Source: a virus
Length of the DNA stretch: 41,156 nucleotides
IMG/VR virus record: IMGVR_UViG_3300017987_000005
Location: 1-41,156 of that record
Reading direction: 5' to 3' (one strand)
The position numbers and the translations under genes were made by a program. Below, in pieces: positions 1 to 41,156 of the stretch (position 1 is the stretch's first letter; the number at the start of each line of letters is the position of its first letter). The notes beneath the pieces were generated by a model, which was not told where the DNA came from, made no database searches, and saw nothing but the letters and a program-made list of their open reading frames with translations.

Positions 1-33
1 AACCTAGCGTGTCTGCCATTCCACCACAAGGAC
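1..33 (-). tRNA. tRNA 5' part, probably Leu (runs off the window)
   Basis: GTCCTTG-TG-GTGGAATGGCAGACAC-G-CTAGG-TT; Leu-type D arm; anticodon lies outside the window. Confidence 0.75.
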
Positions 34-61
34 AAATCTCTATATTTCAAAGAGCGATATT

Positions 62-139
62 TGGTCGGGGTGAGAAGATTCGAACTTCCGACCTCAGCGT
101 CCCGAACGCTGCGCGCTAGCCAAACTGCGCTACACCCCG
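62..139 (-). tRNA. tRNA-Pro(CGG)
   Basis: Cloverleaf; anticodon arm CAGCG-TTCGGGA-CGCTG; TTCGAAT T-loop; encoded CCA. Confidence 0.95.
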
Positions 140-147
140 GAATAATC

Positions 148-222
148 TGGTACCCTCGGCAGGAGTCGAACCTGAACTAAGACGTTCGTAGCGTCTCGTG
201 CTATCCATTACACTACGAGGGC
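148..222 (-). tRNA. tRNA-Arg(ACG)
   Basis: AGACG-CTACGAA-CGTCT; encoded CCA. Confidence 0.95.
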
Positions 223-223
223 A

Positions 224-247
224 TGGAGCTGCGAGCCGGACTCGAAC
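224..247 (-). pseudogene. 3' remnant of a disrupted tRNA-Cys
   Basis: GTTCGAGTCCGGC-TCGCAGC-T-CCA; TCGCAGC pairs with GCTGCGG of the 5' remnant at 845-885. Confidence 0.85.
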
Positions 248-253
248 GAACAA

Positions 254-330
254 TGGAGCCCCGGTCCGGATTCGAACCGGAAAATAACGGATTTGCAATC
301 CGTCCCCTTAAGCCATTTGGGTACCGGGGC
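254..330 (-). tRNA. tRNA-Cys(GCA), intact copy inside the HNH insert
   Basis: ACGGA-TTGCAAA-TCCGT; U73 discriminator; CCA. Confidence 0.95.
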
Positions 331-772
331 TTATTCGTCCGCGTTTCCATCCCAGCTCTTTAGCTGTTCTCCGGCGATGGCAATTAGCGCATACAATTAC
401 GCATTTAGCTATCTCCTTGGAAATCTTATCCCAAGAATATCTGCTCAACTTAGCGCAAATATTAAACGACTTCTTCTTACGGTCACGATGATGAAAATCG
501 AGAACGATAACATCGTCTTCTCCGCAATCTACGCACGGATGTTTTTCAAGATATGTTACGATTTTCTCGAAATTATCCGCGTACAGCCGTCGTTTACGCG
601 CTTTTGCTCTCTCAATGTACTGGTCGCGATATTTCTCATAATGCTTACGAGAGTGTCGTTTATCGCGATAGCAGTCCTTACACTGAGCATGACGCCTCCC
701 CGTCTTCTTGTCGCGGAAAAAGAAATCGTCATCCGACTTCTTCTTCTTGCAAACAGTACAAACTTTGCTCAC
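308..772 (-). CDS. HNH homing endonuclease with N-terminal Zn finger
   Basis: CxxC pairs; CVDCG...LDFHHRD...CANCHRRRT HNH signature; SD AGGAG before GTG; own promoter; stop codon lies inside tRNA-Cys. Confidence 0.88.
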   Translation of the reverse strand: MSKVCTVCKKKKSDDDFFFRDKKTGRRHAQCKDCYRDKRHSRKHYEKYRDQYIERAKARKRRLYADNFEKIVTYLEKHPCVDCGEDDVIVLDFHHRDRKKKSFNICAKLSRYSWDKISKEIAKCVIVCANCHRRRTAKELGWKRGRISPGTQMA

Positions 773-799
773 AATAAGTCTCCTATTAAAGTCATACTT

Positions 800-827
800 A
801 TTGTAGCAGTAATCCGGGAATCGTCAA
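800..827 (-). promoter_or_regulatory. sigma70-type promoter of the HNH cassette
   Basis: TTGACG-N16-TACAAT with extended -10 TG. Confidence 0.75.
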
Positions 828-844
828 CTACAAAACCATAAAAA

Positions 845-885
845 GTTTTGCAGACCGACGCCTTAACCAGTTTGGCTACCGCAGC
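845..885 (-). pseudogene. 5' remnant of a disrupted tRNA-Cys(GCA)
   Basis: GCTGCGG-TA-GCCAAACTGGTTAAGGC-G-TCGGT-CTGCAAA-AC, then breaks off. Confidence 0.85.
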
Positions 886-886
886 A

Positions 887-962
887 TGGTACCCCCACGG
901 GGAGTCGAACCCCGATTACTGGACTGAGAATCCAGCGTCCTAAACCATTAGACGATGAGGGC
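887..962 (-). tRNA. tRNA-Glu(CTC)
   Basis: CTGGA-TTCTCAG-TCCAG; CCA. Confidence 0.95.
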
Positions 963-994
963 AAACAACAAATATAAAAGAACAATAATTGAAA

Positions 995-1142
995 TCCAGG
1001 AAAGTAGCGAATAGAGTAACGCTCTGCTTACGCAGTGCTTGCTCTACCATTGAGCGACGGGGGCATTTATAAAACATCTATAATAACAAGCGCCCCCGAT
1101 TAGAATCGAACTAATGAAGTAACTCTACTCTTCATCACTGGA
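995..1142 (-). ncRNA. Y RNA-like (YrlA-type) copy F
   Basis: Paired ends TCCAGTGATGAAG / CTACTTTCCTGGA; GTTACTTC motif; T arm, closed acceptor stem, then D arm (permuted tRNA order); downstream of rsr. Confidence 0.8.
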
Positions 1143-1167
1143 CATCAATTGTAAAAGAACAAAATAA

Positions 1168-1303
1168 AAGCAGGAAAGTAGCGCAAGAAGTACGTCAGTG
1201 CTGGATTCGAACCAGCGTCTCCCGTCTTACGACGGGCGCTCTAGCCACTAAGCTAACCGTCTGCGTATGGTAGACGAAGTAACTCCTCACTTCATCACTG
1301 CTT
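1168..1303 (-). ncRNA. Y RNA-like copy E (tRNA domain in normal order)
   Basis: Same terminal handle; internal D arm, GTAA-capped arm, then T arm. Confidence 0.78.
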
Positions 1304-1320
1304 TTGAAAGAACAAAAATA

Positions 1321-1470
1321 AGACAGGAAAGCGGCGAGAAGAGAGACGCCCCGAAGGGCAAGTGCTCTACCAACTGAGCTACTCTCCCATATAAAAGCGG
1401 GAGAGGCTGGACTCGAACCAGCGACCACTCGGTTAAAAGCCGAAGTAACTCTACTCTATCATCACTGTCT
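1321..1470 (-). ncRNA. Y RNA-like copy D (permuted, Lys-TTT anticodon-like arm)
   Basis: Handle AGACAGTGATGATAG / CCGCTTTCCTGTCT; TCGG-CTTTTAA-CCGA; T arm; CTCTCCC/GGGAGAG acceptor stem; D arm. Confidence 0.8.
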
Positions 1471-1481
1471 TAATATCAAAA

Positions 1482-1546
1482 AGGAGGCAAGTGTCCGGAT
1501 AGGCACGTTTGTCTGATACGAAGTATCCCATCCTATCAGCACTCCT
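1482..1546 (-). ncRNA. Minimal Y RNA-like copy C (handle only, 65 nt)
   Basis: AGGAGTGCTGATAG...GATACTTC...ACACTTGCCTCCT; no tRNA domain. Confidence 0.7.
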
Positions 1547-1559
1547 ATAAATATTAAAA

Positions 1560-1711
1560 TCCGGGCAAGCGGCGTAAAGAGTTTTGTAGTTTGTAGCTAA
1601 GTAAACTTCAGGGGTATCAGCTACATTTCCCCTGACAGGAATCGAACCTGCTATCTCATTTGTTTCAAAAATGTGTTTAACCGAAGTAACTCATTTACTA
1701 TCAGCACCGGA
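1560..1711 (-). ncRNA. Y RNA-like copy B (permuted, GAA anticodon-like arm)
   Basis: TCCGGTGCTGATAG / CCGCTTGCCCGGA; CATTT-TTGAAAC-AAATG; T arm; CAGGGG/CCCCTG stem. Confidence 0.78.
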
Positions 1712-1741
1712 ATAAATTTCATTGTTAAAGAACAAAAGGTC

Positions 1742-1880
1742 TCGGGCAAGTAGTCGAAAAGAGGACTGTATACGCGTGCTGCCATTACACTATCCCCCGA
1801 TATAAATGGGCGGGGGAGAAGGAATCGAACCTTCACCGCGGCATCCGAATTGCGAAGTATCTCTCTTCTATCAGCACCGA
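1742..1880 (-). ncRNA. Y RNA-like copy A (permuted)
   Basis: TCGGTGCTGATAG / CTACTTGCCCGA; T arm GAAGG-TTCGATT-CCTTC; TCCCCCG/CGGGGGA stem; D arm. Confidence 0.8.
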
Positions 1881-1900
1881 TTCCTAATTTTCAAAAAACG

Positions 1901-2013
1901 GAGGGAGACAGGAACTAGTAGCCCGCATGGTTCAAAGCAATGCTGATTAACGTCTTAGTCAGCAGTGTGCTCCCAGCTCTTATTACTTTTGGGCTTGCTC
2001 CTGCCACTCCCTC
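1901..2013 (-). ncRNA. Candidate structured RNA immediately 3' of rsr
   Basis: Nested pairing GAGGGAG/CTCCCTC, GCAGGAGC/GTTCCTGT, AGCCC/GGGCT, plus a TGCTGA..TCAGCA hairpin. Confidence 0.55.
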
Positions 2014-2020
2014 TCTATTA

Positions 2021-3523
2021 TCACAGAACAATCTTCTTGATTTCCTCCACGGCATCGCTTCCCTCACGGATAGCGACGAGCATGTCGAAAACCTTGTCAC
2101 TCCATCCGCTGATGAAGTAGACATCGTCGTCCATCACAGACAGCGGAGTCGTTCCGTATCCAGCAAGGTCGAAGAAATACGCTTCCGACTTAGGGCTCTT
2201 CTTCTTGTACTTCTTCCAGATTTCATGGAACTGAGTTCCCGAAGCACGGTGACTCACGCTCCCTTCCATCCCCATGTCACTCCAAAGCTGTGCATCAGAG
2301 AAGAAGAAAACACGGTCAGACTTCACATTCTGCTTGATGAGGTAATCAATTACCTTCCATCCGTTCGTGCTGTATCCGACCTCTCCCTCGATGTCATGCA
2401 GACGCATCGTGTTCGAGAGCGGAGTCTTGCTCGTGAAGCGCTTAACCTTCCAGTCATCTCCGAAGATTCCGACAATCGAATTCTTGGTCTTCAGCTTCAA
2501 GAGCTGACCAAGCAGCAATCCGATGTCGTAATGCTCTACGGACGAACGCGGAGCAATCGGGTCCTGCATTGAACCAGAGACGTCACATGCAATGACGTTA
2601 CGTCCCTCTGCAATCAGCTTCATATTCGAGATACTCAGCTTAGCAGCTTCCTCCAGCGCCTCCATGACAAGCTCTGCGTGGTCATTCTTGTGACTCTCAA
2701 TCATACGGAACGCGCTCAGGTACCTGAACGGGAACTGGCGCGAATTCGCAACAGCCTTCTCGTTCGAAAGGTACGCGCATACCATGTTGATGTGCTTCTC
2801 AGAAACACCGGCATCAAGAATGTTACGCAGGTTCCTCAACAGAGCCATGTAACCAACCTTCTTACTTTCAATGAGCGATTCCCACTTCTGCTTCTTACTG
2901 CGTCCGTCCGGCTTCGACAGGATAGTCTCCCAAGTGAACGGGACTTCCAGGTCTCCGTCCTTGACCTTCCTGAAAAGGTCCGACTGTCCCTTGTCTACCG
3001 GCTTCGGGCGGCAGATACGCAGGGCATCACGCAGGGTAATCTCGTAATCCCTGTTATACTTCGCGAACTGATACTCGTCAAACTTGCTGAACGCGGAAGC
3101 AACTCCCTTACGAATCTGCTTCGCTATAGGCTTCAGCTCCTCGCGTCCGCTCAGCTCCTTGTAGCATGCAAGAATCTCGTAAAGCTCATCCGCACGCTGA
3201 ATGACGCGCTCAGTGACGGTCGAAACCAGTCCCTCCGGCGTATCCAGCTTCGCAAGCTCTACAGCAAGCACAAGCGGTACAGTACGCAGGTACATACTCT
3301 CACGAGCATATACCGCCAGCTTTCCAATGAACTCAGGGCTGACACACTTCATCAGCTCCCGCATCCTGGACATCGTGTTCTTCTCAGAACGATAGAACTG
3401 ATTGTCCAGAACAGTCGTGCAAACAAGCGAGTAAAGCTCCATGTCCTCGGTCATCCCGAAGGCATCGCCTCCCGCGAAGTTCTGCACACGCGACTTACTC
3501 TTCGTCTTCGAATACTTACTCAT
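2021..3523 (-). CDS. rsr: Ro60-related TROVE/vWA RNA-binding protein
   Basis: 500 aa; TROVE motifs (YARESMYLRTVP, FDEYQFAKYNR, TWET, YMALLRNLRN, QFPFRY); vWA MIDAS DVSGSM. Confidence 0.95.
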   Translation of the reverse strand: MSKYSKTKSKSRVQNFAGGDAFGMTEDMELYSLVCTTVLDNQFYRSEKNTMSRMRELMKCVSPEFIGKLAVYARESMYLRTVPLVLAVELAKLDTPEGLVSTVTERVIQRADELYEILACYKELSGREELKPIAKQIRKGVASAFSKFDEYQFAKYNRDYEITLRDALRICRPKPVDKGQSDLFRKVKDGDLEVPFTWETILSKPDGRSKKQKWESLIESKKVGYMALLRNLRNILDAGVSEKHINMVCAYLSNEKAVANSRQFPFRYLSAFRMIESHKNDHAELVMEALEEAAKLSISNMKLIAEGRNVIACDVSGSMQDPIAPRSSVEHYDIGLLLGQLLKLKTKNSIVGIFGDDWKVKRFTSKTPLSNTMRLHDIEGEVGYSTNGWKVIDYLIKQNVKSDRVFFFSDAQLWSDMGMEGSVSHRASGTQFHEIWKKYKKKSPKSEAYFFDLAGYGTTPLSVMDDDVYFISGWSDKVFDMLVAIREGSDAVEEIKKIVL

Positions 3524-3559
3524 GTCATCACTCCTTTACAAAAAGAGGAAAGTTAAAAA

Positions 3560-3637
3560 TGGTATCCCGGACGGGACTCGAACCCGCAATCTACACCTTG
3601 AAAGGGTGTTGAGTTTAACCAATTACTCTACCGGGAC
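3560..3637 (-). tRNA. tRNA-Glu(TTC)
   Basis: ACACC-CTTTCAA-GGTGT; CCA. Confidence 0.95.
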
Positions 3638-3655
3638 ACATCCGCTTATCTTCAA

Positions 3656-3730
3656 TGGTAGGAACGGCGAGAATCGAACTCACATCTTAAGCTCCGGAGG
3701 CTTATGTTCTATCCGTTGAACTACGCTCCC
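3656..3730 (-). tRNA. tRNA-Arg(CCG)
   Basis: TAAGC-CTCCGGA-GCTTA; CCA. Confidence 0.95.
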
Positions 3731-3731
3731 T

Positions 3732-3818
3732 TGGTAGGCGAGGCGGGATTTGCACCCGCACGAGCTTACGCCCATAGGATTTTAAGTCCTAAACGTCTTC
3801 TAATTCCGCCACTCGCCC
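3732..3818 (-). tRNA. tRNA-Leu(TAA)
   Basis: TAGGA-CTTAAAA-TCCTA; long variable arm; T-loop TGCAAAT; CCA. Confidence 0.92.
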
Positions 3819-3821
3819 GTA

Positions 3822-3894
3822 TACCCCGAGAGGGATTCGAACCCCCAAATTCTCCGTCTTGAGCGGAGCGCCTATGCCGTTCGGCTACCGGGGC
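3822..3894 (-). tRNA. tRNA-Leu(CAA), short variable loop, no encoded CCA
   Basis: CTCCG-CTCAAGA-CGGAG; 5-nt variable region; A73. Confidence 0.85.
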
Positions 3895-3899
3895 GTATC

Positions 3900-3960
3900 T
3901 GGCGGGGCACTGAGTCATTTCTCCGGCGAGCGTTCCTTCTCGCTTGCGTACGCATGCCCC
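3900..3960 (-). ncRNA. 61-nt mini tRNA-like element
   Basis: Acceptor GGGGCAT/GTGCCCC-G-CCA enclosing three non-canonical hairpins. Confidence 0.55.
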
Positions 3961-3968
3961 GTAATTTC

Positions 3969-4055
3969 TGGTGGGCCGGGGAAGACTCGAACTTCCAACG
4001 TCACTCGGAACCTGATTTACAGTCAGGGGCAATACCAGTTATGCTCTACCGACCC
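3969..4055 (-). tRNA. tRNA-Tyr(GTA)
   Basis: CCTGA-CTGTAAA-TCAGG; long variable region; CCA. Confidence 0.92.
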
Positions 4056-4056
4056 G

Positions 4057-4134
4057 TGGTGGACTCGGGGGATATCGACTCCCCAACCTCTCGGGCTTCA
4101 ACCGAGCGCTCTACCAAAAATGAGCTACAAGTCC
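4057..4134 (-). tRNA. tRNA-Phe(GAA), atypical T-loop
   Basis: CTCGG-TTGAAGC-CCGAG; T-loop GTCGATA; CCA. Confidence 0.9.
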
Positions 4135-4137
4135 GTA

Positions 4138-4213
4138 TGGTGGGCACAGCAGGGCTTGAACCTGCGACTTTCAGCGTGTCGAGCTGACGCTCTTCCAACT
4201 GAGCTATGCGCCC
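4138..4213 (-). tRNA. tRNA-Val(GAC), C33
   Basis: TCAGC-TCGACAC-GCTGA; CCA. Confidence 0.92.
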
Positions 4214-4245
4214 ACAGTAAACTTTGTTTTCAAAGAACAATATCA

Positions 4246-4334
4246 TGGCGGAGCGGGGGAGACTCGAACTCCCGCAACGGAAATCCGTTGTACTGGGTTC
4301 CAGCCAGTTGCCATAGCCACTAGGCGACCGCTCC
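4246..4334 (-). tRNA. tRNA-Ser(GGA)
   Basis: ACTGG-CTGGAAC-CCAGT; long variable arm; G73-CCA. Confidence 0.95.
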
Positions 4335-4343
4335 GTAAATTCC

Positions 4344-4430
4344 TGGCGGAGGATGAGAGACTCGAACTCTCAAGACGCGAACGTCCACTTGTTTTCGAGA
4401 CAAGCTGCTTACCAGTTAGCAAAATCCTCC
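4344..4430 (-). tRNA. tRNA-Ser(CGA)
   Basis: CTTGT-CTCGAAA-ACAAG; long arm; GCCA. Confidence 0.95.
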
Positions 4431-4431
4431 G

Positions 4432-4520
4432 TGGCGGAGAGGACAGGACTCGAACCTGCAAAGCATTGCTGCCTCCTTGTTTTCAAAACAAGTCCCCACA
4501 CCTACTGGGTCAACCTCTCC
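4432..4520 (-). tRNA. tRNA-Ser(TGA)
   Basis: CTTGT-TTTGAAA-ACAAG; long arm; GCCA. Confidence 0.93.
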
Positions 4521-4554
4521 ATATTTGCAATCAATTTCAAAAGAACAATATATA

Positions 4555-4643
4555 TGGCGGAGCGACCGAGAGTTGAACTCGGAAGGGCGTATCTCATCCC
4601 GACAGATTAGCAATCTGTTGCCATACCGTTAGGCGACCGCTCC
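4555..4643 (-). tRNA. tRNA-Ser(GCT)
   Basis: ACAGA-TTGCTAA-TCTGT; long arm; GCCA. Confidence 0.95.
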
Positions 4644-4653
4644 GCGTTATTTC

Positions 4654-4728
4654 TGGCTCCAGGGAGAGGACTCGAACCTCCAACCGTCGGCTTAACAGGC
4701 CGCCACACTACCGTTGTGCTACCCTGGA
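4654..4728 (-). tRNA. tRNA-Asn(GTT)
   Basis: CGGC-CTGTTAA-GCCG; GCCA. Confidence 0.93.
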
Positions 4729-4750
4729 ATATCAGCTAATTGTAAAAAAA

Positions 4751-4870
4751 CGTGCAGCTTCTAGGCGCTCAGTTATTCCCCGACAGGAAGCGCTCCACGA
4801 AATTGTCGGGCCAGATGTCCTCATGTCAAAGCTGCTGGAGGACCCACGATTCTTCAAACGTCTCGCGACG
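4751..4870 (-). ncRNA. Candidate pseudoknotted RNA between tRNA-Trp and tRNA-Asn
   Basis: GTCCTC/GAGGAC crosses GCAGCTT/AAGCTGC; CCCGACA/TGTCGGG hairpin; CGTC-GCGA-GACG tetraloop. Confidence 0.5.
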
Positions 4871-4879
4871 ATTATTGCT

Positions 4880-4953
4880 TGGCAGGCCGTGCAGGAATCG
4901 AACCCGCATAAAGAGTTTTGGAGGCTCTCGTGTTACCATTACACTAACGACCT
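4880..4953 (-). tRNA. tRNA-Trp(CCA)
   Basis: AGAG-C-CTCCAAA-A-CTCT; GCCA. Confidence 0.93.
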
Positions 4954-4974
4954 AAATTTTATCAAAGAACATAT

Positions 4975-5289
4975 GCTAGGCTCAAGCCTGCGTCCGAAAA
5001 GGGGTTAGCCCGGAGCGGACTCCATCGTGGAGTTGTCCGTGAAGGGAAAATTAAGCTAAGGGGTTTCTTTTCGGAGCTGCTGGCTTGCGCTTAGCTTAAT
5101 CCCACTCCTGGGACGACTCCCTGTTCCGCGAGTAATATATCATTACTCGGTCGGGAATCTTCCCATTTGGGATTATCGAACAAATACGATGACGCGCATT
5201 TGCACAGATTCCCTGTACCGGCAATGGCATTACCCATCACGGTGTGGAGGGATTGTCTGGTTGTGCAAATAGAATTAGTCATCATCGTA
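4975..5289 (-). ncRNA. Three tandem rod-like hairpin RNAs (4975-5095, 5098-5174, 5185-5289)
   Basis: Nested inverted repeats: CAAGCC/GGCTTG with TCCGAAAAG/CTTTTCGGA; AATCCCA/TGGGATT with CGAGTAAT/ATTACTCG; TACGATGA/TCATCGTA with ATTTGCACA/TGTGCAAAT. Confidence 0.6.
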
Positions 5290-5341
5290 CTCGTCCTTAA
5301 ACACAAAAGTCCGAAAAGGTACTTTATCAACTTACGCTATC

Positions 5342-5369
5342 ATTGTAGCATATAAAAAAGATATGTCAA
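5342..5369 (-). promoter_or_regulatory. Promoter of the tRNA/rsr/Y-RNA operon
   Basis: TTGACA-N16-TACAAT, extended -10 TG, upstream T-tracts. Confidence 0.8.
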
Positions 5370-5390
5370 GATAAAAAATAAAAAAACTTT

Positions 5391-5618
5391 TCAGCGCACC
5401 TGTATCCGAGATTTGTTACTACCCGTTTTCTTATCGATACGCCGCTGTGAACACTCGTCTGCATAATTATCAGAAATTTCGTATCCGGCCCGAAATCCTA
5501 TCTCGATTAGATTGGTCAGGACTCCAAAAAGGAAGAAAGGGAGCATCCACAACAGCATTAAAACATGCATGAAAAACAGTGGTATTACTTTAATGAAGCT
5601 CATATATAACTCCGTCAA
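5391..5618 (-). CDS. Hypothetical membrane protein
   Basis: Hydrophobic N-terminal half; operon context. Confidence 0.55.
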   Translation of the reverse strand: MTELYMSFIKVIPLFFMHVLMLLWMLPFFLFGVLTNLIEIGFRAGYEISDNYADECSQRRIDKKTGSNKSRIQVR

Positions 5619-5901
5619 TCTCAGTCATTACATTCGTATATCTCAGGTCGGTAATTATCTTCCCTTTAGCTGGTCCCTTAGATGGGTCCTCATGCTTAGC
5701 GGTGACGGATATCTCTGCTGCAACCTCTATCCTCGACTTCCCGCACTCGCATATAATAGGCAACTCAATCCGGTCCCCATTACGATAAAGCACTCGCCGA
5801 CAGATTGAGCACTGCATAGTCTTGAGTGGGGATATCGGTTTTCCATCTTTATCCATCGGTGTAATATTTTCATTCATTATGTCATTCTCCATGCAAACCA
5901 C
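5590..5901 (-). CDS. Hypothetical Zn-ribbon protein
   Basis: CSIC...CECG. Confidence 0.6.
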   Translation of the reverse strand: MVCMENDIMNENITPMDKDGKPISPLKTMQCSICRRVLYRNGDRIELPIICECGKSRIEVAAEISVTAKHEDPSKGPAKGKIITDLRYTNVMTEIDGVIYELH

Positions 5902-6401
5902 ATCGAAAAAAGTTCCGCATCACCATTAGTATATCTTCCAGATGATGATGGAAACGGATAATACTCATATTTCCTATACTCCCCATTATTATAACGAATC
6001 TTCCTGATTTTCATATCCAAAAGCTTAGCTGCGGCGCCGCGCAATACGTCCTTCATCAAAGAAATAACTTTATCCAGAATATCGAAGCACTCTTCCCGCA
6101 AAGCAAAAAACCATACTATATGTCCAAGCTCATGCATCCGGATATACCGCGATACTCCGTTGTCTCTTAAATCAATATCGTTCAGCACCATCTCTATGTC
6201 GCAATCATCCCAATCATCATGATGCCATACCCAGGGTGGCAACCCTTCGACCCACGAACGCTTCGGATATAATAATATTCGCGCAGTAGTCGAATCATCT
6301 TTAACTACGGTGACTCTGGACACCCTGCTATCTTCGACCCCGAAATCTCTCAATAAATTCCGAGCTTCCTCCTGAACTTCAAACTGGGTCATGCGAACCA
6401 C
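5877..6401 (-). CDS. Putative zincin metallopeptidase (ImmA/IrrE-like)
   Basis: HELGH plus distal ELFSMWFA; resembles 38703-39230. Confidence 0.55.
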   Translation of the reverse strand: MVRMTQFEVQEEARNLLRDFGVEDSRVSRVTVVKDDSTTARILLYPKRSWVEGLPPWVWHHDDWDDCDIEMVLNDIDLRDNGVSRYIRMHELGHIVWFFALREECFDILDKVISLMKDVLRGAAAKLLDMKIRKIRYNNGEYRKYEYYPFPSSSGRYTNGDAELFSMWFAWRMT

Positions 6402-6916
6402 TTCTTCAATCCGGATTCCTCAAACCACCGGCTCACAGTCGTCTGAGATATCCCGAAATGGTCTGCTACCTGCTGCATCGACAGTGTCGGGTTACATTTT
6501 ATCAATCCGATTACTTTATCGTAATACTTCTCACGAAGTTTCGGAGGACGTCCCTTTGGCGTATTAGATTTATTCGGGGTCTTACATGAAACGCGTCCTG
6601 AAACTATGTTCCGAAATCCTAAAGGATTATCCGGACGATACCTCTCGCATAACTGGGCTACAGTCAGATTATCCCGCGTCATCTCCTCCAGGTCAGCTTC
6701 AGATAAATCAGCTAATCTGACAATCTCTCCGCAGCACTTATAACAAGATACTCCTCCGAACCCTACTTCACGCTGATGTCCGCATACAATACAGAACGCG
6801 TAGCGGGTGACGGCTTTCCCCGTATCGTGACGGGCATACGTATTAGTATCGTCCCAGTCTCTTCCTATCATCCCCACTCTCCTTGTGCTTACGGCGCTCG
6901 TTACCGGCGCTCTCAA
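6389..6916 (-). CDS. Zn-ribbon plus C-terminal HTH protein
   Basis: CIVC/CYKC; GRPPKL...SMQQVADHFGISQTTVSRW. Confidence 0.7.
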   Translation of the reverse strand: MRAPVTSAVSTRRVGMIGRDWDDTNTYARHDTGKAVTRYAFCIVCGHQREVGFGGVSCYKCCGEIVRLADLSEADLEEMTRDNLTVAQLCERYRPDNPLGFRNIVSGRVSCKTPNKSNTPKGRPPKLREKYYDKVIGLIKCNPTLSMQQVADHFGISQTTVSRWFEESGLKKWFA

Positions 6917-7085
6917 ATATCATCGCAATAAAAATACACCCAAGCGCTAACAGAAACCACTGCCAATTATCCATAAGCAGTTGGGTCTCCGTTCGGTCAG
7001 GCGTCATAAAACGGCGTATCAAAGCTGCGTAAAACAATGCGCATGCTCCGATAATATAAAGCGTACAGGTAATAATACTTCTCAT
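6843..7085 (-). CDS. Small two-TM membrane protein
   Basis: Two hydrophobic segments. Confidence 0.6.
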   Translation of the reverse strand: MRSIITCTLYIIGACALFYAALIRRFMTPDRTETQLLMDNWQWFLLALGCIFIAMIFESAGNERRKHKESGDDRKRLGRY

Positions 7086-7282
7086 TCTATCGGTCCCCGA
7101 CCCAACAAATAATCCTCGGTCCTCTTCTCACTGTGTACGATAGTGCTGAAAAAGTATGCTTTCTGCTTCTCATACTCAGCCTTGCACTTCTCATCACAGG
7201 CAAAATCCCCATCAATATTGACGCAGATGGCGTTAGGACTGTTCAGCGGATTTTTTCCGCACTTTTCGTTCACGCAACTCAT
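7082..7282 (-). CDS. Hypothetical Cys-rich protein
   Basis: ORF with overlapping operon junctions. Confidence 0.6.
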   Translation of the reverse strand: MSCVNEKCGKNPLNSPNAICVNIDGDFACDEKCKAEYEKQKAYFFSTIVHSEKRTEDYLLGRGPIE

Positions 7283-7844
7283 GCTTTCTCGCTTTCCAAT
7301 AAGTCCACGGTTTATATTTTTTATCTATCCTGAGCTGCCCCATTAACTCCGGTACAGTCGCCTGCATCCCGAACCACAGGACAAACGGTATATTCGCGAA
7401 CAAGTACAGCCACGTAAACGGATGCCATATCCTGAATCGCGCTTTCCATACTTGGCAGTCGAGATAAAGCTGCATGGCTCCTGTGTAATACAGAAACCAT
7501 CCAAACAGCTTTACCTGTTGTTTCGCAGTCTTAATACAGTAATAGCGCATATCCGGCATATATTCTTTGTCACGCGGAATAAATCCGCACTCAGGACAAT
7601 AATAATTCTTGTGCTTCCCGACATCCTCTTCATCACCGAACATGTGCATATCAGCATTACACTCTTCGCACTTATACGGAAGTCCGATGACGGCTCCGTC
7701 GATGTACTTCTTCACAACTTCGACGTCATCAAAATCTTCATCGGGCCATCCGCAATCTTCACAGTATGCATCATCTCCGCGCGGAAATACGAGCAGTTCT
7801 CCGCACTGAGGGCAATTCGGGCTTACTTTATCTGAATCGGACAT
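7233..7844 (-). CDS. Double Zn-ribbon protein with hydrophobic C-terminus
   Basis: Four CxxC motifs. Confidence 0.6.
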   Translation of the reverse strand: MSDSDKVSPNCPQCGELLVFPRGDDAYCEDCGWPDEDFDDVEVVKKYIDGAVIGLPYKCEECNADMHMFGDEEDVGKHKNYYCPECGFIPRDKEYMPDMRYYCIKTAKQQVKLFGWFLYYTGAMQLYLDCQVWKARFRIWHPFTWLYLFANIPFVLWFGMQATVPELMGQLRIDKKYKPWTYWKARKHELRERKVRKKSAEQS

Positions 7845-7845
7845 G

Positions 7846-9015
7846 CTATCCCTTTACAACTGCGAGCGGGGTCAGCTTCTCAACAATCTTCACGAGGTCA
7901 GTCTGCGACTCCATGACTTCATCTATATCCTTATAAGCGCCTGCCGCTTCGTCCAGGTCCTTCTTTCCGCGAATCGAGTGAAGAATCCCCTGGTCGTCGA
8001 GACGCCTCTGCTCCGCAACAAGGTCAAGCTCACGCTGAGCAGCTTTACGCCCCATCTTACGTCCGGCTCCGTGACTACAGGACTCGAATGAATCGCGACA
8101 TCCTTTTCCTTCAACGATATACGACGCAGTTCCCTGCGACCCTGGGATAATCCCGAGCTGTCCCTTCTTCGCAGAAGTAGCTCCCTTACGATGAACCCAT
8201 ACGTTCTTCCCGAAATGGTTCTCAAGAACAGCGTAGTTGTGATGGATATTGATTGCACCATCAAACCCACACGTAGTAATGTCGTTGACAATATCTTTTA
8301 ACGTGTCCATCATAACTCCCCGATTCGCTGCTGCGAATGCGAGGGCATAGTTCATTCCGTCAATATAGAGCCCGGCATCGCGCTCCCCGGTAGGCAGGAA
8401 CGCAAGGTCTTTGTCCGGAAGGTCTGAGAACCATCGGTTACAAAGCTCCAGAGCTTTCTTGTGGAAGAAGTTCGCAATCTTCAGTCCAAAGTTACGAGAA
8501 CCGCTGTGAATCATCAGCCACAGCATCCCTTCCTCACTCTTCTGCAACTCAATGAAATGGTTTCCTCCCCCGAGAGTTCCGAGCTGCTTCGTAGCAGATT
8601 CAAGCTCCTCCCGAACAGGCTGGACGTGGTCAGCAGGTTCGTTGAACACTTCATGTTCAATAGGATTATCCTGATGATTGAATCCAACCGGAATACGGTC
8701 ACGTACTTCCGAAAGAATCTTCTTCAGGGTATCGGTATCGACATCATCAGCTTTAATGTCAGTCTTAACTGCGCACATGCCGCACCCAATATCTACTCCG
8801 ACAGCATTCGGGACAATGACACAATCAGCGGCAAGAACTCCGCCGATAGGCATCCCGTACCCCTGATGACAATCCGGCATCAATGCGATATGACTATGTG
8901 CAAACGGAAGGTTCGACAGGTTCTTCGCCTGCTCGAGCGCTCCCGGCTCAACGTAATCACACCACGACTTTACTGGTAATCCACATCCTTCTTTAATCAC
9001 CCACTTCATCATCAT
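7846..9015 (-). CDS. rtcB: RtcB RNA 3'-phosphate/5'-OH ligase
   Basis: MPDCHQG, VGVDIGCG, LGGGNHFIE, HSGSR, HHNY, HRKGAT, PGSQG, SHGAGR, DEAAGAYK. Confidence 0.97.
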   Translation of the reverse strand: MMMKWVIKEGCGLPVKSWCDYVEPGALEQAKNLSNLPFAHSHIALMPDCHQGYGMPIGGVLAADCVIVPNAVGVDIGCGMCAVKTDIKADDVDTDTLKKILSEVRDRIPVGFNHQDNPIEHEVFNEPADHVQPVREELESATKQLGTLGGGNHFIELQKSEEGMLWLMIHSGSRNFGLKIANFFHKKALELCNRWFSDLPDKDLAFLPTGERDAGLYIDGMNYALAFAAANRGVMMDTLKDIVNDITTCGFDGAINIHHNYAVLENHFGKNVWVHRKGATSAKKGQLGIIPGSQGTASYIVEGKGCRDSFESCSHGAGRKMGRKAAQRELDLVAEQRRLDDQGILHSIRGKKDLDEAAGAYKDIDEVMESQTDLVKIVEKLTPLAVVKG

Positions 9016-9874
9016 TCCTCTCGAATCTATAAATCATTCCTTCTTCGGCCCATCCCGCGAAATCGCTGATATCCTGCTCGTCGTAATTATCGGCATAATG
9101 CATAAGATACATCTTATTCTTCACTTCCTCGGGAAGTCCCTTTAACTCCTCCAATGAAGCGTGAACTGCTCCGGGGAAAAACTGGACATCGTGGAACATC
9201 ACTTCGGACTTATCTGCATACTGGTCAATCAGCTCGGTATCGAATCGAGTATCTCCCGAGACAAAGACGCGACCGTCAATAAAAAGTCCATAAGATACAA
9301 ACGAAGCTTCCCATGCCATTGACTGCTCCGGTATATGCATCGTCCTGAACAGCTCTATTGTCAGGCCATCCAGCTTTACGCTCCAGGTCTCCCTCGGCTG
9401 CATGGTCTTCCACTTCGGTCTGACAATATCAAAAAAGTCCGCCATATGAAGGCACTGACCCCCTCCGTCCGGTGACTCATTCCACTCAAGCCCCCCGCGA
9501 AGCGTCTGGTCCCAAAGTACTCGCTGATACTCCTCGGTTAGTACGATATTGACTTTGGGCTTATCCATGAAACGCATTCCGACGTATCTGTTCATCAAGG
9601 CAATACACTCGAGTCCCCCGACATGGTCAGCATGCGAATGTGTCGGCAACACACATTCTATATTCGTCACGTCCAATCCGGTATTCTTCTTCAGCGCTGC
9701 TGGTCCGGTCATCCCGAAATCGACCATAATATGCTGGTCGCCCTTGACGATGAGAAAATTCGTCTGACAATTCTTCTGTGCAAATGCGGAGCCTACCCCG
9801 ATGAAACAGATATCTAGTTCTCCATCATTCGTCAGCGACAGCTTGTCTGCTACTTTAATCTTTTCCACTAACAC
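8993..9874 (-). CDS. MBL-fold metallohydrolase (RNase Z/phosphodiesterase-like)
   Basis: GVGSAF, VDFG, THSHADH, SGDT, HDVQ, MHY. Confidence 0.88.
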   Translation of the reverse strand: MLVEKIKVADKLSLTNDGELDICFIGVGSAFAQKNCQTNFLIVKGDQHIMVDFGMTGPAALKKNTGLDVTNIECVLPTHSHADHVGGLECIALMNRYVGMRFMDKPKVNIVLTEEYQRVLWDQTLRGGLEWNESPDGGGQCLHMADFFDIVRPKWKTMQPRETWSVKLDGLTIELFRTMHIPEQSMAWEASFVSYGLFIDGRVFVSGDTRFDTELIDQYADKSEVMFHDVQFFPGAVHASLEELKGLPEEVKNKMYLMHYADNYDEQDISDFAGWAEEGMIYRFERNDDEVGD

Positions 9875-10244
9875 TCTCCTTTTTGAACTTATTCCCTACG
9901 AATACTTCCATCTCACTCCAATCAAAATCAACTACTGAAGCGCAACGTTTGCAAATCCCGTGCTCCTCCGCGCACTCCGGGCAAACATCGTCAGTATTCG
10001 TACTTCCGAACGTCATGTCTTTCCCACACACTCCACAAGGCTTCATTGTTATTGCCTGACCTCCGATTCGAGACGTATGGATATAAAAACAGAGCGGACA
10101 TAAATTCTCTTCGAGTCGCTTATCGCGCTCTACATCATACTTCGCGCGTTCAGATGCTTCGATGTGTTTACGCACACCCTTCTTTGCCCAGTGAGTCTGG
10201 CTACGCACACGCTCGTTATCTACTTTAACAGCTTTGTATTCCAT
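9855..10244 (-). CDS. Hypothetical Zn-finger protein
   Basis: Four CxxC motifs. Confidence 0.65.
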   Translation of the reverse strand: MEYKAVKVDNERVRSQTHWAKKGVRKHIEASERAKYDVERDKRLEENLCPLCFYIHTSRIGGQAITMKPCGVCGKDMTFGSTNTDDVCPECAEEHGICKRCASVVDFDWSEMEVFVGNKFKKESVSGKD

Positions 10245-10600
10245 TATTCGTCCTCCGAACTATTCTCCGCTAACTGACGTAGAATGCTATTCGTGCTTCT
10301 CGCCATATCCCATCCGATACGAAAAGCTTCATTAACTTCCATATCCGGCTTATCAGGCCAGACAGTTTTCTTATAATCTTCTATATCCTTGTACATGTAA
10401 TCGTGCTTATCCTCAGACTCCTTTAAGTTCATAATAAGCGTTCCGATAATTTCCATCCGCAACCAGTTCATCGAATCTTTCTGTCCCGTAGATTCGAGCT
10501 GTTCAGGCAGCAAGTCCAAATCATACAAAATAGACTGGGCATCGGTGTCGGTACATATAAACTTCATTACGGCATCTTTGTCAAATTCTTTCATCTTCAT
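10244..10600 (-). CDS. Hypothetical protein
   Basis: ORF with coupled start and stop. Confidence 0.6.
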   Translation of the reverse strand: MKMKEFDKDAVMKFICTDTDAQSILYDLDLLPEQLESTGQKDSMNWLRMEIIGTLIMNLKESEDKHDYMYKDIEDYKKTVWPDKPDMEVNEAFRIGWDMARSTNSILRQLAENSSEDE

Positions 10601-11381
10601 TCCTTACAAGCTCATAGTCTTTAACTACTTTTCCTTTTTTCTTATTCCCGCGTACGTGAGGAGGGCACCACATGTTACCTACAAATCCGCTGACATGCGG
10701 TTTCTCGGGAGTATAGTGCATAATGTGTCCACGACAAAGATGGACTCTATTAGTCCATCCTCCAGCTCCTCTCGACTCACTTATTGAAGTGCTACCACTA
10801 GTAATCTCGAGCGTGTAATAAGAAACTAATGGAAGCTTCCCGTTCTTACGCCGCTTCTTTTGAATATTCTTATGCGGATTATTTTTAACAGTTCGTATGT
10901 TCTTGCACGATAAGAACTCAAGGAACTTCTTCAACAGCGATATTCCAGACATGAATGCAGTAACCTGAAAGAACTCGAACTTAACTGACGTTGCATTATG
11001 GGCGTCGTCAAAATCAAGAAAATCCTTATGCTCCAATCGCAAATCTTCGTGATTAAACGCATACGACATGAATCTTCCAATAGCCATTCCTGGAGCGTCC
11101 GGCTTTTTGAAATGAGAATTGAGCGCAATTAGTCCTATGCGGTATCTCCCCGAATCATAATACGCATCATCGCTTACTTCAAATGCCCATATAAGTGTGT
11201 CGCTAAAAGCTATAACTGTATTAGGATAAGGAAGTCTGGATGGGAGAATAAAAGGGTCTTCCCACATCATGCTCTTAGGGATAAGCATATCTTCGTCAGC
11301 CCTGAACACTACGGCGTCGTTCAGCCTCACTCCGGCTGCTTGTATATCGTGCTCTCTCCACGTATCAATATACACGGTCAT
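10581..11381 (-). CDS. Phage hypothetical protein with HxxRGH...WxxPxxRG C-terminal motif
   Basis: VHLCRGH...MWCPPHVRG. Confidence 0.7.
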   Translation of the reverse strand: MTVYIDTWREHDIQAAGVRLNDAVVFRADEDMLIPKSMMWEDPFILPSRLPYPNTVIAFSDTLIWAFEVSDDAYYDSGRYRIGLIALNSHFKKPDAPGMAIGRFMSYAFNHEDLRLEHKDFLDFDDAHNATSVKFEFFQVTAFMSGISLLKKFLEFLSCKNIRTVKNNPHKNIQKKRRKNGKLPLVSYYTLEITSGSTSISESRGAGGWTNRVHLCRGHIMHYTPEKPHVSGFVGNMWCPPHVRGNKKKGKVVKDYELVRNEDERI

Positions 11382-11557
11382 TTCTCCAGCGTACTTGCGT
11401 ACTCAATACATTTGGTCTCGGCTTCCGATTTCGATTCAAATGGCCCGTAGCAAAAAGACTCGGTCTCATCCCAAAAATACCATCCCGGCCCTTCGTACCC
11501 GGCGTCCTTAAGTCCCTGAGACTCCTCGTCATAATATCGAACAGATTTACTCATCAT
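11378..11557 (-). CDS. Small hypothetical protein (59 aa, absent from the ORF track)
   Basis: MMSKSVRYY...GWYFWDETESFCYGPFES...; ATGA overlaps at both ends. Confidence 0.65.
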   Translation of the reverse strand: MMSKSVRYYDEESQGLKDAGYEGPGWYFWDETESFCYGPFESKSEAETKCIEYASTLEK

Positions 11558-12054
11558 GTGCTCACTTTCTCTTTCTTCTTAAGGAAAAGCTCAGCTTCCT
11601 TACAATCCATACACATCCCGCTGAATACTTTTTTGAAGGGCCACCCTTTATCCCCAGGCTCCCCTCTCGATACTACGCACTTGCTCGTAGCTCCGCGAAT
11701 ACACGAATGCTTCTGCTTCGCTGCTTTGCATTTTACATAATCAACATCTTCCGGATGCGGTCCGGTCGTATCGCTGCGCAACGATTTAAGCTCCTCAATC
11801 TGGCGCTTAGTGTCCGCAATATCCTCTTCAACAGCTTCGAGATGACGAATTTTCTTATGAATAAGTCGCTCAAGCTCCTTCCGTGGGAACTTACTCACTT
11901 TACGAATCTTCCATACTGGAAAATCCCAGTGAGTACTGTCAATCTCAAACTCCGCATAAGAAATAGCTTCCTCGCGATTATCAGCTTCGAGATACCAAAC
12001 ATGGTGTCCCTGATGTCCGGGTCCATGACGGCAATCTACTTTGTACCACGGCAT
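11554..12054 (-). CDS. Hypothetical protein
   Basis: Coiled-coil segment; Cys-rich C-terminus. Confidence 0.65.
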   Translation of the reverse strand: MPWYKVDCRHGPGHQGHHVWYLEADNREEAISYAEFEIDSTHWDFPVWKIRKVSKFPRKELERLIHKKIRHLEAVEEDIADTKRQIEELKSLRSDTTGPHPEDVDYVKCKAAKQKHSCIRGATSKCVVSRGEPGDKGWPFKKVFSGMCMDCKEAELFLKKKEKVST

Positions 12055-12242
12055 TTCTCGTCCTTTCTGTACTGCTCTGAAAGCTCATTCTGTAAATCAA
12101 CTAGTAAATCTCGCAACTGATGCGGAACTTCTATTTCGAAATGGCTGAAATCCTCCGCCCAACATGCGTCTATTTTATCCGGGGCTTCTTTCGGCTTCCA
12201 GGCAGTATGAAGAAGCGCTCCGTATTTCTTCAAGTTCAGCAT
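12036..12242 (-). CDS. Hypothetical protein
   Basis: Operon context. Confidence 0.55.
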   Translation of the reverse strand: MLNLKKYGALLHTAWKPKEAPDKIDACWAEDFSHFEIEVPHQLRDLLVDLQNELSEQYRKDEKCRGTK

Positions 12243-12472
12243 GGGAGATTCTCCTTGTACTTATCCAGCTTTTTGCGAAGCTTCTTTTCGTCATTAAGAA
12301 TCTCGCACAACGTATCATATAAAAACAGTCCAAGAAGATACGGATGAATATCATCGCCGAAATCACGACAAGTAAAAGCACTATCAACAACTTCGTTATC
12401 GTCGCCGTCAAGCTGACTGCTGACTTCGAATCCATGTGGAACAAGTCCCACGCGCACTACTGATGATTTCAT
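12236..12472 (-). CDS. Hypothetical protein
   Basis: SD GGAG; operon context. Confidence 0.55.
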   Translation of the reverse strand: MKSSVVRVGLVPHGFEVSSQLDGDDNEVVDSAFTCRDFGDDIHPYLLGLFLYDTLCEILNDEKKLRKKLDKYKENLPC

Positions 12473-12475
12473 CGC

Positions 12476-12667
12476 TCACTCTCCTTTAATATCGCGGCTA
12501 ATCGAATCTAAGTTGACTCGAATATATTCATAAACTTCAGGATAATTCTCACGGACCCACCAAAAATCACACTTATACAGCCAGACTAAATATGCTGCGG
12601 GTACGTCCTTGAGTCTCTCTCCTCCATGTGCTCCAAATCTAAGTATATAGTTTCCATCAACATTCAT
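12476..12667 (-). CDS. DUF3820/ExoX C-terminal-like small protein
   Basis: FGAHGGERLKDVPAAYLVWL; start reassigned to MNVDG. Confidence 0.7.
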   Translation of the reverse strand: MNVDGNYILRFGAHGGERLKDVPAAYLVWLYKCDFWWVRENYPEVYEYIRVNLDSISRDIKGE

Positions 12668-12833
12668 CTTCCAAAGCATCCCAGTTATCCTCGATATACT
12701 TCTCGAGGTCGGGGTAGCTCTCCTGCCAATCGCTATCACAATCTTCGTACAGCCACATCAGATAGTCCGCTGGAACATCCTTCAATGGGACTCCTACGTG
12801 GGTCCCGAACGGCATAGGCGTATTATCATTCAT
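12657..12833 (-). CDS. DUF3820/ExoX C-terminal-like small protein (58 aa, absent from the ORF track)
   Basis: MPFGTHVGVPLKDVPADYLMWLY; tandem paralog of 12476-12667. Confidence 0.75.
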   Translation of the reverse strand: MNDNTPMPFGTHVGVPLKDVPADYLMWLYEDCDSDWQESYPDLEKYIEDNWDALEDEC

Positions 12834-12978
12834 TACTTAAACCACCAAAAACAACAGGTCATGCGATATCTACTTCCTCCTGGTCCATCCATCAAGGCTG
12901 ACCTCCATCCGGTCACTTTGTATATCCTGTGTCCGGGGTCAATCCATTTTCTCCAGATTAAACGAAACAAAAATTTCC

Positions 12979-13383
12979 TCATGTCAGCTCCTCTGTAGGA
13001 TGGTGCATCCCGTGATGCTCTTTAAGCTCGGAATACTGCTTCCCTATATCATCGAATAATTCGCTGACGCATACTGCGCATAGGCGGTTCTCAATCTCTT
13101 CCTCGAAACGATACGCGCGTCCGCAACGAGGACAATGCTCCTCAATCGTTCCGTCCTTTATTATCTCGACAAAATCTTTGATATAATGAATCTTCCCGTA
13201 CTTACTGTCCTTAATGACCCAACACCGGTCCGTACTATTCGGAAGATATCGAACTTCTCCTCTAAGAGAACTTCCAACAAACAGTACGGTAACAATATCC
13301 CCGCGCTCTATCTGGTCATTAGTCATCTTTGAAAATCTCCCCGCGACAGTAACAGCATTTATAATTATATCGCTCAGTTCCAT
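12979..13383 (-). CDS. Hypothetical protein with Zn ribbon
   Basis: CPRC...CAVC. Confidence 0.6.
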   Translation of the reverse strand: MELSDIIINAVTVAGRFSKMTNDQIERGDIVTVLFVGSSLRGEVRYLPNSTDRCWVIKDSKYGKIHYIKDFVEIIKDGTIEEHCPRCGRAYRFEEEIENRLCAVCVSELFDDIGKQYSELKEHHGMHHPTEELT

Positions 13384-13654
13384 CTTCCTGAGTATTTATG
13401 CATATAAGCAAACGGTGCTTCTCAGGCATTCGTTTCCCGCAATCCTCGCACTTATACCACGGCTCCTCTCCGTCAAGAAGCTCGCAGGTGTCTGCAAGAT
13501 GAAGCAAGACGTCGCGAACACTATCCCGAGTCATGGCTTCATTATCACACTTTATTTTCCCGTCAGCCATGTAGAAAATAAAGTTCCCAAACCCCTTATC
13601 GGACTCCCAGTAAAGACTGATGTCCCGATTGAGTTTTACATTACTTACTTTCAT
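13319..13654 (-). CDS. Hypothetical protein with Zn ribbon
   Basis: CEDC...CCYC; start reassigned to MKVSN. Confidence 0.55.
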   Translation of the reverse strand: MKVSNVKLNRDISLYWESDKGFGNFIFYMADGKIKCDNEAMTRDSVRDVLLHLADTCELLDGEEPWYKCEDCGKRMPEKHRLLICINTQEDGTERYNYKCCYCRGEIFKDD

Positions 13655-13997
13655 CTTTAACCCACTTTCCATCCTTCCGGACTTCGACTTTAAGGTTCTT
13701 CGGCTGCATGGCACGCTGAACAGCTTGTTCGACAGTTTCTCCGCTTAGGCATTCATGCACTCTTCGGTTATGCCATACTTTCCACTTCGGGTGCTTGACA
13801 AGTCTCCGCAAAGCTTCCTTCTTATTCTGAGCTTGTGAGCGGTGCGTACGGCTCTCTCCAACAGCCCCCGACTCCGAATGAGTAATCCGTACAGCAGAAG
13901 CAGTCTTATTCTGATGCTGTCCTCCCGGACCGCCGGCTTTGAAAGTCTCAATTTTCAAATCCTTCTTTGTTACACTGAATAATAGTTCTTTAGACAT
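13641..13997 (-). CDS. Stand-alone RF-1 domain peptidyl-tRNA hydrolase (ArfB/PrfH-like)
   Basis: GGPGGQHQNKTASAVRITH...RSQAQNK. Confidence 0.9.
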   Translation of the reverse strand: MSKELLFSVTKKDLKIETFKAGGPGGQHQNKTASAVRITHSESGAVGESRTHRSQAQNKKEALRRLVKHPKWKVWHNRRVHECLSGETVEQAVQRAMQPKNLKVEVRKDGKWVKDESK

Positions 13998-14011
13998 TTT
14001 TAATTCCTTTA

Positions 14012-14111
14012 TGTTAAGGTGGCGAGGATGTTAGCACATCCCTGCGCACACAGCATATTAGTGATTTACGCAAATTTTGCAGTCAGGCGCTACCCTGCCC
14101 GCCACCTAACA
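14012..14111 (-). ncRNA. Candidate multi-stem RNA in the leader of the GGQ gene
   Basis: AGGTGGCG/CGCCACCT closing stem; GGATG-TGCTAA-CATCC and other hairpins; noncoding gap. Confidence 0.5.
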
Positions 14112-14283
14112 TAGCTTCAGACGTCTTTCGTCCAACCTCCTTTTATAATCCCCTGGACTATACATCCGGTCATATCAGCTTCCTCTTCCATCTCTTCGGC
14201 GCGAGCCTTAGCTTCTTCAAGAGTATCGCACTCTTCTACTCCCCCGCCGTCTCCGTCGCTAAACGCTATAAAATACTTGTCGC

Positions 14284-14475
14284 TCATAACTTCGCGTCCT
14301 TTGTGAAAAAATCACTCCCCTCCTTTACGAATCCCGAAACAGTGCTGATAATGCTATTAGCACGCTTCCCGCACTTCTCGCACTTCGTCCACTTCTTCTT
14401 TTTGCTTATTGAAAAATCACGCTGCTGCACGTGATTGCAATTAACACATTGATATTCATATGTCGGCATTACCAC
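14284..14475 (-). CDS. FmdB-family zinc ribbon protein
   Basis: MPTYEYQCVNCNH...CEKCG. Confidence 0.8.
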   Translation of the reverse strand: MVMPTYEYQCVNCNHVQQRDFSISKKKKWTKCEKCGKRANSIISTVSGFVKEGSDFFTKDAKL

Positions 14476-15359
14476 TTCTCCTTATCAAATATTACTTCAG
14501 GAGAATCGCACTTCGGATTAGGGAATTCCCGAAATAGTGCTTTCCTCGATATCTTCCTCGGAAGAGCTTTCTTCGCAGCAGCAATGCGACGTTTCAGTGC
14601 AGCTTGTCCATTAGCATTATCTTCCATATAACGACGATATGAACGATGCTCCTCCAACCAAACATTAAACGAAAGCTTCTTCTTTCCTCTAAACTTCTTC
14701 TTAATATGGTCATCAAACATCTTCGCTTTTGCTACTGACTCAGCGCGTTTACTGTGTGCAGGTATAAGCTTCAGTATTTCATCGGCGTCGGGACGTCCAG
14801 TATACTTTGTCGTACAGTCTATGCTGAATCCGTTCATGGACGGGATTCCTCCGAAATGCTCGAGAGCAATATCCCAGTCTTTTCTGCGCCTATCCCACTG
14901 ACGATTCGTAAGCTCATCCGGCTTATCGGTATTATTCCAATATCCGTACTCTTTAACAAATGGCTTATCAAACCATAACTGCTGAAACTCTGCCTGCTCC
15001 GTATAAATGATTCCGAGCATCTTCATAGGAATAGGTATAATAGCCATGCTCACTTCAAAATCTATAATCGGGTCACGCTGATTGGTTTTACGCATCCTGC
15101 GGATACGCTCCTCAAACTCACAAAAAGCTTGAACAAGTACTCCGTGCTTATACGCATTCTCCTCATGCTCCCCATCGCATCCAGGATGCATCCCCATAAC
15201 TAAACGGTCATGCATCGTAGTACAACGAATGGCTAAGAATTTGGAATACTTCGCTTGAATAAGCGGTTCAAGCTCCAGACGGAACTCCATCAGATATTTG
15301 TGAATCTTGCGAAAGTCCATTGTAGTGAATCTGAATCCATTATAAATCTTCGTGCTCAT
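14469..15359 (-). CDS. Hypothetical phage protein
   Basis: 296 aa; MSTKIYNG start and YWNNTDKPD motif. Confidence 0.75.
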   Translation of the reverse strand: MSTKIYNGFRFTTMDFRKIHKYLMEFRLELEPLIQAKYSKFLAIRCTTMHDRLVMGMHPGCDGEHEENAYKHGVLVQAFCEFEERIRRMRKTNQRDPIIDFEVSMAIIPIPMKMLGIIYTEQAEFQQLWFDKPFVKEYGYWNNTDKPDELTNRQWDRRRKDWDIALEHFGGIPSMNGFSIDCTTKYTGRPDADEILKLIPAHSKRAESVAKAKMFDDHIKKKFRGKKKLSFNVWLEEHRSYRRYMEDNANGQAALKRRIAAAKKALPRKISRKALFREFPNPKCDSPEVIFDKEKW

Positions 15360-15922
15360 TTACGCTTCCTCCGCTTGTCCAGTGGAATAAAGTTCTCATT
15401 CTCTGGCAAAGTTTTCATTATATCAACAATCCTCGTCTGCGCTACTAGTTCGAAATCATTATTATCAATCCCGACATCGTATTGCTTTCCGCGAGGTCCA
15501 ATCTTTCCATGCGTATGTCCATATAGCTGCCATGAGCCGAAGTGACTTTCTCTCCAAACACGTCCGGCAAAATGGTCAAGAACAATCCCCTGCCCATCCA
15601 CGCGTATAAACAAACGCTCTGCGCATGTTTTACTTCGGTCCTTAATAACTTTAAGAACTCGTTTGTTATCCTTATCTTGGTCATGATTCCCGAATACGAA
15701 ATAAACATCGACTCCGAGTTTATCAGTCAAGTCAAAAAATCGAACTGCTAGATTCTTCCGGAAAGTAAGGTCTCCGATAACGTAAAGGTTATCTCCGGGA
15801 TTCATAATAGACAGCTCGTTAAAAATTGATTCGTTCATCTCCTCAACATCTTTGAACGGACGGTTACAATACGTCATTATGTTCTTATGTCCAAGGTGCA
15901 AATCTGCGGTAAAAAAATTCAT
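15356..15922 (-). CDS. Calcineurin-like metallophosphoesterase
   Basis: DLHLGH, GD, GNHD, GHTH motifs. Confidence 0.92.
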   Translation of the reverse strand: MNFFTADLHLGHKNIMTYCNRPFKDVEEMNESIFNELSIMNPGDNLYVIGDLTFRKNLAVRFFDLTDKLGVDVYFVFGNHDQDKDNKRVLKVIKDRSKTCAERLFIRVDGQGIVLDHFAGRVWRESHFGSWQLYGHTHGKIGPRGKQYDVGIDNNDFELVAQTRIVDIMKTLPENENFIPLDKRRKRK

Positions 15923-16212
15923 TATTCCTTATCTTCCTTCTTAACAAATTCTGTGTCCGAGCACAATCTCGGCTTCTTCTTTTTCTTCTTATGCTCTGGT
16001 TCTCTCGGCATATGTTTTGGAAGCTTCAGTCCAACCCAGTCAGATATGGAAGCTCCAATAGTAATTTTCCCTCCGTCCTTGGTATGAACGGCTTGTTCGA
16101 GATGGTATATAATATCTTGATTCAGTCGTGTCAGGAATTCTTTCCCTGCACGTCGTCCGTGCTTCTTACAATAATCACGGATTGACTTCATATTGATAAA
16201 CTGCATTCTCAC
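15922..16212 (-). CDS. Putative prokaryotic histone-fold protein with Lys-rich tail
   Basis: INMKSIRDYCKKHGRRAGKEFLTRLNQDIIYHLEQAVHTKDGGKITI fits the a1-L1-a2-L2 pattern by eye. Confidence 0.55.
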   Translation of the reverse strand: MRMQFINMKSIRDYCKKHGRRAGKEFLTRLNQDIIYHLEQAVHTKDGGKITIGASISDWVGLKLPKHMPREPEHKKKKKKPRLCSDTEFVKKEDKE

Positions 16213-16254
16213 TCTCCATTAAAATAGAAAACTAGAGCGGCGGTAACAGCAGAC

Positions 16255-16500
16255 TCACGCTCCAGATTCTAAAGAACCATCTATTCCAATATGATTCTTT
16301 TCTACCCACTTCTTAATAGCATTGCTGAACGCATCGAAGGCTTCTTTGCTCCCCTCCTCACGCGAAAGCTCAGTAACATTGTTGTCACCATACTCAATAA
16401 GAATCACTTCCTCCCCAGGGGGAATCTGAATCTTAGTCGCCTGCTCAAGATTGAGCATTAATCCTTCTTCTTCAAAATGTATCCAAGCGGACATATTCAC
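16255..16500 (-). CDS. Hypothetical protein
   Basis: First gene after a promoter; SD GGAG. Confidence 0.65.
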   Translation of the reverse strand: MNMSAWIHFEEEGLMLNLEQATKIQIPPGEEVILIEYGDNNVTELSREEGSKEAFDAFSNAIKKWVEKNHIGIDGSLESGA

Positions 16501-16521
16501 TCTCCGAATATAGCTACTTAT

Positions 16522-16549
16522 ATTATATCATATACTTCTGATATGTCAA
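16522..16549 (-). promoter_or_regulatory. sigma70-type promoter
   Basis: TTGACA-N16-TATAAT, extended -10 TG. Confidence 0.85.
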
Positions 16550-16568
16550 CACAAAAATAAAAAAAGTT

Positions 16569-16931
16569 TCATTTGCAGTTGTTAAACCACGCTACCGGAA
16601 CTGTCCGTTTTTTGGGTTTCCACTCACGAAATAGCGGTTGGAACGAAACGTCACTTCCAACCAACATAACGCCATCAACATCAGCTCTACGCGTCACTGA
16701 TAGCTGAAACTCTCCTGGAATGCGCTCACTATACTTCTGAGCATAGAACTTCTTGGCTAGCTCCGGAAAAGTCGCCCACGCAGCTTCCGGTACATCGCTA
16801 GCCTCCTCGTATGACACGATAAGCTTTACTGTAGAAACGTTCTGCTTTATAGCCTGTCGTAATCGTGACGTAAATTCGTCAAATATATTGACAACTTTTT
16901 TTGTCCATATAGTCGTTTTAATGGAGGCCAT
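16569..16931 (-). CDS. Hypothetical protein, WFxN tag
   Basis: Ends AWFNNCK. Confidence 0.7.
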   Translation of the reverse strand: MASIKTTIWTKKVVNIFDEFTSRLRQAIKQNVSTVKLIVSYEEASDVPEAAWATFPELAKKFYAQKYSERIPGEFQLSVTRRADVDGVMLVGSDVSFQPLFREWKPKKRTVPVAWFNNCK

Positions 16932-17313
16932 TGTTAAACCATCCGTTACAAACTCCCATATTATATCCCGGAGGAATAAAGTGTATCCGGACTTCTTTCA
17001 TATCGGACACGTATGCTTGGTCATGCGACTTGAATGCTATCTTATGGTCACCACTTCCCATATTATGTTGAGTAACTATGGCGCAGTTCCACAGAGCTTC
17101 AGCAACTTCGGTGTCTCCCTTATACTTACTCTTAATAACACTCGTAAAATAATCCTGGAACCACGAGTCAACAGTAAACGGAAGTCGTTTAAGAAGGCTC
17201 TGGCTTATCACCGCGACCTTATTCTTGAGCATGGCGTCTACAAGCTGGTCAAGTATTGCGCCGACTTCAGCATGCGTAAACTGCTGCTCGTCACTATTCC
17301 TATGCCACGCCAT
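16918..17313 (-). CDS. Hypothetical protein, WFxN tag
   Basis: Ends GWFNNGLH; start reassigned to MAWHR. Confidence 0.7.
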   Translation of the reverse strand: MAWHRNSDEQQFTHAEVGAILDQLVDAMLKNKVAVISQSLLKRLPFTVDSWFQDYFTSVIKSKYKGDTEVAEALWNCAIVTQHNMGSGDHKIAFKSHDQAYVSDMKEVRIHFIPPGYNMGVCNGWFNNGLH

Positions 17314-17641
17314 TATTAAACCACCCCCGTCCGGCGTCATTACGCAGTCTAAATATCTTCCCGTGCTCATCGTCTCCGACAAACGCATACGAACGTTTAT
17401 CAATAGCTTTATGGTGCGGATATTTCACAATAAGGTATACCATAAATAATGGAATAAAAGTCTCTTTGGTCCGCTTAGGCATAGAACTCCATAAAGCATG
17501 CGATATAGTTACGCGCAGCTCTCCCTTCTTACGACGTTTATCCAGCTCGTCAAAAATCCCACGCGTATTCTTATCAAGCTTTTTAATAGTCCTGATGAAT
17601 CCCTCCATCATCTTACGTCCACTTTTATGGCGTTTCATCAT
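17300..17641 (-). CDS. Hypothetical protein, WFxN tag
   Basis: Ends GWFNNGVA. Confidence 0.7.
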   Translation of the reverse strand: MMKRHKSGRKMMEGFIRTIKKLDKNTRGIFDELDKRRKKGELRVTISHALWSSMPKRTKETFIPLFMVYLIVKYPHHKAIDKRSYAFVGDDEHGKIFRLRNDAGRGWFNNGVA

Positions 17642-17922
17642 GACCTCCCGTTGTTAAACCAGGGGTAAACAGCAACGATGTCATAACGGACTATCTTCCG
17701 ACCATCTTCCTTCATGTGTCCTTTGCGCACGACTAGAATACGGTCGTCTATAAAAGGGATATCTTCTTTACGTACTTCGCGGATAACAATCTGAAGAAAC
17801 TTCTTTATATCCTTGACTCCGTTCTTCTTGAATAGCTGATAAGAAGCTCCGACTTTGGCTTTATTTTTACCGAACCTGCTCCTGCAACCGCCAAGTGCTA
17901 GTTCCAGGGCCATATCGCTCAT
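17638..17922 (-). CDS. Hypothetical protein, WFxN tag
   Basis: Ends PWFNNGRS. Confidence 0.7.
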   Translation of the reverse strand: MSDMALELALGGCRSRFGKNKAKVGASYQLFKKNGVKDIKKFLQIVIREVRKEDIPFIDDRILVVRKGHMKEDGRKIVRYDIVAVYPWFNNGRS

Positions 17923-19250
17923 TTTCTTTCCGCTATCTCAAATCCAAGTCTATTATAAATACGTAAATGTTTCTGAGCATATCCGCGTGCACGGTTGCTC
18001 CAGGTATCGACTATCTCAGTCACTATCGGGCGCTTCTTCTTAACAGTCGTACGCGTCAAACGTCCTATCGCCTGTTCGATGTTCGAGTGAGGCGTAGCGA
18101 GTATCATCCCGTTTAATTCCGGAATGTCCACGGCTTCACTGATGAACTGATATGTTCCGACTACAATGTCATAGTCTGAAAACGCTTTGAATACTTTTTC
18201 AGCGTTCATTCCTCCGACAGTTTTGGTCGCTTCCTCCCCTAATTCTTTTACTTGCTCAATTATCTCGGATACATGGTTAAGTCTGTGCGTCAGCACCATA
18301 ACTTTACGACCACTCTTCTTCATTTTTACGGCATGCTTCGCAATAATCGCAGTACGCTGTTTTATCTTGGCGATAGAACTTATCCACCGCGAGATGTTGA
18401 ACTTGCCGGCACGATTCCTAAATATACGGTCATCTAATCTCCCCGTAACTCCGATTTGATGCACGAGTCCTCCAACATCCATAACGCGATTCTCAGCAAG
18501 AATCGGTCCGATATGCTTAAAGAATACTCCATGTAATCCGTCTCCTCGATACGGTGTCGCAGTAAGCCCCATCATAAACTCAGGATTGAATCGAGAAGTC
18601 ACATCAAAAAACGTCGGCGCGCTGATGTGATGCGTCTCGTCCGTAACGACAAGTCCAAATGACTTATACATGCGGTCAGGATACTTCCGCGCATTAAATG
18701 ACTGAAGCATCCCGACAACAATATCCTCGGTGTACTCGCACTTATCCTGCTGAATCTTCCCAACAGTGAAATTCCCCTTGAGGAACTGCTGTATCCGGTC
18801 AAACCACTGCTGCATAATGAACTCTTTATTCACGAGTACGAGTGTGTGTACTTTGAATTGGGCTAACAAATATAACGACATCACGGTCTTTCCCGTGCCG
18901 GGCCCCGAACAGAGTATCCCTCCGACAGTCTGCTCTGCTTTACGCAAAAACTCGCTGGTCAGGCTCACTTGATTCTTACGGTCTTCATCAAGTTCCCCGT
19001 CGAACTCGACATCAATCTCCCACCCTTTAATAAGGTCGCGCTCGTCAGGCTCTCCAAACGTATCGAGTCCGTATTGACGAGGTACTCGAAAGTACTTTCC
19101 ATCCTCACGATATAAAACCATGTTCTCTTTATCGGCTATCGTCAGTCCAAAACTATTCGGACTTTCAATAAGCTCCTTCTTTATCTTCAGAACATCGTAA
19201 TCCTTCAGACGCTCCCGCTCAAGATAATACCAGTTCGACAGTATACTCAT
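17919..19250 (-). CDS. Superfamily 2 DNA helicase
   Basis: GPGTGKT, DETHH, TAT, QAIGR. Confidence 0.92.
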   Translation of the reverse strand: MSILSNWYYLERERLKDYDVLKIKKELIESPNSFGLTIADKENMVLYREDGKYFRVPRQYGLDTFGEPDERDLIKGWEIDVEFDGELDEDRKNQVSLTSEFLRKAEQTVGGILCSGPGTGKTVMSLYLLAQFKVHTLVLVNKEFIMQQWFDRIQQFLKGNFTVGKIQQDKCEYTEDIVVGMLQSFNARKYPDRMYKSFGLVVTDETHHISAPTFFDVTSRFNPEFMMGLTATPYRGDGLHGVFFKHIGPILAENRVMDVGGLVHQIGVTGRLDDRIFRNRAGKFNISRWISSIAKIKQRTAIIAKHAVKMKKSGRKVMVLTHRLNHVSEIIEQVKELGEEATKTVGGMNAEKVFKAFSDYDIVVGTYQFISEAVDIPELNGMILATPHSNIEQAIGRLTRTTVKKKRPIVTEIVDTWSNRARGYAQKHLRIYNRLGFEIAERK

Positions 19251-19504
19251 TTCTCACCATTCCGACAAGGCAACAAAGCATGCTCAGTATTAGCGATAAG
19301 TACGAGCATTTCAACTACGTCATCAATTCGTACGGCTGCGTTCAAAGGAAAATATGCGATAGTAAGCTTACACTGGTCATTGAATTGTATAATCTTCTTC
19401 ACAGTTTCCTTATCAATCTCCTTTGCAGTACGCATATACAACTTAATGGCATCGACACTGTACAGTTTCTCTGCTAATACTCTCAATAAATCTGTACTAG
19501 GCAT
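19247..19504 (-). CDS. Hypothetical protein
   Basis: Coupled between the polymerase and helicase genes. Confidence 0.6.
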   Translation of the reverse strand: MPSTDLLRVLAEKLYSVDAIKLYMRTAKEIDKETVKKIIQFNDQCKLTIAYFPLNAAVRIDDVVEMLVLIANTEHALLPCRNGEK

Positions 19505-21416
19505 AACAAATCTTAGCTCCGCAACAAGACGTAACTACATATTCTTCTTTATCGTCCGGGTCCCACGCTTTCGCTACATCCGCCCTCACGTCAATCTCAT
19601 CATCCTCGTGTGCTCCGCACTTTCCTGGGCACGTCATCGCTTTAACCCAGCGGTCACCGATATATCCATCCACTACAACAGGAACGCGAAGCTTTACTGC
19701 GTCCTCCATACATTTCGCTATTTCACAATACGTCTGAAACGGATGGTGGCGCTCATCAATCGAAAATAACAGCTCATCATGAACTTGAATCAAGGGCTTG
19801 CAATCAATTTCCGGATGAGACATCAAATAGTCGCGAACACGTTTAATAGCAACTCCCATAATATCGGCGGCGCCGCCCTGAATCGCAGAATTAAAATACT
19901 GGCGAAATGCGCGCTCACGCTCATAATCGTCCATAGAACGGTCATACGGAACTCGTCTGAATCGTCCGCTGATAAGCTTATACGGCTTTTCATCCCACAG
20001 TTTCTCACGCATATGGTCCATGAACTTCTTTATTCCCGCATACTGCTCAAAGAACTGGTCAATAAACTTGTATGCTTTGGTCTTGGATATCCCGGCTTGT
20101 TCTGAAAGGGAATTTGCTCCCATCCCATAAACAATCCCGAAGTTAATGACTTTCGCATGGCGGCGGTCATCTGTCTCCAGGAGCTTCTGAGTAGTTGCGT
20201 GAATATCGTCTCCCTTATTAAACGCCTCAATCATCCTCGGCTCGCGACTCAAATGCGCAAGTATCCGAAGCTCAATCTGACTAAAGTCCAATCCGATAAA
20301 TAGGCGCCCAGGCTCGGGAACAAATACATTCCGGAAATTCCCGTGCGTCGGCATCTGCTGCAAGTTCGGGTTGGATGCGCTCATCCGCCCCGTAACTGTG
20401 CGAACCTGATGAAATGATGGGTGTATCCGTCCGTCTGGAGAATCCTTGATAAAATGGATAAACGGCTCTGCAAACGAATCAATAAACTTCGTCAACTCAC
20501 GATGCTGAAGAAGAAGCTCCGGTATCCTATCCTTACGCTTCACTTCCCGCGCAAGCTTCTTCAGTACGGCTGCGCCGGTCCCGTAATATCCGTTCTTCCC
20601 CTTCCGGGTAATTTCGTCTACTCGAGTCCCCTTAGTAATCGCTACGGGGTATCCGAGTCCTCCTTCCTTTTTATCGCTAAACAATACTTGTGATACTTGC
20701 TGAGAAGAGGTCAAAAGAAACTTCTTTCCGACAGTCTCATAAATGAGATTCGTTACTTTCTCAATATCTCCGCGAACACGTATGCGGAAATCGCTGAGTT
20801 CTTTCGGGTCAACTTTGATTCCGTTATACTCCATATCAGAGATATATCTCGCAACATCCATCTCGAGTTCAAGAAGAACGCGCAGTAAATTCTGATTTTC
20901 AATCTCTTTAATCAGAGCTTTGAACAGCATAAAAGTATAATGCCCGTCCTCTTTCGCATACTCTTCTAATGAAGGTACTTCCTCACTCTCCTCAAAAAAC
21001 GTTCCCTCCATCTCCGCAATAGCTTCATACGGAATCATATCATGGTCAAAAAAACGCTTAACCAAATGGTCAAGCGAATACTGCTTATAATTTTCGTCCA
21101 GTAGCCACGCAGCAATCATGGTACATACGAGCTGACAATCGGGTTCAATTCCCCACTTGTACTTCAGCCACTTATAATCGAATACCATGTTGTGCGCTAT
21201 CAACCACGCATCTTTTCGCTTGCACACTGCTTCAAGCACAGGCTTCCCATCGTCCTTGGGGAACCAGAAGTCGCCATCTACAGTTGAGATGGCGACTCCT
21301 TTAATTTCCCCTGTACGTGGAGTAAGACTGGTAGTCTCGAAATCGAAAACTACGTGTTCACGCGACGATACGGAGTCGAGGCACTTAGAAAGGGACGGCT
21401 CCGGGGTCGTCGTCAT
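19497..21416 (-). CDS. polA: Family A DNA polymerase with 3'-5' exonuclease
   Basis: DFETT exo I; DFSQIELR motif A; RRHAKVINFGIVYG motif B; QVHDEL motif C. Confidence 0.96.
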   Translation of the reverse strand: MTTTPEPSLSKCLDSVSSREHVVFDFETTSLTPRTGEIKGVAISTVDGDFWFPKDDGKPVLEAVCKRKDAWLIAHNMVFDYKWLKYKWGIEPDCQLVCTMIAAWLLDENYKQYSLDHLVKRFFDHDMIPYEAIAEMEGTFFEESEEVPSLEEYAKEDGHYTFMLFKALIKEIENQNLLRVLLELEMDVARYISDMEYNGIKVDPKELSDFRIRVRGDIEKVTNLIYETVGKKFLLTSSQQVSQVLFSDKKEGGLGYPVAITKGTRVDEITRKGKNGYYGTGAAVLKKLAREVKRKDRIPELLLQHRELTKFIDSFAEPFIHFIKDSPDGRIHPSFHQVRTVTGRMSASNPNLQQMPTHGNFRNVFVPEPGRLFIGLDFSQIELRILAHLSREPRMIEAFNKGDDIHATTQKLLETDDRRHAKVINFGIVYGMGANSLSEQAGISKTKAYKFIDQFFEQYAGIKKFMDHMREKLWDEKPYKLISGRFRRVPYDRSMDDYERERAFRQYFNSAIQGGAADIMGVAIKRVRDYLMSHPEIDCKPLIQVHDELLFSIDERHHPFQTYCEIAKCMEDAVKLRVPVVVDGYIGDRWVKAMTCPGKCGAHEDDEIDVRADVAKAWDPDDKEEYVVTSCCGAKICYA

Positions 21417-22122
21417 AGTCTACATCTCCTTCATCTGAAAAATCACTGTCATCGTCACTGGAAGAGCTTTTTCCGTGCTTCTTCCCACGCCATTCCGCAA
21501 GGTGAGCAATCTCCTTCATATCACTCTTTGAATAAGGCTGGAGAATCTCTTCGTAATCAATGGAATCATAATCGTCCACGTCTTCTTTCTCAACGTAGTC
21601 CCAATCATCCCCGACTACGGGCGCTTGCTTTGCTCCGGTACGCGTGACAGAGAACCGCTTCCCTACAATCCCCTTGAGTTTCTTATGCTTTGCGCGCAGA
21701 AGCTCCAGAGTGTAGTACTTCGCGGGGAGGAGGCAGACAATGTCCTTTACTTCGTCTCCGTCCTTGTTTGTGTAGCCCGTGTGGTCTACAATGGTGAAAA
21801 ATCCGGTATGCGAGGCTTTGTTCCCCGCGTCACACAACGGGCATGTTCCCTTTTTGGGATTCCCCCGACCATCGCGTCTTGCGATGCAAGTCGCATGTCC
21901 AGGACTGTCATCAATCCAATAGGTATGCTCAAATACTCTGAAGCACTTGTCATCAACGAAAGAAAGCTCTTTCGTCTCATCCTTCGGAATCCAGAAACGC
22001 TTCGGGACAGGTTCATCATTCTTGTCCTTCTTCTGCCACCACGCATATCCGCTTCCACCCCCTCCTGATGAGGGGAAATCTTCCGACGACGGCATCCCGG
22101 TATCAAACCATTTGTCTCCCAT
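21385..22122 (-). CDS. Putative single-stranded DNA-binding protein
   Basis: Lies between primase and polymerase; CPLC; acidic tail ending VPF. Confidence 0.7.
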   Translation of the reverse strand: MGDKWFDTGMPSSEDFPSSGGGGSGYAWWQKKDKNDEPVPKRFWIPKDETKELSFVDDKCFRVFEHTYWIDDSPGHATCIARRDGRGNPKKGTCPLCDAGNKASHTGFFTIVDHTGYTNKDGDEVKDIVCLLPAKYYTLELLRAKHKKLKGIVGKRFSVTRTGAKQAPVVGDDWDYVEKEDVDDYDSIDYEEILQPYSKSDMKEIAHLAEWRGKKHGKSSSSDDDSDFSDEGDVDYDDDPGAVPF

Positions 22123-22174
22123 AACTTGTTCCTTTCTGTCTTAGTAAGACATCACGCTAACTCAAAATGAGTTG

Positions 22175-23164
22175 CTACTTATGGACTTTCTTTTTAGTCC
22201 GGCTTTTCGGTTCTCTTCGAACCACTGTTCTGTTGTCGAACAATTCGACAAGCTCTTCTCTGGATAAATCGCAAGGGTCTTTTCCTTCGGGCAACTCGCA
22301 CTTAAAAAGCATCGGCACATGGTCATACAGATACTTCTTCACGGAACGCTCAAGCTTCTTTCCTCCTTCGTCACCGTCCGCCATAGTAGTCAGACTGTTC
22401 ACTCTCTTGAGGATATCCACTTGATACTCGCTGACTGAACTTCCGTTAGCTCCTAACGGTCTTACCCCATCCTTGAATCCATCCAGGTGTAAAACATCCA
22501 ACTGTCCTTCGACGAGCACTACATCATCACCCCCTTTCAAAAACTGCTCTCCAAACAGACAAAGTTCTGCGCAAGTTCCTTTCTCGTACAGCCAACGTTT
22601 TCGACGGTCATCTTTATCCGTCGATAATAATCTCTTAGCAGCACCGACTATGTTTCCCAATGAATCCTTCATTGGTAAAACAAGGTAGTCTCCGTGCTGT
22701 TGGATATCGAACTTATCGATGCAATCAATTGCAATTCCGCGATATATGAGATAATCATAAACGCGAGAACTGGCAGGCGTGTAACGCGCCATCCACTCAA
22801 CATTAAACTCTAGTGTCTCCCCTTCTCCGAACAACCCATCATCCCACGTAAAATCCCGCTCATCTTCGTCAAGCATCTCTTCGAGTTTATCGCACTTCTC
22901 TTCAGGAAATCCAAGCTCCTTCAAAACTGCGACCATATAACCCAAAGAACCCCCGCCAGTCTCGCAGGAAAAACAATGAAATAAATGCGGCTCCTCAATA
23001 CGGATAGATGCGTTACCGAGCTTCTTATCCACTCCGTTCTTATGTTTCCAATGAGCAAATGGACAGCTTATCACGATATTCTCGATACGATGTTTACGAA
23101 AATCGTGTAATTGGTACTTTACTCCCAATATATTCAAGAATTTGATAAGCTCTTCGCGCTTCAT
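22175..23164 (-). CDS. dnaG: DNA primase
   Basis: Zn finger CPFAHWKH..CFSC; TOPRIM VEGQLD, DGDEGG, KDP. Confidence 0.9.
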   Translation of the reverse strand: MKREELIKFLNILGVKYQLHDFRKHRIENIVISCPFAHWKHKNGVDKKLGNASIRIEEPHLFHCFSCETGGGSLGYMVAVLKELGFPEEKCDKLEEMLDEDERDFTWDDGLFGEGETLEFNVEWMARYTPASSRVYDYLIYRGIAIDCIDKFDIQQHGDYLVLPMKDSLGNIVGAAKRLLSTDKDDRRKRWLYEKGTCAELCLFGEQFLKGGDDVVLVEGQLDVLHLDGFKDGVRPLGANGSSVSEYQVDILKRVNSLTTMADGDEGGKKLERSVKKYLYDHVPMLFKCELPEGKDPCDLSREELVELFDNRTVVRREPKSRTKKKVHK

Positions 23165-23198
23165 GCATCACTCTCACGATACTAAATAGACTGCTTGT

Positions 23199-23226
23199 AT
23201 GATAGCATACATTTCGGATTTGTCAA
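23199..23226 (-). promoter_or_regulatory. sigma70-type promoter
   Basis: TTGACA-N16-TATCAT, extended -10 TG. Confidence 0.75.
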
Positions 23227-23239
23227 GTAAAAAATAACT

Positions 23240-23809
23240 TTAATTTTCCGCTATTTTACGCGCTAAACTCAGCGCCTCCACGCACTTACGTACTTTCTCA
23301 GGATTTTTCCCGCTTCTGAGGACCGCTGAGGGGTGGAGGCATGGGATAAGGGTACATGTATGCTCTCCCCCTAAAAGTGGCTCAGAATTGAAATGACGGG
23401 GCTTACCGCACGTCTTAGATATCCCTGCAAACTCCCCTGTCAATGCTCCTGTAGAGCTGTTTCCGAGGGTCACGATAGCTTTCGGCTTAATACTGTCGAT
23501 TTCGGCAGCAAGAAAGCACTTGCATCGGTCAATCTCCTTCTTTGTCGGCTTGCGGGGTTTCCCGTCCTTTGCAGGAAAACATTTCACGATATTCGTGATA
23601 TAATAATGCTCAAGTTCGGCTGCTTCGATAAACTCGTCTAGGAGTTTTCCAGCGCGTCCGACAAAAGCGTGCCCCTCAACATCTTCAGAATTTCCCGGCG
23701 CTTCCCCGATAATCATTACTGCATCGTGCGGGAGTCCGTGAGCACGCGGTTTCACGTGCATCGTCCGAGCAGCTTCTCCGAGATGACATCCTTTACAAAC
23801 ATCGTCCAT
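23240..23809 (-). CDS. Uracil-DNA glycosylase, family 4
   Basis: CxxC, GEAPG, FVGRAG, TNIVKC, HPS. Confidence 0.93.
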   Translation of the reverse strand: MDDVCKGCHLGEAARTMHVKPRAHGLPHDAVMIIGEAPGNSEDVEGHAFVGRAGKLLDEFIEAAELEHYYITNIVKCFPAKDGKPRKPTKKEIDRCKCFLAAEIDSIKPKAIVTLGNSSTGALTGEFAGISKTCGKPRHFNSEPLLGGEHTCTLIPCLHPSAVLRSGKNPEKVRKCVEALSLARKIAEN

Positions 23810-24192
23810 CAGACATTCCCTTTATACCACGGCAGAAAATTGTCAATCTCAAGCTTCGAAGGGAACGTTCCGTTGAATCTGAATCCCCGGTCATCGATTG
23901 ACATAATCGCTGGAACTTTCTCAGTCGGGAAAAAGATACTCTCATCCTCGATATGCTGATATGTTACACCATGCTCCAAAACATACTTCCGCATAGCTTC
24001 TATCCCGCCCTCCTGATGTGAACGTGAAGATAGTATCGCAATCTTAAAATCGCGCGCCATATTATTCAACCACTCGATAGCTCCTTCAACAGGCTGGTCC
24101 GGGCATACGTCGGCTCCCTTCCATCCCGATTTATACGAATGGATAACTCCATCAAAATCACATATAATTGTCTGCTTCATTACATTCTCCAA
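23809..24192 (-). CDS. HAD-superfamily phosphatase-like protein
   Basis: DFDGVIH, SSR, K, IDDR. Confidence 0.8.
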   Translation of the reverse strand: MENVMKQTIICDFDGVIHSYKSGWKGADVCPDQPVEGAIEWLNNMARDFKIAILSSRSHQEGGIEAMRKYVLEHGVTYQHIEDESIFFPTEKVPAIMSIDDRGFRFNGTFPSKLEIDNFLPWYKGNV

Positions 24193-24221
24193 AAGTATTA
24201 AAAAAAGAAGTAAGCTTGATT

Positions 24222-24494
24222 TTAAGGCGGCTCCCTTATGATTCCGAAATAGTCTCTTATCGTTGGAAGATGTTCATCGCTTGGCAACTCAAAAGACTCC
24301 TCCTCAATGAAGACCTCCTCCTCTTCTTCTTTATCACAATAACAATCCGGCACAATACTGGTAGCATAGCAATCTCCGTCCCCGTCGCCGTAAACATCGT
24401 CAGTAAGTTCATTGGTAGCTGACGTGGTGGCTCCCCCGGACGTATTCGTCCAGGAACGCGACGTCCCCTGCGTACTATCAGCATAAGGTATCAC
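24222..24494 (-). CDS. Hypothetical acidic protein
   Basis: Start overlaps the coaD stop. Confidence 0.5.
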   Translation of the reverse strand: MIPYADSTQGTSRSWTNTSGGATTSATNELTDDVYGDGDGDCYATSIVPDCYCDKEEEEEVFIEEESFELPSDEHLPTIRDYFGIIREPP

Positions 24495-25027
24495 AAAATT
24501 AAACTCCGTTCAGAGTCAGTAAGTTCCCCATATCGTCCGAACTTCGCATATAACTGTATGCGGACAAACGGGCTAACAAATTCCTCGACTGACCCGCCGG
24601 CCCCCATAACCTCCCGGACCATGCTCGAACTAATATACGATATTGACGGGTCTGACATGACAAACACTGTTTCTATGCTCGGGTCAAGCTTACTGTTCAC
24701 AGTCGCAATCGGGTATTCGTACTCAAAGTCCAGTTGATTGCGGATACCACGAAGAATTATATCAATATCGTGCTTCTTACAGAAATCTACAGTCAATCCT
24801 TCGTATGTAAATATCTCGACTTTCGCACTTGCATACTTTCCGGAATGACATTCTGCGGCATAATCGTTAATATGCTGAACGCGTTCCTCTACGCTGAATA
24901 TGGGGTCTTTCTTATTAGTCAGGGCAATGCCGATAACAAGCTCGTCAAATATACGCAGACCGCGCCTTATGATATCCTGGTGCCCTCTTGTCAAAGGGTC
25001 AAATGTTCCTGGGTATAAAGCTTTCAT
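24491..25027 (-). CDS. coaD: Phosphopantetheine adenylyltransferase
   Basis: YPGTFDPLTRGH, RGIRN..DFEYE, ISSSMVRE. Confidence 0.93.
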   Translation of the reverse strand: MKALYPGTFDPLTRGHQDIIRRGLRIFDELVIGIALTNKKDPIFSVEERVQHINDYAAECHSGKYASAKVEIFTYEGLTVDFCKKHDIDIILRGIRNQLDFEYEYPIATVNSKLDPSIETVFVMSDPSISYISSSMVREVMGAGGSVEEFVSPFVRIQLYAKFGRYGELTDSERSLIL

Positions 25028-25035
25028 AACTACTC

Positions 25036-25326
25036 CTACGGATTTATAGGCGGGAACAGCTTGTCAAATTTCCGAGCCATATCATAACTGCATATGCGAA
25101 GCTCACGACCATCAGTAAGAATAATACTTCCAGGCTGCTTTCCGTGTCCGCAGCAGCAAGCATCAGTATAAACTCCGGCATCATTCAATGCTTGAACTAT
25201 CGGAGCGATGCACCGGTCAATACTTCTCGGCTCCTCAATATAATTAAAATCATCAAGCTTGATGACTAAATTCAGGGTGACGGTGTCTCCCCATTCGCAC
25301 ATCCGATTTCCTTTTCTTACAAACAA
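25036..25326 (-). CDS. Phage hypothetical protein (IDxCI...LN..G..T..CCxGH)
   Basis: IDRCIAPIVQALNDAGVYTDACCCGHG. Confidence 0.65.
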   Translation of the reverse strand: MFVRKGNRMCEWGDTVTLNLVIKLDDFNYIEEPRSIDRCIAPIVQALNDAGVYTDACCCGHGKQPGSIILTDGRELRICSYDMARKFDKLFPPINP

Positions 25327-25489
25327 GCCTGTGGTTTATCTCGCAGTCCGGCTCTGAACAATGTCGCCCCTGATTATCCCACCAAGGAACGTGGTAACGC
25401 GCCCCTTCTTTTATAACATGCTTTATCATCTTCTCCCCGCAATGCGGACACTCGACTTCCTCATGCGGGACTCTCTCAAAACTACTCAC
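25253..25489 (-). CDS. Hypothetical Zn-finger protein
   Basis: CPHC...CSEPDC; start reassigned. Confidence 0.5.
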   Translation of the reverse strand: MSSFERVPHEEVECPHCGEKMIKHVIKEGARYHVPWWDNQGRHCSEPDCEINHRLVCKKRKSDVRMGRHRHPEFSHQA

Positions 25490-25802
25490 TCTTTTTCTCC
25501 CTGAAAAAATCTCCCTCATTCTGCATCTTAAATCCAGCCCCGTTGAGAACTCCGTACATATTCTTCCGTCCCGCTGGATTTGCCGTGCATATTTGGACAT
25601 GGTCAGGAAGCAGGTCTTTAATATCAAGCATCCCGAGTATCTCGTATCCGTTGATATCGTCATCGCCTAAATCGTGGTCCATGACAAGACATTCAATCTG
25701 TCCCTTCAGGGCTTCGATTGTCCGAACTGCCGCATACGGACTTCGTATAATGACGTCACAATCAAGTTCGCGCTCGTCATCAACTATCACCCACATGCTC
25801 AT
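25482..25802 (-). CDS. Cyclic-phosphate-processing receiver-like domain protein
   Basis: VDDER...MDHDLG...GYE...TANPAGRKNM. Confidence 0.75.
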   Translation of the reverse strand: MSMWVIVDDERELDCDVIIRSPYAAVRTIEALKGQIECLVMDHDLGDDDINGYEILGMLDIKDLLPDHVQICTANPAGRKNMYGVLNGAGFKMQNEGDFFREKKSE

Positions 25803-26160
25803 CCCCTTTAACTTTCCGTATATTACTTCTCGCTATAACGTCGTCTTCCCACGAACGTCTCGTCATATCGGGCGGCATACTGGAAGGCTTCTGGTCTTCC
25901 CAATCATCCGGCTTCGGTCGCATACTGCACTTACACTGAATCGGCATTCCGGTCTCAGTATCTTTTCCGATATACCCTTTCCCGAAACACTTCTTACAAT
26001 TCTTCTTCGGATATCCGAACGTTACTCCCATAAAAGACGATTGTGACAACTTTGCTTTCCCGAGTCGCTTCGGTTTTTCATCGTCCTTCTTATCATGAAT
26101 GGATGAGCACAGCTCGTTAAGCTCCTCCTGCGACATTCTTCCATGAAACTTTCCGTCCAT
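25780..26160 (-). CDS. Hypothetical Zn-finger protein
   Basis: CKKCFGKG...CKC. Confidence 0.6.
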   Translation of the reverse strand: MDGKFHGRMSQEELNELCSSIHDKKDDEKPKRLGKAKLSQSSFMGVTFGYPKKNCKKCFGKGYIGKDTETGMPIQCKCSMRPKPDDWEDQKPSSMPPDMTRRSWEDDVIARSNIRKVKGDEHVGDS

Positions 26161-26167
26161 ACCGTCC

Positions 26168-26992
26168 CTAAAATAATATGCTGGCTGGAGAATCCCAACT
26201 CGTATACATGTGTCCGTCCTCCTGGTATATCAGGCTCCGGATATCTTCATTGTGATTCACGCTCTGGACACACTCGTCAAACATCGTAACAGCAATCCCC
26301 TCGAAATCATATACAACTGCTCCGAAAGGAAGCGTACGAAGAACTCGCGCGTCGTCCTTCAAATAACTGAACTGGTCTATAACGCGCTGATACGCTTCTG
26401 CGCACTTATGCTCAGTTATCCACTTGATTACATCAATACACCCTTCGGTCAATCCTTTCGGAACAACAATATTCCTGAAGGATAGTTGGTGTACGTTGGT
26501 CTCTTTGGCAAGTTCGATGGCATATCCGAAATCAAAGTCTTCGGAAAATTTATCAGTCAGGTTCAACGTTGCTCTGACTAACATTCCGTACTTTCTAATG
26601 AACTTCATCATATCAGAAAGCTCTTTCCACTGAGCTAAAGAATCAATTGAAAATGCTACGGTGCTCAGATAGTCGCTCCCGAATATCGTTTTATTTTTTG
26701 TCCAGTTTTTGAGCATGCTTATCCCGTTAGTCTGCATCTCAATAGGGAACTCTGAAAAAACTTCCCCGATTCGTTCACAAGCATTTTTGTTAAGAGTAGG
26801 CTCACCCTTCCCTGTAATCAGGATAGAACTCACTTGAGCAGCTTTAGCTACTGTCCGAGCTTTGACCATATTCCAATAAAACTGCTCGTCATCGTCCGTG
26901 TCCATGTACCCAGTCATCTTAGAGACGCAATAAGGGCAGTCCTTATCGCATCCTTTATAAGGTACACTGATTGTCAGGTTTTGCGCTCTCAC
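26168..26992 (-). CDS. Radical SAM protein
   Basis: CDKDCPYC; TGKGEP; QTNG. Confidence 0.9.
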   Translation of the reverse strand: MRAQNLTISVPYKGCDKDCPYCVSKMTGYMDTDDDEQFYWNMVKARTVAKAAQVSSILITGKGEPTLNKNACERIGEVFSEFPIEMQTNGISMLKNWTKNKTIFGSDYLSTVAFSIDSLAQWKELSDMMKFIRKYGMLVRATLNLTDKFSEDFDFGYAIELAKETNVHQLSFRNIVVPKGLTEGCIDVIKWITEHKCAEAYQRVIDQFSYLKDDARVLRTLPFGAVVYDFEGIAVTMFDECVQSVNHNEDIRSLIYQEDGHMYTSWDSPASILF

Positions 26993-26995
26993 TAC

Positions 26996-27265
26996 TCATT
27001 CCTCTAAAAGTTCCGGGTACTCCGCATACAAATCATCAAGCATCTTCTTCTTTTGTTTCTTATCTGATTCTATTACTCTATCCAACGCCTCGTCCCACCT
27101 ACGGCTATGCTCCTCCTGCTCACGCTTAGACTTGGTTCTTTTTTCAAAATAACGGCGTATGAAATTAAACAACAGGTTCTCCCATGATAGCGAGGTCGTC
27201 TGGACAAGTCGCCTGTGCAGTATACGGCTCATCTCCGGTAACCATTTTGCAATCCAGATTATCAT
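26996..27265 (-). CDS. Hypothetical protein
   Basis: ORF; start uncertain. Confidence 0.45.
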   Translation of the reverse strand: MIIWIAKWLPEMSRILHRRLVQTTSLSWENLLFNFIRRYFEKRTKSKREQEEHSRRWDEALDRVIESDKKQKKKMLDDLYAEYPELLEE

Positions 27266-27404
27266 ACTTCACGAATACCCACTGGTCATTCGTAGAAGAT
27301 ACGACCCCGTTCTCACAGTCCTCGTGTCGAATATTCCCATTAGCATGAATCGGAATGTACCGTACTCTCATTCCCTTCTTGAACATGCTCGTCTTCACTC
27401 TCAC
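27165..27404 (-). CDS. Hypothetical SH3/Tudor-like protein
   Basis: FKKGMRVRYIP...GVVSS...VFVKY. Confidence 0.6.
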   Translation of the reverse strand: MRVKTSMFKKGMRVRYIPIHANGNIRHEDCENGVVSSTNDQWVFVKYDNLDCKMVTGDEPYTAQATCPDDLAIMGEPVV

Positions 27405-27540
27405 TCTCCTTTACAAATGCACTCCCGTGAACATTGTACTCCTGCCCATCTGGAGTCCTTATGCGGAGGTAGTTATCGGTTCCCCCGATAACTTCTCCTT
27501 CTTTAATTCTTCCATCAACGTCCCGGAACTTTTGACGCAT
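27340..27540 (-). CDS. Hypothetical protein
   Basis: Operon context. Confidence 0.5.
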   Translation of the reverse strand: MRQKFRDVDGRIKEGEVIGGTDNYLRIRTPDGQEYNVHGSAFVKESESEDEHVQEGNESTVHSDSC

Positions 27541-27985
27541 CGCGCTTCCCCCATCTCTTTTCGCGGTCTTCGTTAATAAATTCCATCAGACGCCCTTCTT
27601 CTCGAGCTTTTTTCATCTGAGCTAACCACTCATCAGCTTTACGATTCTCTTCATCAATGAATGCTTTTTCTTCTTCCTCATTCATCCCGAAAATCTTTAT
27701 GTGCTCACAACATCCGTTATAATCATTACCTGCCCAGTTATCTCGGGCGTTCTGTGTCAATGCTCTGATGAACATTCGTCCGACATATCCTGAATTGTGG
27801 TCAGGGTATTCTTCATCTGCTGGCTCATCAACTTGAAACAAAACTCCATCAGACAAATCTTCCGGTATGTGCGAATCACAGAATACTTCTATTTCATCCC
27901 GACGAGTATCAAAATCCGACAGGTGTAGATACAGGCGTACCTCACACTCAGGATGGTCGCATTGATGAAAATAAACATCGCACAT
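27515..27985 (-). CDS. Hypothetical protein
   Basis: First gene after a promoter; SD AGGAG. Confidence 0.7.
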   Translation of the reverse strand: MCDVYFHQCDHPECEVRLYLHLSDFDTRRDEIEVFCDSHIPEDLSDGVLFQVDEPADEEYPDHNSGYVGRMFIRALTQNARDNWAGNDYNGCCEHIKIFGMNEEEEKAFIDEENRKADEWLAQMKKAREEGRLMEFINEDREKRWGKRDASKVPGR

Positions 27986-28011
27986 TTTCGCTCTCCTATA
28001 TCTACGCTTAT

Positions 28012-28039
28012 ATTATATCATATATATTATATATGTCAA
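28012..28039 (-). promoter_or_regulatory. sigma70-type promoter
   Basis: TTGACA-N16-TATAAT, extended -10 TG. Confidence 0.85.
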
Positions 28040-28047
28040 GTTAAAAA

Positions 28048-28248
28048 TCAAAAATTATTAAACCATGCTTTCGGCCTTGGCGGAACAAACGGCATTAGCG
28101 TGAAATCTATATTGATTACATCAACAGGGCGCGGATTCAACAACACGGTGGCTTTAATAGCTCCGTCCTCAACGCGAACCTCGTTAATGCTCTTAACTCC
28201 TCGACCGAGCATGTCCTGAATTATTTCTTCAGTAAACTTTTCTACCAT
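28048..28248 (-). CDS. Hypothetical protein, WFxN tag
   Basis: Ends AWFNNF; start reassigned to MVEKF. Confidence 0.7.
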   Translation of the reverse strand: MVEKFTEEIIQDMLGRGVKSINEVRVEDGAIKATVLLNPRPVDVINIDFTLMPFVPPRPKAWFNNF

Positions 28249-28669
28249 TGTCAAACCACGCTCCCGTTCCACTTGAAACTGTAACAACAGGCTCCGGCTC
28301 TTCCGCTGGAGGGAAATCCATTCCGTGACGTTCAGCCATAACAGCACTGGAGTCGATGCGGTCTACAAGTATCTTAGTCTCATAAATAACTTCTGACGGC
28401 CCCGCTGCGTTGGCGTAAAACTCTATTACCATCCCTTCCCCTACAACGTATCCCCCAGGCTTCTCTGTCCCCCAATTGCGCCCATCAAAATACACCTTCT
28501 CTCCGGGAGCGGCTATATCTTCGTTACTCTGAACAGTACAATAAATCTCCGGTGGGCGCATAGGAAGAAAAGAGTGCTCTCCTGTAGCATAGCAAATCTC
28601 CTCGCTATGCGGGTCTCCGGTCTGCTCCCACGTAAGCGCCTGGCGTTCAGAAAATCTACTTAAAGGCAC
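28229..28669 (-). CDS. Hypothetical protein, WFxN tag
   Basis: Ends AWFDNGRKVY. Confidence 0.7.
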   Translation of the reverse strand: MPLSRFSERQALTWEQTGDPHSEEICYATGEHSFLPMRPPEIYCTVQSNEDIAAPGEKVYFDGRNWGTEKPGGYVVGEGMVIEFYANAAGPSEVIYETKILVDRIDSSAVMAERHGMDFPPAEEPEPVVTVSSGTGAWFDNGRKVY

Positions 28670-28891
28670 TTATCTTCTCCCGTTATCAAACCATGCGTTC
28701 GTAGGTACATACGGCTTATAGTATCTAAAATTATCCAGAGCTTTTTTCAAGTTATCACACTTAACTGCTACTGGCGTCATCGCGGAAAATGCGTAACTCA
28801 ACGCATCTACCATGTGGTCAGCAGTAGTTCCGACTGCTCGGCTAAACTCTGACAAGCTCTTGCTTAAAGCGGCAATGCTATCCACGTCCAT
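28670..28891 (-). CDS. Hypothetical protein, WFxN tag
   Basis: Ends AWFDNGRR; start reassigned to MDVDS. Confidence 0.7.
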   Translation of the reverse strand: MDVDSIAALSKSLSEFSRAVGTTADHMVDALSYAFSAMTPVAVKCDNLKKALDNFRYYKPYVPTNAWFDNGRR

Positions 28892-29066
28892 TGTTAAACC
28901 ACGCCCCGACAGTCGTTTTTTTAATGAAAGACACTTCGGATTCAATTCCCATCTCCACAGACATTGACTCAGCTTTTATTTTTCTTCTTCGTTCCAGTTC
29001 TTTTTCTACTAGTTTGAGTTTTCCGAGGTCTTTTGCTATCGCTCGTGCGCTTCTTTTCCCAGCCAT
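28878..29066 (-). CDS. Hypothetical protein, WFxN tag
   Basis: Ends AWFNNGRG; start uncertain. Confidence 0.6.
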   Translation of the reverse strand: MAGKRSARAIAKDLGKLKLVEKELERRRKIKAESMSVEMGIESEVSFIKKTTVGAWFNNGRG

Positions 29067-29244
29067 GTTTATTCATCATCTCCTCGGACAAGACTTTGAC
29101 ACTCATCCCGACAATGACCATAATGTTCTTACGCCCCATATCATCACGAAGCTTCGTGACTAATCGCTCAACCTGACCTATATCAGTATAATTCGATACG
29201 AGAAGGATATCCCCGTCCTTTATATCAAGCTTCTCAATATCCAT
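28969..29244 (-). CDS. Hypothetical protein
   Basis: Coupled start. Confidence 0.6.
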   Translation of the reverse strand: MDIEKLDIKDGDILLVSNYTDIGQVERLVTKLRDDMGRKNIMVIVGMSVKVLSEEMMNKHGWEKKRTSDSKRPRKTQTSRKRTGTKKKNKS

Positions 29245-29516
29245 TACACCGCGCCTCTCGCGATACGCTCATACTTCTCAATTTTGTCTTTCCAGTCCTC
29301 GATACGCTCAACGACAGCATCGACACTCTCGTCCTCATACTCAATGGTAATCTCAGAACGAATGTCGTCTTCATCGTTACCGGTATTCGCCTGCACTCTC
29401 AGCGAAGATTTCTGGTTCTCTCCAGTGTCATGCTGAAAGAACATGGCTCTGTGAGGATGCTCCATCCGCCACTCGTGAAGGTCCAAAAGCATATGAACAA
29501 TCTCGTGCTTCTCCAT
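29244..29516 (-). CDS. Hypothetical protein
   Basis: SD GGGAG. Confidence 0.65.
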   Translation of the reverse strand: MEKHEIVHMLLDLHEWRMEHPHRAMFFQHDTGENQKSSLRVQANTGNDEDDIRSEITIEYEDESVDAVVERIEDWKDKIEKYERIARGAV

Positions 29517-29525
29517 CTCACTCCC

Positions 29526-29840
29526 CTACTTCAAAAACTCGTGACAATTCCCGCAATAACGATGCTCAACATCGTTCCGGCTATAGCTGGTCATCCCGCA
29601 TTTTTTGCAAGTGATTGCAGTTCCGTTCTCAACAATCTCGAATTCCGGCTCCGGAGCATCTCCGAGATACATCGTCTCCCCGCAACACACGGGCCATCCA
29701 CTAATAAGACATTCCTTCAGGTCAACAATCACAGTCTTTCGACAGAATCGGCACTGGCACGTCTTCGGCATCTTATCCGATGCTTCTGCATACATGTACT
29801 GCAAACGTTCTCGACTTGGAAGTGCTTCTCCGATTTCCAT
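29526..29840 (-). CDS. Hypothetical double Zn-ribbon protein
   Basis: CRFC, CCG, CKKC, CGNCH. Confidence 0.7.
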   Translation of the reverse strand: MEIGEALPSRERLQYMYAEASDKMPKTCQCRFCRKTVIVDLKECLISGWPVCCGETMYLGDAPEPEFEIVENGTAITCKKCGMTSYSRNDVEHRYCGNCHEFLK

Positions 29841-30082
29841 TACTTCCTCCCGTTCTCAAACCAATACTTACGCGGGTATATTCGAACAATCCGAAGCTTA
29901 TACGGCTCTCCGGAATTCTCATTAAAATTATCTACAAAGTTTTCAATATTTTCTTCATCTACAAAACTAGCTAAATCATTAAGAGCCGTATGATTAACGG
30001 GGGTCAGAACAGAACCGTCGGTAATCGACAACAAATCTTCCCCGCCTACCGCATGTACTGAAGCGTGTTCCGAATCGCTCAT
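29840..30082 (-). CDS. Hypothetical protein, WFxN tag
   Basis: Ends YWFENGRK. Confidence 0.65.
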   Translation of the reverse strand: MSDSEHASVHAVGGEDLLSITDGSVLTPVNHTALNDLASFVDEENIENFVDNFNENSGEPYKLRIVRIYPRKYWFENGRK

Positions 30083-30405
30083 ACGACAATTTCCTTTTCA
30101 CGACGCTTTCTGCGTAACTTGATGACAAATATCAGTACAAGAATTATCAGCGCAGCGACCATCAAAACAGTTCCCCACGGAAATGCTGCGGGTGCTTCGC
30201 TCTCAACTCCCATCGACACTCCTGGAAATTCATAAGTTACTGGTCCTTCGGCTGTCGGCTCAATAACTACGTGTACTGGGTCAGCGCTATCTTTAGTCGG
30301 CGCGATGTAACTCAAAACCTTATCAACAATAGTAGTCAAAAAAGTCAACAAAGCTGTCCAGAATGTTAAATTCTCACCCCATCGTTTTTTCTTAGAGTCC
30401 GGCAT
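30079..30405 (-). CDS. Membrane protein
   Basis: N-terminal hydrophobic segment; C-terminal TM followed by basic residues. Confidence 0.65.
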   Translation of the reverse strand: MPDSKKKRWGENLTFWTALLTFLTTIVDKVLSYIAPTKDSADPVHVVIEPTAEGPVTYEFPGVSMGVESEAPAAFPWGTVLMVAALIILVLIFVIKLRRKRREKEIVV

Positions 30406-30595
30406 GTCTTTCCCCTCTTATGTGTTTGGCATATTCGATATTACTCATATTCATCTTATCTCGCTCATCCTCCCACTCGCGGCACCTGCTACAGGCAAGC
30501 TCTCCAGAATGCTCTTCAACAGGGGTGAGGTATCTCGTACAGTAAATACACTGCTGTCTGCTGAATCGTCTTTTCTTCCGTCTCTTTTTGCTCAT
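30392..30595 (-). CDS. Hypothetical Zn-finger protein
   Basis: CIYC...CSRC. Confidence 0.55.
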   Translation of the reverse strand: MSKKRRKKRRFSRQQCIYCTRYLTPVEEHSGELACSRCREWEDERDKMNMSNIEYAKHIRGERHAGL

Positions 30596-30679
30596 TCATC
30601 CAGCTCCCGTATTTTACGTCCAAGATAAATAACTAGTATTCCGGATATAATCGCTGCAAACGCGACTAATGCTCTCAGA

Positions 30680-31081
30680 CTAATTTTCACTCCCAGGATT
30701 TCCACTCGATGCCTCCGCTGATTCCTCGGGATATTCAACGACTTTTCCATCCTCGACAAGCTGCGCTATTAAATGCGCAGTATGACGGTCATACAACTCC
30801 GCTACCTGGACTCCCTCCTTCTGGCCCTGCTGGTTAATCATGATGCGAACAAGTATAAATACGTTATCCGCTCCATTCCTTCCGATAGGATTCTGCTCAA
30901 TCAACCTCCACTCAGAATACTCTCCGCGAGCCCAGGTCATCACCCCGCGCTCGTTATCCTTATTCCATGTCAACTTCACTGTCGTCTCCTTTAGATTCGA
31001 GCACATCGTCCACGGCGGCTTCAACGGCGTCGCGAACCATTTTCTTAAATTTCCTTTTTCGTAACAACTGCTTAACGACAT
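30680..31081 (-). CDS. Hypothetical protein
   Basis: ORF; true start probably downstream. Confidence 0.5.
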   Translation of the reverse strand: MSLSSCYEKGNLRKWFATPLKPPWTMCSNLKETTVKLTWNKDNERGVMTWARGEYSEWRLIEQNPIGRNGADNVFILVRIMINQQGQKEGVQVAELYDRHTAHLIAQLVEDGKVVEYPEESAEASSGNPGSEN

Positions 31082-31095
31082 TGTCTGTCACGTCG

Positions 31096-31320
31096 TCAAT
31101 CAGAGCTTCGCGTTTCTTTCTTTCCATCTTTTCCATCCTTATCGTTAAACACCACCCACGTACACATAAACAGCAACCCAAACATCCACCACGGATTTCT
31201 GGTTACATTTATAGCAAGTGCGCAACACCCGCATACTCCGAGTATGAATGTCGCCCTGTCCACGTTAAAAAGTATTTTGAATTTTCCGTGACTATGCTCA
31301 CTCTCCATACTATCCTCCAA
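31096..31320 (-). CDS. Small membrane protein
   Basis: Two hydrophobic segments. Confidence 0.5.
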   Translation of the reverse strand: MEDSMESEHSHGKFKILFNVDRATFILGVCGCCALAINVTRNPWWMFGLLFMCTWVVFNDKDGKDGKKETRSSD

Positions 31321-31504
31321 TTTTCTTTAATCGATACATTTTGAATAAATCGTGAAGTCTTTTACCGGTAAAACTCTTTTTGAATATCGGACACGTATCG
31401 ACCACGACTCCATTAATCACAGCAATAGCTCCGCATCCCCATTTCGTATCCATCCAGTAAAGTTCTTCTCCTTCTCTAATCTTCATTACGTGCTGCTTCC
31501 TCAT
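31310..31504 (-). CDS. Hypothetical protein
   Basis: ATGA coupling. Confidence 0.55.
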   Translation of the reverse strand: MRKQHVMKIREGEELYWMDTKWGCGAIAVINGVVVDTCPIFKKSFTGKRLHDLFKMYRLKKIGG

Positions 31505-31911
31505 GCCAGCATAACTCCCATCTTCTCAAGCTCATTTAATATCGCTGTCTTAGCTTCTTCTCTGGTCACGTCAAGACCATACTTATCAGCAATGAATCCC
31601 GCAAACAAATCAACACGACTAAGCATCAAATGTTCCGGGCAATAAGTAACCTGTACTGCATACGCTTCTACTTCCGACTTGAATATATGCTTCTTGCATC
31701 GAAATAAAACAAGCCATCCGTGAATCCCTAAAGTCCTCCACCACTGCTTCGCGTGTGTCAATTCGTGCTGAAGCAGTCCTTCGTCGTGCTTATATTCCGG
31801 TCGTATCTTGACCCAAGGTCCCACACATACCCCGGCAAACCCCTCCTTAACTTTATCGGTATAAAATACAGGTACGGGTATAAATCCATAAATACGTTTA
31901 ATCTTCATCAT
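31501..31911 (-). CDS. HExxH zincin-like protein
   Basis: LLQHELTHAKQW...SEVEAY. Confidence 0.7.
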   Translation of the reverse strand: MMKIKRIYGFIPVPVFYTDKVKEGFAGVCVGPWVKIRPEYKHDEGLLQHELTHAKQWWRTLGIHGWLVLFRCKKHIFKSEVEAYAVQVTYCPEHLMLSRVDLFAGFIADKYGLDVTREEAKTAILNELEKMGVMLA

Positions 31912-32318
31912 ATCTCCCTATTTGGGTCGTATTCTCTGAGTATAATCTCATACATCCTCCCATTCTTCTTAACAATAATCCGATTCCGGTCAGTATTGAA
32001 CACAAGCTGACCCTCTGAAACATCGTAGTCATTTACTTTCCCATACCGGTCCTGCATTACTAAGGATTCTCCATCAACAAGAGCCCTATCCTCACTCACG
32101 CGCGCAACGGCTGCTTCTACCTCACAGCGGACGTCATAATCAGACATAAGCGCACTTTTAATCTCCTCTTTAACAAGAATCTTCCAATCATCATCGAAAG
32201 CGCTCTTTACTACTTCGACTTCCTCGCGAACTTCCTTCTTCCAGTCGCCGATTACCTCTGCCGCAACCTCCTTGACAATTCTGACGAACTCGTCTTTTTT
32301 AATCATCATTTTCGTCAT
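31908..32318 (-). CDS. Hypothetical protein
   Basis: Helical N-terminus; EGQLVFNTD motif. Confidence 0.6.
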   Translation of the reverse strand: MTKMMIKKDEFVRIVKEVAAEVIGDWKKEVREEVEVVKSAFDDDWKILVKEEIKSALMSDYDVRCEVEAAVARVSEDRALVDGESLVMQDRYGKVNDYDVSEGQLVFNTDRNRIIVKKNGRMYEIILREYDPNREI

Positions 32319-32408
32319 AAAGATTCTCCTACGGACATTCTGTCGGCAGTCTCCTCAACACCCCTGGCTTCGGATGCTGAGGACACGGTCGCACCGATGC
32401 TCACTCTC

Positions 32409-32870
32409 TCACTCTCCTGAAACGCGAATACTTTTTTCGCGTTTCATCCTTTCAAACATTTCTGCCGGCAACGTCTGCTCCACGTCTCCTGCTTTCAACG
32501 TAACATAACTCGAAGGGTCAAATCCAAACAACCCGGAAATAATCCCGGTTATAATCCGGTCGATATTATGTATCTGCTCAAGGCACTCATCCCGAGTCTG
32601 GCGATGTTTCTCGCGGAGCCTGTTACCGTTATCAATAGTATGCTCAAACATCTCACGGGACGTGCATAACGATTTTACATACGTATTAACAACATCTAAT
32701 CCCGTTGTTTTGTTCTCAGACATACCTACATCCTCCGATTTGATAATATCGTCAGTATTCCTCCAGTTATTAAACCACTTTCTCGGTTCCGAAGGTCTGC
32801 CCTGTAAAGATAGAACATCATCGATGCACTTCTTTACATGCGCAGTTGATAATATCCTATGCTCCTGCAT
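32409..32870 (-). CDS. Hypothetical protein with internal WFNN (possible fusion)
   Basis: KWFNNW near residue 32; internal SD GGAGG plus ATG (MSENK). Confidence 0.6.
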   Translation of the reverse strand: MQEHRILSTAHVKKCIDDVLSLQGRPSEPRKWFNNWRNTDDIIKSEDVGMSENKTTGLDVVNTYVKSLCTSREMFEHTIDNGNRLREKHRQTRDECLEQIHNIDRIITGIISGLFGFDPSSYVTLKAGDVEQTLPAEMFERMKREKSIRVSGE

Positions 32871-33066
32871 CCTTCTTTTCCAATTCCATTATAAGGTTTC
32901 CGTGGTCACAAATAATAGCCCCGGTCACAGTATACCCCACAAGCTCCCCCGGCTTCATTCTCGGAAGTCCCTTGTTAGCATCTACAAGATGAACTTCCAT
33001 ATTCTCATTATCGGTGTCAAACGACACCCCCTTTCTCTTTACAACTACGGTTATCGTCTTTCCCAT
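32857..33066 (-). CDS. Hypothetical protein
   Basis: SD GGGGAG. Confidence 0.6.
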   Translation of the reverse strand: MGKTITVVVKRKGVSFDTDNENMEVHLVDANKGLPRMKPGELVGYTVTGAIICDHGNLIMELEKKDAGA

Positions 33067-33209
33067 GACAAAACTCCCCTTTGTCCACTTTGAGACCCTC
33101 CTTCACAGACCTCCGTATTGATTTATGTAATATACGCTTCGCTTCCCGGCGCAAGTGTCTCCACCAGCTCCAGTTCGCTCTCTGAGAACTTCTCGGCGCA
33201 TCCGGTTCT

Positions 33210-33638
33210 TTATGCATAAGCTTCAACCTTACTGTTATTAAACCACGCTTTGATAGGAAATATTCGCTTAATCATCCAGGCGTGCCCACACTTTACGGGG
33301 CTAAGTCTGCTATCCCTGTGAGGTCTTAGTGTTACGGTCACTTGTATTCGGCGCTGTATGTGACGCTCCCCGTAGCCAAGGTCCTTTATAAAAATATTCA
33401 CACGAAAATCCCTATCTGGCTGCATGGTCGTATTCACTTCAATCGCTACTTCAATAGAAGTCTTAAAATCTTCTTCAGTCCATCGTGCGGCAAACTTACT
33501 TCCAATGGTGTCAAGACGCAATCCAACTATCTGCATCAACTCGATATGCTCAAGAATCTCGGCGGGCATCTTTCCGCTCTCAAGTTCACGAGCTATCTCT
33601 TCGACGCGCGTCCTCCCTAGTGCATCCACATAAGCCAC
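33210..33638 (-). CDS. Hypothetical protein, WFxN tag
   Basis: Ends AWFNNSKVEAYA. Confidence 0.7.
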   Translation of the reverse strand: MAYVDALGRTRVEEIARELESGKMPAEILEHIELMQIVGLRLDTIGSKFAARWTEEDFKTSIEVAIEVNTTMQPDRDFRVNIFIKDLGYGERHIQRRIQVTVTLRPHRDSRLSPVKCGHAWMIKRIFPIKAWFNNSKVEAYA

Positions 33639-34093
33639 TACTTCTCTCCGTTATCAAACCACGCGTCATTCGTATTAGACAACGCTGGCACGAATTTTTT
33701 ATTCTTATCGATAACGTATGACGCGCTCGGAGTCGTCATCCAATCGTCTACAAATACTCTCGCGCTAACATTTATGACATCCGTATCAAAATGACTATAT
33801 GCGATATCGATAATAAACGAACCGGCAGGAAATCCGAACTCCTTCATCCGGTCATTAATGTAATCAGTATACATTTTAAGCTCGCTGTGCTGAATGTATG
33901 CAAGACACCTAGCAACATATTCCTCGACTCCCGCAATAATATCCTTGACTTTCTCACATACCATATCTGCAACGCGGAGCGGGTCTCCATCTCTGAAGTC
34001 TTCTTCATTAACTTCAAATAATTGTCGCAACTTAGCTGAGTCCAAGTCTCTACTCCATCCAACTACTCGATTGTACTTATATTCCGATTCCAT
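33638..34093 (-). CDS. Hypothetical protein, WFxN tag
   Basis: Ends AWFDNGEK; start MESEY. Confidence 0.7.
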   Translation of the reverse strand: MESEYKYNRVVGWSRDLDSAKLRQLFEVNEEDFRDGDPLRVADMVCEKVKDIIAGVEEYVARCLAYIQHSELKMYTDYINDRMKEFGFPAGSFIIDIAYSHFDTDVINVSARVFVDDWMTTPSASYVIDKNKKFVPALSNTNDAWFDNGEK

Positions 34094-34532
34094 TTTCAAA
34101 CCACCGCTGGCGGTCCCATACTTTCAACTTATACTTCATCCGGACTCCCGGATATCCAAGCTTGTAATTAACTTCAAATATCCCGATATATATTTCCTGA
34201 CGAATCCGAGAGTCGTATACTTTTATACTTCCTTCAACAACAGGTCCCATCCGATGCTGGTTAGCTATACGTTTATCAGATATGTCAAGGTCTACCTCAC
34301 AAATAATCGGCTCAAAGCGATTACTATACATTCTTCGATTAACTTCCCCATCGACAATATTCTCAACAAGAAACATCAACTTCCGACGCTCACTAAGTAT
34401 ATCAAGGTCTCCATACTCAACACGGTCATAGTCAGCCGCCAAAACAGCGTAGTGAACTGCATTCAACAATTCAGCATACGTCTCCGGATGTGGCGTCGGT
34501 ACAGGTCTCCTGTGTAAATCAGAAGGACGCAT
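34077..34532 (-). CDS. Hypothetical protein, WFxN tag
   Basis: Ends RWFENGIGI. Confidence 0.7.
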   Translation of the reverse strand: MRPSDLHRRPVPTPHPETYAELLNAVHYAVLAADYDRVEYGDLDILSERRKLMFLVENIVDGEVNRRMYSNRFEPIICEVDLDISDKRIANQHRMGPVVEGSIKVYDSRIRQEIYIGIFEVNYKLGYPGVRMKYKLKVWDRQRWFENGIGI

Positions 34533-35007
34533 CTGCTATCACCTTTCCGAACCACGGGTCGCGCTTCGATATCTTGAAATTCCCAGTCCCGAGATGTCTA
34601 TGGATGGCTGGATTGTATCCGTGCATCTCGCTTTGCTTCGACCACTCAAACTCGACATGAACTCGAGAAGGAGCTTTCAGCGGTCCGACACAAAGCGTCC
34701 ATAAAAACGCTCCCATCATATCCCCCTCAACGCGAACAAGGACATATCCCTTATACATATCCAGCTCAGGATATGCGGCGTTTCGCGCTGCCATCAGCTC
34801 AACTCTGTTGAACATTGAATCACTCTTCTTGTTCTTGTGATAAGTGGTCGTCATAAGCGTCGTCAGTTTAGTCGAGTTCTCTTTGCTGATGTCGCGAATA
34901 TCCTCATCGAATGCATAGACATTCTGGAGTGATTTTTCCATTACCGACTTCAATCGTGTCCCGATAATCTCCAGGTCCATAGCTAAAGCAAGTTCTTCTC
35001 TATTCAT
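34519..35007 (-). CDS. Hypothetical protein, degenerate WF tag
   Basis: Ends PWFGKVIADASF. Confidence 0.7.
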   Translation of the reverse strand: MNREELALAMDLEIIGTRLKSVMEKSLQNVYAFDEDIRDISKENSTKLTTLMTTTYHKNKKSDSMFNRVELMAARNAAYPELDMYKGYVLVRVEGDMMGAFLWTLCVGPLKAPSRVHVEFEWSKQSEMHGYNPAIHRHLGTGNFKISKRDPWFGKVIADASF

Positions 35008-35297
35008 GCTGACATTCCATTATCAAACCAACGCTCAGTCCGCCCTTGAGTCAATGCCCATATAAAACGCTCTCTCAACTGACGGTCAGTATACTCGTGA
35101 CGACAATGCTCATGGATATGCTGACGTAACCAGCCATTGGCGAGTTGGAGTTCAAAGCGGTCATCCCCCGGATGAATCGGTTGACGACATATCATACAAG
35201 GGTACGTCAACTGATGTCCCGCAGCTTCATCAAAACGCACTTCAAGATAGGCGTCTCTCAGCACACTTCGAACAAACTGCTGTCGCGTCAAAATCAC
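35004..35297 (-). CDS. Zn-finger protein, WFxN tag
   Basis: CMICRQPIHPGD...HEHC; ends RWFDNGMSA. Confidence 0.7.
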   Translation of the reverse strand: MILTRQQFVRSVLRDAYLEVRFDEAAGHQLTYPCMICRQPIHPGDDRFELQLANGWLRQHIHEHCRHEYTDRQLRERFIWALTQGRTERWFDNGMSA

Positions 35298-35318
35298 TCT
35301 CCTAAAAGCTTCACTTAT

Positions 35319-35346
35319 ATTATATCATATAATAATGATATGTCAA
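35319..35346 (-). promoter_or_regulatory. sigma70-type promoter
   Basis: TTGACA-N16-TATAAT, extended -10 TG. Confidence 0.85.
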
Positions 35347-35353
35347 CTAAATT

Positions 35354-36649
35354 TTAAGAAAAAATCCCTCCCTCATCGTCAAAATCGTCATCTCCGCCGA
35401 CAGGAGCAGTCTCCTCTTCATCGTCTCCCGCTGGTGAGCCCCCTTCATACGAGATGAATGTGAAATCTGTCGGAATATCCCACTTGACTTTTATTCCGCG
35501 AGCTTTCTTTGATATCTCACGCCCTTTGATGATGTCAAACAGCATCTCATTACGGAGCAGGTCATAGTCATCCTGCTTGAGTGCGATACATACGTCCGCA
35601 GCTTGGGCAATCGCGTATGAATATCCAATATCCTCGACCCCACCCTTCTCGGACGCTTTTTTCGCTCCCTTCTTAATCTCCTTCCGGAACTGACTGGTGG
35701 CGATGATTGGAAGCTTCGTTCGATTTGCAATCAACTGCAATTGACGAACAACATCGGCGACTTTCTCCCAGGTCCCTCCTCGAATATAGCTCTGAAGCAG
35801 ATATAATCCATCGAGCAAAATCAGTTTTGGGTTAAGTCGATGAGCCATGAATTCAATGTCAGCGGGCTTGCTGACATGCGACGCATCAACAATCCACCCC
35901 TTCTGGTCGCGCATGCTGAGTTCGTCCATTTTCTCGCGAAACGTCTTCTCGTTAAATCCGTCAAGCGTTCCCCGACGCAAATCCTCGTAAGGGACTCCGG
36001 TGTAAATGGAGTCGTGTCGAGACGCTACGGTCTTGGCTATCAACTCAACTGAAATGAAGAGAGGTTTATCCCCATTATTACACGAGTGCTCAAACTGTTT
36101 CGTCAACCACCACGACTTCCCGATTTCAGTCGGACCGACAACAATTATGACGTTCCCGTCACACCATCCCGACGTAATCTCGTCCAGCTCTTCCCACGGA
36201 GAACTGAGTCCGATATCCCCTCCGAACTTCGCGCGCTCATCATACTCGACGAGACGATTAGCAGCATCGGAACTGATTTCTATAATCCCCTCATCATCCC
36301 CAGTCTCTTCAATCTCGATTAGAGCTGTCTTGATGCTGGCGATGGCGTCGGTAATCGGCTTCTTGTCTTTGAGCGCTTCTTCAGCTTCCTGGAACGCGGT
36401 CTTGAGGAGATTTTTCTTATGTCGCTCCTCAATCTTCTTGATGTAATAATCAGAAGGCTCGACTTTACTGAGGGGCTTTACTCCGAGGTCGGTGCAAAAT
36501 GTTTCCTCTTCAGGTAACTTCCCGTGAGCAACTACAAATCTTGTCGCGTAATCAAAAGCATCTTTGTCAACAAGTAATTCCGGGTCCAGACTCAGTAAAC
36601 CGTCTATATCTTCTTCGCGAATAAACGCGATGATTAAATCTATGTCCAT
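35354..36649 (-). CDS. dnaB: DnaB-like replicative helicase
   Basis: GPTEIGKS, SVEL, LLDGLY, TSQF, YSYAIAQAAD, KGR; acidic tail. Confidence 0.92.
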   Translation of the reverse strand: MDIDLIIAFIREEDIDGLLSLDPELLVDKDAFDYATRFVVAHGKLPEEETFCTDLGVKPLSKVEPSDYYIKKIEERHKKNLLKTAFQEAEEALKDKKPITDAIASIKTALIEIEETGDDEGIIEISSDAANRLVEYDERAKFGGDIGLSSPWEELDEITSGWCDGNVIIVVGPTEIGKSWWLTKQFEHSCNNGDKPLFISVELIAKTVASRHDSIYTGVPYEDLRRGTLDGFNEKTFREKMDELSMRDQKGWIVDASHVSKPADIEFMAHRLNPKLILLDGLYLLQSYIRGGTWEKVADVVRQLQLIANRTKLPIIATSQFRKEIKKGAKKASEKGGVEDIGYSYAIAQAADVCIALKQDDYDLLRNEMLFDIIKGREISKKARGIKVKWDIPTDFTFISYEGGSPAGDDEEETAPVGGDDDFDDEGGIFS

Positions 36650-36658
36650 TTATATTCC

Positions 36659-36922
36659 TCACTCGAACAAATCTCCTATGAAATCGTCCGGGTTGGTAGT
36701 GGGTTCGGGTTTCTCCCTCTTCTCCTTTTTCGGTGGATTCAAAATATCATCCGCCATCTTAACGCAAGTGGGTTCTTCGTCGAACAATGCTACCGGCCCA
36801 TACAGTCCGTCTACATCAATGCGCTTAAGGTCGGCCCATAAATCCATGACCGATTTAGCAAGCTTAGTCAGCTTCTTTGATGTCGCCAAGAGCTTCCCTC
36901 CAGTTGTATTCGCTGACGTCAA
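36659..36922 (-). CDS. Hypothetical protein
   Basis: Lies between the loader and helicase genes. Confidence 0.5.
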   Translation of the reverse strand: MTSANTTGGKLLATSKKLTKLAKSVMDLWADLKRIDVDGLYGPVALFDEEPTCVKMADDILNPPKKEKREKPEPTTNPDDFIGDLFE

Positions 36923-37511
36923 CGAACATGGCTTTTTCGACGGTCATGCTTATAACTTTCCCGGTCAGGAATTCTTTAATCTCATCTCCCTCGGGGTCTA
37001 AATTAGTCGTGATAATAAGCGAACGGTCATTGTTGTAACGAGTCGAGCAAACCCACTCAAGAAGCTCAACTACAACTTCCTTGTTACGACCGCTGCCGAT
37101 ATCATCAAGCAGCAGAATATTAGCATCGCGAATCACTTGCTCAAGCGAATACTGTCCGAACGGAACATGGTCTGAATTCAGCTTGTAGTCAACAAGCTCG
37201 TTCTGCGTAATCATGAACGCGCTTCCGTCATGAAGCAAAACTTCTTTCAAGATGATAGCTCCCGCTCCAGTCTTACCGGTCCCGAAAGGTCCGTTCATAA
37301 ACAACCACCTGCCGGCGTCTACGTACTTCTTGATATTGTCCGCCCACTCCTGGACAATCTCCCGATACATGCACGTATCCGGAATCTGTTCAATCGAGCA
37401 TCCCCTGAACTTCAGAGGAACGTTCCCGAGGTCGAGAAGACGATTAACAAGAAGTGCATCTTCTTTCGTCTTCCGGTCCCTACCCTTGGTTAACACTCTT
37501 CCTAGCATCAC
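36864..37511 (-). CDS. DnaC/IstB-like AAA+ helicase loader
   Basis: GPFGTGKT, LLLDDIG, RY, ITTNL. Confidence 0.9.
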   Translation of the reverse strand: MMLGRVLTKGRDRKTKEDALLVNRLLDLGNVPLKFRGCSIEQIPDTCMYREIVQEWADNIKKYVDAGRWLFMNGPFGTGKTGAGAIILKEVLLHDGSAFMITQNELVDYKLNSDHVPFGQYSLEQVIRDANILLLDDIGSGRNKEVVVELLEWVCSTRYNNDRSLIITTNLDPEGDEIKEFLTGKVISMTVEKAMFVDVSEYNWREALGDIKEAD

Positions 37512-38601
37512 CTGGTCTCCTTACTAAGCCTTTTGGCATACTGTAATCATAATCCGAACGTCGGTCTATAAAATGTTTTGACTTTGGTTTTCCTGCGTGC
37601 ATCATCGCTTGAAAAGTCCCAAACCACTGCGAGAACACAAGGCTGATAGTCGGGAACTGCTGAAAGTCATTCTTCTTGGCTATGGCTTTCCAGTTATCGA
37701 ATACAAAATCAATCACGTCCCTAATCTCTTCGATATCGCTGGTACGTTCAAGCATGTTCTTTATCAGCTTCCGTTCCTTCGCAAAATTTATGTTGAGCTT
37801 CTTTCCGGAAAGCTCGTGGTAACGATGTTTGAAGTAGGTCTCGAAATCAACCGTCTCCCAACTGTGGACGTCTTTCGGTCTTTCTCTTTTTGGCTTCGGC
37901 TCCTTCATGGCTTCGGTCAAGCTTCTTTTTTCATCTTCCATGTATCCGTACTTGCTTGAATGTTTCAGCGTACTACCTGTGCTCAAACGAGCTAATTTTT
38001 GGTCTTTCTCTGATAAAGAAGAATTATACGCTTTATCACTTGAGCCGTGAGGCTCAAGTTTTTCTTTTTTCTCTTCTTCTCTTTCTTCTTTTCTTTGTAT
38101 TACTTTCTTTTCTTCTTTCTCTTCTTCTCTTTTTTCTTTTTGCTGATTGGTGACATTTTTGTCACGTGTGGTATTTTCGTCACATATCGCCATCGCAGAA
38201 ATCACGTTAAAATCAGACACCTGAACGTCCAGCAATGTGTTCAGCAGATTCTCAGCCTGTCCAGAAAACTTTAGCGATGAGGTCGAATGGTCGTGGATAA
38301 TATATTTATTCCGACGACTGTTCAGTCCGGCAGGTATCTCGAGAAGATTTTTCTCGCACAGCTCTTCGATAGCTCGCATGATTGTCCGGCGATTTTTCTG
38401 AACAGCATCAGAAAGAACTTGCTGCGTCGGGAACTCTAGCGGCTCCTGGTAAACGTAGCTCATCATCGTCGCAAAAACAATCTTGGACGTGCTCGAAATG
38501 TTACTGGCATAGATAGTCGCCCACAACGTCTCAATCCACTTTGAATCGTGATGGAAAGTGAACTTTTTTGAGTACGGGTCGTATGAGACAATAGTTCCCA
38601 C
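37480..38601 (-). CDS. Putative replication initiator (wHTH)
   Basis: FPTQQVLSDAVQKNRRTIMRAIEELCEKNLLE wHTH; K/E-rich linker; upstream of the loader; start reassigned to GTG after SD GGAG. Confidence 0.75.
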   Translation of the reverse strand: MGTIVSYDPYSKKFTFHHDSKWIETLWATIYASNISSTSKIVFATMMSYVYQEPLEFPTQQVLSDAVQKNRRTIMRAIEELCEKNLLEIPAGLNSRRNKYIIHDHSTSSLKFSGQAENLLNTLLDVQVSDFNVISAMAICDENTTRDKNVTNQQKEKREEEKEEKKVIQRKEEREEEKKEKLEPHGSSDKAYNSSLSEKDQKLARLSTGSTLKHSSKYGYMEDEKRSLTEAMKEPKPKRERPKDVHSWETVDFETYFKHRYHELSGKKLNINFAKERKLIKNMLERTSDIEEIRDVIDFVFDNWKAIAKKNDFQQFPTISLVFSQWFGTFQAMMHAGKPKSKHFIDRRSDYDYSMPKGLVRRPGDARKSVNQG

Positions 38602-38692
38602 GCATTTTCTCCAAAAGGGGTTATGAGGACATTCTATCACCATGTCCCCGACTGTCAAGCAAAAAATATAAAAAATGTGACAAAAATGTCAC
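38150..38692. repeat. Palindrome GTGACAAAAATGTCAC, two exact copies (38150-38165 inverted, 38677-38692)
   Basis: One copy inside the initiator gene next to a purine/pyrimidine-skewed AT-rich tract, one upstream of its promoter; half site at 38710. Confidence 0.7.
38631..38658 (-). promoter_or_regulatory. sigma70-type promoter of the initiator operon
   Basis: TTGACA-N16-TAGAAT, extended -10 TG, upstream T-tract. Confidence 0.75.
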
Positions 38693-38702
38693 GCATCGTG
38701 GA

Positions 38703-39230
38703 TTAATTGGTGACAAAAACGCGCAATCGGTCCCAATTTTTGATGAAAACAGCAAAATAATCGCAAAAAAACTCATTATCAGCTCTGGTAAATTCTCGGT
38801 AATCTTCTGAAAAATTCTCGTCATACAGGTCGCTCGCTTTGTAACTGATTGGAAAACTGAACCCGAACCATGACTTGATTTTGCGTATCAGCGGATTCCA
38901 GTAATAGAATTTTTCCAGGAATGAGAACCATCGTTTCTTCCGCATCTTTGTCATCACATTTGCTAGCGTTCCGTACTCGTTATAGTACATCTCGTTGAAT
39001 AACACGTGACCGAGTTCGTGCAGCAAACTCAGTCGCGTCAACACTGACAGTTTAGCAAGTTTTTCCGGGACAAAAACTGTGTAGTGAGTCGATTCTCCGC
39101 GACGAATCCACTGCACGTAAAATCCTTTTCCATTATGCAGTTTTATTTCGATGCGCTCGCGTATATTTTTGCACTCGATTGCACTGCTGACAAACTCTTC
39201 AATCATCTTCAACAAGTTCTGCTTCTCCAC
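38703..39230 (-). CDS. Putative zincin metallopeptidase (ImmA/IrrE-like)
   Basis: LLHELGH plus NEFFCDYFA. Confidence 0.6.
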   Translation of the reverse strand: MEKQNLLKMIEEFVSSAIECKNIRERIEIKLHNGKGFYVQWIRRGESTHYTVFVPEKLAKLSVLTRLSLLHELGHVLFNEMYYNEYGTLANVMTKMRKKRWFSFLEKFYYWNPLIRKIKSWFGFSFPISYKASDLYDENFSEDYREFTRADNEFFCDYFAVFIKNWDRLRVFVTN

Positions 39231-39426
39231 TCATAACTCCTTTCCAATCCGGTCGTTCTTTAGTCGAATTATCACAGATATAAAGACTCCTACTCGCTGT
39301 ATCATAATAGAACTCTCCGACACTCGGGTTGTCAGGATAATTCGGTACCAATTCAATCTCGTCAACAATCACATTTTTAATTTGAAAACGATTGTTGAAC
39401 CAGATGTATTTTCGGTCTACACTCAT
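39199..39426 (-). CDS. Hypothetical protein with N-proximal WFNN
   Basis: YIWFNNR; GEFYYDT...LYIC...W motif. Confidence 0.6.
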   Translation of the reverse strand: MSVDRKYIWFNNRFQIKNVIVDEIELVPNYPDNPSVGEFYYDTASRSLYICDNSTKERPDWKGVMSGEAELVEDD

Positions 39427-39785
39427 ATCGAAACTGCCCGTCCATTATCAAACCAACTTGAATGAATACTCGACGCGGTTTTCATCCCGGTTACGTGTCT
39501 GTAAACAGTCCCGTCCGGGTCAAAATCAAAGACGAATTCGCACACCGCATGCTGACGATTATCGGTCGTCCAAAGTCGCCACGTATAGTCACGATTTCTT
39601 TTGAAATGATAACGATGTTTTAATGTCGTTTCAACAAGCGTTTCGAATATGTCGAGACGCTTATTTGTACGCGGAATCTCCTCCGATTTTTTGACAGCAC
39701 TACACCAGTTGCGGTCCAAGAATACGCGGAAAGTTCCCGCCTCCCACGCAGCTATAATTTGCTCTTCTTCAGACATCATAACCAC
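39423..39785 (-). CDS. Hypothetical protein, WFxN tag
   Basis: Ends SWFDNGRAVSI. Confidence 0.7.
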   Translation of the reverse strand: MVMMSEEEQIIAAWEAGTFRVFLDRNWCSAVKKSEEIPRTNKRLDIFETLVETTLKHRYHFKRNRDYTWRLWTTDNRQHAVCEFVFDFDPDGTVYRHVTGMKTASSIHSSWFDNGRAVSI

Positions 39786-40336
39786 TTCAAATTCCCATGC
39801 TTTACAAAGTGCTCATATTCAGTATACTCTGCTTCAAAATTGTGCCGTCCTTTTTTGTGCTCTTTGTTGTAATAATGACCGCCGCCGTCTCCAAATCCGG
39901 CAATAAAAATCTCCGCTTTTGGAAATGCTTCCCGAGCAGTCATTACTCCCATAAATCCGGTCGAAGGTATCGTACCAAAACGCTTCTCATACTTCGCCCA
40001 AACTTTCTCCGAATAGAATCTGATATCATCATTCGACACGCCCGCATAGCGAAGTAAAAACTGGACAATATTTCCATCAAGATTGAAGTGAACTCCGTTC
40101 ATCCACAGCTCTTCAATCGCACCTGAATTCGCGTCACATTTTCCGGCTTGTCTATAGAGTAAGTTGTACACAGAGTGATGCGCTACACACCAGTGAGTCG
40201 TCCTGCTTCCAAGGTCTTTTTCAAACCCCTGGATTCTGAAATCATTAAACCGGACAATTTTACTGCACCGGTCTATTTTCTTTCCTAAGTTTGAGCCGAT
40301 TAAACTCGGGGCATTTCCTATAATAACTACTTTCAT
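39776..40336 (-). CDS. GT29 (sialyltransferase-like) glycosyltransferase
   Basis: VVIIGNAPSL..LGKKID..IVRFN..DLGSRTT (L motif); PSTG..IAGF (S); HYY (III); HNFEAE (VS). Confidence 0.8.
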   Translation of the reverse strand: MKVVIIGNAPSLIGSNLGKKIDRCSKIVRFNDFRIQGFEKDLGSRTTHWCVAHHSVYNLLYRQAGKCDANSGAIEELWMNGVHFNLDGNIVQFLLRYAGVSNDDIRFYSEKVWAKYEKRFGTIPSTGFMGVMTAREAFPKAEIFIAGFGDGGGHYYNKEHKKGRHNFEAEYTEYEHFVKHGNLKWL

Positions 40337-40686
40337 GCTTGACGTCTCCTTCCGTTACTGAACCATTGGCGCAAGCGTAAGCGCAGAGCTAGCTCCTGTT
40401 TATTATATTGTCTGACAAGCTCGTGCTCAACCATCGCTTCAAGCGCTCCGGTCTCTCCCTTTTTGTAGCACTCGTCTACGCATTCCGGACACATTGAGAC
40501 TCTCATAAAGATATACTTTTTCCTAATAAAAGTCCAGTGACATGTGCCGCGAGTCCTCACGCAGTCCCCGGCTACGAGTGGTTTCCTGCATATAAAACAC
40601 GTCGTGTCACACCCTTTATTTACAAGTGTGGAGCAGTGCGTAATCGTTCCTAAATCTTCGACTTGCATATACCATTCTCGAACCAA
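40333..40686 (-). CDS. Zn-finger protein, WFxN tag
   Basis: CFICRKPLVAGD...CPEC; ends QWFSNGRRRQA. Confidence 0.7.
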   Translation of the reverse strand: MVREWYMQVEDLGTITHCSTLVNKGCDTTCFICRKPLVAGDCVRTRGTCHWTFIRKKYIFMRVSMCPECVDECYKKGETGALEAMVEHELVRQYNKQELALRLRLRQWFSNGRRRQA

Positions 40687-41087
40687 GGAATCACTTCTAA
40701 ACTCATCAACGTATCACTCCACTTCGGCACATGTTTCCAGCTATCGTGCTTAAAAAACGTATAACGCACTTCCGGGTCATCGGTACCCACTTCGTAAAAA
40801 ACGCATAATCCGATATCCAGCTCCCAGTCGTGAAAAGTAAGCATCCCCATTTTTCCGTCGCGACGAAGACTGGTTCCCGTAAGTGCGAATCGCTGCCTGT
40901 ACTCCATCAGTTCTTTGTGAATAAATGATTCGACATGGAGAGCTACTCCATGAGAAACATAAAACGGACTTTCATACAGAGAATGATTAAAACTCGCCAC
41001 GTACACGGCATGCTTAAGCGGGTCTGCTATCTTATACAGGAATTCCCGTATTTCTTTCAAATCCTCTTCAGCAATCTCGATAGTCAC
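40650..41087 (-). CDS. Hypothetical protein, WFxN tag
   Basis: Ends PWFENGICKSKI. Confidence 0.7.
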   Translation of the reverse strand: MTIEIAEEDLKEIREFLYKIADPLKHAVYVASFNHSLYESPFYVSHGVALHVESFIHKELMEYRQRFALTGTSLRRDGKMGMLTFHDWELDIGLCVFYEVGTDDPEVRYTFFKHDSWKHVPKWSDTLMSLEVIPWFENGICKSKI

Positions 41088-41155
41088 TGTCGCGTCCTCT
41101 GATTATTAAACCACGCCGGCTTATAATCCGGCACTATCTTTCCCTCATTAAATCG
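41084..41155 (-). CDS. Partial ORF (C-terminus), WFxN tag
   Basis: ...RFNEGKIVPDYKPAWFNNQRTRQ*. Confidence 0.6.
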   Translation of the reverse strand, partial: RFNEGKIVPDYKPAWFNNQRTRQ

Positions 41156-41156
41156 T

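Follow-up and report, generated by a model that had tools for sequence, protein, structure and literature searches.

An HNH endonuclease gene and an intact tRNA-Cys inserted into a tRNA-Cys gene of a phage tRNA array: a probable homing cassette

Homing endonucleases are thought to persist within self-splicing introns and inteins or between genes. Integrative elements also target conserved tRNA genes. By means of an integrase and an attachment site they insert into such a gene, and they bring a copy of the 3′ end that they displace. Only the 3′ part of the gene is replaced, and the sequence brought in keeps a functional tRNA at the site. Here we describe a cassette which has no integrase and which carries a complete, separate tRNA gene. 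It lies in a tRNA array of an uncultured phage, within a window of 41,156 nt (the whole stretch of DNA that was analyzed, IMG/VR record IMGVR_UViG_3300017987_000005). A nuclease gene placed inside a conserved gene, together with a carried replacement of that gene, would be a different way to render an insertion harmless.

In phage T4, SegB is a free-standing nuclease encoded in the tRNA cluster, which recognizes a T-arm motif of tRNA genes and homes (PMC2330249). The SegB system of T4 and T6 resembles the cassette in several respects (PMC2330249; PMC13096335): a free-standing nuclease gene sits in a phage tRNA array, the target lies in tRNA genes and is anchored on the conserved T-arm motif (as the putative target would be here), related phages without the nuclease gene are found, and the nuclease gene is inherited together with neighboring tRNA genes, to which it is physically linked with microhomology at the junction. 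However, SegB belongs to the GIY-YIG superfamily and not to the HNH superfamily, segB lies between intact tRNA genes and splits none of them, and there is no second copy of the cut tRNA lying between remnants of the old gene. T4 mobE, other free-standing HNH genes and cases of "intronless homing" (PMC2790892; PMC2988022) are likewise of HNH type and free-standing, and they spread, as would be the case here, when a break or nick is repaired from the genome that bears the nuclease gene and flanking DNA is co-converted. Those genes are intergenic and stand beside an intact target, whereas the cassette sits inside its presumed target and a second copy would compensate. In "fractured genes" (PMC2677866), a homing endonuclease gene also lies between the two halves of a conserved gene and is accompanied by a device that restores function, but split inteins join the protein halves there, whereas the two gene halves in our locus are dead and what is carried is an entire replacement gene. 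Group I introns with endonuclease ORFs, found in tRNA genes of bacteria and phages (PMC3984707), similarly combine a selfish nuclease with a preserved tRNA function; the insertion is neutralized by RNA splicing and the site is in the anticodon loop. In contrast, the site of the cassette runs from the 3′ strand of the anticodon stem to the T stem, bases are deleted, and a second gene would supply the function. We found no paper describing the nested stump-HNH-tRNA-stump layout.

All the features described below are on the minus strand of the window. The 5′ stump of tRNA-Cys(GCA) (845..885, 41 nt, canonical positions 1-40) comprises the acceptor strand GCTGCGG, the D arm, and the anticodon arm with its GCA loop, the 3′ strand of the stem being cut after two bases. 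When excised, it is matched by Rfam RF00005 as a 3′-truncated tRNA (25.3 bits, model positions 1-39; the E value of 4e-4 comes from a small search). The 3′ stump (224..247, 24 nt, canonical positions 53-76) comprises G53, the T loop, the 3′ strand of the T stem, the acceptor strand TCGCAGC, the discriminator U73 of tRNA-Cys, and CCA; alone, it is too short and gave no match to the RF00005 model. The acceptor strands of the two stumps pair 7/7, including one G-U. As a control, the same pairing was sought among the 45 tRNAs of the genome: a single 3′ strand can form all seven pairs (7/7) with GCTGCGG, three of them G-U, and no 5′ strand can do so (7/7) with TCGCAGC. Both stumps keep the register of the array: the 5′ stump begins one base after tRNA-Glu(CUC) (887..962; ARAGORN, Rfam 58 bits), and the 3′ stump ends one base before tRNA-Arg(ACG) (148..222; ARAGORN).

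The empty site was found in a related phage contig, L106, which is collinear with the window, has the same tRNA order and is devoid of the 597-nt cassette. Identity to the window is 81% for the Ro protein and 77-81% for the DNA. Between tRNA-Glu(CUC) and tRNA-Arg(ACG), L106 has a single intact tRNA-Cys, which starts with GCTGCGG and ends with TCGCAGC-U-CCA. The 5′ stump is identical to this gene at 37 of 41 positions, among them the whole of the first 28 nt, and in the 31:39 pair both bases differ; the 3′ stump is identical to its 3′ end at 24 of 24 positions. By blastn of L106 against the genome, the collinear alignment stops at window position 847 and resumes at 247. Since the intact L106 tRNA-Cys matches both stumps, these come from one former gene split by insertion, and the cassette is confirmed as a real insertion into the resident tRNA-Cys(GCA) gene. 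The original prediction had recognized a tRNA-Cys(GCA) 5′ half and a 3′ end with complementary acceptor strands, all of which were located at the positions given above. It had also suggested a comparison with relatives lacking the insert, and L106 indeed has an intact GCTGCGG tRNA-Cys between the same neighbors; the contrary case, that the fragments belong to different tRNAs, is contradicted by the match of both to this one gene. As the sole empty site lies in a relative about 20% diverged, the insertion event cannot be dated.

The inserted cassette (248..844, 597 nt) replaces 12 nt of the old tRNA-Cys, canonical positions 41-52, which correspond to three bases of the 3′ strand of the anticodon stem, the variable loop, and four of the five 5′ bases of the T stem. 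Within it lie a promoter-like site and a ribosome-binding site, followed by an intact HNH gene and a second tRNA-Cys(GCA), likewise intact. The candidate sigma-70-like promoter (800..827) is made of TTGACG, a 16-nt spacer with TG, and TACAAT, with 10 of 12 consensus matches; it remains a weak candidate, because 1.2 kb contained 3 such sites against 1.3 expected in shuffles. The ribosome-binding site AGGAG (784..780) lies upstream of the GTG start at 772. No direct repeats flanking the insert were found, and a search of positions 1..6000 gave no match to intron families, group I included, at E <= 1. Moreover, the lost 12 nt are absent at both ends of the insert. With no intron model and 12 nt lost, the old tRNA-Cys cannot be restored by splicing; the cassette is a free-standing element and not an intron. 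We also considered an intron whose 3′ exon would borrow part of the 3′ end of the new tRNA. This candidate was rejected, as the T stem would then contain mismatches and the variable loop would have to be 9 nt long, and as the real sequence is shown by the L106 allele.

The carried tRNA-Cys(GCA) (254..330) was detected by ARAGORN and scored 62.1 bits with Rfam RF00005, for which the gathering score is 29. Its acceptor pairs 7/7, it has U73 and an encoded CCA, and no other intact tRNA-Cys exists in the genome of 183.6 kb. On sequence grounds, it is predicted to be a functional bacterial-type tRNA-Cys. It overlaps the last 7 codons and the stop of the HNH gene. The carried copy is 79% identical to the L106 tRNA-Cys, with about 5 differences from that allele in the 12-13 bases around the break, and neither the variable loop nor the anticodon stem is the same in the old and new alleles. 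Thus, the original prediction of about 600 bp holding a promoter, an HNH gene and an intact tRNA-Cys(GCA) over the HNH stop codon is borne out, with the promoter as a weak candidate; the dozen or so nucleotides of the old tRNA said to be missing are exactly 12 when measured against the intact L106 allele; and the proposed free-standing nature agrees with the loss of these bases and the lack of a group I intron model in the region searched. The idea of a replacement tRNA-Cys stands as well, but the term "isoacceptor" that came with it is loose because the anticodon is identical to that of the old gene, and the carried copy is better called a diverged allele. As a separate observation, the stumps share 94% identity with the L106 allele, against a value of about 79% that is typical of intact orthologous tRNAs of the two phages and that the carried tRNA-Cys also shows; this counts against certainty on which copy is the vertical ortholog of the lineage.

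The HNH endonuclease gene (308..772) encodes 154 aa from the GTG start in an intact open reading frame, and its stop TAA (310..308) falls in the D loop of the following tRNA. The protein has a zinc ribbon (CxxC...CxxC) at its N terminus, then a long helix, and the HNH core at its C terminus. It matched three PHROGs, all annotated as HNH endonuclease (phrog_2255, E 3.6e-33; phrog_3106, E 4.9e-21; phrog_4234, E 2.7e-12), and gave no match in Pfam-A at E <= 0.01. In an alignment of 38 family sequences, C80, C83, H95, C128, N130, and H132 are invariant and C131 is conserved in at least 90% of the rows, the invariant columns being present in the window protein by construction. The catalytic His, the structural Asn, the metal-binding His and the two CxxC pairs around the core that mark the superfamily are all there. 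At positions 94-95 the window protein has H-H, whereas most family members have D-H. The AF2 model has a pLDDT of 92.3. Its structural matches were weak: the best was the Gme HNH nicking endonuclease (VIA Z 4.1), and Foldseek returned Cap5, T4 endonuclease VII and Hpy99I at E 0.65-2.4, with nothing at E <= 0.001. A sequence profile search of the PDB gave nothing below E 0.1. Based on the profiles and the conserved residues, the protein can be assigned to the HNH (beta-beta-alpha-Me) endonuclease superfamily. Also, with an intact frame, the invariant residues kept and a PHROGs profile match, the nuclease looks functional.

Other searches for relatives were less informative than the comparison with L106. 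Eight contigs with an identical HNH protein are all 100% identical to the window, the four occurrences shown coming from four samples (ENA, Logan), and no within-population variant without the insert was seen among these 8 contigs. The phage is present in samples ERZ27256770, ERZ27256773, SRR6963311 and SRR6963352, and its relative in ERZ25073477. A blastn search of INPHARED with window positions 1-1500 gave scattered tRNA matches only and no relative. Exact-pattern scans of IMG/VR for the old tRNA-Cys, the window's own record being excluded, gave 0 matches each, and a scan of genome contigs for the old D-arm also gave 0 matches. When both acceptor ends were used as a gapped pattern in a metagenome scan, one intact tRNA-Cys was found (L023). 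It shares the acceptor stem, U73 and CCA but not the inner arms, and it lends support without being an empty site. Relatives of the Ro/TROVE protein in IMG/VR were all at most 50% identical and without the conserved array, and the Ro relatives P0124 to P0127 lie on contigs that have another context or end before the site.

The nested layout recurs in the HNH family, as revealed by alignment-based stump scans with controls. Both stumps of an older tRNA are present in L035 (Lys), L036 (Trp) and L151 (Arg), and a 5′ stump alone in L055 (Gly), L087 and L067 (both Met), and L150 (Arg). Wherever a stump could be recognized in a nested case, the carried and the broken tRNA were of one identity (Cys, Lys, Trp, Arg twice, Gly, and Met). 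Left-hand breaks lie at about positions 39-43 of the tRNA and right-hand breaks at 49-54, the latter all just 5′ of the conserved T loop. Both stumps of L036 match intact tRNA-Trp genes in L104 and L105, and this insertion seems to remove 0 bases; for L035, an empty-site pattern gave 0 matches. None of L035, L036, L055, and L087 matched an intron family at E <= 1. More generally, a same-strand tRNA adjoins the 3′ end of the HNH gene in 27 of 82 phage loci and in 42 of 80 bacterial loci, and it is often the only tRNA in the locus. The HNH phylogeny, in a poorly resolved tree, showed no clustering by type of linked tRNA (17 changes, against a shuffle mean of 18.7 and range of 15-20), so either the specificity is labile or the tree is unresolved.

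We consider it probable that the insert is a homing-endonuclease cassette, whose HNH nuclease cuts the old-type tRNA-Cys, copies itself in and carries a resistant replacement. The nuclease would recognize intact old-type tRNA-Cys genes in co-infecting relatives and would cut or nick these at a point between anticodon stem and T loop. Repair would then draw on the cassette-bearing genome, with the two tRNA stumps and the neighboring array as homology, and the cassette would thereby be copied in. We infer that the HNH protein cuts the intact old allele and, likewise, that the carried copy resists cutting. Once occupied, the site would no longer hold the target, and the putative target, positions 41-52, is deleted from the stumps. 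As the carried tRNA differs at about 5 of the 12-13 bases near the break, it would escape cutting and restore the lost function. Clean homing would not delete 12 nt, which implies that the first insertion was illegitimate or that the deletion occurred later. With time, the stumps would decay and leave the tight pairs, HNH gene then tRNA, that are dominant in the nuclease family. Whether this extends beyond the window is more finely balanced: we give about even chances to the HNH family being a distinct class of homing elements that invade tRNA genes, at a site between anticodon stem and T loop, and bring along a complete copy of the broken tRNA, presumably one that resists cutting.

The same arrangement could be a passive scar of illegitimate recombination not caused by the HNH protein of the cassette. 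This protein would then have another or a generic target, such as the T-loop motif of many tRNA genes as in the case of SegB, and would promote reshuffling or amplification of the array instead of site-specific homing into tRNA-Cys. The 12-nt deletion and the lack of direct repeats resemble illegitimate joining, the HNH phylogeny does not follow the tRNA type, and the motif next to which all the right-hand breaks lie is common to all tRNAs. SegB itself has many tRNA genes as its substrates and causes segmental amplification of tRNA loci (PMC2330249; PMC13096335). Nevertheless, a random landing in arrays of 20-45 different tRNAs would not produce the agreement between carried and broken identity in all nested cases with a recognizable stump, and the break coordinates recur within a few bases; we regard a passive origin as rather unlikely. 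Less likely still is a swap driven by counter-defence, with selection acting mainly on the tRNA and not on the nuclease, in which the incoming tRNA-Cys would resist a tRNA-cleaving defence of the host and the HNH gene would merely spread or amplify the allele. There are documented cases of phage tRNAs withstanding host nucleases that act on the anticodon or the variable loop, and of their amplification by SegB (PMC13096335), and differences between the two alleles of tRNA-Cys include the variable loop and the anticodon stem. However, no defence targeting tRNA-Cys was identified here, and the layout is found with at least 6 tRNA identities and also in bacterial chromosomes, which speaks for a property that the element has in general. 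Such a swap would be compatible with homing and does not exclude it.

Two further explanations appear extremely improbable. In one, the stumps would be exons of a split or intron-containing gene that still functions, its RNA being spliced in trans, by itself or with the help of proteins. Bacterial and phage tRNA genes are known to harbor group I introns that contain endonuclease genes (PMC3984707), and the L036 insertion, which seemingly removes no bases, would fit such a gene; against it stand the 12 bases of the intact L106 gene that are absent at both insert ends, the lack of any intron match (E <= 1) in 1..6000, L035, L036, L055, and L087, and the complete tRNA with the same anticodon inside the insert. 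In the other, the stumps would stem from different tRNAs and pair by chance, or the locus would be an assembly chimera. Chance pairing has a precedent in the genome, as 1 of 45 unrelated tRNA 3′ strands pairs 7/7 with GCTGCGG if three G-U are allowed, but the intact L106 gene matches both stumps, and the identical sequence was assembled independently on 8 contigs.

If the HNH family is indeed a class of homing elements that invade tRNA genes, it would follow a third strategy beside splicing (introns, inteins) and intergenic settling. Since tRNA genes are conserved across unrelated genomes, the stumps could serve as portable homology arms, and the cassette could pass between distant phages and into bacterial chromosomes. 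The tight HNH-tRNA pairs of phage arrays and bacterial genomes would then be leftovers of stump decay, and the element would drive the turnover of tRNA alleles. Should the homing mechanism hold, it would also explain the abundance of HNH genes and tRNA stumps in phage tRNA arrays, the quick turnover of isoacceptor copies, and the position of one HNH family next to tRNA genes in both phages and bacteria. The filled site of the window and the empty site of L106 make cleavage directly testable. For annotation, tRNA stumps beside HNH genes would be better described as scars than as novel small RNAs. Also, an HNH paralogue in the same genome ends directly on the 3′ stump of another tRNA.

The window covers the initial 41 kb of an uncultured virus record, which is 183,648 bp long with a terminal repeat of 123 bp and holds 45 tRNA genes, nearly all of them in one minus-strand array that spans the record ends (178,191..183,648 and 1..4,953). 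The split tRNA-Cys and its cassette are located within this array. On the minus strand, tRNA-Glu(CUC) (962..887) is followed after one base by the 5' piece of the old tRNA-Cys (885..845), constituted of the acceptor strand GCTGCGG, U8-A9, the D arm, the anticodon stem, the GCA loop and 2 bases of the returning stem strand. AT-rich DNA directly after this piece carries a promoter-like site (827..800; TTGACG, 16 nt with TG, TACAAT), and a ribosome-binding motif AGGAG (784..780) precedes the GTG start, at 772, of an HNH open reading frame of 154 codons (772..308). An intact tRNA-Cys(GCA) (330..254), found by ARAGORN and scoring 62 bits with Rfam, overlaps the final seven HNH codons and the stop, which falls within its D loop. 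Six bases separate it from the 3' piece of the old gene (247..224), which comprises G53, the T loop, the 3' strand of the T stem, the acceptor strand TCGCAGC, U73 and CCA, and tRNA-Arg(ACG) (222..148) follows one base later. Also, the promoter spacer of the cassette (807-818) forms an inverted repeat of 12 nt, 92% complementary, with tRNA-Glu(CUC) in its variable-loop/T-stem region (910-921), probably by chance.

Scored in isolation, 885..845 was a 3'-truncated tRNA (25.3 bits, model positions 1-39); the 3' piece alone gave no score against the tRNA model, its 24 nt being of insufficient length. The acceptor strands of the two pieces, whose complementarity had been noted in the original prediction, pair at 7 of 7 positions, including one G-U. 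As a control, only one of the 45 tRNA 3' strands of the genome pairs 7/7 with the 5' piece, using three G-U pairs, and none of the 45 tRNA 5' strands does so with the 3' piece.

The old tRNA-Cys had no match in INPHARED, in IMG/VR or in one bacterial genome scan, and the contigs encoding an identical HNH protein were all identical to the window. A relative was located by using as anchor the Ro/TROVE gene that lies 1.1 kb from the split tRNA-Cys. Its homologue P0122 (81% identical) is on a 3,644-bp ENA contig, L106, which aligns collinearly with the window at a DNA identity of 77-81%. Both share the order Arg-CCG, Glu-UUC, Ro, Y-RNA region, Glu-CUC, Cys-GCA, Arg-ACG, which continues with Pro-CGG, Leu-GAG, Leu-UAG, Leu-CAG, Met and Ala. 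In the window (995-1880 and 2021-3523), the Ro60/TROVE gene (Pfam PF05731, E 3.9e-34) adjoins Y-RNA-like units with a weak YrlA match at 1361-1429 and a repeated handle motif, an arrangement kept in L106.

Between Glu-CUC and Arg-ACG, with the same one-base spacers as in the window, L106 carries a single unbroken 77-nt tRNA-Cys (2856-2932), the intact GCTGCGG gene that the original prediction expected in a relative lacking the insert. The 5' piece is identical to its first 41 nt at 37 positions, including all of the initial 28, and the differences include a 31:39 pair altered on both sides; the 3' piece is identical to its last 24 nt (24/24). The blastn alignment of L106 with the window ends at 847 and restarts at 247. 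Canonical positions 41-52 of the L106 gene, 12 nt that cover the remainder of the anticodon-stem 3' strand, the variable loop and the greater part of the T-stem 5' strand, are exchanged in the window for 597 nt (844..248), close to the dozen missing bases and the insert of about 600 bp that had been predicted. Because an intact tRNA-Cys matches both pieces, sequence comparison identifies them as one former gene, split by insertion. An intron in tRNA-Cys was rejected: no intron family matched in 1..6000 at E <= 1, and the 12 nt needed for the cloverleaf are missing. Four similar loci elsewhere likewise gave no intron match. The element is free-standing and the old tRNA gene is destroyed; the observed layout of the original prediction, with its promoter, HNH gene and replacement tRNA overlapping the HNH stop, is confirmed, and its interpretation is supported in everything that sequence can show.

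The nuclease gene is intact. It matches the phage HNH endonuclease profile phrog_2255 (E 3.6e-33) and no Pfam model. About 200 homologues (35-47% identity) share an N-terminal CxxC...CxxC, an invariant C-V-D-C-G-E, the catalytic His and a C-A-N-C-H-R-R-R-T end. The AF2 model, of high confidence (pLDDT 92), has a small zinc ribbon, a helix of 39 residues and, at the C-terminal end, a compact core. Structural matches were weak (Gme HNH nickase, Z 4.1; Cap5, endonuclease VII and Hpy99I with poor E-values); the assignment as a putative HNH endonuclease comes from sequence and not from fold.

An IMG/VR profile scan with the HNH family returned 80 loci, giving a set of 82 with locus L002 and the window. 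In 27 of the 82, a tRNA on the same strand begins no more than 60 nt from the HNH alignment end, and 8 of these loci have no other tRNA in 3.4 kb. The HNH stop codon usually falls within the linked tRNA (about 20 cases among the 27, including the window at 308-330 and loci L026, L037, L045, L046, L050, L053 and L064), often at U8-A9-R10 and here in the D loop. With the stop so placed, the nuclease message would lose it once RNase P cleaves at the 5' end of the tRNA, and we infer that the resulting non-stop mRNA could limit nuclease expression.

Each linked tRNA was also aligned to its own unannotated flanks in search of stumps, with mismatched locus pairs as control (99th percentile 22, maximum 24). 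Same-identity 5' stumps were found upstream of HNH in the window (score 33), L035 (Lys, 38), L036 (Trp, 28), L055 (Gly, 34) and L087 (Met, 23), as well as in L067, an orthologue of L087. In L035 and L036, the carried tRNA is directly followed by a 3' stump whose acceptor strand is the complement of that in the 5' stump. Two other viral contigs, L104 and L105, hold intact tRNA-Trp genes matching both L036 stumps; the L036 insertion, between positions 48 and 49, seems to delete nothing. L067 and L087 are IMG/VR contigs 83.5% identical over 3.3 kb, with orthologous HNH-plus-tRNA cassettes behind the tRNA-Met 5' stump; the carried tRNA of L067 has the anticodon CGU where that of L087 has CAU, apparently a one-base change in an otherwise homologous tRNA.

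Bacterial genomes gave a similar picture, with a tRNA within 1.5 kb of HNH in 78 of 80 loci and abutting its 3' end in 42 (mostly Gly-UCC, Arg-UCG and Gly-CCC). The nested layout was found for tRNA-Arg in L150 (5' stump) and L151 (both stumps). On these bacterial MAG contigs (L116-L195) the family almost always adjoins tRNA genes: the arrangement tRNA-Pro(GGG) / HNH / tRNA-Gly(UCC) is conserved in Solirubrobacterales, and in Chloroflexota, Acidobacteriota and Patescibacteria HNH adjoins tRNA-Arg(UCG) or tRNA-Gly(CCC). In all nested cases the carried tRNA and the broken one share their identity; breaks lie at about positions 39-43 on the left (possibly up to 48 in L036) and 49-54 on the right. 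The HNH tree, of poor resolution, does not follow the linked tRNA type.

A paralogous HNH (34% identity) is present outside the window, at 180280-180916 (-) of the full record (ORF about 180707..180303, the frame extending upstream without a start to about 180716). Its stop codon directly abuts, with no carried tRNA between, a tRNA 3' stump that starts at about position 51 and contains the T loop, the acceptor strand, A73 and CCA; the stump keeps the array register, one base ahead of tRNA-Lys(CUU). Upstream lies an intact tRNA-Lys(UUU), preceded by a decayed 5' piece that resembles tRNA-Lys and has an acceptor strand mismatching the stump.

Insertion, loss of the old gene, an intact nuclease gene with a replacement tRNA, and a recurrent layout are all documented here. 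We hypothesize that the HNH enzyme would recognize intact cognate tRNA genes, here the old tRNA-Cys, and break them just 5' of the T loop; a cassette-bearing genome would serve as repair template, so that the cassette is copied in, while the occupied site and the new allele would escape cutting and the carried tRNA would cancel the cost of insertion. The 12-nt deletion and the absence of flanking repeats around the insert imply either an illegitimate founding insertion or a later loss of bases.

Free-standing homing endonucleases are already known in phage tRNA clusters, and the split-tRNA cassette is placed here among free-standing homing endonucleases. The precedent for such homing is T4 SegB, a free-standing GIY-YIG nuclease of the T4 tRNA cluster, for which the target is a T-arm motif conserved in tRNA genes; cutting falls at the 3' ends of these genes, and inheritance of SegB along with adjoining tRNA genes is nearly 100% (PMC2330249). 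SegB also drives tRNA locus amplification (PMC13096335), and a free-standing HNH endonuclease is known in mobE (PMC2790892). A conceptual neighbour is found in 'fractured genes', each split in two with a homing endonuclease gene in the gap and restored in function by split inteins (PMC2677866). In the literature searched, which takes in only a minority of subscription journals, no account was found of a nuclease gene lodged within a tRNA gene along with a full spare copy of that tRNA.

The carried tRNA-Cys is the sole intact tRNA-Cys of the genome. Its identity is 79% with the L106 allele and 53-70% with 11 other tRNA-Cys genes from other phage-like contigs compared; by sequence it has the look of an allele that diverged within the same broad group of phages. 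The stumps are 61/65 identical (94%) to the L106 allele, and for intact tRNA orthologues the two phages share 60-92% identity, with about 79% as the typical value. Tracking the typical value, as the carried copy does, or exceeding it, as the stumps do, leaves some doubt on which copy is the lineage's own. The high stump identity may mean that tRNA-Cys is simply conserved in this phage group; alternatively, the stumps may serve as homology arms that move together with the cassette. Two different tRNA-Cys(GCA) also stand in tandem in a phage-like tRNA array on metagenome contig Ga0233415_10002272 (L023, 4497-4657), which doubles tRNA-His and tRNA-Leu(UAA) as well; one of them has exactly the old acceptor stem of the window, U73 and CCA, with different inner arms.

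What the first reader, a model, noticed from the sequence alone, without database searches (positions are those of the whole stretch)
995..1880. Tandem array of six modular Y-RNA-like genes: one conserved handle, different tRNA-derived payloads
Seen: six units downstream of rsr share 5' GTG(A/C)TGA(T)AG...G(T/A)TACTTC and 3' CTT(T/G)CC. Their outer stems differ but always pair, and one position covaries (A:U in copies D-F, C:G in copies A-C). The payloads differ. Four are circularly permuted tRNA domains (T arm, closed acceptor, D arm), one is in normal order and one has no payload. Established: bacterial YrlA Y RNAs sit next to rsr and join a Ro-binding stem to a permuted tRNA-like domain, typically as one or two Y RNAs per locus. 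Inference: a diversified phage Ro60-RNP repertoire in which interchangeable RNAs act as decoys or tether Rsr to different nucleases or ligases.
Basis: partly seen in the sequence, partly recalled or inferred. Interest (0 to 1): 0.88.

Follow-up and report, generated by a model that had tools for sequence, protein, structure and literature searches.

The report
Six phage Y RNAs beside Ro60
A 184-kb phage carries six small RNA genes that share one docking stem for its ring-shaped Ro60 protein but end in different tRNA look-alikes; this is a phage version of RNA arrays that are common beside Ro60 genes in Bacteroidota and probably helps protect the phage's tRNAs from host nucleases.

Summary
Six minus-strand units (994-1880) lie between rsr (Ro60) and tRNA-Glu in a phage tRNA operon. 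They share a handle found nowhere else in the genome. Payloads: three clean permuted tRNA domains, one degenerate permuted, one normal-order, one bare hairpin. The variable handle pair covaries across 529 homologous units (97.7% paired vs 68% shuffled).

Correction: six is not a phage speciality. The same handle forms arrays of 3-8 at 48 of 80 rsr loci (nearly all Bacteroidota), with the same payload classes, and was found only beside rsr. This scan has reported the family before on other DNA.

All units score below Rfam's YrlA cut-off and carry UGA(U)A instead of CGAA, so they work like Y RNAs but are not strict YrlA members.

Additions: the 'variable' hairpin is usually a real anticodon arm (65/94 vs 12 shuffled). 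One unit re-permutes into a perfect tRNA-Lys(UUU). BoxA-like sites sit in four spacers.

Most likely role: Rsr-bound tRNA mimics that engage host PNPase and tRNA-cutting or repair enzymes. Expression, binding and partner specificity are untested. New variant of a known kind.

The parts
2021..3523 (-). rsr: Ro60 orthologue, 500 aa, TROVE + vWA with MIDAS (D314-x-S316-x-S318, T386, D410)
   Evidence: Pfam TROVE E 3.9e-34; family profile hits phage phiLo Ro60 9KOP/9L5Y E 1.5e-43, Xenopus and Deinococcus Ro60; 25% identical to phiLo Ro60 with K141, K142, R169, R173, R178 matched by basic residues
1893..2018 (-). stable long hairpin directly after the rsr stop, followed by a U run; lacks the handle motif (3' UTR, processing or attenuation element, or a seventh RNA of another kind)
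   Evidence: MFE -47.3, z -3.78
1742..1880 (-). unit A: handle (C:G) + permuted tRNA with anticodon-like arm (UCG), T arm, 7-bp acceptor whose loop starts with C-CCA, D arm
   Evidence: Rfam YrlA 20.8 bits; re-permuted halves give a tRNA-Arg(UCG)-like cloverleaf
1560..1711 (-). unit B: handle (C:G) + anticodon arm (GAA-like loop), T arm, 6-bp closed acceptor, degenerate D arm
   Evidence: Rfam tRNA 27.3 bits over model 9-63, YrlA 18.5 bits; fold
1482..1546 (-). unit C: handle (C:G) only, 65-nt hairpin (YrlB/Yrn2-like)
   Evidence: fold; model R1 hit 38.8 bits, but this unit was in the training set
1319..1472 (-). unit D: handle (A:U) + complete circularly permuted tRNA-Lys(UUU) opened between positions 26 and 27, plus a UUCG hairpin
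   Evidence: Rfam YrlA 40.6 bits, E 2.8e-7; re-permutation gives a perfect 76-nt cloverleaf; miscalled as an ordinary tRNA-Lys by ARAGORN
1166..1305 (-). unit E: handle (A:U) + normal-order D arm, anticodon-type stem capped by a GUAA tetraloop, T arm, 4-bp acceptor remnant (Yrn1-like order)
   Evidence: Rfam tRNA 44 bits; ARAGORN tRNA-???; class 'normal'
994..1143 (-). unit F: handle (A:U) + T arm, 7-8-bp acceptor with long AU-rich loop, D arm, GUAA hairpin; no anticodon arm
   Evidence: Rfam YrlA 25.7 bits over the whole model; z -4.03
1723..1735 (-). boxA-like antitermination site before unit B
   Evidence: 4 matches in the window, all in array spacers, 0.10 expected
1303..1315 (-). boxA-like site between units D and E
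1150..1162 (-). boxA-like site between units E and F
973..985 (-). boxA-like site between unit F and tRNA-Glu
3560..4953 (-). 13 tRNA genes upstream of rsr in the same orientation
   Evidence: ARAGORN and Rfam
4802..5369 (-). sigma-70-type promoter-like sites (5369-5342, 4985-4956, 4829-4802) that could drive the tRNA-rsr-Y-RNA operon
   Evidence: consensus scan; not more sites than chance overall, so a lead only
7846..9015 (-). RtcB RNA ligase, plausible functional partner
   Evidence: Pfam RtcB E 4.4e-114

Best explanation
The six units are genes for Y-RNA-type partners of the phage's own Ro60 (Rsr). (1) They are transcribed with the tRNAs and rsr as one antiterminated stable-RNA operon and cut out as single RNAs (inferred from orientation and boxA-like spacers). 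(2) Each folds its 5' and 3' ends into the same handle: outer stem, bulged U, a G:C pair, one freely covarying pair, an internal loop and an inner stem. Rsr binds this handle on the outside of its ring (structure shown by covariation; binding inferred from homology and strict gene linkage). (3) The other end presents a tRNA-shaped module, or nothing, to enzymes that read tRNA. The most likely job is to protect and recycle the phage's tRNA supply: the RNPs occupy or damp host PNPase, as shown for Thermus phage phiLo, and place Rsr where tRNA-cutting and repair enzymes such as the phage RtcB act (inferred). The array type is ancestral to this Rsr clade and common at Bacteroidota rsr loci. This phage's six copies share lineage-specific handle changes, so they were expanded or homogenised within its lineage.
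For: Handle unique to the six sites in the genome. With the register chosen without using them, the G:C pair and the variable pair emerge in 86% and 83% of 329 homologous units vs 16-19% and 5-7% after shuffling. Variable pair 97.7% paired in 529 units, as C:G, U:A, U:G, G:C and A:U, vs 68% shuffled. All 17 model hits in five whole genomes lie within about 3 kb of an rsr on its strand, including one beside a second rsr paralogue; 80 other Flavobacteriaceae genomes gave neither gene. All 93 hits in viral rsr loci are on the rsr strand. Sub-threshold YrlA hits on the four permuted units. Five of eight basic RNA-contact residues of phiLo Ro60 are conserved. phiLo Ro60 binds Yrl1/Yrl2 and slows host PNPase by about 70-75% (PMC12135203). 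This phage has RtcB, about 43 tRNAs, tmRNA and an RNase P-like RNA and no PNPase-family gene was found. BoxA-like sites.
Against: The 5' motif is UGAA or UGAUA, not CGAA; C-to-U and A-to-U changes in that motif each weakened phiLo Ro60 binding about threefold. All six score below the range of family members on a handle matrix (6-17 bits vs 1st percentile 23.6; part of this is a one-base register shift), and the hairpin-trained model found only unit C in the window. Units A and B fold no better than shuffles. Nothing here shows transcripts, binding or which enzyme is the partner.
Confidence: 0.8

Rival explanations
1. Anticodon bait: the permuted units are nuclease-resistant full tRNA mimics that display real anticodon loops (here Lys UUU, a Phe-like GAA loop, Arg-like UCG) to soak up host anticodon nucleases used in abortive infection, with RtcB re-sealing them on the Rsr ring. 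This is a sharper version of the best explanation, not exclusive of it.
For: In 94 distinct permuted homologues, 65 have a Y-U-N-N-N-R-N loop in exact tRNA register (shuffles: mean 12, max 23) and 31 are identical to real tRNA loops (shuffles 1.4); 31 different triplets, led by Asn GUU, Lys UUU, the stop-reading UUA and Asp GUC. Position profile U33 69%, R37 90%. Unit D is a complete permuted tRNA-Lys(UUU), the tRNA that PrrC cleaves (own knowledge; PMC7790460 cites it). Competitive inhibition of an anticodon nuclease by YrlA was proposed in PMC7790460.
Against: Anticodon identity is not conserved, which recent capture from tRNA genes followed by drift explains equally well. Three of the six units (C, E, F) have no anticodon loop. 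The arrays are common on bacterial chromosomes, where a counter-defence role is less obvious. Salmonella YrlA is not cut by the anticodon nuclease. The counts are not corrected for relatedness.
Confidence: 0.25
2. Redundant dosage: all six RNAs do the same thing (stabilise and gate Rsr, resist nucleases through a tRNA fold). The payloads differ only because handles keep recombining with neighbouring tRNA genes in a tRNA-rich operon.
For: Copy number varies from 1 to 8 and composition varies between loci; L235 holds a duplicated block of four units; unit B looks degenerate; payloads carry many different anticodons.
Against: The same payload classes recur in distant genomes (hairpin 113, permuted 160, normal-order 23, T-only 118), 71 of 159 loci hold at least three classes, and four Bacteroidota-type loci hold the same three classes as the window, which suggests class-specific roles.
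Confidence: 0.3
3. Split-tRNA precursors: RNase P (host, or the phage's own RNase P-like RNA) opens the 7-bp acceptor loops of A, D and F, exposing an NCCA end on a two-piece RNA that can be charged with an amino acid.
For: 7-bp acceptors in A, D and F; A encodes CCA right after the discriminator; M. smegmatis YrlA is cut by RNase P and gets CCA (PMC4201824); RNase P-like RNA in this genome, E 2.5e-19, below the family cut-off.
Against: NCCA in only 5 of 59 long-acceptor units; no CCA-adding enzyme found in the phage; the phage already has ordinary tRNA-Lys(UUU) and tRNA-Phe genes; the bulky handle at the 26/27 junction argues against decoding.
Confidence: 0.15
4. Decayed tRNA genes or DNA-level repeats with no RNA function.
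For: Located in a tRNA cluster that also holds a broken tRNA-Cys; ARAGORN calls two units tRNAs.
Against: A non-tRNA handle with compensatory changes, strand specificity and strict linkage to rsr across hundreds of loci.
Confidence: 0.03

Closest known systems
YrlA of Salmonella Typhimurium, Mycobacterium smegmatis and mycobacteriophages (Rfam RF02553; Chen et al. 2014, PMC4201824; structure in bioRxiv 10.1101/312249)
   Same: Within 4 kb of rsr on the same strand; long terminal stem; UAC after the inner stem; T arm - closed acceptor - D arm order in units A, D, F (B degenerate); proposed origin from dimeric pre-tRNA fits.
   Different: 5' motif UGA(U)AG rather than GNCGAAN0-1G; conserved 3' strand with a covarying pair; scores 18-41 bits vs cut-off 69; an anticodon stem-loop is present, whereas the Salmonella YrlA structure lacks the anticodon loop; six RNAs; no RtcR.
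YrlB (Salmonella, M. smegmatis) and Yrn2 (D. radiodurans) hairpin Y RNAs; Yrn1 of D. radiodurans (PMC4201824)
   Same: Unit C is a payload-free hairpin like YrlB/Yrn2; unit E has D, anticodon-type and T arms in normal order with a non-canonical loop like Yrn1; Yrn1/Yrn2 are co-transcribed with a tRNA.
   Different: Here all topologies ride on one handle sequence in one array; Yrn1/Yrn2 use a metazoan-type handle.
Thermus phage phiLo Ro60 with Yrl1 and Yrl2 (PMC12135203; PDB 9KOP, 9L5Y)
   Same: Phage-encoded Ro60, closest solved structure to this Rsr family; stem-bulge-stem RNAs beside the gene; no phage PNPase; key basic residues conserved.
   Different: Two RNAs upstream with a CGAA motif; 25% protein identity; the handle model gave no hit in the phiLo locus; no tRNA-like arrays described.
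Uncatalogued Y-RNA arrays at Bacteroidota rsr loci
   Same: Same handle architecture, same UUACUUCG core, same payload classes, arrays of 3-8, often mixed with tRNA genes; Rsr 44-49% identical and in the same supported clade.
   Different: Family consensus is CGUAG and 3' (G/U/A)UU; all six window units have U for C, an A two positions later and C on the 3' side; boxA-like spacers are absent from the homologues (1 of 488); Shine-Dalgarno leaders and sigma-70-type sites suggest a non-Bacteroidota host.

Membership tests
YrlA (RF02553) | Encoded within 4 kb of a Ro60 orthologue on the same strand | tested here: met
   units lie 140-1030 nt downstream of rsr, minus strand
YrlA (RF02553) | 5' motif GNCGAAN0-1G | tested here: not met
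   E and F read GAUGAAG (one mismatch); A-D read G(C/A)UGAUAG (two mismatches)
YrlA (RF02553) | Rfam gathering score 69 bits | tested here: not met
   40.6, 25.7, 20.8 and 18.5 bits for D, F, A, B; no hit for C, E
YrlA (RF02553) | T arm, closed acceptor stem, D arm in permuted order | tested here: met
   met in A, D, F; degenerate D arm in B; absent in C and E
YrlA (RF02553) | Conserved YUAY before the variable region | tested here: met
   UUAC in B, D, E, F; AUAC in A and C
YrlA (RF02553) | Pseudouridine 55 and dihydrouridine modifications; L-shaped fold | not testable with these tools
   T-loop UUCGA and D-loop GG are present in sequence; modification needs RNA
Y RNA (general) | 5' and 3' ends pair into a stem with a bulge and internal loop | tested here: met
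   all six; covariation and shuffle controls
Y RNA (general) | Discrete RNA of about 65-150 nt is made | not testable with these tools
   no RNA holder listed
Y RNA (general) | Bound by Ro60/Rsr | not testable with these tools
   indirect only: strict linkage to rsr and conserved basic residues
Ro60/Rsr protein | TROVE (HEAT-repeat) domain plus vWA domain with MIDAS | tested here: met
   Pfam TROVE over cut-off; DxSxS, T386, D410 invariant in the family; PDB hits are all Ro60 proteins
Canonical tRNA gene | 7-bp acceptor formed by the two ends, 7-nt anticodon loop, 3' NCCA | tested here: not met
   ARAGORN calls at 1397-1469 and 1192-1262 have mismatched acceptors or a 6-nt loop; D is a tRNA only after re-permutation
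rsr-yrlBA-rtcBA operon (RtcR-regulated) | rtcB, rtcA and divergent rtcR adjacent to rsr | tested here: not met
   rtcB is 4.3 kb upstream; the intervening region holds tRNAs and small ORFs, and those scanned gave no RtcA or RtcR hit

The most novel reading that the evidence does not exclude
Ro60 carries an exchangeable set of complete, circularly permuted tRNA mimics that keep real anticodon loops (the 'V' hairpin of YrlA-type RNAs is often an anticodon arm), refreshed by recombination with tRNA genes; in this phage they act as baits or repair scaffolds against host anticodon nucleases, with different array members serving different enzymes.
Probability: 0.22. Interest if true: 0.78.

Novelty: new variant of a known kind. 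Interest (0 to 1): 0.5.

Why it matters
What bacterial and phage Y RNAs do with their tRNA-like domain is an open question (PMC4201824; bioRxiv 10.1101/312249). One handle carrying three topologies in one locus is a natural swap experiment: the constant part should bind Rsr, the variable part should choose the partner. The family is missed by Rfam and parts of it are annotated as tRNA genes, so known Y-RNA numbers are underestimated and some phage tRNA counts are wrong. If anticodon loops are functional, the arrays would be an RNA-based counter to tRNA-cutting immunity. The locus itself is one of many examples, and its host is uncultured, which limits its value as the test system.

Tried and rejected
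Rfam: no family reaches its cut-off on the units except tRNA; none on seven homologous arrays either. Sequencing runs: no RNA holder listed; DNA contigs only confirm the assembly. Two DNA pattern scans of viral contigs returned mostly single matches; I checked none further and used none. Model R1, trained on short hairpin units, found only unit C in the window and genome, so it is no test for long, divergent units. The pair count on alignment A3 (94% paired) is partly circular because rows were picked for pairing; searches are the non-circular tests. My first payload classifier missed D arms and was replaced. No PNPase/RNase PH, CCA-adding enzyme, Rnl2-type ligase or polynucleotide kinase found in the phage. 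The Rsr tree is a quick tree only; it gives no donor or direction. Payloads match no particular tRNA of this phage closely, so recent copying from its own tRNAs is not shown. Literature: searches found no description of Bacteroidota-type arrays, but the Wolin-lab reviews, the Bacteroides Ro60 paper and the supplement of Chen 2014 were not held, so prior mention cannot be excluded. The idea that six copies is a phage-specific expansion was rejected.

Full report
Setting. The window is the first 41 kb of a complete 183,648-nt phage genome with direct terminal repeats. The genome carries about 43 tRNA genes covering all amino acids, a tmRNA and an RNase P-like RNA, all on the minus strand. The finding lies inside this tRNA cluster, between a 500-aa ORF (2021-3523) and tRNA-Glu (887-962). 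The ORF is a Ro60/Rsr orthologue: Pfam TROVE E 3.9e-34, an intact MIDAS motif, and a family profile whose only PDB matches are Ro60 proteins, best the Thermus phage phiLo protein. RtcB lies 4.3 kb upstream.

Observation. Six units are present as described: A 1880-1742, B 1711-1560, C 1546-1482, D 1472-1319, E 1305-1166, F 1143-994. The handle pattern has no other match in the genome. Each unit folds its ends into an outer stem of 4-8 bp, a bulged U, a G:C pair, a variable pair (C:G in A-C, A:U in D-F), an internal loop, and an inner stem ending in UAC-UUC. Three DNA assemblies hold the region on single contigs without differences.

Payloads. A, D and F have T arm, closed 7-bp acceptor and D arm. 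B has a T arm, a 6-bp acceptor and a D-like hairpin without GG. E has D arm, an anticodon-type stem closed by GUAA and a T arm in normal order, as in D. radiodurans Yrn1. C is a bare hairpin like YrlB and Yrn2. Joining the halves of D in tRNA order gives a perfect 76-nt tRNA-Lys(UUU) cloverleaf; A gives an Arg(UCG)-like cloverleaf and encodes CCA after the discriminator. D is thus a whole tRNA opened between positions 26 and 27, with the handle attached there. ARAGORN misreads D and E as tRNA genes.

Homologues. I fetched 240 loci around related rsr genes. A generalised handle pattern gave 649 hits on the rsr strand and 26 on the other. Among 80 bacterial loci, nearly all Bacteroidota, 48 have at least three high-confidence units and 7 have six or more, within 4 kb and despite contig ends. 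Viral loci mostly have 0-3, some 5 or more. Payload classes recur: 160 permuted, 118 T-only, 113 hairpin, 23 normal-order; L236, L247, L371 and L378 hold the same three classes as the window. So a modular array is a family trait, not an invention of this phage. Six is high for a phage but within the bacterial range. The system is patchy: 80 other Flavobacteriaceae genomes gave neither rsr nor the RNA. In five whole genomes all 17 model hits lay beside an rsr, one of them beside a second paralogue (only the best 150 candidates per genome were scored).

Covariation. When the pairing register is set by the outer and inner stems alone, the G:C pair appears in 86% and the variable pair in 83% of 329 units, against 16-19% and 5-7% after shuffling the downstream sequence. 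Among 529 units the variable position is paired in 97.7% (five pair types) against 68% in shuffles. The tool count on 47 hairpin units agrees but is partly circular. None of these counts corrects for relatedness.

What is particular here. All six window units share changes from the family consensus: U for C at the start of the loop motif, an A two positions later, and C on the facing strand. The nearest relative (Rsr 79-80% identical, L314) shares only the first change. This points to expansion or homogenisation within the phage lineage, probably with its Rsr (inference). Four spacers contain a boxA-like site (4 found, 0.10 expected); similar sites precede the first tRNA, another tRNA and the tmRNA. 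By analogy with rRNA operons (own knowledge) this suggests Nus-dependent antitermination of a long stable-RNA transcript. Homologous arrays lack it (1 of 488). Purine-rich leaders and sigma-70-type sites suggest the host is not a Bacteroidota (inference).

Anticodon arms across the family. Of 94 distinct permuted units with a hairpin before the T arm, 65 have a Y-U-N-N-N-R-N loop in tRNA register (shuffles: mean 12, max 23) and 31 equal real tRNA loops (1.4 expected), with 31 different triplets; the column profile is that of tRNA positions 32-48. Chen et al. called this hairpin 'V', and the Salmonella YrlA structure lacks an anticodon loop. Either the loops are kept for a purpose, or they are relics of repeated capture from tRNA genes, in line with the dimeric pre-tRNA origin proposed for YrlA. 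The data here do not decide.

Mechanism. Shown: sequence, structure, linkage to rsr, payload anatomy. Inferred: transcription, processing, Rsr binding, partners. The best precedent is phiLo, whose Ro60 binds two neighbouring RNAs through a stem-bulge-stem and slows host PNPase (PMC12135203); five of eight basic contact residues are conserved here, including the two strongest, and this phage too has no PNPase. I put Rsr-binding Y-type RNAs serving RNA protection and repair at about 0.8, distinct partners per payload at about 0.4, anticodon bait at about 0.25.

Comparison and novelty. The units work like Y RNAs but fail two YrlA criteria (5' motif, Rfam cut-off), so I do not file them as YrlA. 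Phage Y RNAs and several Y RNAs per locus are known (PMC4201824, PMC12135203); ROT/TROVE with a tRNA-like partner is noted in large phages (PMC7824862). I found no paper on arrays with this handle, but key reviews were not held. This scan has already reported the family in other genomes, including a phage with 16 copies (those notes are leads, and I tested the family claim myself). Verdict: new variant of a known kind, interest 0.5.

Noticed in passing
window 223-886 (-): A tRNA-Cys(GCA) appears split by an insertion: 5' half at 886-841, then a sigma-70-type site (827-800), an HNH endonuclease gene (772-308, phrog_2255 E 4e-33), an intact tRNA-Cys (330-254) and a 3' remnant (250-223) whose acceptor strand pairs with the 5' half. 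Looks like a homing endonuclease that brings a replacement tRNA.
   Followed up: partly
window 4057-4134 (-): Second tRNA-Phe(GAA) with a deviant T loop, found by Rfam (54.5 bits) but missed by ARAGORN; its anticodon loop resembles that of unit B.
   Followed up: partly
window 1893-2018 (-): Very stable hairpin after the rsr stop (z -3.78) without the handle motif; L314 has an unrelated stem at the same place.
   Followed up: partly
window 8993-9874 (-): Metallo-beta-lactamase-fold protein with a strong Apyc1 (anti-Pycsar) Pfam hit, overlapping the start of rtcB; could also be an RNase Z-like tRNA-processing enzyme.
   Followed up: no
G000:C1:182484-182683 (-) and 170418-170775 (-): Short RNase P-like RNA (61 bits, below cut-off) between tRNA-Thr genes, and a tmRNA (100.8 bits) that ARAGORN misses; boxA-like sites lie just upstream of the tmRNA.
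   Followed up: partly
L237:5579, L245:5826, L297:5871, L363:5811 and similar: A recurring payload class in Bacteroidota, usually among the first units after rsr: G-rich 5' strand, variable hairpin, T arm and C-rich 3' strand, with no D arm; not present in the window.
   Followed up: no
L235:5641-7300: Rapidithrix thailandica has a block of four units duplicated in tandem, with changed payload loops between the copies: direct evidence of array growth by duplication.
   Followed up: no
L234-L313: Five permuted units show the triplet UUA (would read UAA stop) and others UCA or CUA at the anticodon position; may be drift or may relate to release-factor or suppressor mimicry.
   Followed up: no

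What the first reader, a model, noticed from the sequence alone, without database searches (positions are those of the whole stretch)
1321..1711. Two Y-RNA-like units retain anticodon arms (Lys-UUU and Phe-GAA-like)
Seen: copy D has TCGG-CTTTTAA-CCGA and copy B has CATTT-TTGAAAC-AAATG. Each sits at canonical spacing before the T arm, so copy D contains every tRNA-Lys element in permuted order. In the known YrlA fold the Ro-binding stem replaces the anticodon arm. Established: tRNA-Lys(UUU) is the target of the PrrC and PARIS AriB anticodon nucleases. Inference: these are non-chargeable decoys for anticodon nucleases. A less likely alternative is permuted tRNA precursors matured by ligation (RtcB is encoded nearby) and opening of the acceptor loop. 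Copy D also has a competing ACTTG/CGAGT pairing.
Basis: partly seen in the sequence, partly recalled or inferred. Interest (0 to 1): 0.75.

Follow-up and report, generated by a model that had tools for sequence, protein, structure and literature searches.

The report
Y RNAs carrying a full anticodon arm
Three of six small Ro-binding RNAs (Y RNAs) encoded by a large phage are complete look-alikes of transfer RNA, anticodon arm included; this arm proves to be a widespread, conserved and so far under-read part of bacterial and phage Y RNAs, not a leftover of lysine or phenylalanine tRNA.

Summary
Units D (1324-1467) and B (1561-1710) belong to a six-unit Y-RNA array just downstream of a phage Rsr/Ro gene. 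Both carry 5-bp/7-nt hairpins (loops CUUUUAA and UUGAAAC) exactly 5 nt before the T arm; chance predicts 0.006 such hairpins. Unit A has one too (AUUCGGA).

These are not relics kept by two copies. A motif scan blind to the arm found it in 61 of 148 phage units and 48 of 144 bacterial YrlA-like units. It lies where Chen et al. 2014 place the 'V' stem-loop.

Un-permuting D and A in silico gives perfect tRNA-Lys(UUU) and tRNA-Arg(UCG) cloverleaves.

The loops keep the anticodon-loop signature (U33 88%, purine-37 97%, A38 90%) and almost only U36A37 or G36G37. The triplet varies: 21 triplets in 60 phage units.

I read these as whole-tRNA mimics on an Rsr handle, mimicking tRNAs as a class rather than Lys or Phe. 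The decoy and permuted-precursor ideas are already published and remain untested. The phage has separate tRNA-Lys(UUU) and tRNA-Phe(GAA).

The parts
1324..1467 (-). Y-RNA-like unit D: 5' handle 1467-1450, GUUAC 1449-1445, tRNA-like body, 3' handle 1345-1324
   Evidence: Sequence ruler. Rfam YrlA 40.6 bits over 1361-1429. Fold.
1430..1442 (-). Unit D upper anticodon stem (C1442-G1430, G1441-C1431, G1440-C1432) and 7-nt loop CUUUUAA 1439-1433 (triplet UUU 1437-1435)
   Evidence: In 77 homologous units the 31-39 pair covaries (AU34 CG29 UA6 GC5), 30-40 is GC in 73, and 29-41 is CG in 63.
1428..1429 (-). Unit D positions 42-43 (A1429, G1428). They pair with U1361 and C1362 after the D arm, forming the lower anticodon stem.
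   Evidence: 42 with the 2nd post-D nt is AU34 GC31 CG9; 43 with the 1st post-D nt is GC51 CG12 UA8 AU3. 98% of cells are paired.
1361..1363 (-). Unit D A26 (1363) and the 5' strand of the lower anticodon stem (C1362, U1361)
1364..1427 (-). Unit D tRNA body: variable loop UGGUC 1427-1423, T arm 1422-1406, closed 7-bp acceptor hairpin 1405-1382 (10-nt loop 1398-1389, no CCA), U8A9 1381-1380, D arm 1379-1364
   Evidence: Un-permuted sequence is called tRNA-Lys(ttt) by ARAGORN.
1348..1359 (-). Unit D extra UUCG-capped hairpin inserted in the 3' linker between the tRNA body and the handle
   Evidence: Absent from most homologues.
1561..1710 (-). Y-RNA-like unit B: handle, GUUAC-UUCG-GUUAA local hairpin 1690-1677, self-contained anticodon-like arm, T arm 1651-1635, 6-bp closed acceptor-like hairpin 1634-1609, degenerate D region
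   Evidence: (tRNA model 27.3 bits; YrlA 18.5 bits)
1657..1673 (-). Unit B anticodon-like arm: CAUUU / UUGAAAC / AAAUG (triplet GAA 1666-1664), followed by 5-nt AGAUA
   Evidence: Present in the minimum-free-energy fold. Homologous long-linker units L127 (loop CUUCUAA) and L027 (loop CUGCAAC) keep a 5-bp/7-nt arm.
1742..1880 (-).
   Evidence: (YrlA 20.8 bits). Un-permuted sequence is called tRNA-Arg(tcg).
1839..1853 (-). Unit A arm: upper stem GCA 1853-1851 / UGC 1843-1841, loop AUUCGGA 1850-1844. C1840 and G1839 pair with G1773 and C1774 after the D arm.
1807..1810 (-). Unit A acceptor loop encodes discriminator C1810 plus CCA 1809-1807, directly after the 7-nt acceptor 3' strand
   Evidence: The same placement is enriched family-wide: 21/143 phage units at this offset against 1-4 at offsets 6, 7 and 9-12 (offsets 4 and 5 have 6 and 14).
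1482..1545 (-). Unit C, a minimal Y RNA (handle only, no tRNA body), lying inside the finding's coordinates
2021..3523 (-). Rsr/Ro60 orthologue (TROVE domain) immediately upstream of the array on the same strand
   Evidence: Pfam TROVE E 3.9e-34
7846..9015 (-). RtcB RNA ligase
   Evidence: Pfam RtcB E 4.4e-114

Best explanation
Units A, B and D are YrlA-class Y RNAs. Each has a Ro/Rsr-binding handle, formed by the 5' and 3' ends, that carries a circularly permuted tRNA body with a closed acceptor stem.

They differ from the crystallised Salmonella YrlA, which has no anticodon loop. Here the body is a complete tRNA mimic. In A and D the anticodon stem is built from three strands: two base pairs (27-43, 28-42) use the strand that follows the D arm, and three pairs (29-41, 30-40, 31-39) plus a 7-nt loop come from a small hairpin on the 5' side. 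The handle therefore leaves the body through a gap between nt 28 and 29. In B the arm is a self-contained 5-bp hairpin.

Selection keeps the generic anticodon-loop architecture (Y32, U33, purine 37, A38) and, in phages, almost only U36A37 or G36G37. In real tRNAs these dinucleotides go with t6A37 and m1G37. The triplet itself is free to differ.

Shown: the anatomy, its conservation and its covariation.

Inferred: the RNP presents a non-decoding whole-tRNA look-alike to proteins that read tRNA shape together with the anticodon loop. It would act as a competitive ligand or tether in the tRNA damage and repair conflict, consistent with this phage also encoding Rsr, RtcB and 43 tRNAs. The mimicry would be of tRNAs as a class, not of Lys or Phe specifically.
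For: Context:
- A TROVE/Rsr gene lies directly upstream on the same strand, and RtcB is nearby.
- Only these six units in the 183.6-kb genome combine both handle motifs.
- Rfam YrlA gives sub-threshold hits to D, A and B.

Family-wide presence:
- A scan anchored only on GUUACUUCG plus the T loop gives a gap-length histogram peaking sharply at 21 nt: 61/148 phage and 48/144 bacterial matches.
- Rsr lies within the fetched flank in 42/58 phage and 33/43 bacterial loci of this class.

Structure:
- On 77 units the composite model has 97.7% of cells paired, against 81% when shuffled and at most 43% when slid.
- Three pairs show four Watson-Crick types.
- Extending the post-D helix to 4 bp fails: pair 40-30' is paired in 8 of 77.
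- A scan that did not require the 5' motif recovered the same composite arm with other upper stems (GCA/UGC, CGC/GCG, AGA/UCU, UCC/GGA). In these units the 5' flank cannot pair with 42-43.
- Un-permuting D and A by this model yields perfect cloverleaves.

Loop signature:
- In 60 phage units: U33 53, R37 58, A38 54, N36 = U 40 / G 19, and 36-38 = UAA 37 / GGA 15.
- Real tRNAs from the same loci have UA 33%, CA 21%, AA 19%, GG 12%.
Against: - No expression, Rsr-binding, modification or cleavage data exist for this phage.
- Rfam YrlA is not reached at gathering score (40.6 against 69 bits).
- Nearest-neighbour folding does not prefer the composite stem: D gives 5-bp hairpin -49.4, composite -46.2, MFE -50.5 kcal/mol.
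- The 5' UU of the hairpin was fixed by my search pattern, so its lack of covariation is only indirectly tested, through.
- The UA/GG restriction is looser in bacterial copies: 17 of 48 have other 36-38 triplets. It may also partly reflect shared descent.
- RtcB is rarely within the fetched flank of phage homologues (2/58), so a link to RNA repair is not general.
- The Y triplet does not track tRNA genes of the same locus (8 matches against 6.4 expected, p 0.25).
Confidence: 0.6

Rival explanations
1. First reader's main reading. D and B are non-chargeable decoys aimed specifically at anticodon nucleases that cut tRNA-Lys(UUU) (PrrC, PARIS AriB) and a Phe-directed nuclease. They would soak up or inhibit the nuclease while the phage's own tRNAs sustain translation.
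For: - The loops are canonical anticodon loops with UUU and GAA.
- The phage also carries replacement tRNA-Lys(UUU), Lys(CUU) and Phe(GAA) plus RtcB.
- PARIS AriB and a rescuing viral tRNA are the subject of PMC11464382 and PMC12409363 (titles and abstracts).
- Competitive inhibition of an anticodon nuclease by the YrlA tRNA-like domain was proposed in PMC7790460.
- Arrays carry units with different triplets, which fits a panel of decoys.
Against: - The triplet is not conserved among homologous units: 21 triplets in 60, with GUU commonest.
- The arm is equally present in bacterial chromosomes across many phyla, where an anti-defence decoy is not the obvious role.
- Position 36 is restricted to U or G whatever nuclease might be targeted.
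- There is no association between the triplet and co-encoded tRNAs.
- A stoichiometric decoy would have to compete with abundant cellular tRNA (inference).
Confidence: 0.12
2. The hairpin is only the 'V' (variable-region) stem-loop already described for YrlA. On this view it is a structural brace of a nuclease-resistant fold, and its anticodon-like loop is inherited from a tRNA ancestor and has no reader.
For: [quoted passage not shown] They also suggest the tRNA fold may simply protect the RNA.
- Many family members lack the arm or have tetraloop-capped or long hairpins at that site.
- Window units E and F cap their anticodon stems with GUAA tetraloops.
Against: - A full class-I variable loop (AGGUC or UGGUC in 34 of 60 units) follows the hairpin, so it occupies the anticodon position, not the variable one.
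- U33, R37 and A38 are kept at 88-97%, and 36-37 is coupled as UA or GG, while positions 34-35 vary freely. This looks like selection on the loop, not drift.
- The 31-39 pair covaries through all four Watson-Crick types.
Confidence: 0.2
3. Permuted tRNA precursors. The handle is excised, RtcB joins nt 28 to 29, and the acceptor loop is opened by RNase P and 3' trimming. This would release decoding tRNA-Lys, tRNA-Arg(UCG) and tRNA-Phe.
For: - Un-permuted D and A are flawless cloverleaves.
- Unit A and its look-alike in L112 encode N73-CCA in the acceptor loop, and this placement is enriched family-wide.
- RtcB is encoded 6 kb away.
- M. smegmatis YrlA is cut by RNase P and receives CCA in vivo.
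- Processing of YrlA towards canonical tRNA was suggested in 10.1101/312249.
- The phage has no tRNA-Arg(UCG) of its own.
Against: - No endonuclease for such a junction is reported in bacteria, and I looked for no bulge-helix-bulge motif.
- Many homologues close the acceptor stem with UUCG or GNRA tetraloops and have no CCA.
- Unit D has no CCA.
- Triplets ending in A or C are almost absent, which makes no sense for a decoding set.
- The phage already has standard tRNA-Lys(UUU) and Phe(GAA).
- The handle carries conserved Rsr-type motifs and sits beside Rsr.
Confidence: 0.03
4. Chance hairpins in AT-rich spacer sequence next to a T arm.
For: Unit B's stem is AU-only. The whole-unit fold z-scores are weak: D -1.6, B -0.4.
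Against: Chance predicts 0.006 such hairpins against 2-3 observed. The arm is conserved with covariation in more than 100 homologues.
Confidence: 0.01

Closest known systems
YrlA (Rfam RF02553), the tRNA-like bacterial and phage Y RNA bound by Rsr/Ro60 (Chen et al. 2014, PMC4201824; Wang et al. 2018, 10.1101/312249, PDB 6cu1)
   Same: - Encoded beside Rsr on the same strand.
- Handle formed by the two ends.
- Permuted order T arm, closed acceptor stem, D arm.
- Conserved YUAY (UUAC/AUAC here).
- A stem-loop 'V' upstream of T in many members.
- The pairs 42-28, 43-27 and 44-26 are the start of Rfam's consensus anticodon stem (alignment).
   Different: - The crystallised Salmonella YrlA 'lacks the anticodon loop'. 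Its anticodon stem runs straight into the handle.
- Here, and in about 40% of units found by the motif scan, a 3-bp/7-nt hairpin completes a 5-bp anticodon stem with a canonical anticodon loop. The handle exits between nt 28 and 29.
- In the text I could read, the literature calls this element a variable arm.
- The window units do not reach Rfam's gathering score.
Circularly permuted tRNA genes of Cyanidioschyzon merolae and some archaea (PMC3978253)
   Same: The 3' half comes before the 5' half, and the acceptor ends are joined by a loop. All tRNA elements are present. Unit A even encodes CCA in that loop.
   Different: Those are matured through a bulge-helix-bulge junction by a splicing endonuclease and a ligase into decoding tRNAs. 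Here the joining helix is a conserved Ro-binding handle next to an Rsr gene. No such endonuclease is known in bacteria or phages, and no processing evidence exists.
Phage-encoded nuclease-resistant tRNAs, such as the T5 tRNA-Lys that neutralises PARIS (PMC11464382)
   Same: A phage RNA with a Lys anticodon loop in a genome rich in tRNA genes. A plausible role in the tRNA-cleavage arms race.
   Different: Those are ordinary chargeable tRNAs that replace the cleaved host tRNA. The units here are permuted, closed at the acceptor end (D, B) and fused to a Ro-binding handle.
[quoted passage not shown]
   Same: A 7-bp acceptor stem as in units A and D. This is a precedent for opening the acceptor loop while the RNA stays Rsr-bound.
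   Different: Processing of the phage units is untested. Unit A encodes the CCA, whereas in M. smegmatis CA is added after cleavage.

Membership tests
YrlA / bacterial Y RNA | Encoded within a few kb of, and on the same strand as, an Rsr/Ro60 (TROVE) gene | tested here: met
   TROVE ORF at 2021-3523(-), E 3.9e-34. The units lie at 997-1880(-), directly downstream.
YrlA / bacterial Y RNA | Permuted tRNA-like domain: T arm, then closed acceptor stem-loop, then D arm | tested here: met
   Units A, D and F. Un-permuted D and A are called tRNAs. Unit B has a T arm and a closed acceptor-like hairpin, but its D arm is degenerate.
YrlA / bacterial Y RNA | 5' and 3' ends pair into a handle carrying the Rsr-contact motif (GNCGAAN0-1G) and the YUAY motif | tested here: inconclusive
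   The handles pair in all folds. YUAY is present as UUAC or AUAC. The 5' motif reads GUGAUGA(A/U)AG or GUGCUGAUAG, which is similar to the published consensus but not identical.
YrlA / bacterial Y RNA | Reaches the Rfam RF02553 gathering score (69 bits) | tested here: not met
   Best hit is 40.6 bits for unit D (E 3e-7). A scores 20.8 and B 18.5. No related phage locus reached the threshold either.
YrlA / bacterial Y RNA | Bound by Rsr in vivo | not testable with these tools
   Needs co-immunoprecipitation.
Functional tRNA (RF00005) | Contiguous cloverleaf with free, paired 5' and 3' acceptor ends | tested here: not met
   The acceptor stem is closed by a loop and the order is permuted. The ARAGORN and Rfam hits at 1397-1469 use a D-armless mis-fold with 2-4 acceptor mismatches.
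Functional tRNA (RF00005) | 5-bp anticodon stem, 7-nt loop with U33 and purine 37, then a 4-5 nt variable loop before the T arm | tested here: met
   Units D, B and A. Family statistics.
Circularly permuted tRNA gene | Junction helix with a bulge-helix-bulge motif, and a splicing endonuclease in the genome | not tested
   I made no search for a bulge-helix-bulge motif or an EndA homologue. The literature reports none in bacteria.
Circularly permuted tRNA gene | Acceptor loop carries a discriminator plus CCA or processing sites | tested here: inconclusive
   Unit A: C-CCA at 1810-1807. Unit D: G then CUU, no CCA. Family: 21/143 phage units have N73-CCA.
Anticodon-nuclease decoy | Binds or is cleaved by a defined anticodon nuclease and relieves its toxicity | not testable with these tools
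   Needs in vitro cleavage and competition assays and phage genetics.

The most novel reading that the evidence does not exclude
A large branch of bacterial and phage Y RNAs are Rsr-tethered, full-length tRNA mimics with an exchangeable 'anticodon'. They would come in two paralogous classes, defined by the determinants of the two universal position-37 modifications (U36A37 for t6A, G36G37 for m1G). Some (unit A, with encoded CCA) would be opened at the acceptor loop to give two-piece, CCA-ended molecules that could be modified, bound by synthetases or anticodon nucleases, or even charged. This would make the Ro RNP a programmable sensor or sponge for anticodon-loop-directed enzymes.
Probability: 0.15. 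Interest if true: 0.8.

Novelty: new variant of a known kind. Interest (0 to 1): 0.55.

Why it matters
What the tRNA-like domain of bacterial Y RNAs binds is an open question. The solved structure has no anticodon loop, so thinking has centred on the T/D elbow.

A large share of YrlA-like RNAs actually present a complete anticodon stem-loop under selection for anticodon-loop architecture. If that holds up, the list of candidate partners narrows to proteins that read that loop: anticodon nucleases, position-37 modification enzymes, synthetases and RtcB-type repair.

That makes the question testable with defined loop mutants. For phage biology it adds a possible third tool in the tRNA arms race, beside replacement tRNAs and RNA ligases.

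Tried and rejected
- Rfam at gathering threshold found no YrlA in the window or in 16 Rsr-related phage loci. Only the E-value mode showed sub-threshold hits.
- blastn of the whole array against 50,697 phage records gave only T-arm-sized matches.
- Association between the Y-RNA triplet and tRNA anticodons in the same locus was not significant: 8 matches against 6.4 expected, p 0.25.
- Thermodynamic folding with constraints could not choose between the 5-bp hairpin and the composite stem.
- The T-loop-plus-D-arm scan meant to be unbiased returned mostly ordinary tRNA arrays. Only about 9 genuine permuted units were usable.
- Extending the post-D helix to 4 bp (the canonical hairpin-less YrlA fold) is rejected for this class: pairs 41-29' and 40-30' are mostly unpaired.
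- The 2020 Annual Review on bacterial Ro60 and Y RNAs (PMC10870794) is not held. I therefore cannot exclude that the anticodon-like nature of the V arm is mentioned there.

Full report
**Setting**

The window is the left end of a 183,648-bp phage genome with direct terminal repeats. All genes in the window lie on the minus strand. An Rsr/Ro60 orthologue (TROVE domain, E 3.9e-34) occupies 2021-3523(-). An RtcB ligase lies at 7846-9015(-), with a metallo-beta-lactamase/Apyc1-like protein next to it.

tRNA arrays flank the region. ARAGORN makes 45 calls on the whole genome. Two of them are the tRNA-like bodies of units D and E, which leaves 43 tRNA genes.

Between Rsr and the next tRNA lie six units on the minus strand. 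They share a 5' strand (GUGAUGA.. or GUGCUGAUAG.., then G(U/A)UACUUC) and a 3' strand (..CUU(G/U)CC). In transcription order they are:
- A, 1742-1880
- B, 1561-1710
- C, 1482-1545
- D, 1324-1467
- E, about 1168-1300
- F, 997-1141

These are the only places in the genome that combine both motifs. Rfam's YrlA model hits D (40.6 bits, E 3e-7), A and B below its gathering score.

Yes. Reading the ruler:
- Unit D has UUCGG / CUUUUAA / CCGAG at 1444-1428. Then come 5 nt (UGGUC), the T arm, a closed 7-bp acceptor hairpin and a D arm.
- Unit B has CAUUU / UUGAAAC / AAAUG at 1673-1657, then 5 nt (AGAUA) and the T arm.
- The ACUUG/CGAGU alternative in D is also present.

A random 17-mer of local composition gives such a hairpin with U33 and R37 at a frequency of 6e-4. 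That predicts 0.006 over the possible sites, against two observed.

**Is it conserved?**

I found Rsr relatives in viral contigs. Units in L003 and L004 align base for base with D but carry loops CUCGUAA and CAUGUAA and a covarying closing pair.

I then scanned viral contigs with a pattern that fixes only GUUACUUCG and the T loop and leaves 3-33 nt free between them.
- Among 148 matches the gap length peaks sharply at 21 nt (61 matches; 17 at 20 nt and 8 at 22 nt). This is the unit D layout.
- The same scan of one genome per prokaryotic species gave 48 of 144 matches at 21 nt. They span Bacteroidota, Acidobacteriota, Actinomycetota, Alphaproteobacteria, Bacillota and others.
- An Rsr homologue lies within the fetched flank in 42 of 58 phage loci and 33 of 43 bacterial loci of this class.

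The arm is therefore a general trait of YrlA-like Y RNAs, not something two copies in this phage 'retain'. It lies where Chen et al. [quoted passage not shown] They read it as the variable arm.

**What structure do the homologues support?**

I aligned 77 gap-21 units that have a recognisable D arm (alignment A1). Three models were tested.

1. Composite model.
   - Positions 43 and 42 pair with the first two nucleotides that follow N26 after the D arm. The pair types are GC51 CG12 UA8 AU3 and AU34 GC31 CG9.
   - The small 5' hairpin supplies 31-39 (AU34 CG29 UA6 GC5), 30-40 (GC in 73) and 29-41 (CG in 63).
   - In 12 of the 14 units where 29-41 cannot form, C41 pairs instead with a G at the third post-D position (pair 20-117).
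   - Overall 97.7% of cells are paired, against 81% after shuffling and at most 43% after sliding.
2. Its two outer pairs are U.G or U-A in 73% and 86% of units and cannot covary, because my pattern fixed those bases.
3. The hairpin-less YrlA helix extended to 4 bp. This fails: 8 of 77 units are paired at the fourth pair.

A second scan anchored on the T loop and D arm returned few usable units. Five of about nine genuine permuted units show the same composite arm with unrelated upper stems. In those units the 5' flank cannot pair with 42-43, while the post-D strand does.

The handle leaves the tRNA body between nt 28 and 29.

Un-permuting D and A in silico by this model gives sequences that ARAGORN draws as flawless tRNA-Lys(ttt) and tRNA-Arg(tcg) (I appended CCA for the program). 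Energy calculations alone do not discriminate between the models.

Unit B belongs to a rarer long-linker class. In it, GUUAC-UUCG-GUWAA forms its own tetraloop hairpin and the anticodon-like arm is self-contained. Homologues L127 (loop CUUCUAA) and L027 (loop CUGCAAC) keep 5 bp and 7 nt, but several homologues lack a D arm.

**What is selected in the loop?**

In 60 distinct phage units:
- Position 32 is C or U in 49.
- Position 33 is U in 53.
- Position 37 is a purine in 58.
- Position 38 is A in 54.
- Positions 34-35 take any base.
- 21 different triplets occur. GUU is commonest at 13; UUU occurs 3 times.
- Position 36 is U (40) or G (19) and is coupled to 37: UAA 37, GGA 15.

The 657 real tRNAs predicted in the same loci have UA 33%, CA 21%, AA 19%, GG 12% and GA 8%. 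The Y-RNA loops therefore obey general anticodon-loop rules but are a restricted subset.

From general knowledge, U36A37 is the determinant for t6A37 and G36G37 is the determinant for TrmD m1G37. This is a lead, not a test.

Bacterial copies show the same trend more loosely. Where an array has two gap-21 units, one is of each class in L029, L112 and L138. The window fits this, with D in the UAA class and A in the GGA class. Shared descent inflates all these counts.

The phage does have separate tRNA-Lys(UUU) at 180774-180850, Lys(CUU) and Phe(GAA). The hairpin is conserved in homologues, but the Lys and Phe identity is not.
- The triplet does not track the tRNA genes of the same locus.
- The arm is as common in bacterial chromosomes as in phages.
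- 'Non-chargeable' is not safe. Unit A encodes C-CCA (1810-1807) right after its 7-nt acceptor 3' strand, as does a look-alike unit in L112. N73-CCA at that offset occurs in 21 of 143 phage units, against 1-4 at offsets 6, 7 and 9-12 (offsets 4 and 5 have 6 and 14). M. smegmatis YrlA, which has a 7-bp acceptor stem, is cut by RNase P and receives CCA in vivo.
- Both mechanistic ideas are already in print for YrlA in general. Hughes et al. 2020 proposed competitive inhibition of an anticodon nuclease. Wang et al. 2018 proposed processing like permuted tRNAs.

**Best reading and its limits**

Shown: units A, B and D are YrlA-class Y RNAs whose tRNA-like domain includes a conserved, covarying anticodon stem-loop.

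Inferred: the Rsr RNP presents a whole-tRNA look-alike to proteins that read the anticodon loop, mimicking tRNAs as a class.

I put about 0.85 on the anatomy and about 0.35 on the 'competitive ligand or tether for anticodon-loop readers' function. The combined confidence is 0.6. For the rivals:
- specific Lys/Phe decoy: 0.12
- purely structural V arm: 0.2
- true permuted-tRNA precursors: 0.03

**Novelty**

The objects are members of a known family, and the hairpin's position is the published V stem-loop. The following appear new in the literature I could read:
- the three-strand anticodon stem;
- the family-wide anticodon-loop signature with the UA/GG restriction;
- the fact that un-permuting gives perfect cloverleaves.

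The 2020 Annual Review could not be consulted.

Noticed in passing
Its lower stem (C1840, G1839) pairs with G1773 and C1774. Un-permuted, it is called tRNA-Arg(tcg), an anticodon absent from the phage's own tRNA set.
   Followed up: yes
window 1807-1810 (-); L112 near 2870-2960: Unit A's acceptor loop encodes discriminator plus CCA directly after the 7-nt 3' strand, followed by UUUAUAU. A similar unit in L112 has A-CCA. N73-CCA at this offset occurs in 21/143 phage and 10/143 bacterial units. This hints that some Y RNAs are opened to a CCA end.
   Followed up: partly
window 997-1141 (-), hairpin 1021-1038: Unit F joins the handle at a different point. It has no arm before the T arm. Instead a GUAA-capped 7-bp arm follows the D arm, in the natural anticodon-arm position, so the break falls between the anticodon arm and the variable loop.
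   Followed up: partly
window 1192-1262 (-) within unit E (about 1168-1300): Unit E embeds a non-permuted tRNA-like body (Rfam tRNA 44 bits). Its anticodon stem is capped by a GUAA tetraloop, and the handle is attached at the acceptor end.
   Followed up: partly
alignment A1 and phage/bacterial loci L017-L256: The Y-RNA anticodon-like loops are almost restricted to U36A37A38 or G36G37A38, and arrays tend to hold one unit of each class. Real tRNAs of the same loci have CA and AA at 36-37 in 40% of cases. Unexplained; it may point to the t6A or m1G machinery, or to another reader.
   Followed up: partly
window 1348-1359 (-): Unit D carries an extra GCCC-UUCG-GGGC hairpin in the 3' linker between the tRNA body and the handle. 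Most homologues have a 4-7 nt single-stranded linker there.
   Followed up: no
window 8993-9874 (-): A metallo-beta-lactamase protein matching the anti-Pycsar Apyc1 family (119 bits) sits immediately upstream of RtcB and overlaps it. tRNase Z belongs to the same fold, so a role in RNA 3' processing rather than cyclic-nucleotide degradation is conceivable.
   Followed up: no
genome G000 178191-183558 and 164149-164236 (outside the window): The phage encodes 43 tRNA genes covering nearly all amino acids, including three Met(CAT) and Ile(TAT). The array continues across the genome ends into the window.
   Followed up: partly

What the first reader, a model, noticed from the sequence alone, without database searches (positions are those of the whole stretch)
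2021..25802. Extensive phage kit for RNA repair and translation rescue
Seen together: Rsr with Y-like RNAs, 17 or more tRNAs, RtcB next to an RNase Z-like MBL hydrolase, a stand-alone GGQ release factor, a calcineurin-like phosphoesterase, a HAD phosphatase and a cyclic-phosphate receiver-like domain. Established: Salmonella rsr-yrlBA-rtcBA responds to tRNA cleavage, and RtcB2-PrfH repairs ribotoxin-damaged ribosomes. Inference: a coordinated counter-defence against host tRNA and rRNA ribotoxins.
Basis: partly seen in the sequence, partly recalled or inferred. Interest (0 to 1): 0.7.

Follow-up and report, generated by a model that had tools for sequence, protein, structure and literature searches.

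The report
Dispersed phage RNA repair gene set
A complete 184-kb uncultured phage carries real genes for replacing, resealing and rescuing damaged translation RNAs. They are scattered among replication genes rather than forming one unit, the idea is already published for large phages, and the supposed RNase Z is an anti-Pycsar-type enzyme.

Summary
Most listed parts are real. They include Rsr (TROVE), six tandem Y-like RNAs, 17 tRNAs in the window (about 44 in the genome), RtcB with an intact active site, and a 118-aa GGQ-only release-factor domain. A metallophosphoesterase and a cREC domain are also present.

Corrections:
- The MBL hydrolase beside RtcB belongs to the Apyc1 (anti-Pycsar) cyclic-nucleotide phosphodiesterase family, not RNase Z.
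- The HAD call rests on one motif and weak PHROG hits.
- The Y-like RNAs and four tRNAs lie outside the stated coordinates.
- Helicase, PolA, primase and UDG fill the middle of the stretch.

The parts are not an operon. Near RtcB, Rsr or GGQ genes in other phage contigs the partners are almost never neighbours.

At whole-genome level a core does recur. Three of 37 distantly related RtcB phages carry TROVE, GGQ, cREC and RlaP together (size-stratified permutation P about 1e-4). This genome also has RlaP. Apyc1 is not part of that set.

The genome has no ATP-type RNA ligase or polynucleotide kinase, so end-healing phosphatases are not needed for RtcB.

Iyer, Burroughs and Aravind already described such kits in jumbo phages. 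This is a new member of a known kind. The scan noted a similar dispersed set in another genome.

The parts
62..962 (-). Four tRNA genes (Pro, Arg, Cys, Glu). They are the downstream end of the RNA island, which continues across the genome junction to 178191-183558.
   Evidence: ARAGORN and Rfam tRNA, 57-63 bits. CCA is encoded in all four.
996..1880 (-). Six tandem Y-like RNA genes directly downstream of rsr. Approximate units: U6 996-1141, U5 1170-1301, U4 about 1325-1468, U3 1483-1545, U2 1561-1710, U1 1742-1880.
   Evidence: All six share a 5' motif and a 3' motif. Their terminal helix is 4 bp, a bulged U, then 2 bp, with six different compensated base combinations. The permuted tRNA-like module of U4 matches Rfam YrlA at 40.6 bits (E 2e-7); U6 scores 25.7 and U1 20.8, all below the gathering score of 69.
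2021..3523 (-). Rsr / Ro60-like RNA-binding protein, 500 aa
   Evidence: Pfam TROVE 119 bits and DUF7788 31.5 bits; phrog_850 178 bits. It is 26-39% identical to TROVE proteins of cultured Halogranum, Brevundimonas, Caulobacter and Vibrio phages.
3560..4953 (-). Thirteen tRNA genes upstream of rsr: Glu, Arg, Leu x2, Tyr, a Phe-like one at 4060-4134, Val, Ser x4, Asn, Trp
   Evidence: ARAGORN and Rfam. The tRNA at 4060-4134 is found only by Rfam (54.5 bits); its anticodon loop reads GAA in the fold.
5342..5369 (-). Sigma-70-like promoter consensus upstream of the tRNA/rsr/Y-RNA island
   Evidence: 11 of 12 hexamer positions match, with an extended -10 TG. This is a consensus match only.
7233..7844 (-). 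Zinc-ribbon protein with hydrophobic segments and a basic C-terminal tail, 2 nt downstream of RtcB. Function unknown.
   Evidence: Weak DZR match, 20.6 bits, below the cut-off. Cys pairs and the basic tail are seen in the translation. No PDB sequence match.
7846..9015 (-). RtcB RNA ligase (joins 3'-P or 2',3'-cyclic-P ends to 5'-OH ends), 389 aa
   Evidence: PF01139 382 bits. The Asp/Cys/His metal ligands and the His nucleophile are conserved against PDB 1uc2/4dwq. It is below the cut-offs of the PrfH-paired RtcB family (TIGR03073: 158 against 271.8) and of PRK09588.
8993..9874 (-). Apyc1-family MBL-fold phosphodiesterase, 293 aa. Its end overlaps the RtcB start by 23 nt.
   Evidence: PF23023 119 bits against a cut-off of 50. 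PDB 7t28 at E 7e-35 and the Apyc1 entries 7u2s/7u2r at E 2e-32 and 3e-31; the HxHxDH motif is present. It is 33% identical to the SBSphiJ and BSP38 Apyc1 loci. RNase Z models reach only 28-31 bits.
13641..13997 (-). Stand-alone GGQ (RF-1 domain) protein, 118 aa; a predicted codon-independent peptidyl-tRNA hydrolase
   Evidence: PF00472 75.7 bits; phrog_3122 117 bits. The GGQ motif and a conserved C-terminal region appear in 22 aligned phage homologues. It is below the cut-offs for PrfH, ArfB, RF1 and RF2.
14469..15359 (-). 296-aa protein of unknown family between the metallophosphoesterase and the GGQ gene
   Evidence: No Pfam, PHROG, NCBIfam or PDB sequence match. 83 unannotated homologues. 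The AlphaFold2 model has pLDDT 93 with no convincing structural match.
15356..15922 (-). Calcineurin-like metallophosphoesterase, 188 aa; substrate unknown
   Evidence: PF00149 30.6 bits; phrog_547 133 bits; PDB 1xm7 at E 3e-6. The DxH, GD and GNHD motifs are present.
17919..23809 (-). Interleaved DNA replication module, not part of any RNA kit: SF2 helicase, PolA, an unknown ORF, Toprim primase, UDG
   Evidence: Pfam ResIII/DEAD, DNA_pol_A 319 bits, Toprim_2, UDG 105 bits.
23809..24180 (-). Small HAD-like protein, 123 aa; a candidate phosphatase with weak support
   Evidence: DxDGV motif near the N-terminus. No Pfam match. phrog_23773 91.6 bits, phrog_1238, and a faint match to phrog_415, a polynucleotide-kinase family. 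No PDB sequence match.
24491..25027 (-). CoaD-like (phosphopantetheine adenylyltransferase family) nucleotidyltransferase, 178 aa
   Evidence: TIGR01510 170 bits against a cut-off of 103. PF01467 73.9 bits.
25482..25802 (-). cREC (cyclic-phosphate processing receiver-like) domain protein, 106 aa
   Evidence: PF20274 55.8 bits against a cut-off of 27; phrog_1479. The acidic residues of the receiver pocket are present in the translation.

Best explanation
The window is the early/replication region plus part of the RNA-gene island of a complete 184-kb tailed phage. The phage carries a dispersed, non-operonic guild of genes that most likely keeps translation running when tRNA or rRNA is cut during infection.

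Proposed roles (all inferred):
- Replace: about 44 phage tRNAs covering all 20 amino acids, with a miniature RNase P RNA in the same island.
- Reseal: RtcB joins 2',3'-cyclic-P or 3'-P ends to 5'-OH ends left by metal-independent RNases. The RlaP nucleotidyltransferase at genome 161 kb and the cREC domain may act as end-processing helpers.
- Release: the 118-aa GGQ protein hydrolyses peptidyl-tRNA on ribosomes jammed by broken RNA.
- Triage: Rsr, loaded with six Y-like RNAs that carry different tRNA-like modules.

The MBL enzyme beside RtcB is a separate counter-defence. It is an Apyc1-type cyclic-nucleotide phosphodiesterase that would destroy Pycsar-type signals.

The metallophosphoesterase, the small HAD-like protein and the CoaD-like transferase cannot be assigned to RNA repair.

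What is shown: family membership, intact catalytic motifs, the gene layout and the co-occurrence statistics. What is inferred: every biochemical activity, the substrates and the link to host defence.
For: - Family assignments and intact motifs.
- rsr and six Y-like RNAs sit inside one continuous tRNA array of about 10 kb that also holds an RNase P-like RNA (61 bits, E 8e-17).
- rsr lies beside tRNA arrays in 6 of 16 other phage Rsr loci.
- The genome also encodes RlaP (58 bits).
- Among 37 RtcB-bearing phage contigs of 40 kb or more, TROVE occurs in 4, RF-1 in 5, cREC in 9 and RlaP in 11. All four occur together in 3 contigs, where about 0.04 is expected.
- The size-stratified permutation gives P about 1e-4.
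- The RtcBs of those genomes are only 37-49% identical to each other and to this one, so the phages are distant.
- In one of them (94 kb, complete) Rsr, GGQ, RlaP, cREC and RtcB lie within 25 kb on one strand, while almost nothing else is shared with this phage.
- In one contig a GGQ homologue (49% identical) sits 26 nt upstream of an RtcB (56% identical).
- In cultured phages Rsr-like genes occur in 99, RtcB in 700 and this GGQ family in 255 of 50,697 records. These are low base rates.
- Published comparative genomics proposes the same roles (PMC7824862, PMC6514570, PMC9503650).
- Experiments on bacterial relatives exist for rsr-yrlBA-rtcBA (PMC7790460) and PrfH-RtcB2 (PMC9304027, PMC9223846).
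Against: - There is no operon. The parts are interleaved with replication genes.
- Two strong promoter-like sites suggest separate transcription units, though these are consensus matches only.
- Local linkage is nearly absent elsewhere: 0 of 80 RtcB loci have Rsr or the MBL within 10 kb, and 1 of 80 has GGQ.
- RtcB is found in only 1 of 16 Rsr-bearing records, and in none of five complete ones.
- Cluster C mycobacteriophage ScottMcG has tRNAs, TROVE and the same GGQ family but no RtcB.
Within the 11 records of 150 kb or more the pairwise signals are weak.
- The records were chosen through similarity to this RtcB, and many are incomplete.
- cREC, RlaP and this GGQ family have no published biochemistry (PMC9503650 says so for cREC).
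- No RtcA or Archease is present.
Confidence: 0.55

Rival explanations
1. The genes are an unlinked collection. Large phages accumulate many accessory translation and RNA genes, and each one acts on its own. For example, tRNAs would serve codon supply after host shut-off. Rsr-Y would do quality control of the phage's own abundant tRNA transcripts. The GGQ protein would rescue non-stop ribosomes when host mRNA is degraded. RtcB would do general RNA end joining. On this view there is no shared pathway and no dedicated anti-ribotoxin role.
For: - The layout is scattered among replication genes.
- Partners are almost never neighbours in 134 other loci.
- RtcB is absent from 15 of 16 Rsr records and from ScottMcG, which has Rsr, GGQ and tRNAs.
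- In ScottMcG the GGQ gene sits between DNA polymerase and a recombinase.
- cREC, TROVE and GGQ hits concentrate in records of 150 kb or more.
Against: - Three distant RtcB phages, one of only 94 kb, carry all four other core families (P about 1e-4 after size stratification).
- That 94-kb phage shares little else with this genome.
- One direct GGQ-RtcB adjacency exists.
Confidence: 0.3
2. The MBL hydrolase is an RNase Z-like RNA endonuclease that works with RtcB on tRNA ends or on broken RNA.
For: - The two genes overlap by 23 nt.
- One of only two close relatives of the MBL (59% identical) sits inside the tRNA array of a 231-kb phage, between tRNA-Tyr and tRNA-Met.
- Some GenBank records label homologues as ribonuclease Z.
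- The phage encodes its own RNase P-like RNA, so phage-encoded tRNA processing has a precedent in this genome.
Against: - Sequence places the protein in the Apyc1 family, including the experimentally characterised SBSphiJ and BSP38 enzymes (PMC9117128).
- RNase Z equivalog models score a tenth of their cut-offs, and only over the shared N-terminal metal motif.
- No insertion long enough for the RNase Z flexible arm appears in the alignment to Apyc1.
- About 38 of 44 tRNA genes encode CCA. From my own knowledge, CCA is an anti-determinant for RNase Z.
- From my own knowledge, MBL nucleases leave 3'-OH and 5'-P ends, which RtcB cannot join.
- No Apyc1-family gene is found in the five other phages that combine RtcB with TROVE or GGQ, nor near any of 80 RtcB loci.
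Confidence: 0.07
3. The set is a housekeeping system for the phage's own RNA island rather than a counter-defence. The mini RNase P RNA, Rsr-Y and RtcB would mature, proofread or join the phage's 44 tRNA transcripts. The GGQ factor would handle translation problems caused by the phage's own takeover.
For: - rsr and the Y-like RNAs are embedded in the tRNA array beside an RNase P-like RNA.
- rsr lies next to tRNA arrays in other phages.
- GGQ homologues lie near tRNA arrays in 8 of 38 loci and in phage EniyanLRS.
Against: - ARAGORN reports no intron-containing or split tRNA genes that would need a ligase.
- The 94-kb phage with the full core set has no tRNA genes in the 40 kb that holds the set.
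- RtcB substrates arise from metal-independent RNases, which are typical defence and toxin enzymes (PMC7824862).
Confidence: 0.08

Closest known systems
RNA repair and ribosome rescue gene sets of jumbo phages, as catalogued by Iyer, Anantharaman, Krishnan, Burroughs and Aravind (Viruses 2021, PMC7824862) and Burroughs and Aravind (NAR 2016, cited there)
   Same: The parts list and the reading are the same. It covers many phage tRNAs plus an RtcB or Rnl ligase, TROVE with a tRNA-like RNA partner, cRec, HAD and calcineurin-like phosphatases, RlaP, and peptidyl-tRNA hydrolysis for jammed ribosomes.
   Different: That survey names PTH2/Pth1 as the phage hydrolases, whereas this phage uses a GGQ-only RF-1 domain protein. 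It ties phosphatases and kinases to ATP-type ligases, which this genome lacks. This genome is 184 kb, just under the usual jumbo limit, and adds six Y-like RNAs and an RNase P-like RNA.
Salmonella Typhimurium rsr-yrlBA-rtcBA operon (PMC7790460, PMC4201824)
   Same: Rsr, Y RNAs with a tRNA-like module and RtcB lie on one strand within 8 kb.
   Different: There is no RtcA, and RtcR was not tested. The order differs, and a 13-tRNA block, several ORFs and a likely separate promoter lie between. There are six Y-like RNAs instead of two, all below the Rfam YrlA threshold. The Rsr scores 35 bits against the 900-bit bacterial Rsr equivalog cut-off.
PrfH-RtcB2 ribosome rescue and repair module of E. 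coli (PMC9304027, PMC9223846; PDB 7sa4)
   Same: It pairs a GGQ release-factor relative with an RtcB ligase in one genome. In one other phage contig the same two families are directly adjacent.
   Different: Here the two genes are 4.6 kb and about nine genes apart. The GGQ protein has only the catalytic domain (118 aa against about 200 aa) and scores 65.7 against the PrfH cut-off of 166.65. The RtcB scores 158 against 271.8 for the PrfH-paired family.
Apyc1 of Bacillus phages SBSphiJ and BSP38 (PMC9117128; PDB 7t28, 7u2s, 7u2r)
   Same: The alignment is full length at about 33% identity, with the HxHxDH metal motif and a score above the Pfam family threshold.
   Different: All 42 cultured-phage homologues are in Bacillus phages, whereas this one is in an uncultured phage with 46% G+C. 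It has about 40 extra residues at the ends and overlaps RtcB. Its activity is untested.
Cluster C (Bxz1-like) mycobacteriophages such as ScottMcG and ET08, and Caulobacter phage CcrColossus
   Same: ScottMcG carries a Ro60/TROVE gene and the same GGQ-only family (50% identical). YrlA-like RNAs were reported in mycobacteriophages (PMC4201824). CcrColossus carries a TROVE-like gene, and Caulobacter phages carry RtcB.
   Different: ScottMcG has no RtcB. Its GGQ gene sits between DNA polymerase and a recombinase. I did not check CcrColossus itself for RtcB.

Membership tests
Ro60/Rsr (TROVE) | TROVE HEAT-repeat ring domain followed by a vWA-like domain | tested here: met
   PF05731 119 bits against a cut-off of 23; DUF7788 31.5 against 27.1.
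Ro60/Rsr (TROVE) | Meets the curated bacterial Rsr equivalog model (NF041674) | tested here: not met
   35 bits against a cut-off of 900. It is a divergent phage clade, phrog_850.
YrlA-type Y RNA (Rfam RF02553; Chen et al. 2014) | Reaches the Rfam gathering score | tested here: not met
   The best score is 40.6 bits (unit 4, tRNA-like part only); units 6 and 1 score 25.7 and 20.8. The gathering score is 69.
YrlA-type Y RNA (Rfam RF02553; Chen et al. 2014) | Encoded within 4 kb of rsr on the same strand; terminal stem plus a tRNA-like module in the order T arm, closed acceptor-like stem, D arm | tested here: met
   The units lie 140-2500 nt downstream of rsr on the same strand. Units 1, 4 and 6 show the permuted module in the Rfam alignments. 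All six share a compensated terminal helix.
RtcB RNA ligase | RtcB fold with the Asp/Cys/His metal ligands and the His nucleophile | tested here: met
   PF01139 382 bits. The residues align with P. horikoshii RtcB.
PrfH-paired RtcB (RtcB2, TIGR03073) | Curated family score and adjacency to prfH | tested here: not met
   158 bits against 271.8. The GGQ gene lies 4.6 kb away.
PrfH (TIGR03072) | GGQ domain plus a retained codon-recognition-like domain, about 200 aa | tested here: not met
   65.7 bits against 166.65. Only residues 9-70 align, and the protein is 118 aa.
ArfB (NF006718) | GGQ domain, linker and C-terminal helix; curated score | tested here: not met
   35 bits against 100, and only residues 8-39 align.
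RF-1 domain (PF00472) / phrog_3122 phage mini release factor | Catalytic GGQ motif in an RF-1 domain | tested here: met
   75.7 bits against 35; phrog_3122 117 bits. The GGQ motif is conserved in the alignment.
RNase Z (TIGR02651, NF000801) | Curated equivalog score over the full length, including the flexible-arm exosite | tested here: not met
   28-31 bits against cut-offs of 252-293, and only residues 20-91 align.
Apyc1 anti-Pycsar phosphodiesterase (PF23023) | Family score, full-length similarity to solved Apyc1, and the HxHxDH motif | tested here: met
   119 bits against 50. 7t28, 7u2s and 7u2r match at E 7e-35 to 3e-31 over residues 20-267.
Apyc1 anti-Pycsar phosphodiesterase (PF23023) | Hydrolysis of cCMP and cUMP and rescue from Pycsar | not testable with these tools
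   This needs an enzyme assay and phage challenge. PMC9117128 notes that related host MBL enzymes prefer cAMP/cGMP.
cREC (PF20274) | Family score and the acidic receiver pocket | tested here: met
   55.8 bits against 27. The acidic residues appear in the translation.
HAD phosphatase | DxDx(T/V) nucleophile motif plus a recognisable HAD profile match | tested here: inconclusive
   The motif is present. No Pfam or PDB sequence match. Only PHROG matches, one of them faint to a polynucleotide-kinase family.
T4-type healing and sealing (Pnkp plus Rnl1/Rnl2) | ATP-dependent RNA ligase and polynucleotide kinase-phosphatase | tested here: not met
   No PF09414 or AAA_33 match in the complete genome. 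The PF09511 search found nothing, but its control rang nowhere, so that result is weak.
Salmonella-type rtc operon | RtcA cyclase with RtcB in one operon | tested here: not met
   No PF01137 match in the genome.

The most novel reading that the evidence does not exclude
RtcB, a GGQ-only mini release factor, Rsr with its Y RNAs, cREC and RlaP may form one discrete phage pathway. Unrelated phages would assemble it repeatedly without needing gene linkage. It would be a viral counterpart of PrfH-RtcB2 that frees and repairs ribosomes or tRNAs cut by host ribotoxins. In this phage an Apyc1-family enzyme may have been drawn into the same pathway, for example to act on 2',3'-cyclic nucleotides or cyclic RNA ends.
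Probability: 0.2. Interest if true: 0.6.

Novelty: new member of a known kind. Interest (0 to 1): 0.4.

Why it matters
Host defences that cut tRNA or rRNA are now known to be common; examples are PrrC, RloC, PARIS, retron effectors and colicins. How phages survive them is an active question (PMC10264068, PMC11555353). This genome is a compact, complete example that unites nearly every proposed answer: replacement tRNAs, an RtcB ligase, a minimal release factor, and Ro60 with six Y RNAs.

The co-occurrence result gives a concrete five-gene set to test together. The correction of the RNase Z call matters for annotation, because several GenBank phage records carry that label on Apyc1 relatives.

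Tried and rejected
- Megablast of 10 kb against cultured phages found nothing. PolA is at most 33% identical to any record, so no close cultured relative helps.
- The exact Y-stem sequence pattern was not found beside rsr in 16 other phage loci. Rfam YrlA did not reach its gathering score in seven of them. The Y-RNA comparison across phages therefore led nowhere here.
- Only two close relatives of the MBL were found in IMG/VR, too few for neighbourhood statistics.
- The 296-aa neighbour of the GGQ gene gave a confident model. It had no Foldseek match at E of 0.001 or better, and only weak VIA-align rows. The best was Z 5.7, rmsd 2.9 over 78 residues, to a MecA/YpbH C-terminal domain, below the level the tool calls trustworthy.
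- The ESM Atlas structure search returned no answer.
- The ORF at 25253-25663, which overlaps cREC, has no match and is probably spurious.
- I considered a GGQ-phosphoesterase link, since both lie within 1.4 kb here and within 0.8 kb in phage EniyanLRS. I rejected it as thin: the two phosphoesterases share only 21% identity at E 1e-4, and none of 38 GGQ loci repeats the pairing.

Full report
WHAT THE SEQUENCE IS

The window is bases 1-41156 of a complete IMG/VR virus record of 183,648 bp. I found about 124 bp repeated at the two ends, so the assembly closes on itself. G+C is about 46% and every convincing gene in the window is on the minus strand. No cultured phage is close. Megablast finds nothing, and the PolA is at most 33% identical to any GenBank phage record.

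CHECKING THE LISTED PARTS

- Rsr (2021-3523) is a TROVE protein with a C-terminal vWA-like domain.
- RtcB (7846-9015) scores 382 bits. It keeps every metal ligand and the histidine nucleophile when aligned with the Pyrococcus enzyme.
- The protein at 13641-13997 is a 118-residue RF-1 domain with the GGQ motif, a member of phrog_3122.
- 15356-15922 is a calcineurin-like metallophosphoesterase with its motifs intact.
- 25482-25802 is a cREC domain.
- The window has 17 true tRNA genes, 13 of them inside the stated range.

The whole genome has about 44 tRNAs for all 20 amino acids. They form one array that runs from 178191 across the junction to 4953, and about 38 encode CCA.

rsr lies inside that array. 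So does a 200-nt RNase P class A-like RNA at genome 182484-182683 (61 bits, E 8e-17, below the Rfam gathering score of 100).

THE Y-LIKE RNAs

Six tandem units lie at 996-1880, directly downstream of rsr and therefore just outside the finding's coordinates.

- All begin with a shared 5' motif and end with a shared 3' motif.
- Paired, the two ends give the same terminal helix in each unit: four base pairs, a bulged U, then two more pairs. The four outer pairs differ in all six units and are compensated every time.
- The 5' motif resembles the GNCGAA(N)G element that Chen et al. reported in YrlA RNAs (PMC4201824).
- Units 1, 4 and 6 carry the permuted tRNA-like module of YrlA. Unit 4 matches the Rfam model at E 2e-7 over that part. 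No unit reaches the gathering score.
- Unit 5 instead embeds a tRNA-like element of normal topology. Unit 3 is a bare 63-nt stem-loop.

I reached this before reading the earlier follow-up on the same stretch, which agrees.

TWO CORRECTIONS

First, the MBL hydrolase at 8993-9874 is not RNase Z-like in any specific sense.
- Its best Pfam family is Anti-Pycsar_Apyc1 (119 bits, cut-off 50).
- It aligns over its full length with three solved Apyc1 structures at E 7e-35 to 3e-31.
- Its only homologues among cultured phages are 42 Bacillus phages. These include SBSphiJ and BSP38, where Apyc1 was discovered and shown to hydrolyse cCMP and cUMP (PMC9117128).
- RNase Z models reach a tenth of their cut-offs, and only over the shared metal-binding N-terminus.
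- Two observations keep a small door open for an RNA role. The gene overlaps RtcB by 23 nt. One of its two close metagenomic relatives sits inside the tRNA array of a 231-kb phage.
- Against that door: the tRNAs encode CCA. From my own knowledge, MBL nucleases leave ends that RtcB cannot join. No Apyc1-family gene accompanies RtcB elsewhere.

Second, the HAD phosphatase is weakly founded. The only candidate (23809-24180) has the nucleophile motif and PHROG matches, but no Pfam or PDB sequence match.

IS IT A COORDINATED KIT?

Physically, it is not.
- Between rsr and cREC lie a helicase, PolA, primase, UDG and some twenty unknown ORFs.
- Near-consensus promoter-like sites at 16549-16522 and 5369-5342 suggest separate units for the GGQ/phosphoesterase group and for the RNA island. 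These are consensus matches only.
- In other phage contigs the partners are not neighbours. Within 10 kb of 80 RtcB genes there is no Rsr, no Apyc1-like gene and one GGQ gene.
- Within 10 kb of 38 GGQ genes there is one RtcB. Within 10 kb of 16 rsr genes there is none.
- What does recur locally is rsr beside tRNA arrays (6 of 16 loci) and GGQ near tRNA arrays (8 of 38 loci, and in phage EniyanLRS).

At the level of whole genomes the picture changes.
- Among 37 RtcB-bearing contigs of at least 40 kb, TROVE occurs in 4, an RF-1 domain in 5, cREC in 9 and RlaP in 11.
- Three contigs (94 kb complete, 174 kb, 488 kb complete) have all four.
- Independent assortment predicts about 0.04 such contigs. 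Shuffling within two size classes reaches three in about 1 of 10,000 trials.
- The RtcBs of these phages and of this one are only 37-49% identical.
- The 94-kb phage shares almost nothing with this genome except Rsr, GGQ, RlaP and RtcB. Together with its cREC gene, these lie within 25 kb on one strand.
- This genome also has RlaP, at 161058-161687.
- One contig has the same GGQ and RtcB families 26 nt apart.
- Base rates in cultured phages are low: 99 records with an Rsr-like gene, 700 with RtcB and 255 with this GGQ family, out of 50,697.

Caveats:
- Records were reached through similarity to this RtcB, and many are fragments.
- Size remains a strong confounder: 7 of 11 records of 150 kb or more have cREC.
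- The association is one-sided. Only 1 of 16 Rsr records has RtcB, and none of five complete ones.
- The cluster C mycobacteriophage ScottMcG has TROVE and the GGQ protein but no RtcB.

MECHANISM

RtcB joins 3'-phosphate or 2',3'-cyclic-phosphate ends to 5'-OH ends without prior healing (PMC3458531). The complete genome shows no Rnl2-type ligase, no AAA_33-type kinase, no RtcA, no Archease and no CCA-adding enzyme. The Rnl1 search was uninformative because its control rang nowhere.

Phosphatases that strip 3' phosphates therefore have no obvious place in an RtcB pathway. The literature ties them to ATP-type ligases (PMC7824862). So I leave the metallophosphoesterase, the HAD-like protein and the CoaD-like transferase (TIGR01510, 170 bits) unassigned.

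The reading I favour, at 0.55, is a dispersed guild:
- phage tRNAs replace cut ones;
- RtcB reseals, perhaps with RlaP and cREC;
- the GGQ protein frees jammed ribosomes;
- Rsr-Y particles sort damaged or misfolded RNA;
- the Apyc1-like enzyme is an unrelated counter-defence against cyclic-pyrimidine signalling.

All activities are inferred.

COMPARISON WITH WHAT IS KNOWN

The concept is not new. They give the same rationale. Burroughs and Aravind (PMC6514570) discuss release-factor relatives coupled to RtcB.

The Salmonella rsr-yrlBA-rtcBA operon responds to damaged tRNAs (PMC7790460). PrfH-RtcB2 rescues colicin E3-damaged ribosomes (PMC9304027, PMC9223846).

This phage is not a member of either system. 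RtcA is missing, the order and spacing differ, and both the GGQ protein and the RtcB fall below the curated cut-offs of the PrfH pair.

An unchecked first-stage note records a similar dispersed set (cREC, phosphoesterase, Rnl2-type ligase, Ro60/Y RNA) in another genome.

VERDICT

- It is a new, unusually complete member of a known kind of phage gene set.
  - the Apyc1 correction;
  - the absence of physical linkage, combined with a genome-level excess of a five-family core;
  - the point that the phosphatases do not fit an RtcB-only repair scheme.
- Interest is moderate.

Noticed in passing
Own genome 182484-182683, - strand (L139:4985-5184), outside the window: A 200-nt RNase P class A-like RNA sits between two tRNA-Thr genes inside the tRNA array. 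It scores 61 bits (E 8e-17) and spans the whole model with large deletions.
   Followed up: partly
window 14469-15359 (-): A 296-aa protein with 83 unannotated homologues and no Pfam family. Its AlphaFold2 model is very confident (pLDDT 93, pTM 0.87) yet has no convincing match in the PDB. It sits between the metallophosphoesterase and the GGQ gene.
   Followed up: partly
window 7233-7844 (-): A protein 2 nt downstream of RtcB has two or three zinc ribbons, hydrophobic segments that look membrane-spanning, and a strongly basic C-terminal tail. Burroughs and Aravind mention zinc-finger proteins with charged tails beside PrfH-RtcB. Whether this one is related was not tested.
   Followed up: no
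L138:10001-10786 (231-kb IMG/VR phage): A 59%-identical relative of the Apyc1-like MBL sits inside a 21-tRNA array, between tRNA-Tyr and tRNA-Met.
   Followed up: partly
L007:9606-11116: A GGQ-only protein (49% identical to the window's) ends 26 nt before an RtcB (56% identical) on the same strand. This is the only such adjacency in 80 RtcB loci.
   Followed up: yes
G043 (488-kb phage) 239722-240757: The RlaP and cREC genes are about 200 nt apart on the same strand, which fits the published operonic links of cREC with RNA repair genes.
   Followed up: no
window 1170-1301 (-), Y-like unit 5: This unit embeds a tRNA-like element of normal, not permuted, topology with a 5-nt anticodon-like loop (Rfam tRNA 44 bits). 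ARAGORN calls it a tRNA of undetermined identity.
   Followed up: partly
window 4060-4134 (-): A tRNA found by Rfam (54.5 bits) but missed by ARAGORN. The fold shows a GAA (Phe) anticodon and an unusual T loop. It would be the second Phe tRNA in the genome.
   Followed up: partly
window 24491-25027 (-) and 26168-26992 (-): A phage-encoded CoaD-type adenylyltransferase scores above the curated equivalog cut-off. A radical-SAM-like protein with a CxxxCxxC motif and a faint QueE-like match lies nearby. Together they flank the cREC gene.
   Followed up: no
window 16522-16549 and 5342-5369 (-): Two near-perfect sigma-70-type promoter consensus sites (12 of 12 and 11 of 12 positions, both with an extended -10 TG). 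This hints at a host with a standard sigma-70 and at separate transcription units.
   Followed up: no
L146 (Mycobacterium phage EniyanLRS) 58436-66489 in the record: A cultured phage has an array of about 27 tRNAs and a tmRNA. Within 2 kb follow a GGQ-only protein (49% identical to the window's) and, two genes later, a phosphoesterase.
   Followed up: partly

Follow-up and report, generated by a model that had tools for sequence, protein, structure and literature searches.

What a short peptide shared by otherwise dissimilar small proteins does for a phage is the question raised by this locus. The window, meaning the whole analysed stretch of 41,156 nucleotides, forms part of a 183,648-base genome; the source phage is uncultured and comes from marine sediment. 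A preliminary description, drawn from the letters of the window, reported W-F-[N/D/E/S]-N-(G) in 17 minus-strand ORFs, with the tryptophan 5-11 residues from the C-terminus, and each of these 17 (among 97 called genes) does carry it (Table 1). The sequences suggest that the tag serves as a short linear docking motif, carried at probably flexible ends by about 40 small accessory proteins, a rounded number for which the strict C-terminal count is 38.

Distribution and conservation of the tag

Across the whole genome, W-F-x-N lies within the last 20 residues of 38 of 321 genes, against 0.15 genes expected from composition and a mean of 0.13 (maximum 2) in 500 residue shuffles; the enrichment thus holds against a shuffled control. 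All 38 proteins are at most 203 aa long, and tag carriers amount to about one sixth of the phage's small non-structural proteins. The tagged genes are surrounded by replication genes and lie outside the virion module, in which none of the 51 genes is tagged. The earlier statement that no enzyme is tagged stands for C-termini (0 of 67 genes above 210 aa), with the qualification that the phage's single-stranded DNA-binding protein (SSB) has a related WFDTG at its N-terminus. The tryptophan distance of 5-11 residues applies to the 17 window ORFs and widens to 5-19 genome-wide. Internal copies of W-F-x-N (8 versus 1.4 expected, genome-wide) and N-terminal copies occur as well, and the tag is a floating motif rather than a strictly terminal one. 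Asparagine occupies position 3 in 23 of the 38 tags and position 4 in all 38, and the following glycine is absent from 15. The previously noted WFGK variant is present in its ORF, although its membership is doubtful because position 3 is not N, D or E. The flanks are rich in Pro, Lys and Arg, and in one tagged protein, modelled with no alignment, pLDDT is below 50 over residues 111-124.

In the whole genome, all 44 matches to the DNA pattern TGGTTYRANAAY fall on the coding strand, with none on the opposite one, and every one of them keeps the coding frame; 37 are C-terminal, the remaining 7 internal or N-terminal. Orthologues that are only 31-61% identical retain the tag with synonymous swaps, which argues for selection at the peptide level, and synonymous and conservative swaps are found in 10 of 10 orthologue pairs. 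In the genome G011 the tag persists in 32%-identical orthologues, while enzymes nearby are 70-75% identical. Selection on the peptide rather than the DNA, as originally proposed, is thus borne out by the frame test and the swaps. A DNA or RNA element in place of a peptide is ruled out by the frame test and the codon context; no RNA holder is listed for the region.

It is extremely improbable that the tag serves translation, either as a TnaC-like W-F-N nascent-chain signal in the ribosome tunnel or as an mRNA element coupling the next gene. Such a role would be consistent with the Shine-Dalgarno-like purine run of the next gene, often found in the codons after the motif, with the ATG that falls within the Asn-Gly codons in about eight cases, and with the Phe codon, which is TTT in 33 of 38 tags. 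However, the TTT excess equals the context rate (27 of 33 before N/D/E in the same genes), every DNA match is in the coding frame, the spacing to the stop ranges over 5-19 codons, the frame and offset of the next gene vary, and N-terminal copies of the motif are conserved. Gene overlap probably shapes only the residues past position 4. A TnaC-type ribosome arrest peptide was rejected on this spacing and on the unconserved last residue.

About six related phage lineages bear flavours of the tag, among them WFNNG, WYDGG and PWYDKG, and the flavour is set per genome. The core consensus across lineages is W-[FY]-[DNE]-x-(G) at the sequence level, wider than the one first described: the fourth asparagine is invariant in the present genome, but is replaced by K, R, G or A in relatives. 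The gene at 61742-62203 is untagged here, whereas its orthologue is tagged in two relatives (L166 and L168); judged by these sequences the tag is therefore a portable short linear motif, which orthologous bodies can acquire or lose. The tag looks similar to homeodomain helix 3 (W-F-x-N-R-R) and to MORN-variant hairpins (W-Y-E-N-G). Identity with either was rejected, since the tag flanks show neither helix nor repeat and relatives vary freely at position 4, and the likeness is therefore treated as convergence. No relatives were found by single-protein scans of viral contigs (capsid, helicase, SSB) and MoxR alignment, and a GTDB scan returned distant cellular MoxR only. A literature search, with most subscription journals outside its reach, found no paper containing 'WFNNG' and none describing the tag or such a shared phage C-terminal motif; the tag is probably undescribed.

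Table 1. Tags, related motifs and other features (window positions unless marked genome)
Feature	Position	Strand	Remarks
Tag WFNN	16578..16589	-	ORF 16569-16931 (120 aa)
Tag WFNN(G)	16930..16941	-	ORF ending 16918; retained in 32%-identical orthologue (G011)
Tag WFNN(G)	17312..17323	-	ORF 17300-17641; WFDN in 32%-identical orthologue
Tag WFNN(G)	17650..17661	-	ORF 17638-17922
gp32-fold SSB, 245 aa	21385..22122	-	AlphaFold model and Foldseek; candidate motif source and candidate receptor
SSB N-arm motif WFDTG, residues 5-9	22096..22110	-	W5 and G9 invariant in seven aligned homologues
Perfect sigma-70 promoter match, 12/12, extended -10	28012..28039	-	Just behind tagged run 28048-29066; consensus match only
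Tag WFNN	28054..28065	-	ORF ending 28048; body like last tail-sheath strands (by eye)
Tag WFDN(G)	28247..28258	-	ORF 28229-28669
Tag WFDN(G)	28682..28693	-	ORF ending 28670
Tag WFNN(G)	28890..28901	-	ORF 28878-29066; ATG of next gene inside tag
Tag WFEN(G)	29852..29863	-	ORF 29840-30082
Internal copy WFNN	32766..32777	-	Close to N-terminus of ORF 32409-32870
Tag WFNN	33234..33245	-	ORF 33210-33638; retained in 50%-identical orthologue
Tag WFDN(G)	33650..33661	-	ORF ending 33638; sheath-C/gp25-like body, TM 0.53-0.57; WFEN(G) in orthologue
Tag WFEN(G)	34092..34103	-	ORF 34077-34532
Variant WFGK, doubtful member	34543..34554	-	ORF 34519-35007
Tag WFDN(G)	35019..35030	-	ORF 35004-35297, Cys/His-rich body
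Perfect sigma-70 promoter match, 12/12, extended -10	35319..35346	-	Directly ahead of tagged run 35297 to 33210; consensus match only
N-terminal copy WFNN	39391..39402	-	ORF 39199-39426; N-terminal also in orthologues (59% and 30% identity)
Tag WFDN(G)	39444..39455	-	ORF 39423-39785; WFNN(G) in orthologue
Tag WFSN(G)	40354..40365	-	ORF ending 40333, two CxxC; same in orthologue
Tag WFEN(G)	40674..40685	-	ORF 40650-41087
Tag WFNN	41102..41113	-	ORF ending 41084; gene start past window, genome 41530
Metallopeptidase-vWA protein	genome 71775-74219		
MoxR-type ATPase	genome 74383-75564		

The N-terminal arm of the SSB

The AlphaFold model of the SSB comprises a low-confidence N-arm (residues 1-30), a folded core and an acidic tail, and the six best Foldseek matches are T4/RB69 gp32 (best E 6.6e-4). 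According to this model the arm is probably flexible. Its motif, WFDTG, appears in six homologues (25-74% identity) as WYDEG, WFDTG (twice), WYKKG, WFMGG and WYSSG, so that W-[FY]-x-x-G is retained in 7 of 7 aligned SSBs. This arm lies within the window and may be where the motif came from; it had escaped the preliminary description.

The pattern that joins arm and tag is loose, spans five residues and was noticed post hoc; the chance of W[FY][DNE]xG in the first ten positions of a given gene, 1.7e-4, was likewise computed once the match had been seen. In the tag-poor phage G013, a 112-aa protein that starts with WYKTG ends in an exact copy of the WFDTG of its own SSB; for W[FY]DxG within 20 residues of the C-terminus the expectation is 0.014 per genome. 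The correspondence is imperfect: position 4 in the present genome is T in the arm versus N in every tag, G011 has WY in its arm versus WF in both tags, the arm glycine is invariant yet often missing from tags, and G001, G002 and G003/G005 have the same SSB arm and essentially no tags. A WYMSG ending in G001 would match its own SSB arm; the coding score of that ORF is weak (4.3) and it was left uncounted. The comparison of tags with arms covered the present genome, G011 and G013, leaving out L015, L164, L166 and L168.

In T4, the gp32 N-domain docks onto the core of the neighbouring subunit (PMC12893549). The present SSB resembles T4 gp32 (PMC12893549, PMC10484735) in its fold, its flexible N-arm and a conserved short motif there, whose pattern the tag fits; in contrast to the basic T4 arm (KRKST), the arm here lacks the basic LAST motif and has the aromatic W-[FY]-x-x-G instead. 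Because the T4 arm acts through basic LAST residues and not aromatic ones, the function of the present arm is one that we infer. No report was found in the literature of other proteins copying a gp32 arm as a label.

Judged by the sequences, one partner quite probably grips all of the tagged proteins through the two aromatic residues. Peptide-level selection and portability bear out part of the earlier proposal; docking onto a single partner, also proposed there, appears sound. By analogy with gp32, the motif may copy the SSB N-arm, use the same binding site and tether its cargo to phage ssDNA, a reading that we place somewhat below an even chance. The simplest receptor would be the core of SSB subunits bound to the phage ssDNA; a replisome protein that reads the SSB arm is the alternative.

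Beta-clamp and PIP motifs, the gp45-binding C-termini of T4 and acidic SSB tails are hub-binding linear motifs of replication. Like the tag, these are short hydrophobic motifs on flexible ends or linkers through which unrelated proteins share one pocket; their clients, however, are few conserved enzymes, whereas here some 40 small, fast-evolving proteins are involved, no enzyme is C-terminally tagged, and the consensus is different.

Other candidate partners and functions

The leading alternative, although an unlikely one, is that the reader is the phage MoxR-type ATPase/metallopeptidase-vWA pair, or an adjoining SWIM protein, remodelling, activating or clipping its clients. The pair is intact (AAA_5 and CbbQ_C; CobT_C; HExxH and MIDAS residues conserved), four tag-bearing loci have close homologues (57-71%) within a few kb of tagged genes, and a homologue is undetectable in ten tag-free capsid relatives (51-100% complete). 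The closeness of MoxR and tag is partly selection, because the loci were fetched via the MoxR gene, and their distribution splits once between clades, which makes it one event. MIDAS sites normally bind a carboxylate, while position 3 of the tag is mostly asparagine, and the tag is not tied to a free C-terminus. Five cultured phages have a CobS-type ATPase and none a comparable tag; the ATPase is therefore not sufficient for it. A predicted complex of MoxR, two domains of the vWA protein and a 33-residue tag peptide scored at the very bottom of the scale and is uninformative either way. Such pairs are known from jumbo phages (PMC7824862), and vWA domains have been proposed as peptide capturers for MoxR (PMC7159879). 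The papers on the CobS/CobT-like phage pair (PMC7824862, PMC8651126) and on NorQ-NorD (PMC13036017) describe no shared client tag; here the pair is encoded and seems to mark the tag-bearing clade, and the vWA protein has no motif at its own C-terminus.

A host protein as partner, such as a protease adaptor, a chaperone or a replication/transcription hub, with the tag flavour following the host, is quite unlikely. A host-type sigma-70 promoter stands ahead of at least one tagged run, and the bodies evolve fast, as do proteins in conflict with a host; the anti-adaptor IraD shares with two of the bodies a gp25-like fold (Z 7.7 for one body). Among bacterial docking motifs and degrons, none is known to us that has the tag consensus, and the pattern is already present, at a conserved position, in the SSB family of the phage itself. 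A C-terminal degron of the ssrA or AA-COOH type was rejected: the tryptophan lies 5-19 residues from the end, the last residues vary and N-terminal copies occur.

Among the roles first listed, recruitment to a hub fits best, whereas capsid loading and export find no support: the virion module is untagged and a perfect sigma-70 promoter immediately precedes one tagged run. That the tag is a signal for virion loading or decoration is judged decidedly improbable. Encapsulin targeting peptides are short motifs after a linker near the C-terminus, and the Pro/Lys-rich linker placement of the tag is alike; moreover, the capsid protein is of the HK97 type (homologues PF05065), some of the bodies look like domains of tail proteins, and T4 internal proteins are early genes too. 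Against this, none of the 51 structural genes is tagged and ten phages with 35-48% identical capsid proteins lack the tag. The T4 capsid targeting sequence is N-terminal, ten residues long and cleaved, and encapsulin peptides are aliphatic and have their coding sequence next to the shell gene. Both share with the tag the use of one short peptide by unrelated small proteins, without any likeness in sequence, and a T4-type N-terminal ten-residue leader with a prohead-protease site does not describe a motif that is mostly C-terminal and floating.

A site of modification or cleavage, by a radical-SAM aromatic-Asn/Asp cross-link (as in triceptides and dynobactin) or an HExxH peptidase, is very improbable. 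The genome has two radical-SAM genes (26168-26992 and genome 176184-177020) and encodes three proteins with HExxH, cross-links of the W-x-N and W-x-x-N patterns are known, and in three relatives a motif-bearing gene is followed by the peptidase gene 38703-39230. However, neither radical-SAM protein (274-278 aa) matches the SPASM family, the tagged proteins have no shared leader, relatives vary freely at position 4 (K, R, G, A), and the distance of the tag from the end ranges over 5-19 residues.

Bodies of the tagged proteins

The bodies, described earlier as mostly dissimilar, are indeed unrelated by sequence except for a few pairs, but they do fall into recurring fold classes, namely tail-sheath-C/gp25-like and Cys-rich (7 proteins). 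A single expanded paralogue family is ruled out, as only few pairs match once the tags are removed, and no Pfam or PHROG family has more than one of 39 members. Orthologue comparisons indicate that the bodies evolve fast. For the product of gene 43742, Foldseek with a single-sequence model found nothing below E 0.001, and VIA gave sheath and gp25 folds (Z 7.6-8.8, a moderate result).

Docking at the SSB would concentrate these bodies (Zn-binding, WGR-like and sheath-C/gp25-like modules) on replicating phage DNA, where by conjecture they could bind or block host factors. That the cooperativity arm of the SSB was turned into a general address label, with the accessory proteins as an exchangeable counter-defence or decoy coat on the replicating genome, is a doubtful extension of this reading. 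Most small genes of large phages are without function or grouping, and the tag would unite 40 such unknowns as the clients of one partner. If that partner is the SSB, a gp32-type protein would have acquired a new use as an address hub for accessory proteins, and the readers of other shared tails could be found by seeking each tail's own motif in a conserved core protein. Every component is open to expression in a laboratory strain, and the phage itself need not be cultured for this.

Terminal tag and its carriers

The virus record, whose first 41 kb make up the window, comprises 183,648 bases (46% GC) from sediment and seawater metagenomes; nearly all of its genes lie on the minus strand. It encodes an HK97-type capsid protein (closest cultured match 33% identical), a tail sheath, a family A polymerase, two helicases and a primase. 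The short peptide W-F-x-N near the C-terminus of small proteins of this phage is a real tag. Each of the 17 ORFs named in the preliminary description carries it, with Trp 5-11 residues ahead of the stop, and genome-wide it ends 38 of 321 genes, against 0.15 expected and a maximum of 2 in shuffled controls. Tagged proteins are all 62-203 aa long and make up 38 of the 232 small non-structural genes; none of the 51 virion-module genes is tagged, nor is any of the 67 genes of more than 210 aa. Position 3 is N in 23, D in 10, E in 4 and S in 1 of the 38 tags, position 5 is G in 23, and the flanks are enriched in Pro, Lys and Arg. Further copies of the motif, inside proteins or at N-termini, number 8 versus 1.4 expected. 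The near-variants WFDE, WFES, WFEP, WFND and WYDN also occur at or near protein ends, one of them N-terminal in a protein resembling the terminase small subunit; the homologues of this protein from five outgroup phages lack it.

Selection acts on the tag peptide. The DNA pattern TGGTTYRANAAY has 44 coding-strand occurrences, every one in the reading frame, and none on the opposite strand. The synonymous and conservative variation reported previously is borne out by ten orthologue pairs (30-61% identity), which keep the Trp, the aromatic residue and the Asn and exchange TTT/TTC, AAT/AAC, N/D/E and F/Y. Two tagged orthologues in the related phage G011 are 32% identical and both retain their tags; its polymerase, helicase and SSB (the single-strand-DNA-binding protein) are 70-73% identical. 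TTT encodes the tag Phe in 33 of 38 cases versus a genome rate of 58% (p 2e-4), but context explains the excess, since the same codon is used for 27 of the 33 Phe residues that precede N/D/E elsewhere in the tagged genes. In about eight cases (window 16931, 28891, 34093 and others) the ATG of the next gene lies within the tag's Asn-Gly codons (AAT GG), so that tag and start overlap.

The bodies had been called mostly dissimilar, which stands for sequence, where no kinship extends beyond a few pairs, and is modified by those pairs and by some recurring folds. One body matches the C-terminal part of a tail sheath (phrog_23, E 2e-4) and, in structure, sheath and gp25 folds (Z 7.6-8.8); the product of the ORF ending at 33638 resembles this fold (TM 0.53-0.57, from a weak model). 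CxxC motifs are found in seven bodies, one body is WGR-like by eye, and two fall in unannotated PHROGs. Overall, the bodies look like small binding modules rather than enzymes. The sheath-C/gp25-like domains stand alone among early genes, distant from the tail module. This fold is also that of the anti-adaptor IraD, and the stand-alone copies are possible decoys for defence sensors.

Related phages

Relatives were recovered through helicase, MoxR and SSB homologues and represent about six lineages, all as fragments of 3-27 kb. Eight genes of contig L164 end in W-Y-[DNE]-[KRGAN], seven of them with a preceding Pro and a following Gly; L166 has eight genes with W-[FY]-[DNE]-[GN] endings, L168 four with WYDG and L015 three tagged genes. 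Judged from these sequences, the core common to the lineages is W-[FY]-[DNE]-x-(G), with one preferred flavour per genome. Such uniformity within genomes and change between them is the pattern that would be expected from one co-evolving reader. One untagged gene of our genome has a tagged orthologue in L166 and L168; tag and body are therefore separable. Neither the tag nor any comparable terminal motif is enriched in ten phages that are more distant (capsid 35-48% identical) and 51-100% complete.

L164, which has the PWY flavour, is filed in NCBI under the metagenome bin "Elusimicrobiota bacterium", a name that may hint weakly at the host or may be an artefact of binning. Terminal Ala-Ala is a C-terminal ClpXP degron known from alphaproteobacteria; in Rhizobium phage V1VFA-S (MT778838.1) it ends 25 of 183 called genes versus 2.9 expected, and seven further genes have F-G-x-F in common near the end.

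Candidate readers

A near-match search found WFDTG at residues 5-9 of the SSB. In its structural model the arm (residues 1-30) is of low confidence and the core is folded, with T4 and RB69 gp32 as the best structural matches of the core. Six homologues (25-74% identity) have the arm motifs WYDEG, WFDTG (twice), WYKKG, WFMGG and WYSSG, in which W and G never vary, and the corresponding arms of three cultured phages read WLKTG, FLKKG and FLKRG, so that the arm motif has a wider distribution than the tag. Within the tagged clade it fits the tag core. It is not a LAST motif of the kind in the gp32 arm of T4. There, the N-domain of gp32 binds the core of the neighbouring subunit on ssDNA (PMC12893549).

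The observations are selection on the peptide, a portable tag with a flavour set by each genome, carriers that are small and non-structural, and an SSB of gp32 fold whose conserved arm motif matches the tag. In the mechanism proposed, one single reader probably recognises all tags. Most simply, the tags would use the site at which the SSB arm is read, an identification that is overall tentative and somewhat doubtful: position 4 is unlike between arm and tags in this genome, 15 of 38 tags are without Gly, several phages have the arm but no tags, and the T4 arm is basic. If the SSB-arm site is the reader, tagged proteins would be placed on replicating phage DNA, where the bodies, to judge from their fast divergence, might conjecturally act in host conflict. 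The tag would work like replication hub-binding motifs such as clamp-binding peptides and SSB tails, yet it is a member of no such family. The defining features of a T4 capsid signal, a C-terminal degron, an arrest peptide and a radical-SAM RiPP are all absent from it. The literature searched held no description of the motif or phenomenon, and as far as that search reached the tag is undescribed; the partners proposed here are candidates. The otherwise untagged genome of phage G013 has a 112-aa protein that starts WYKTG and ends WFDTG, an exact copy of its own SSB arm motif, and is possibly a two-handed SSB linker.

Alternatively, the reader may be the phage MoxR ATPase with its metallopeptidase-vWA partner, a pair that is a marker of the tagged clade and that ten outgroup genomes lack. 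However, this co-occurrence amounts to one clade split, and no tag of this kind occurs in five cultured phages that encode a related ATPase. About 100 aa at the N-terminus of MoxR form a domain specific to the clade, which by eye resembles a winged helix and has no family match, and the gene order 269-aa protein, SWIM protein, MoxR, vWA is constant in all relatives seen.

Other genes of the window

A small protein, 75% identical in G011, has by eye a GGPGGQ motif, a hallmark of ArfB-type peptidyl-tRNA hydrolases. Together with TROVE and RtcB, both recognised by motif, and many tRNAs (18 calls within the window), it suggests a ribosome-rescue/RNA-repair kit. A sialyltransferase-like protein lies within the tagged gene runs, and its orthologue in contig L012 matches PF00777 (glycosyltransferase family 29). 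An HExxH metallopeptidase-like protein, with no Pfam match, is 45-58% identical in three relatives; its gene always directly precedes the block of replication initiator, loader and DnaB genes and directly follows a gene bearing a W-[FY] motif.

Positions of the features discussed, in the virus record unless another genome is named
Position	Strand	Contig position	Feature
2021-3523			TROVE
7846-9015			RtcB
13641-13997	-		GGPGGQ protein
21385-22122	-		SSB
28048-28248			sheath-C/gp25-like domain
33638-34099			sheath-C/gp25-like domain
38703-39230	-		HExxH metallopeptidase-like protein
39776-40336	-		sialyltransferase-like protein
43742-44116		L001:2742-3116	sheath-C/gp25-like domain (phrog_23 match)
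42964-43377, 55546-55803, 70912-71412, 142137-142688, 148800-149195			tag near-variants
61742-62203			untagged gene with tagged orthologues
71.8-75.6 kb			MoxR/vWA pair
74383-75564		L146:3383-4564	MoxR
G013 34542-34880		in L303	112-aa protein
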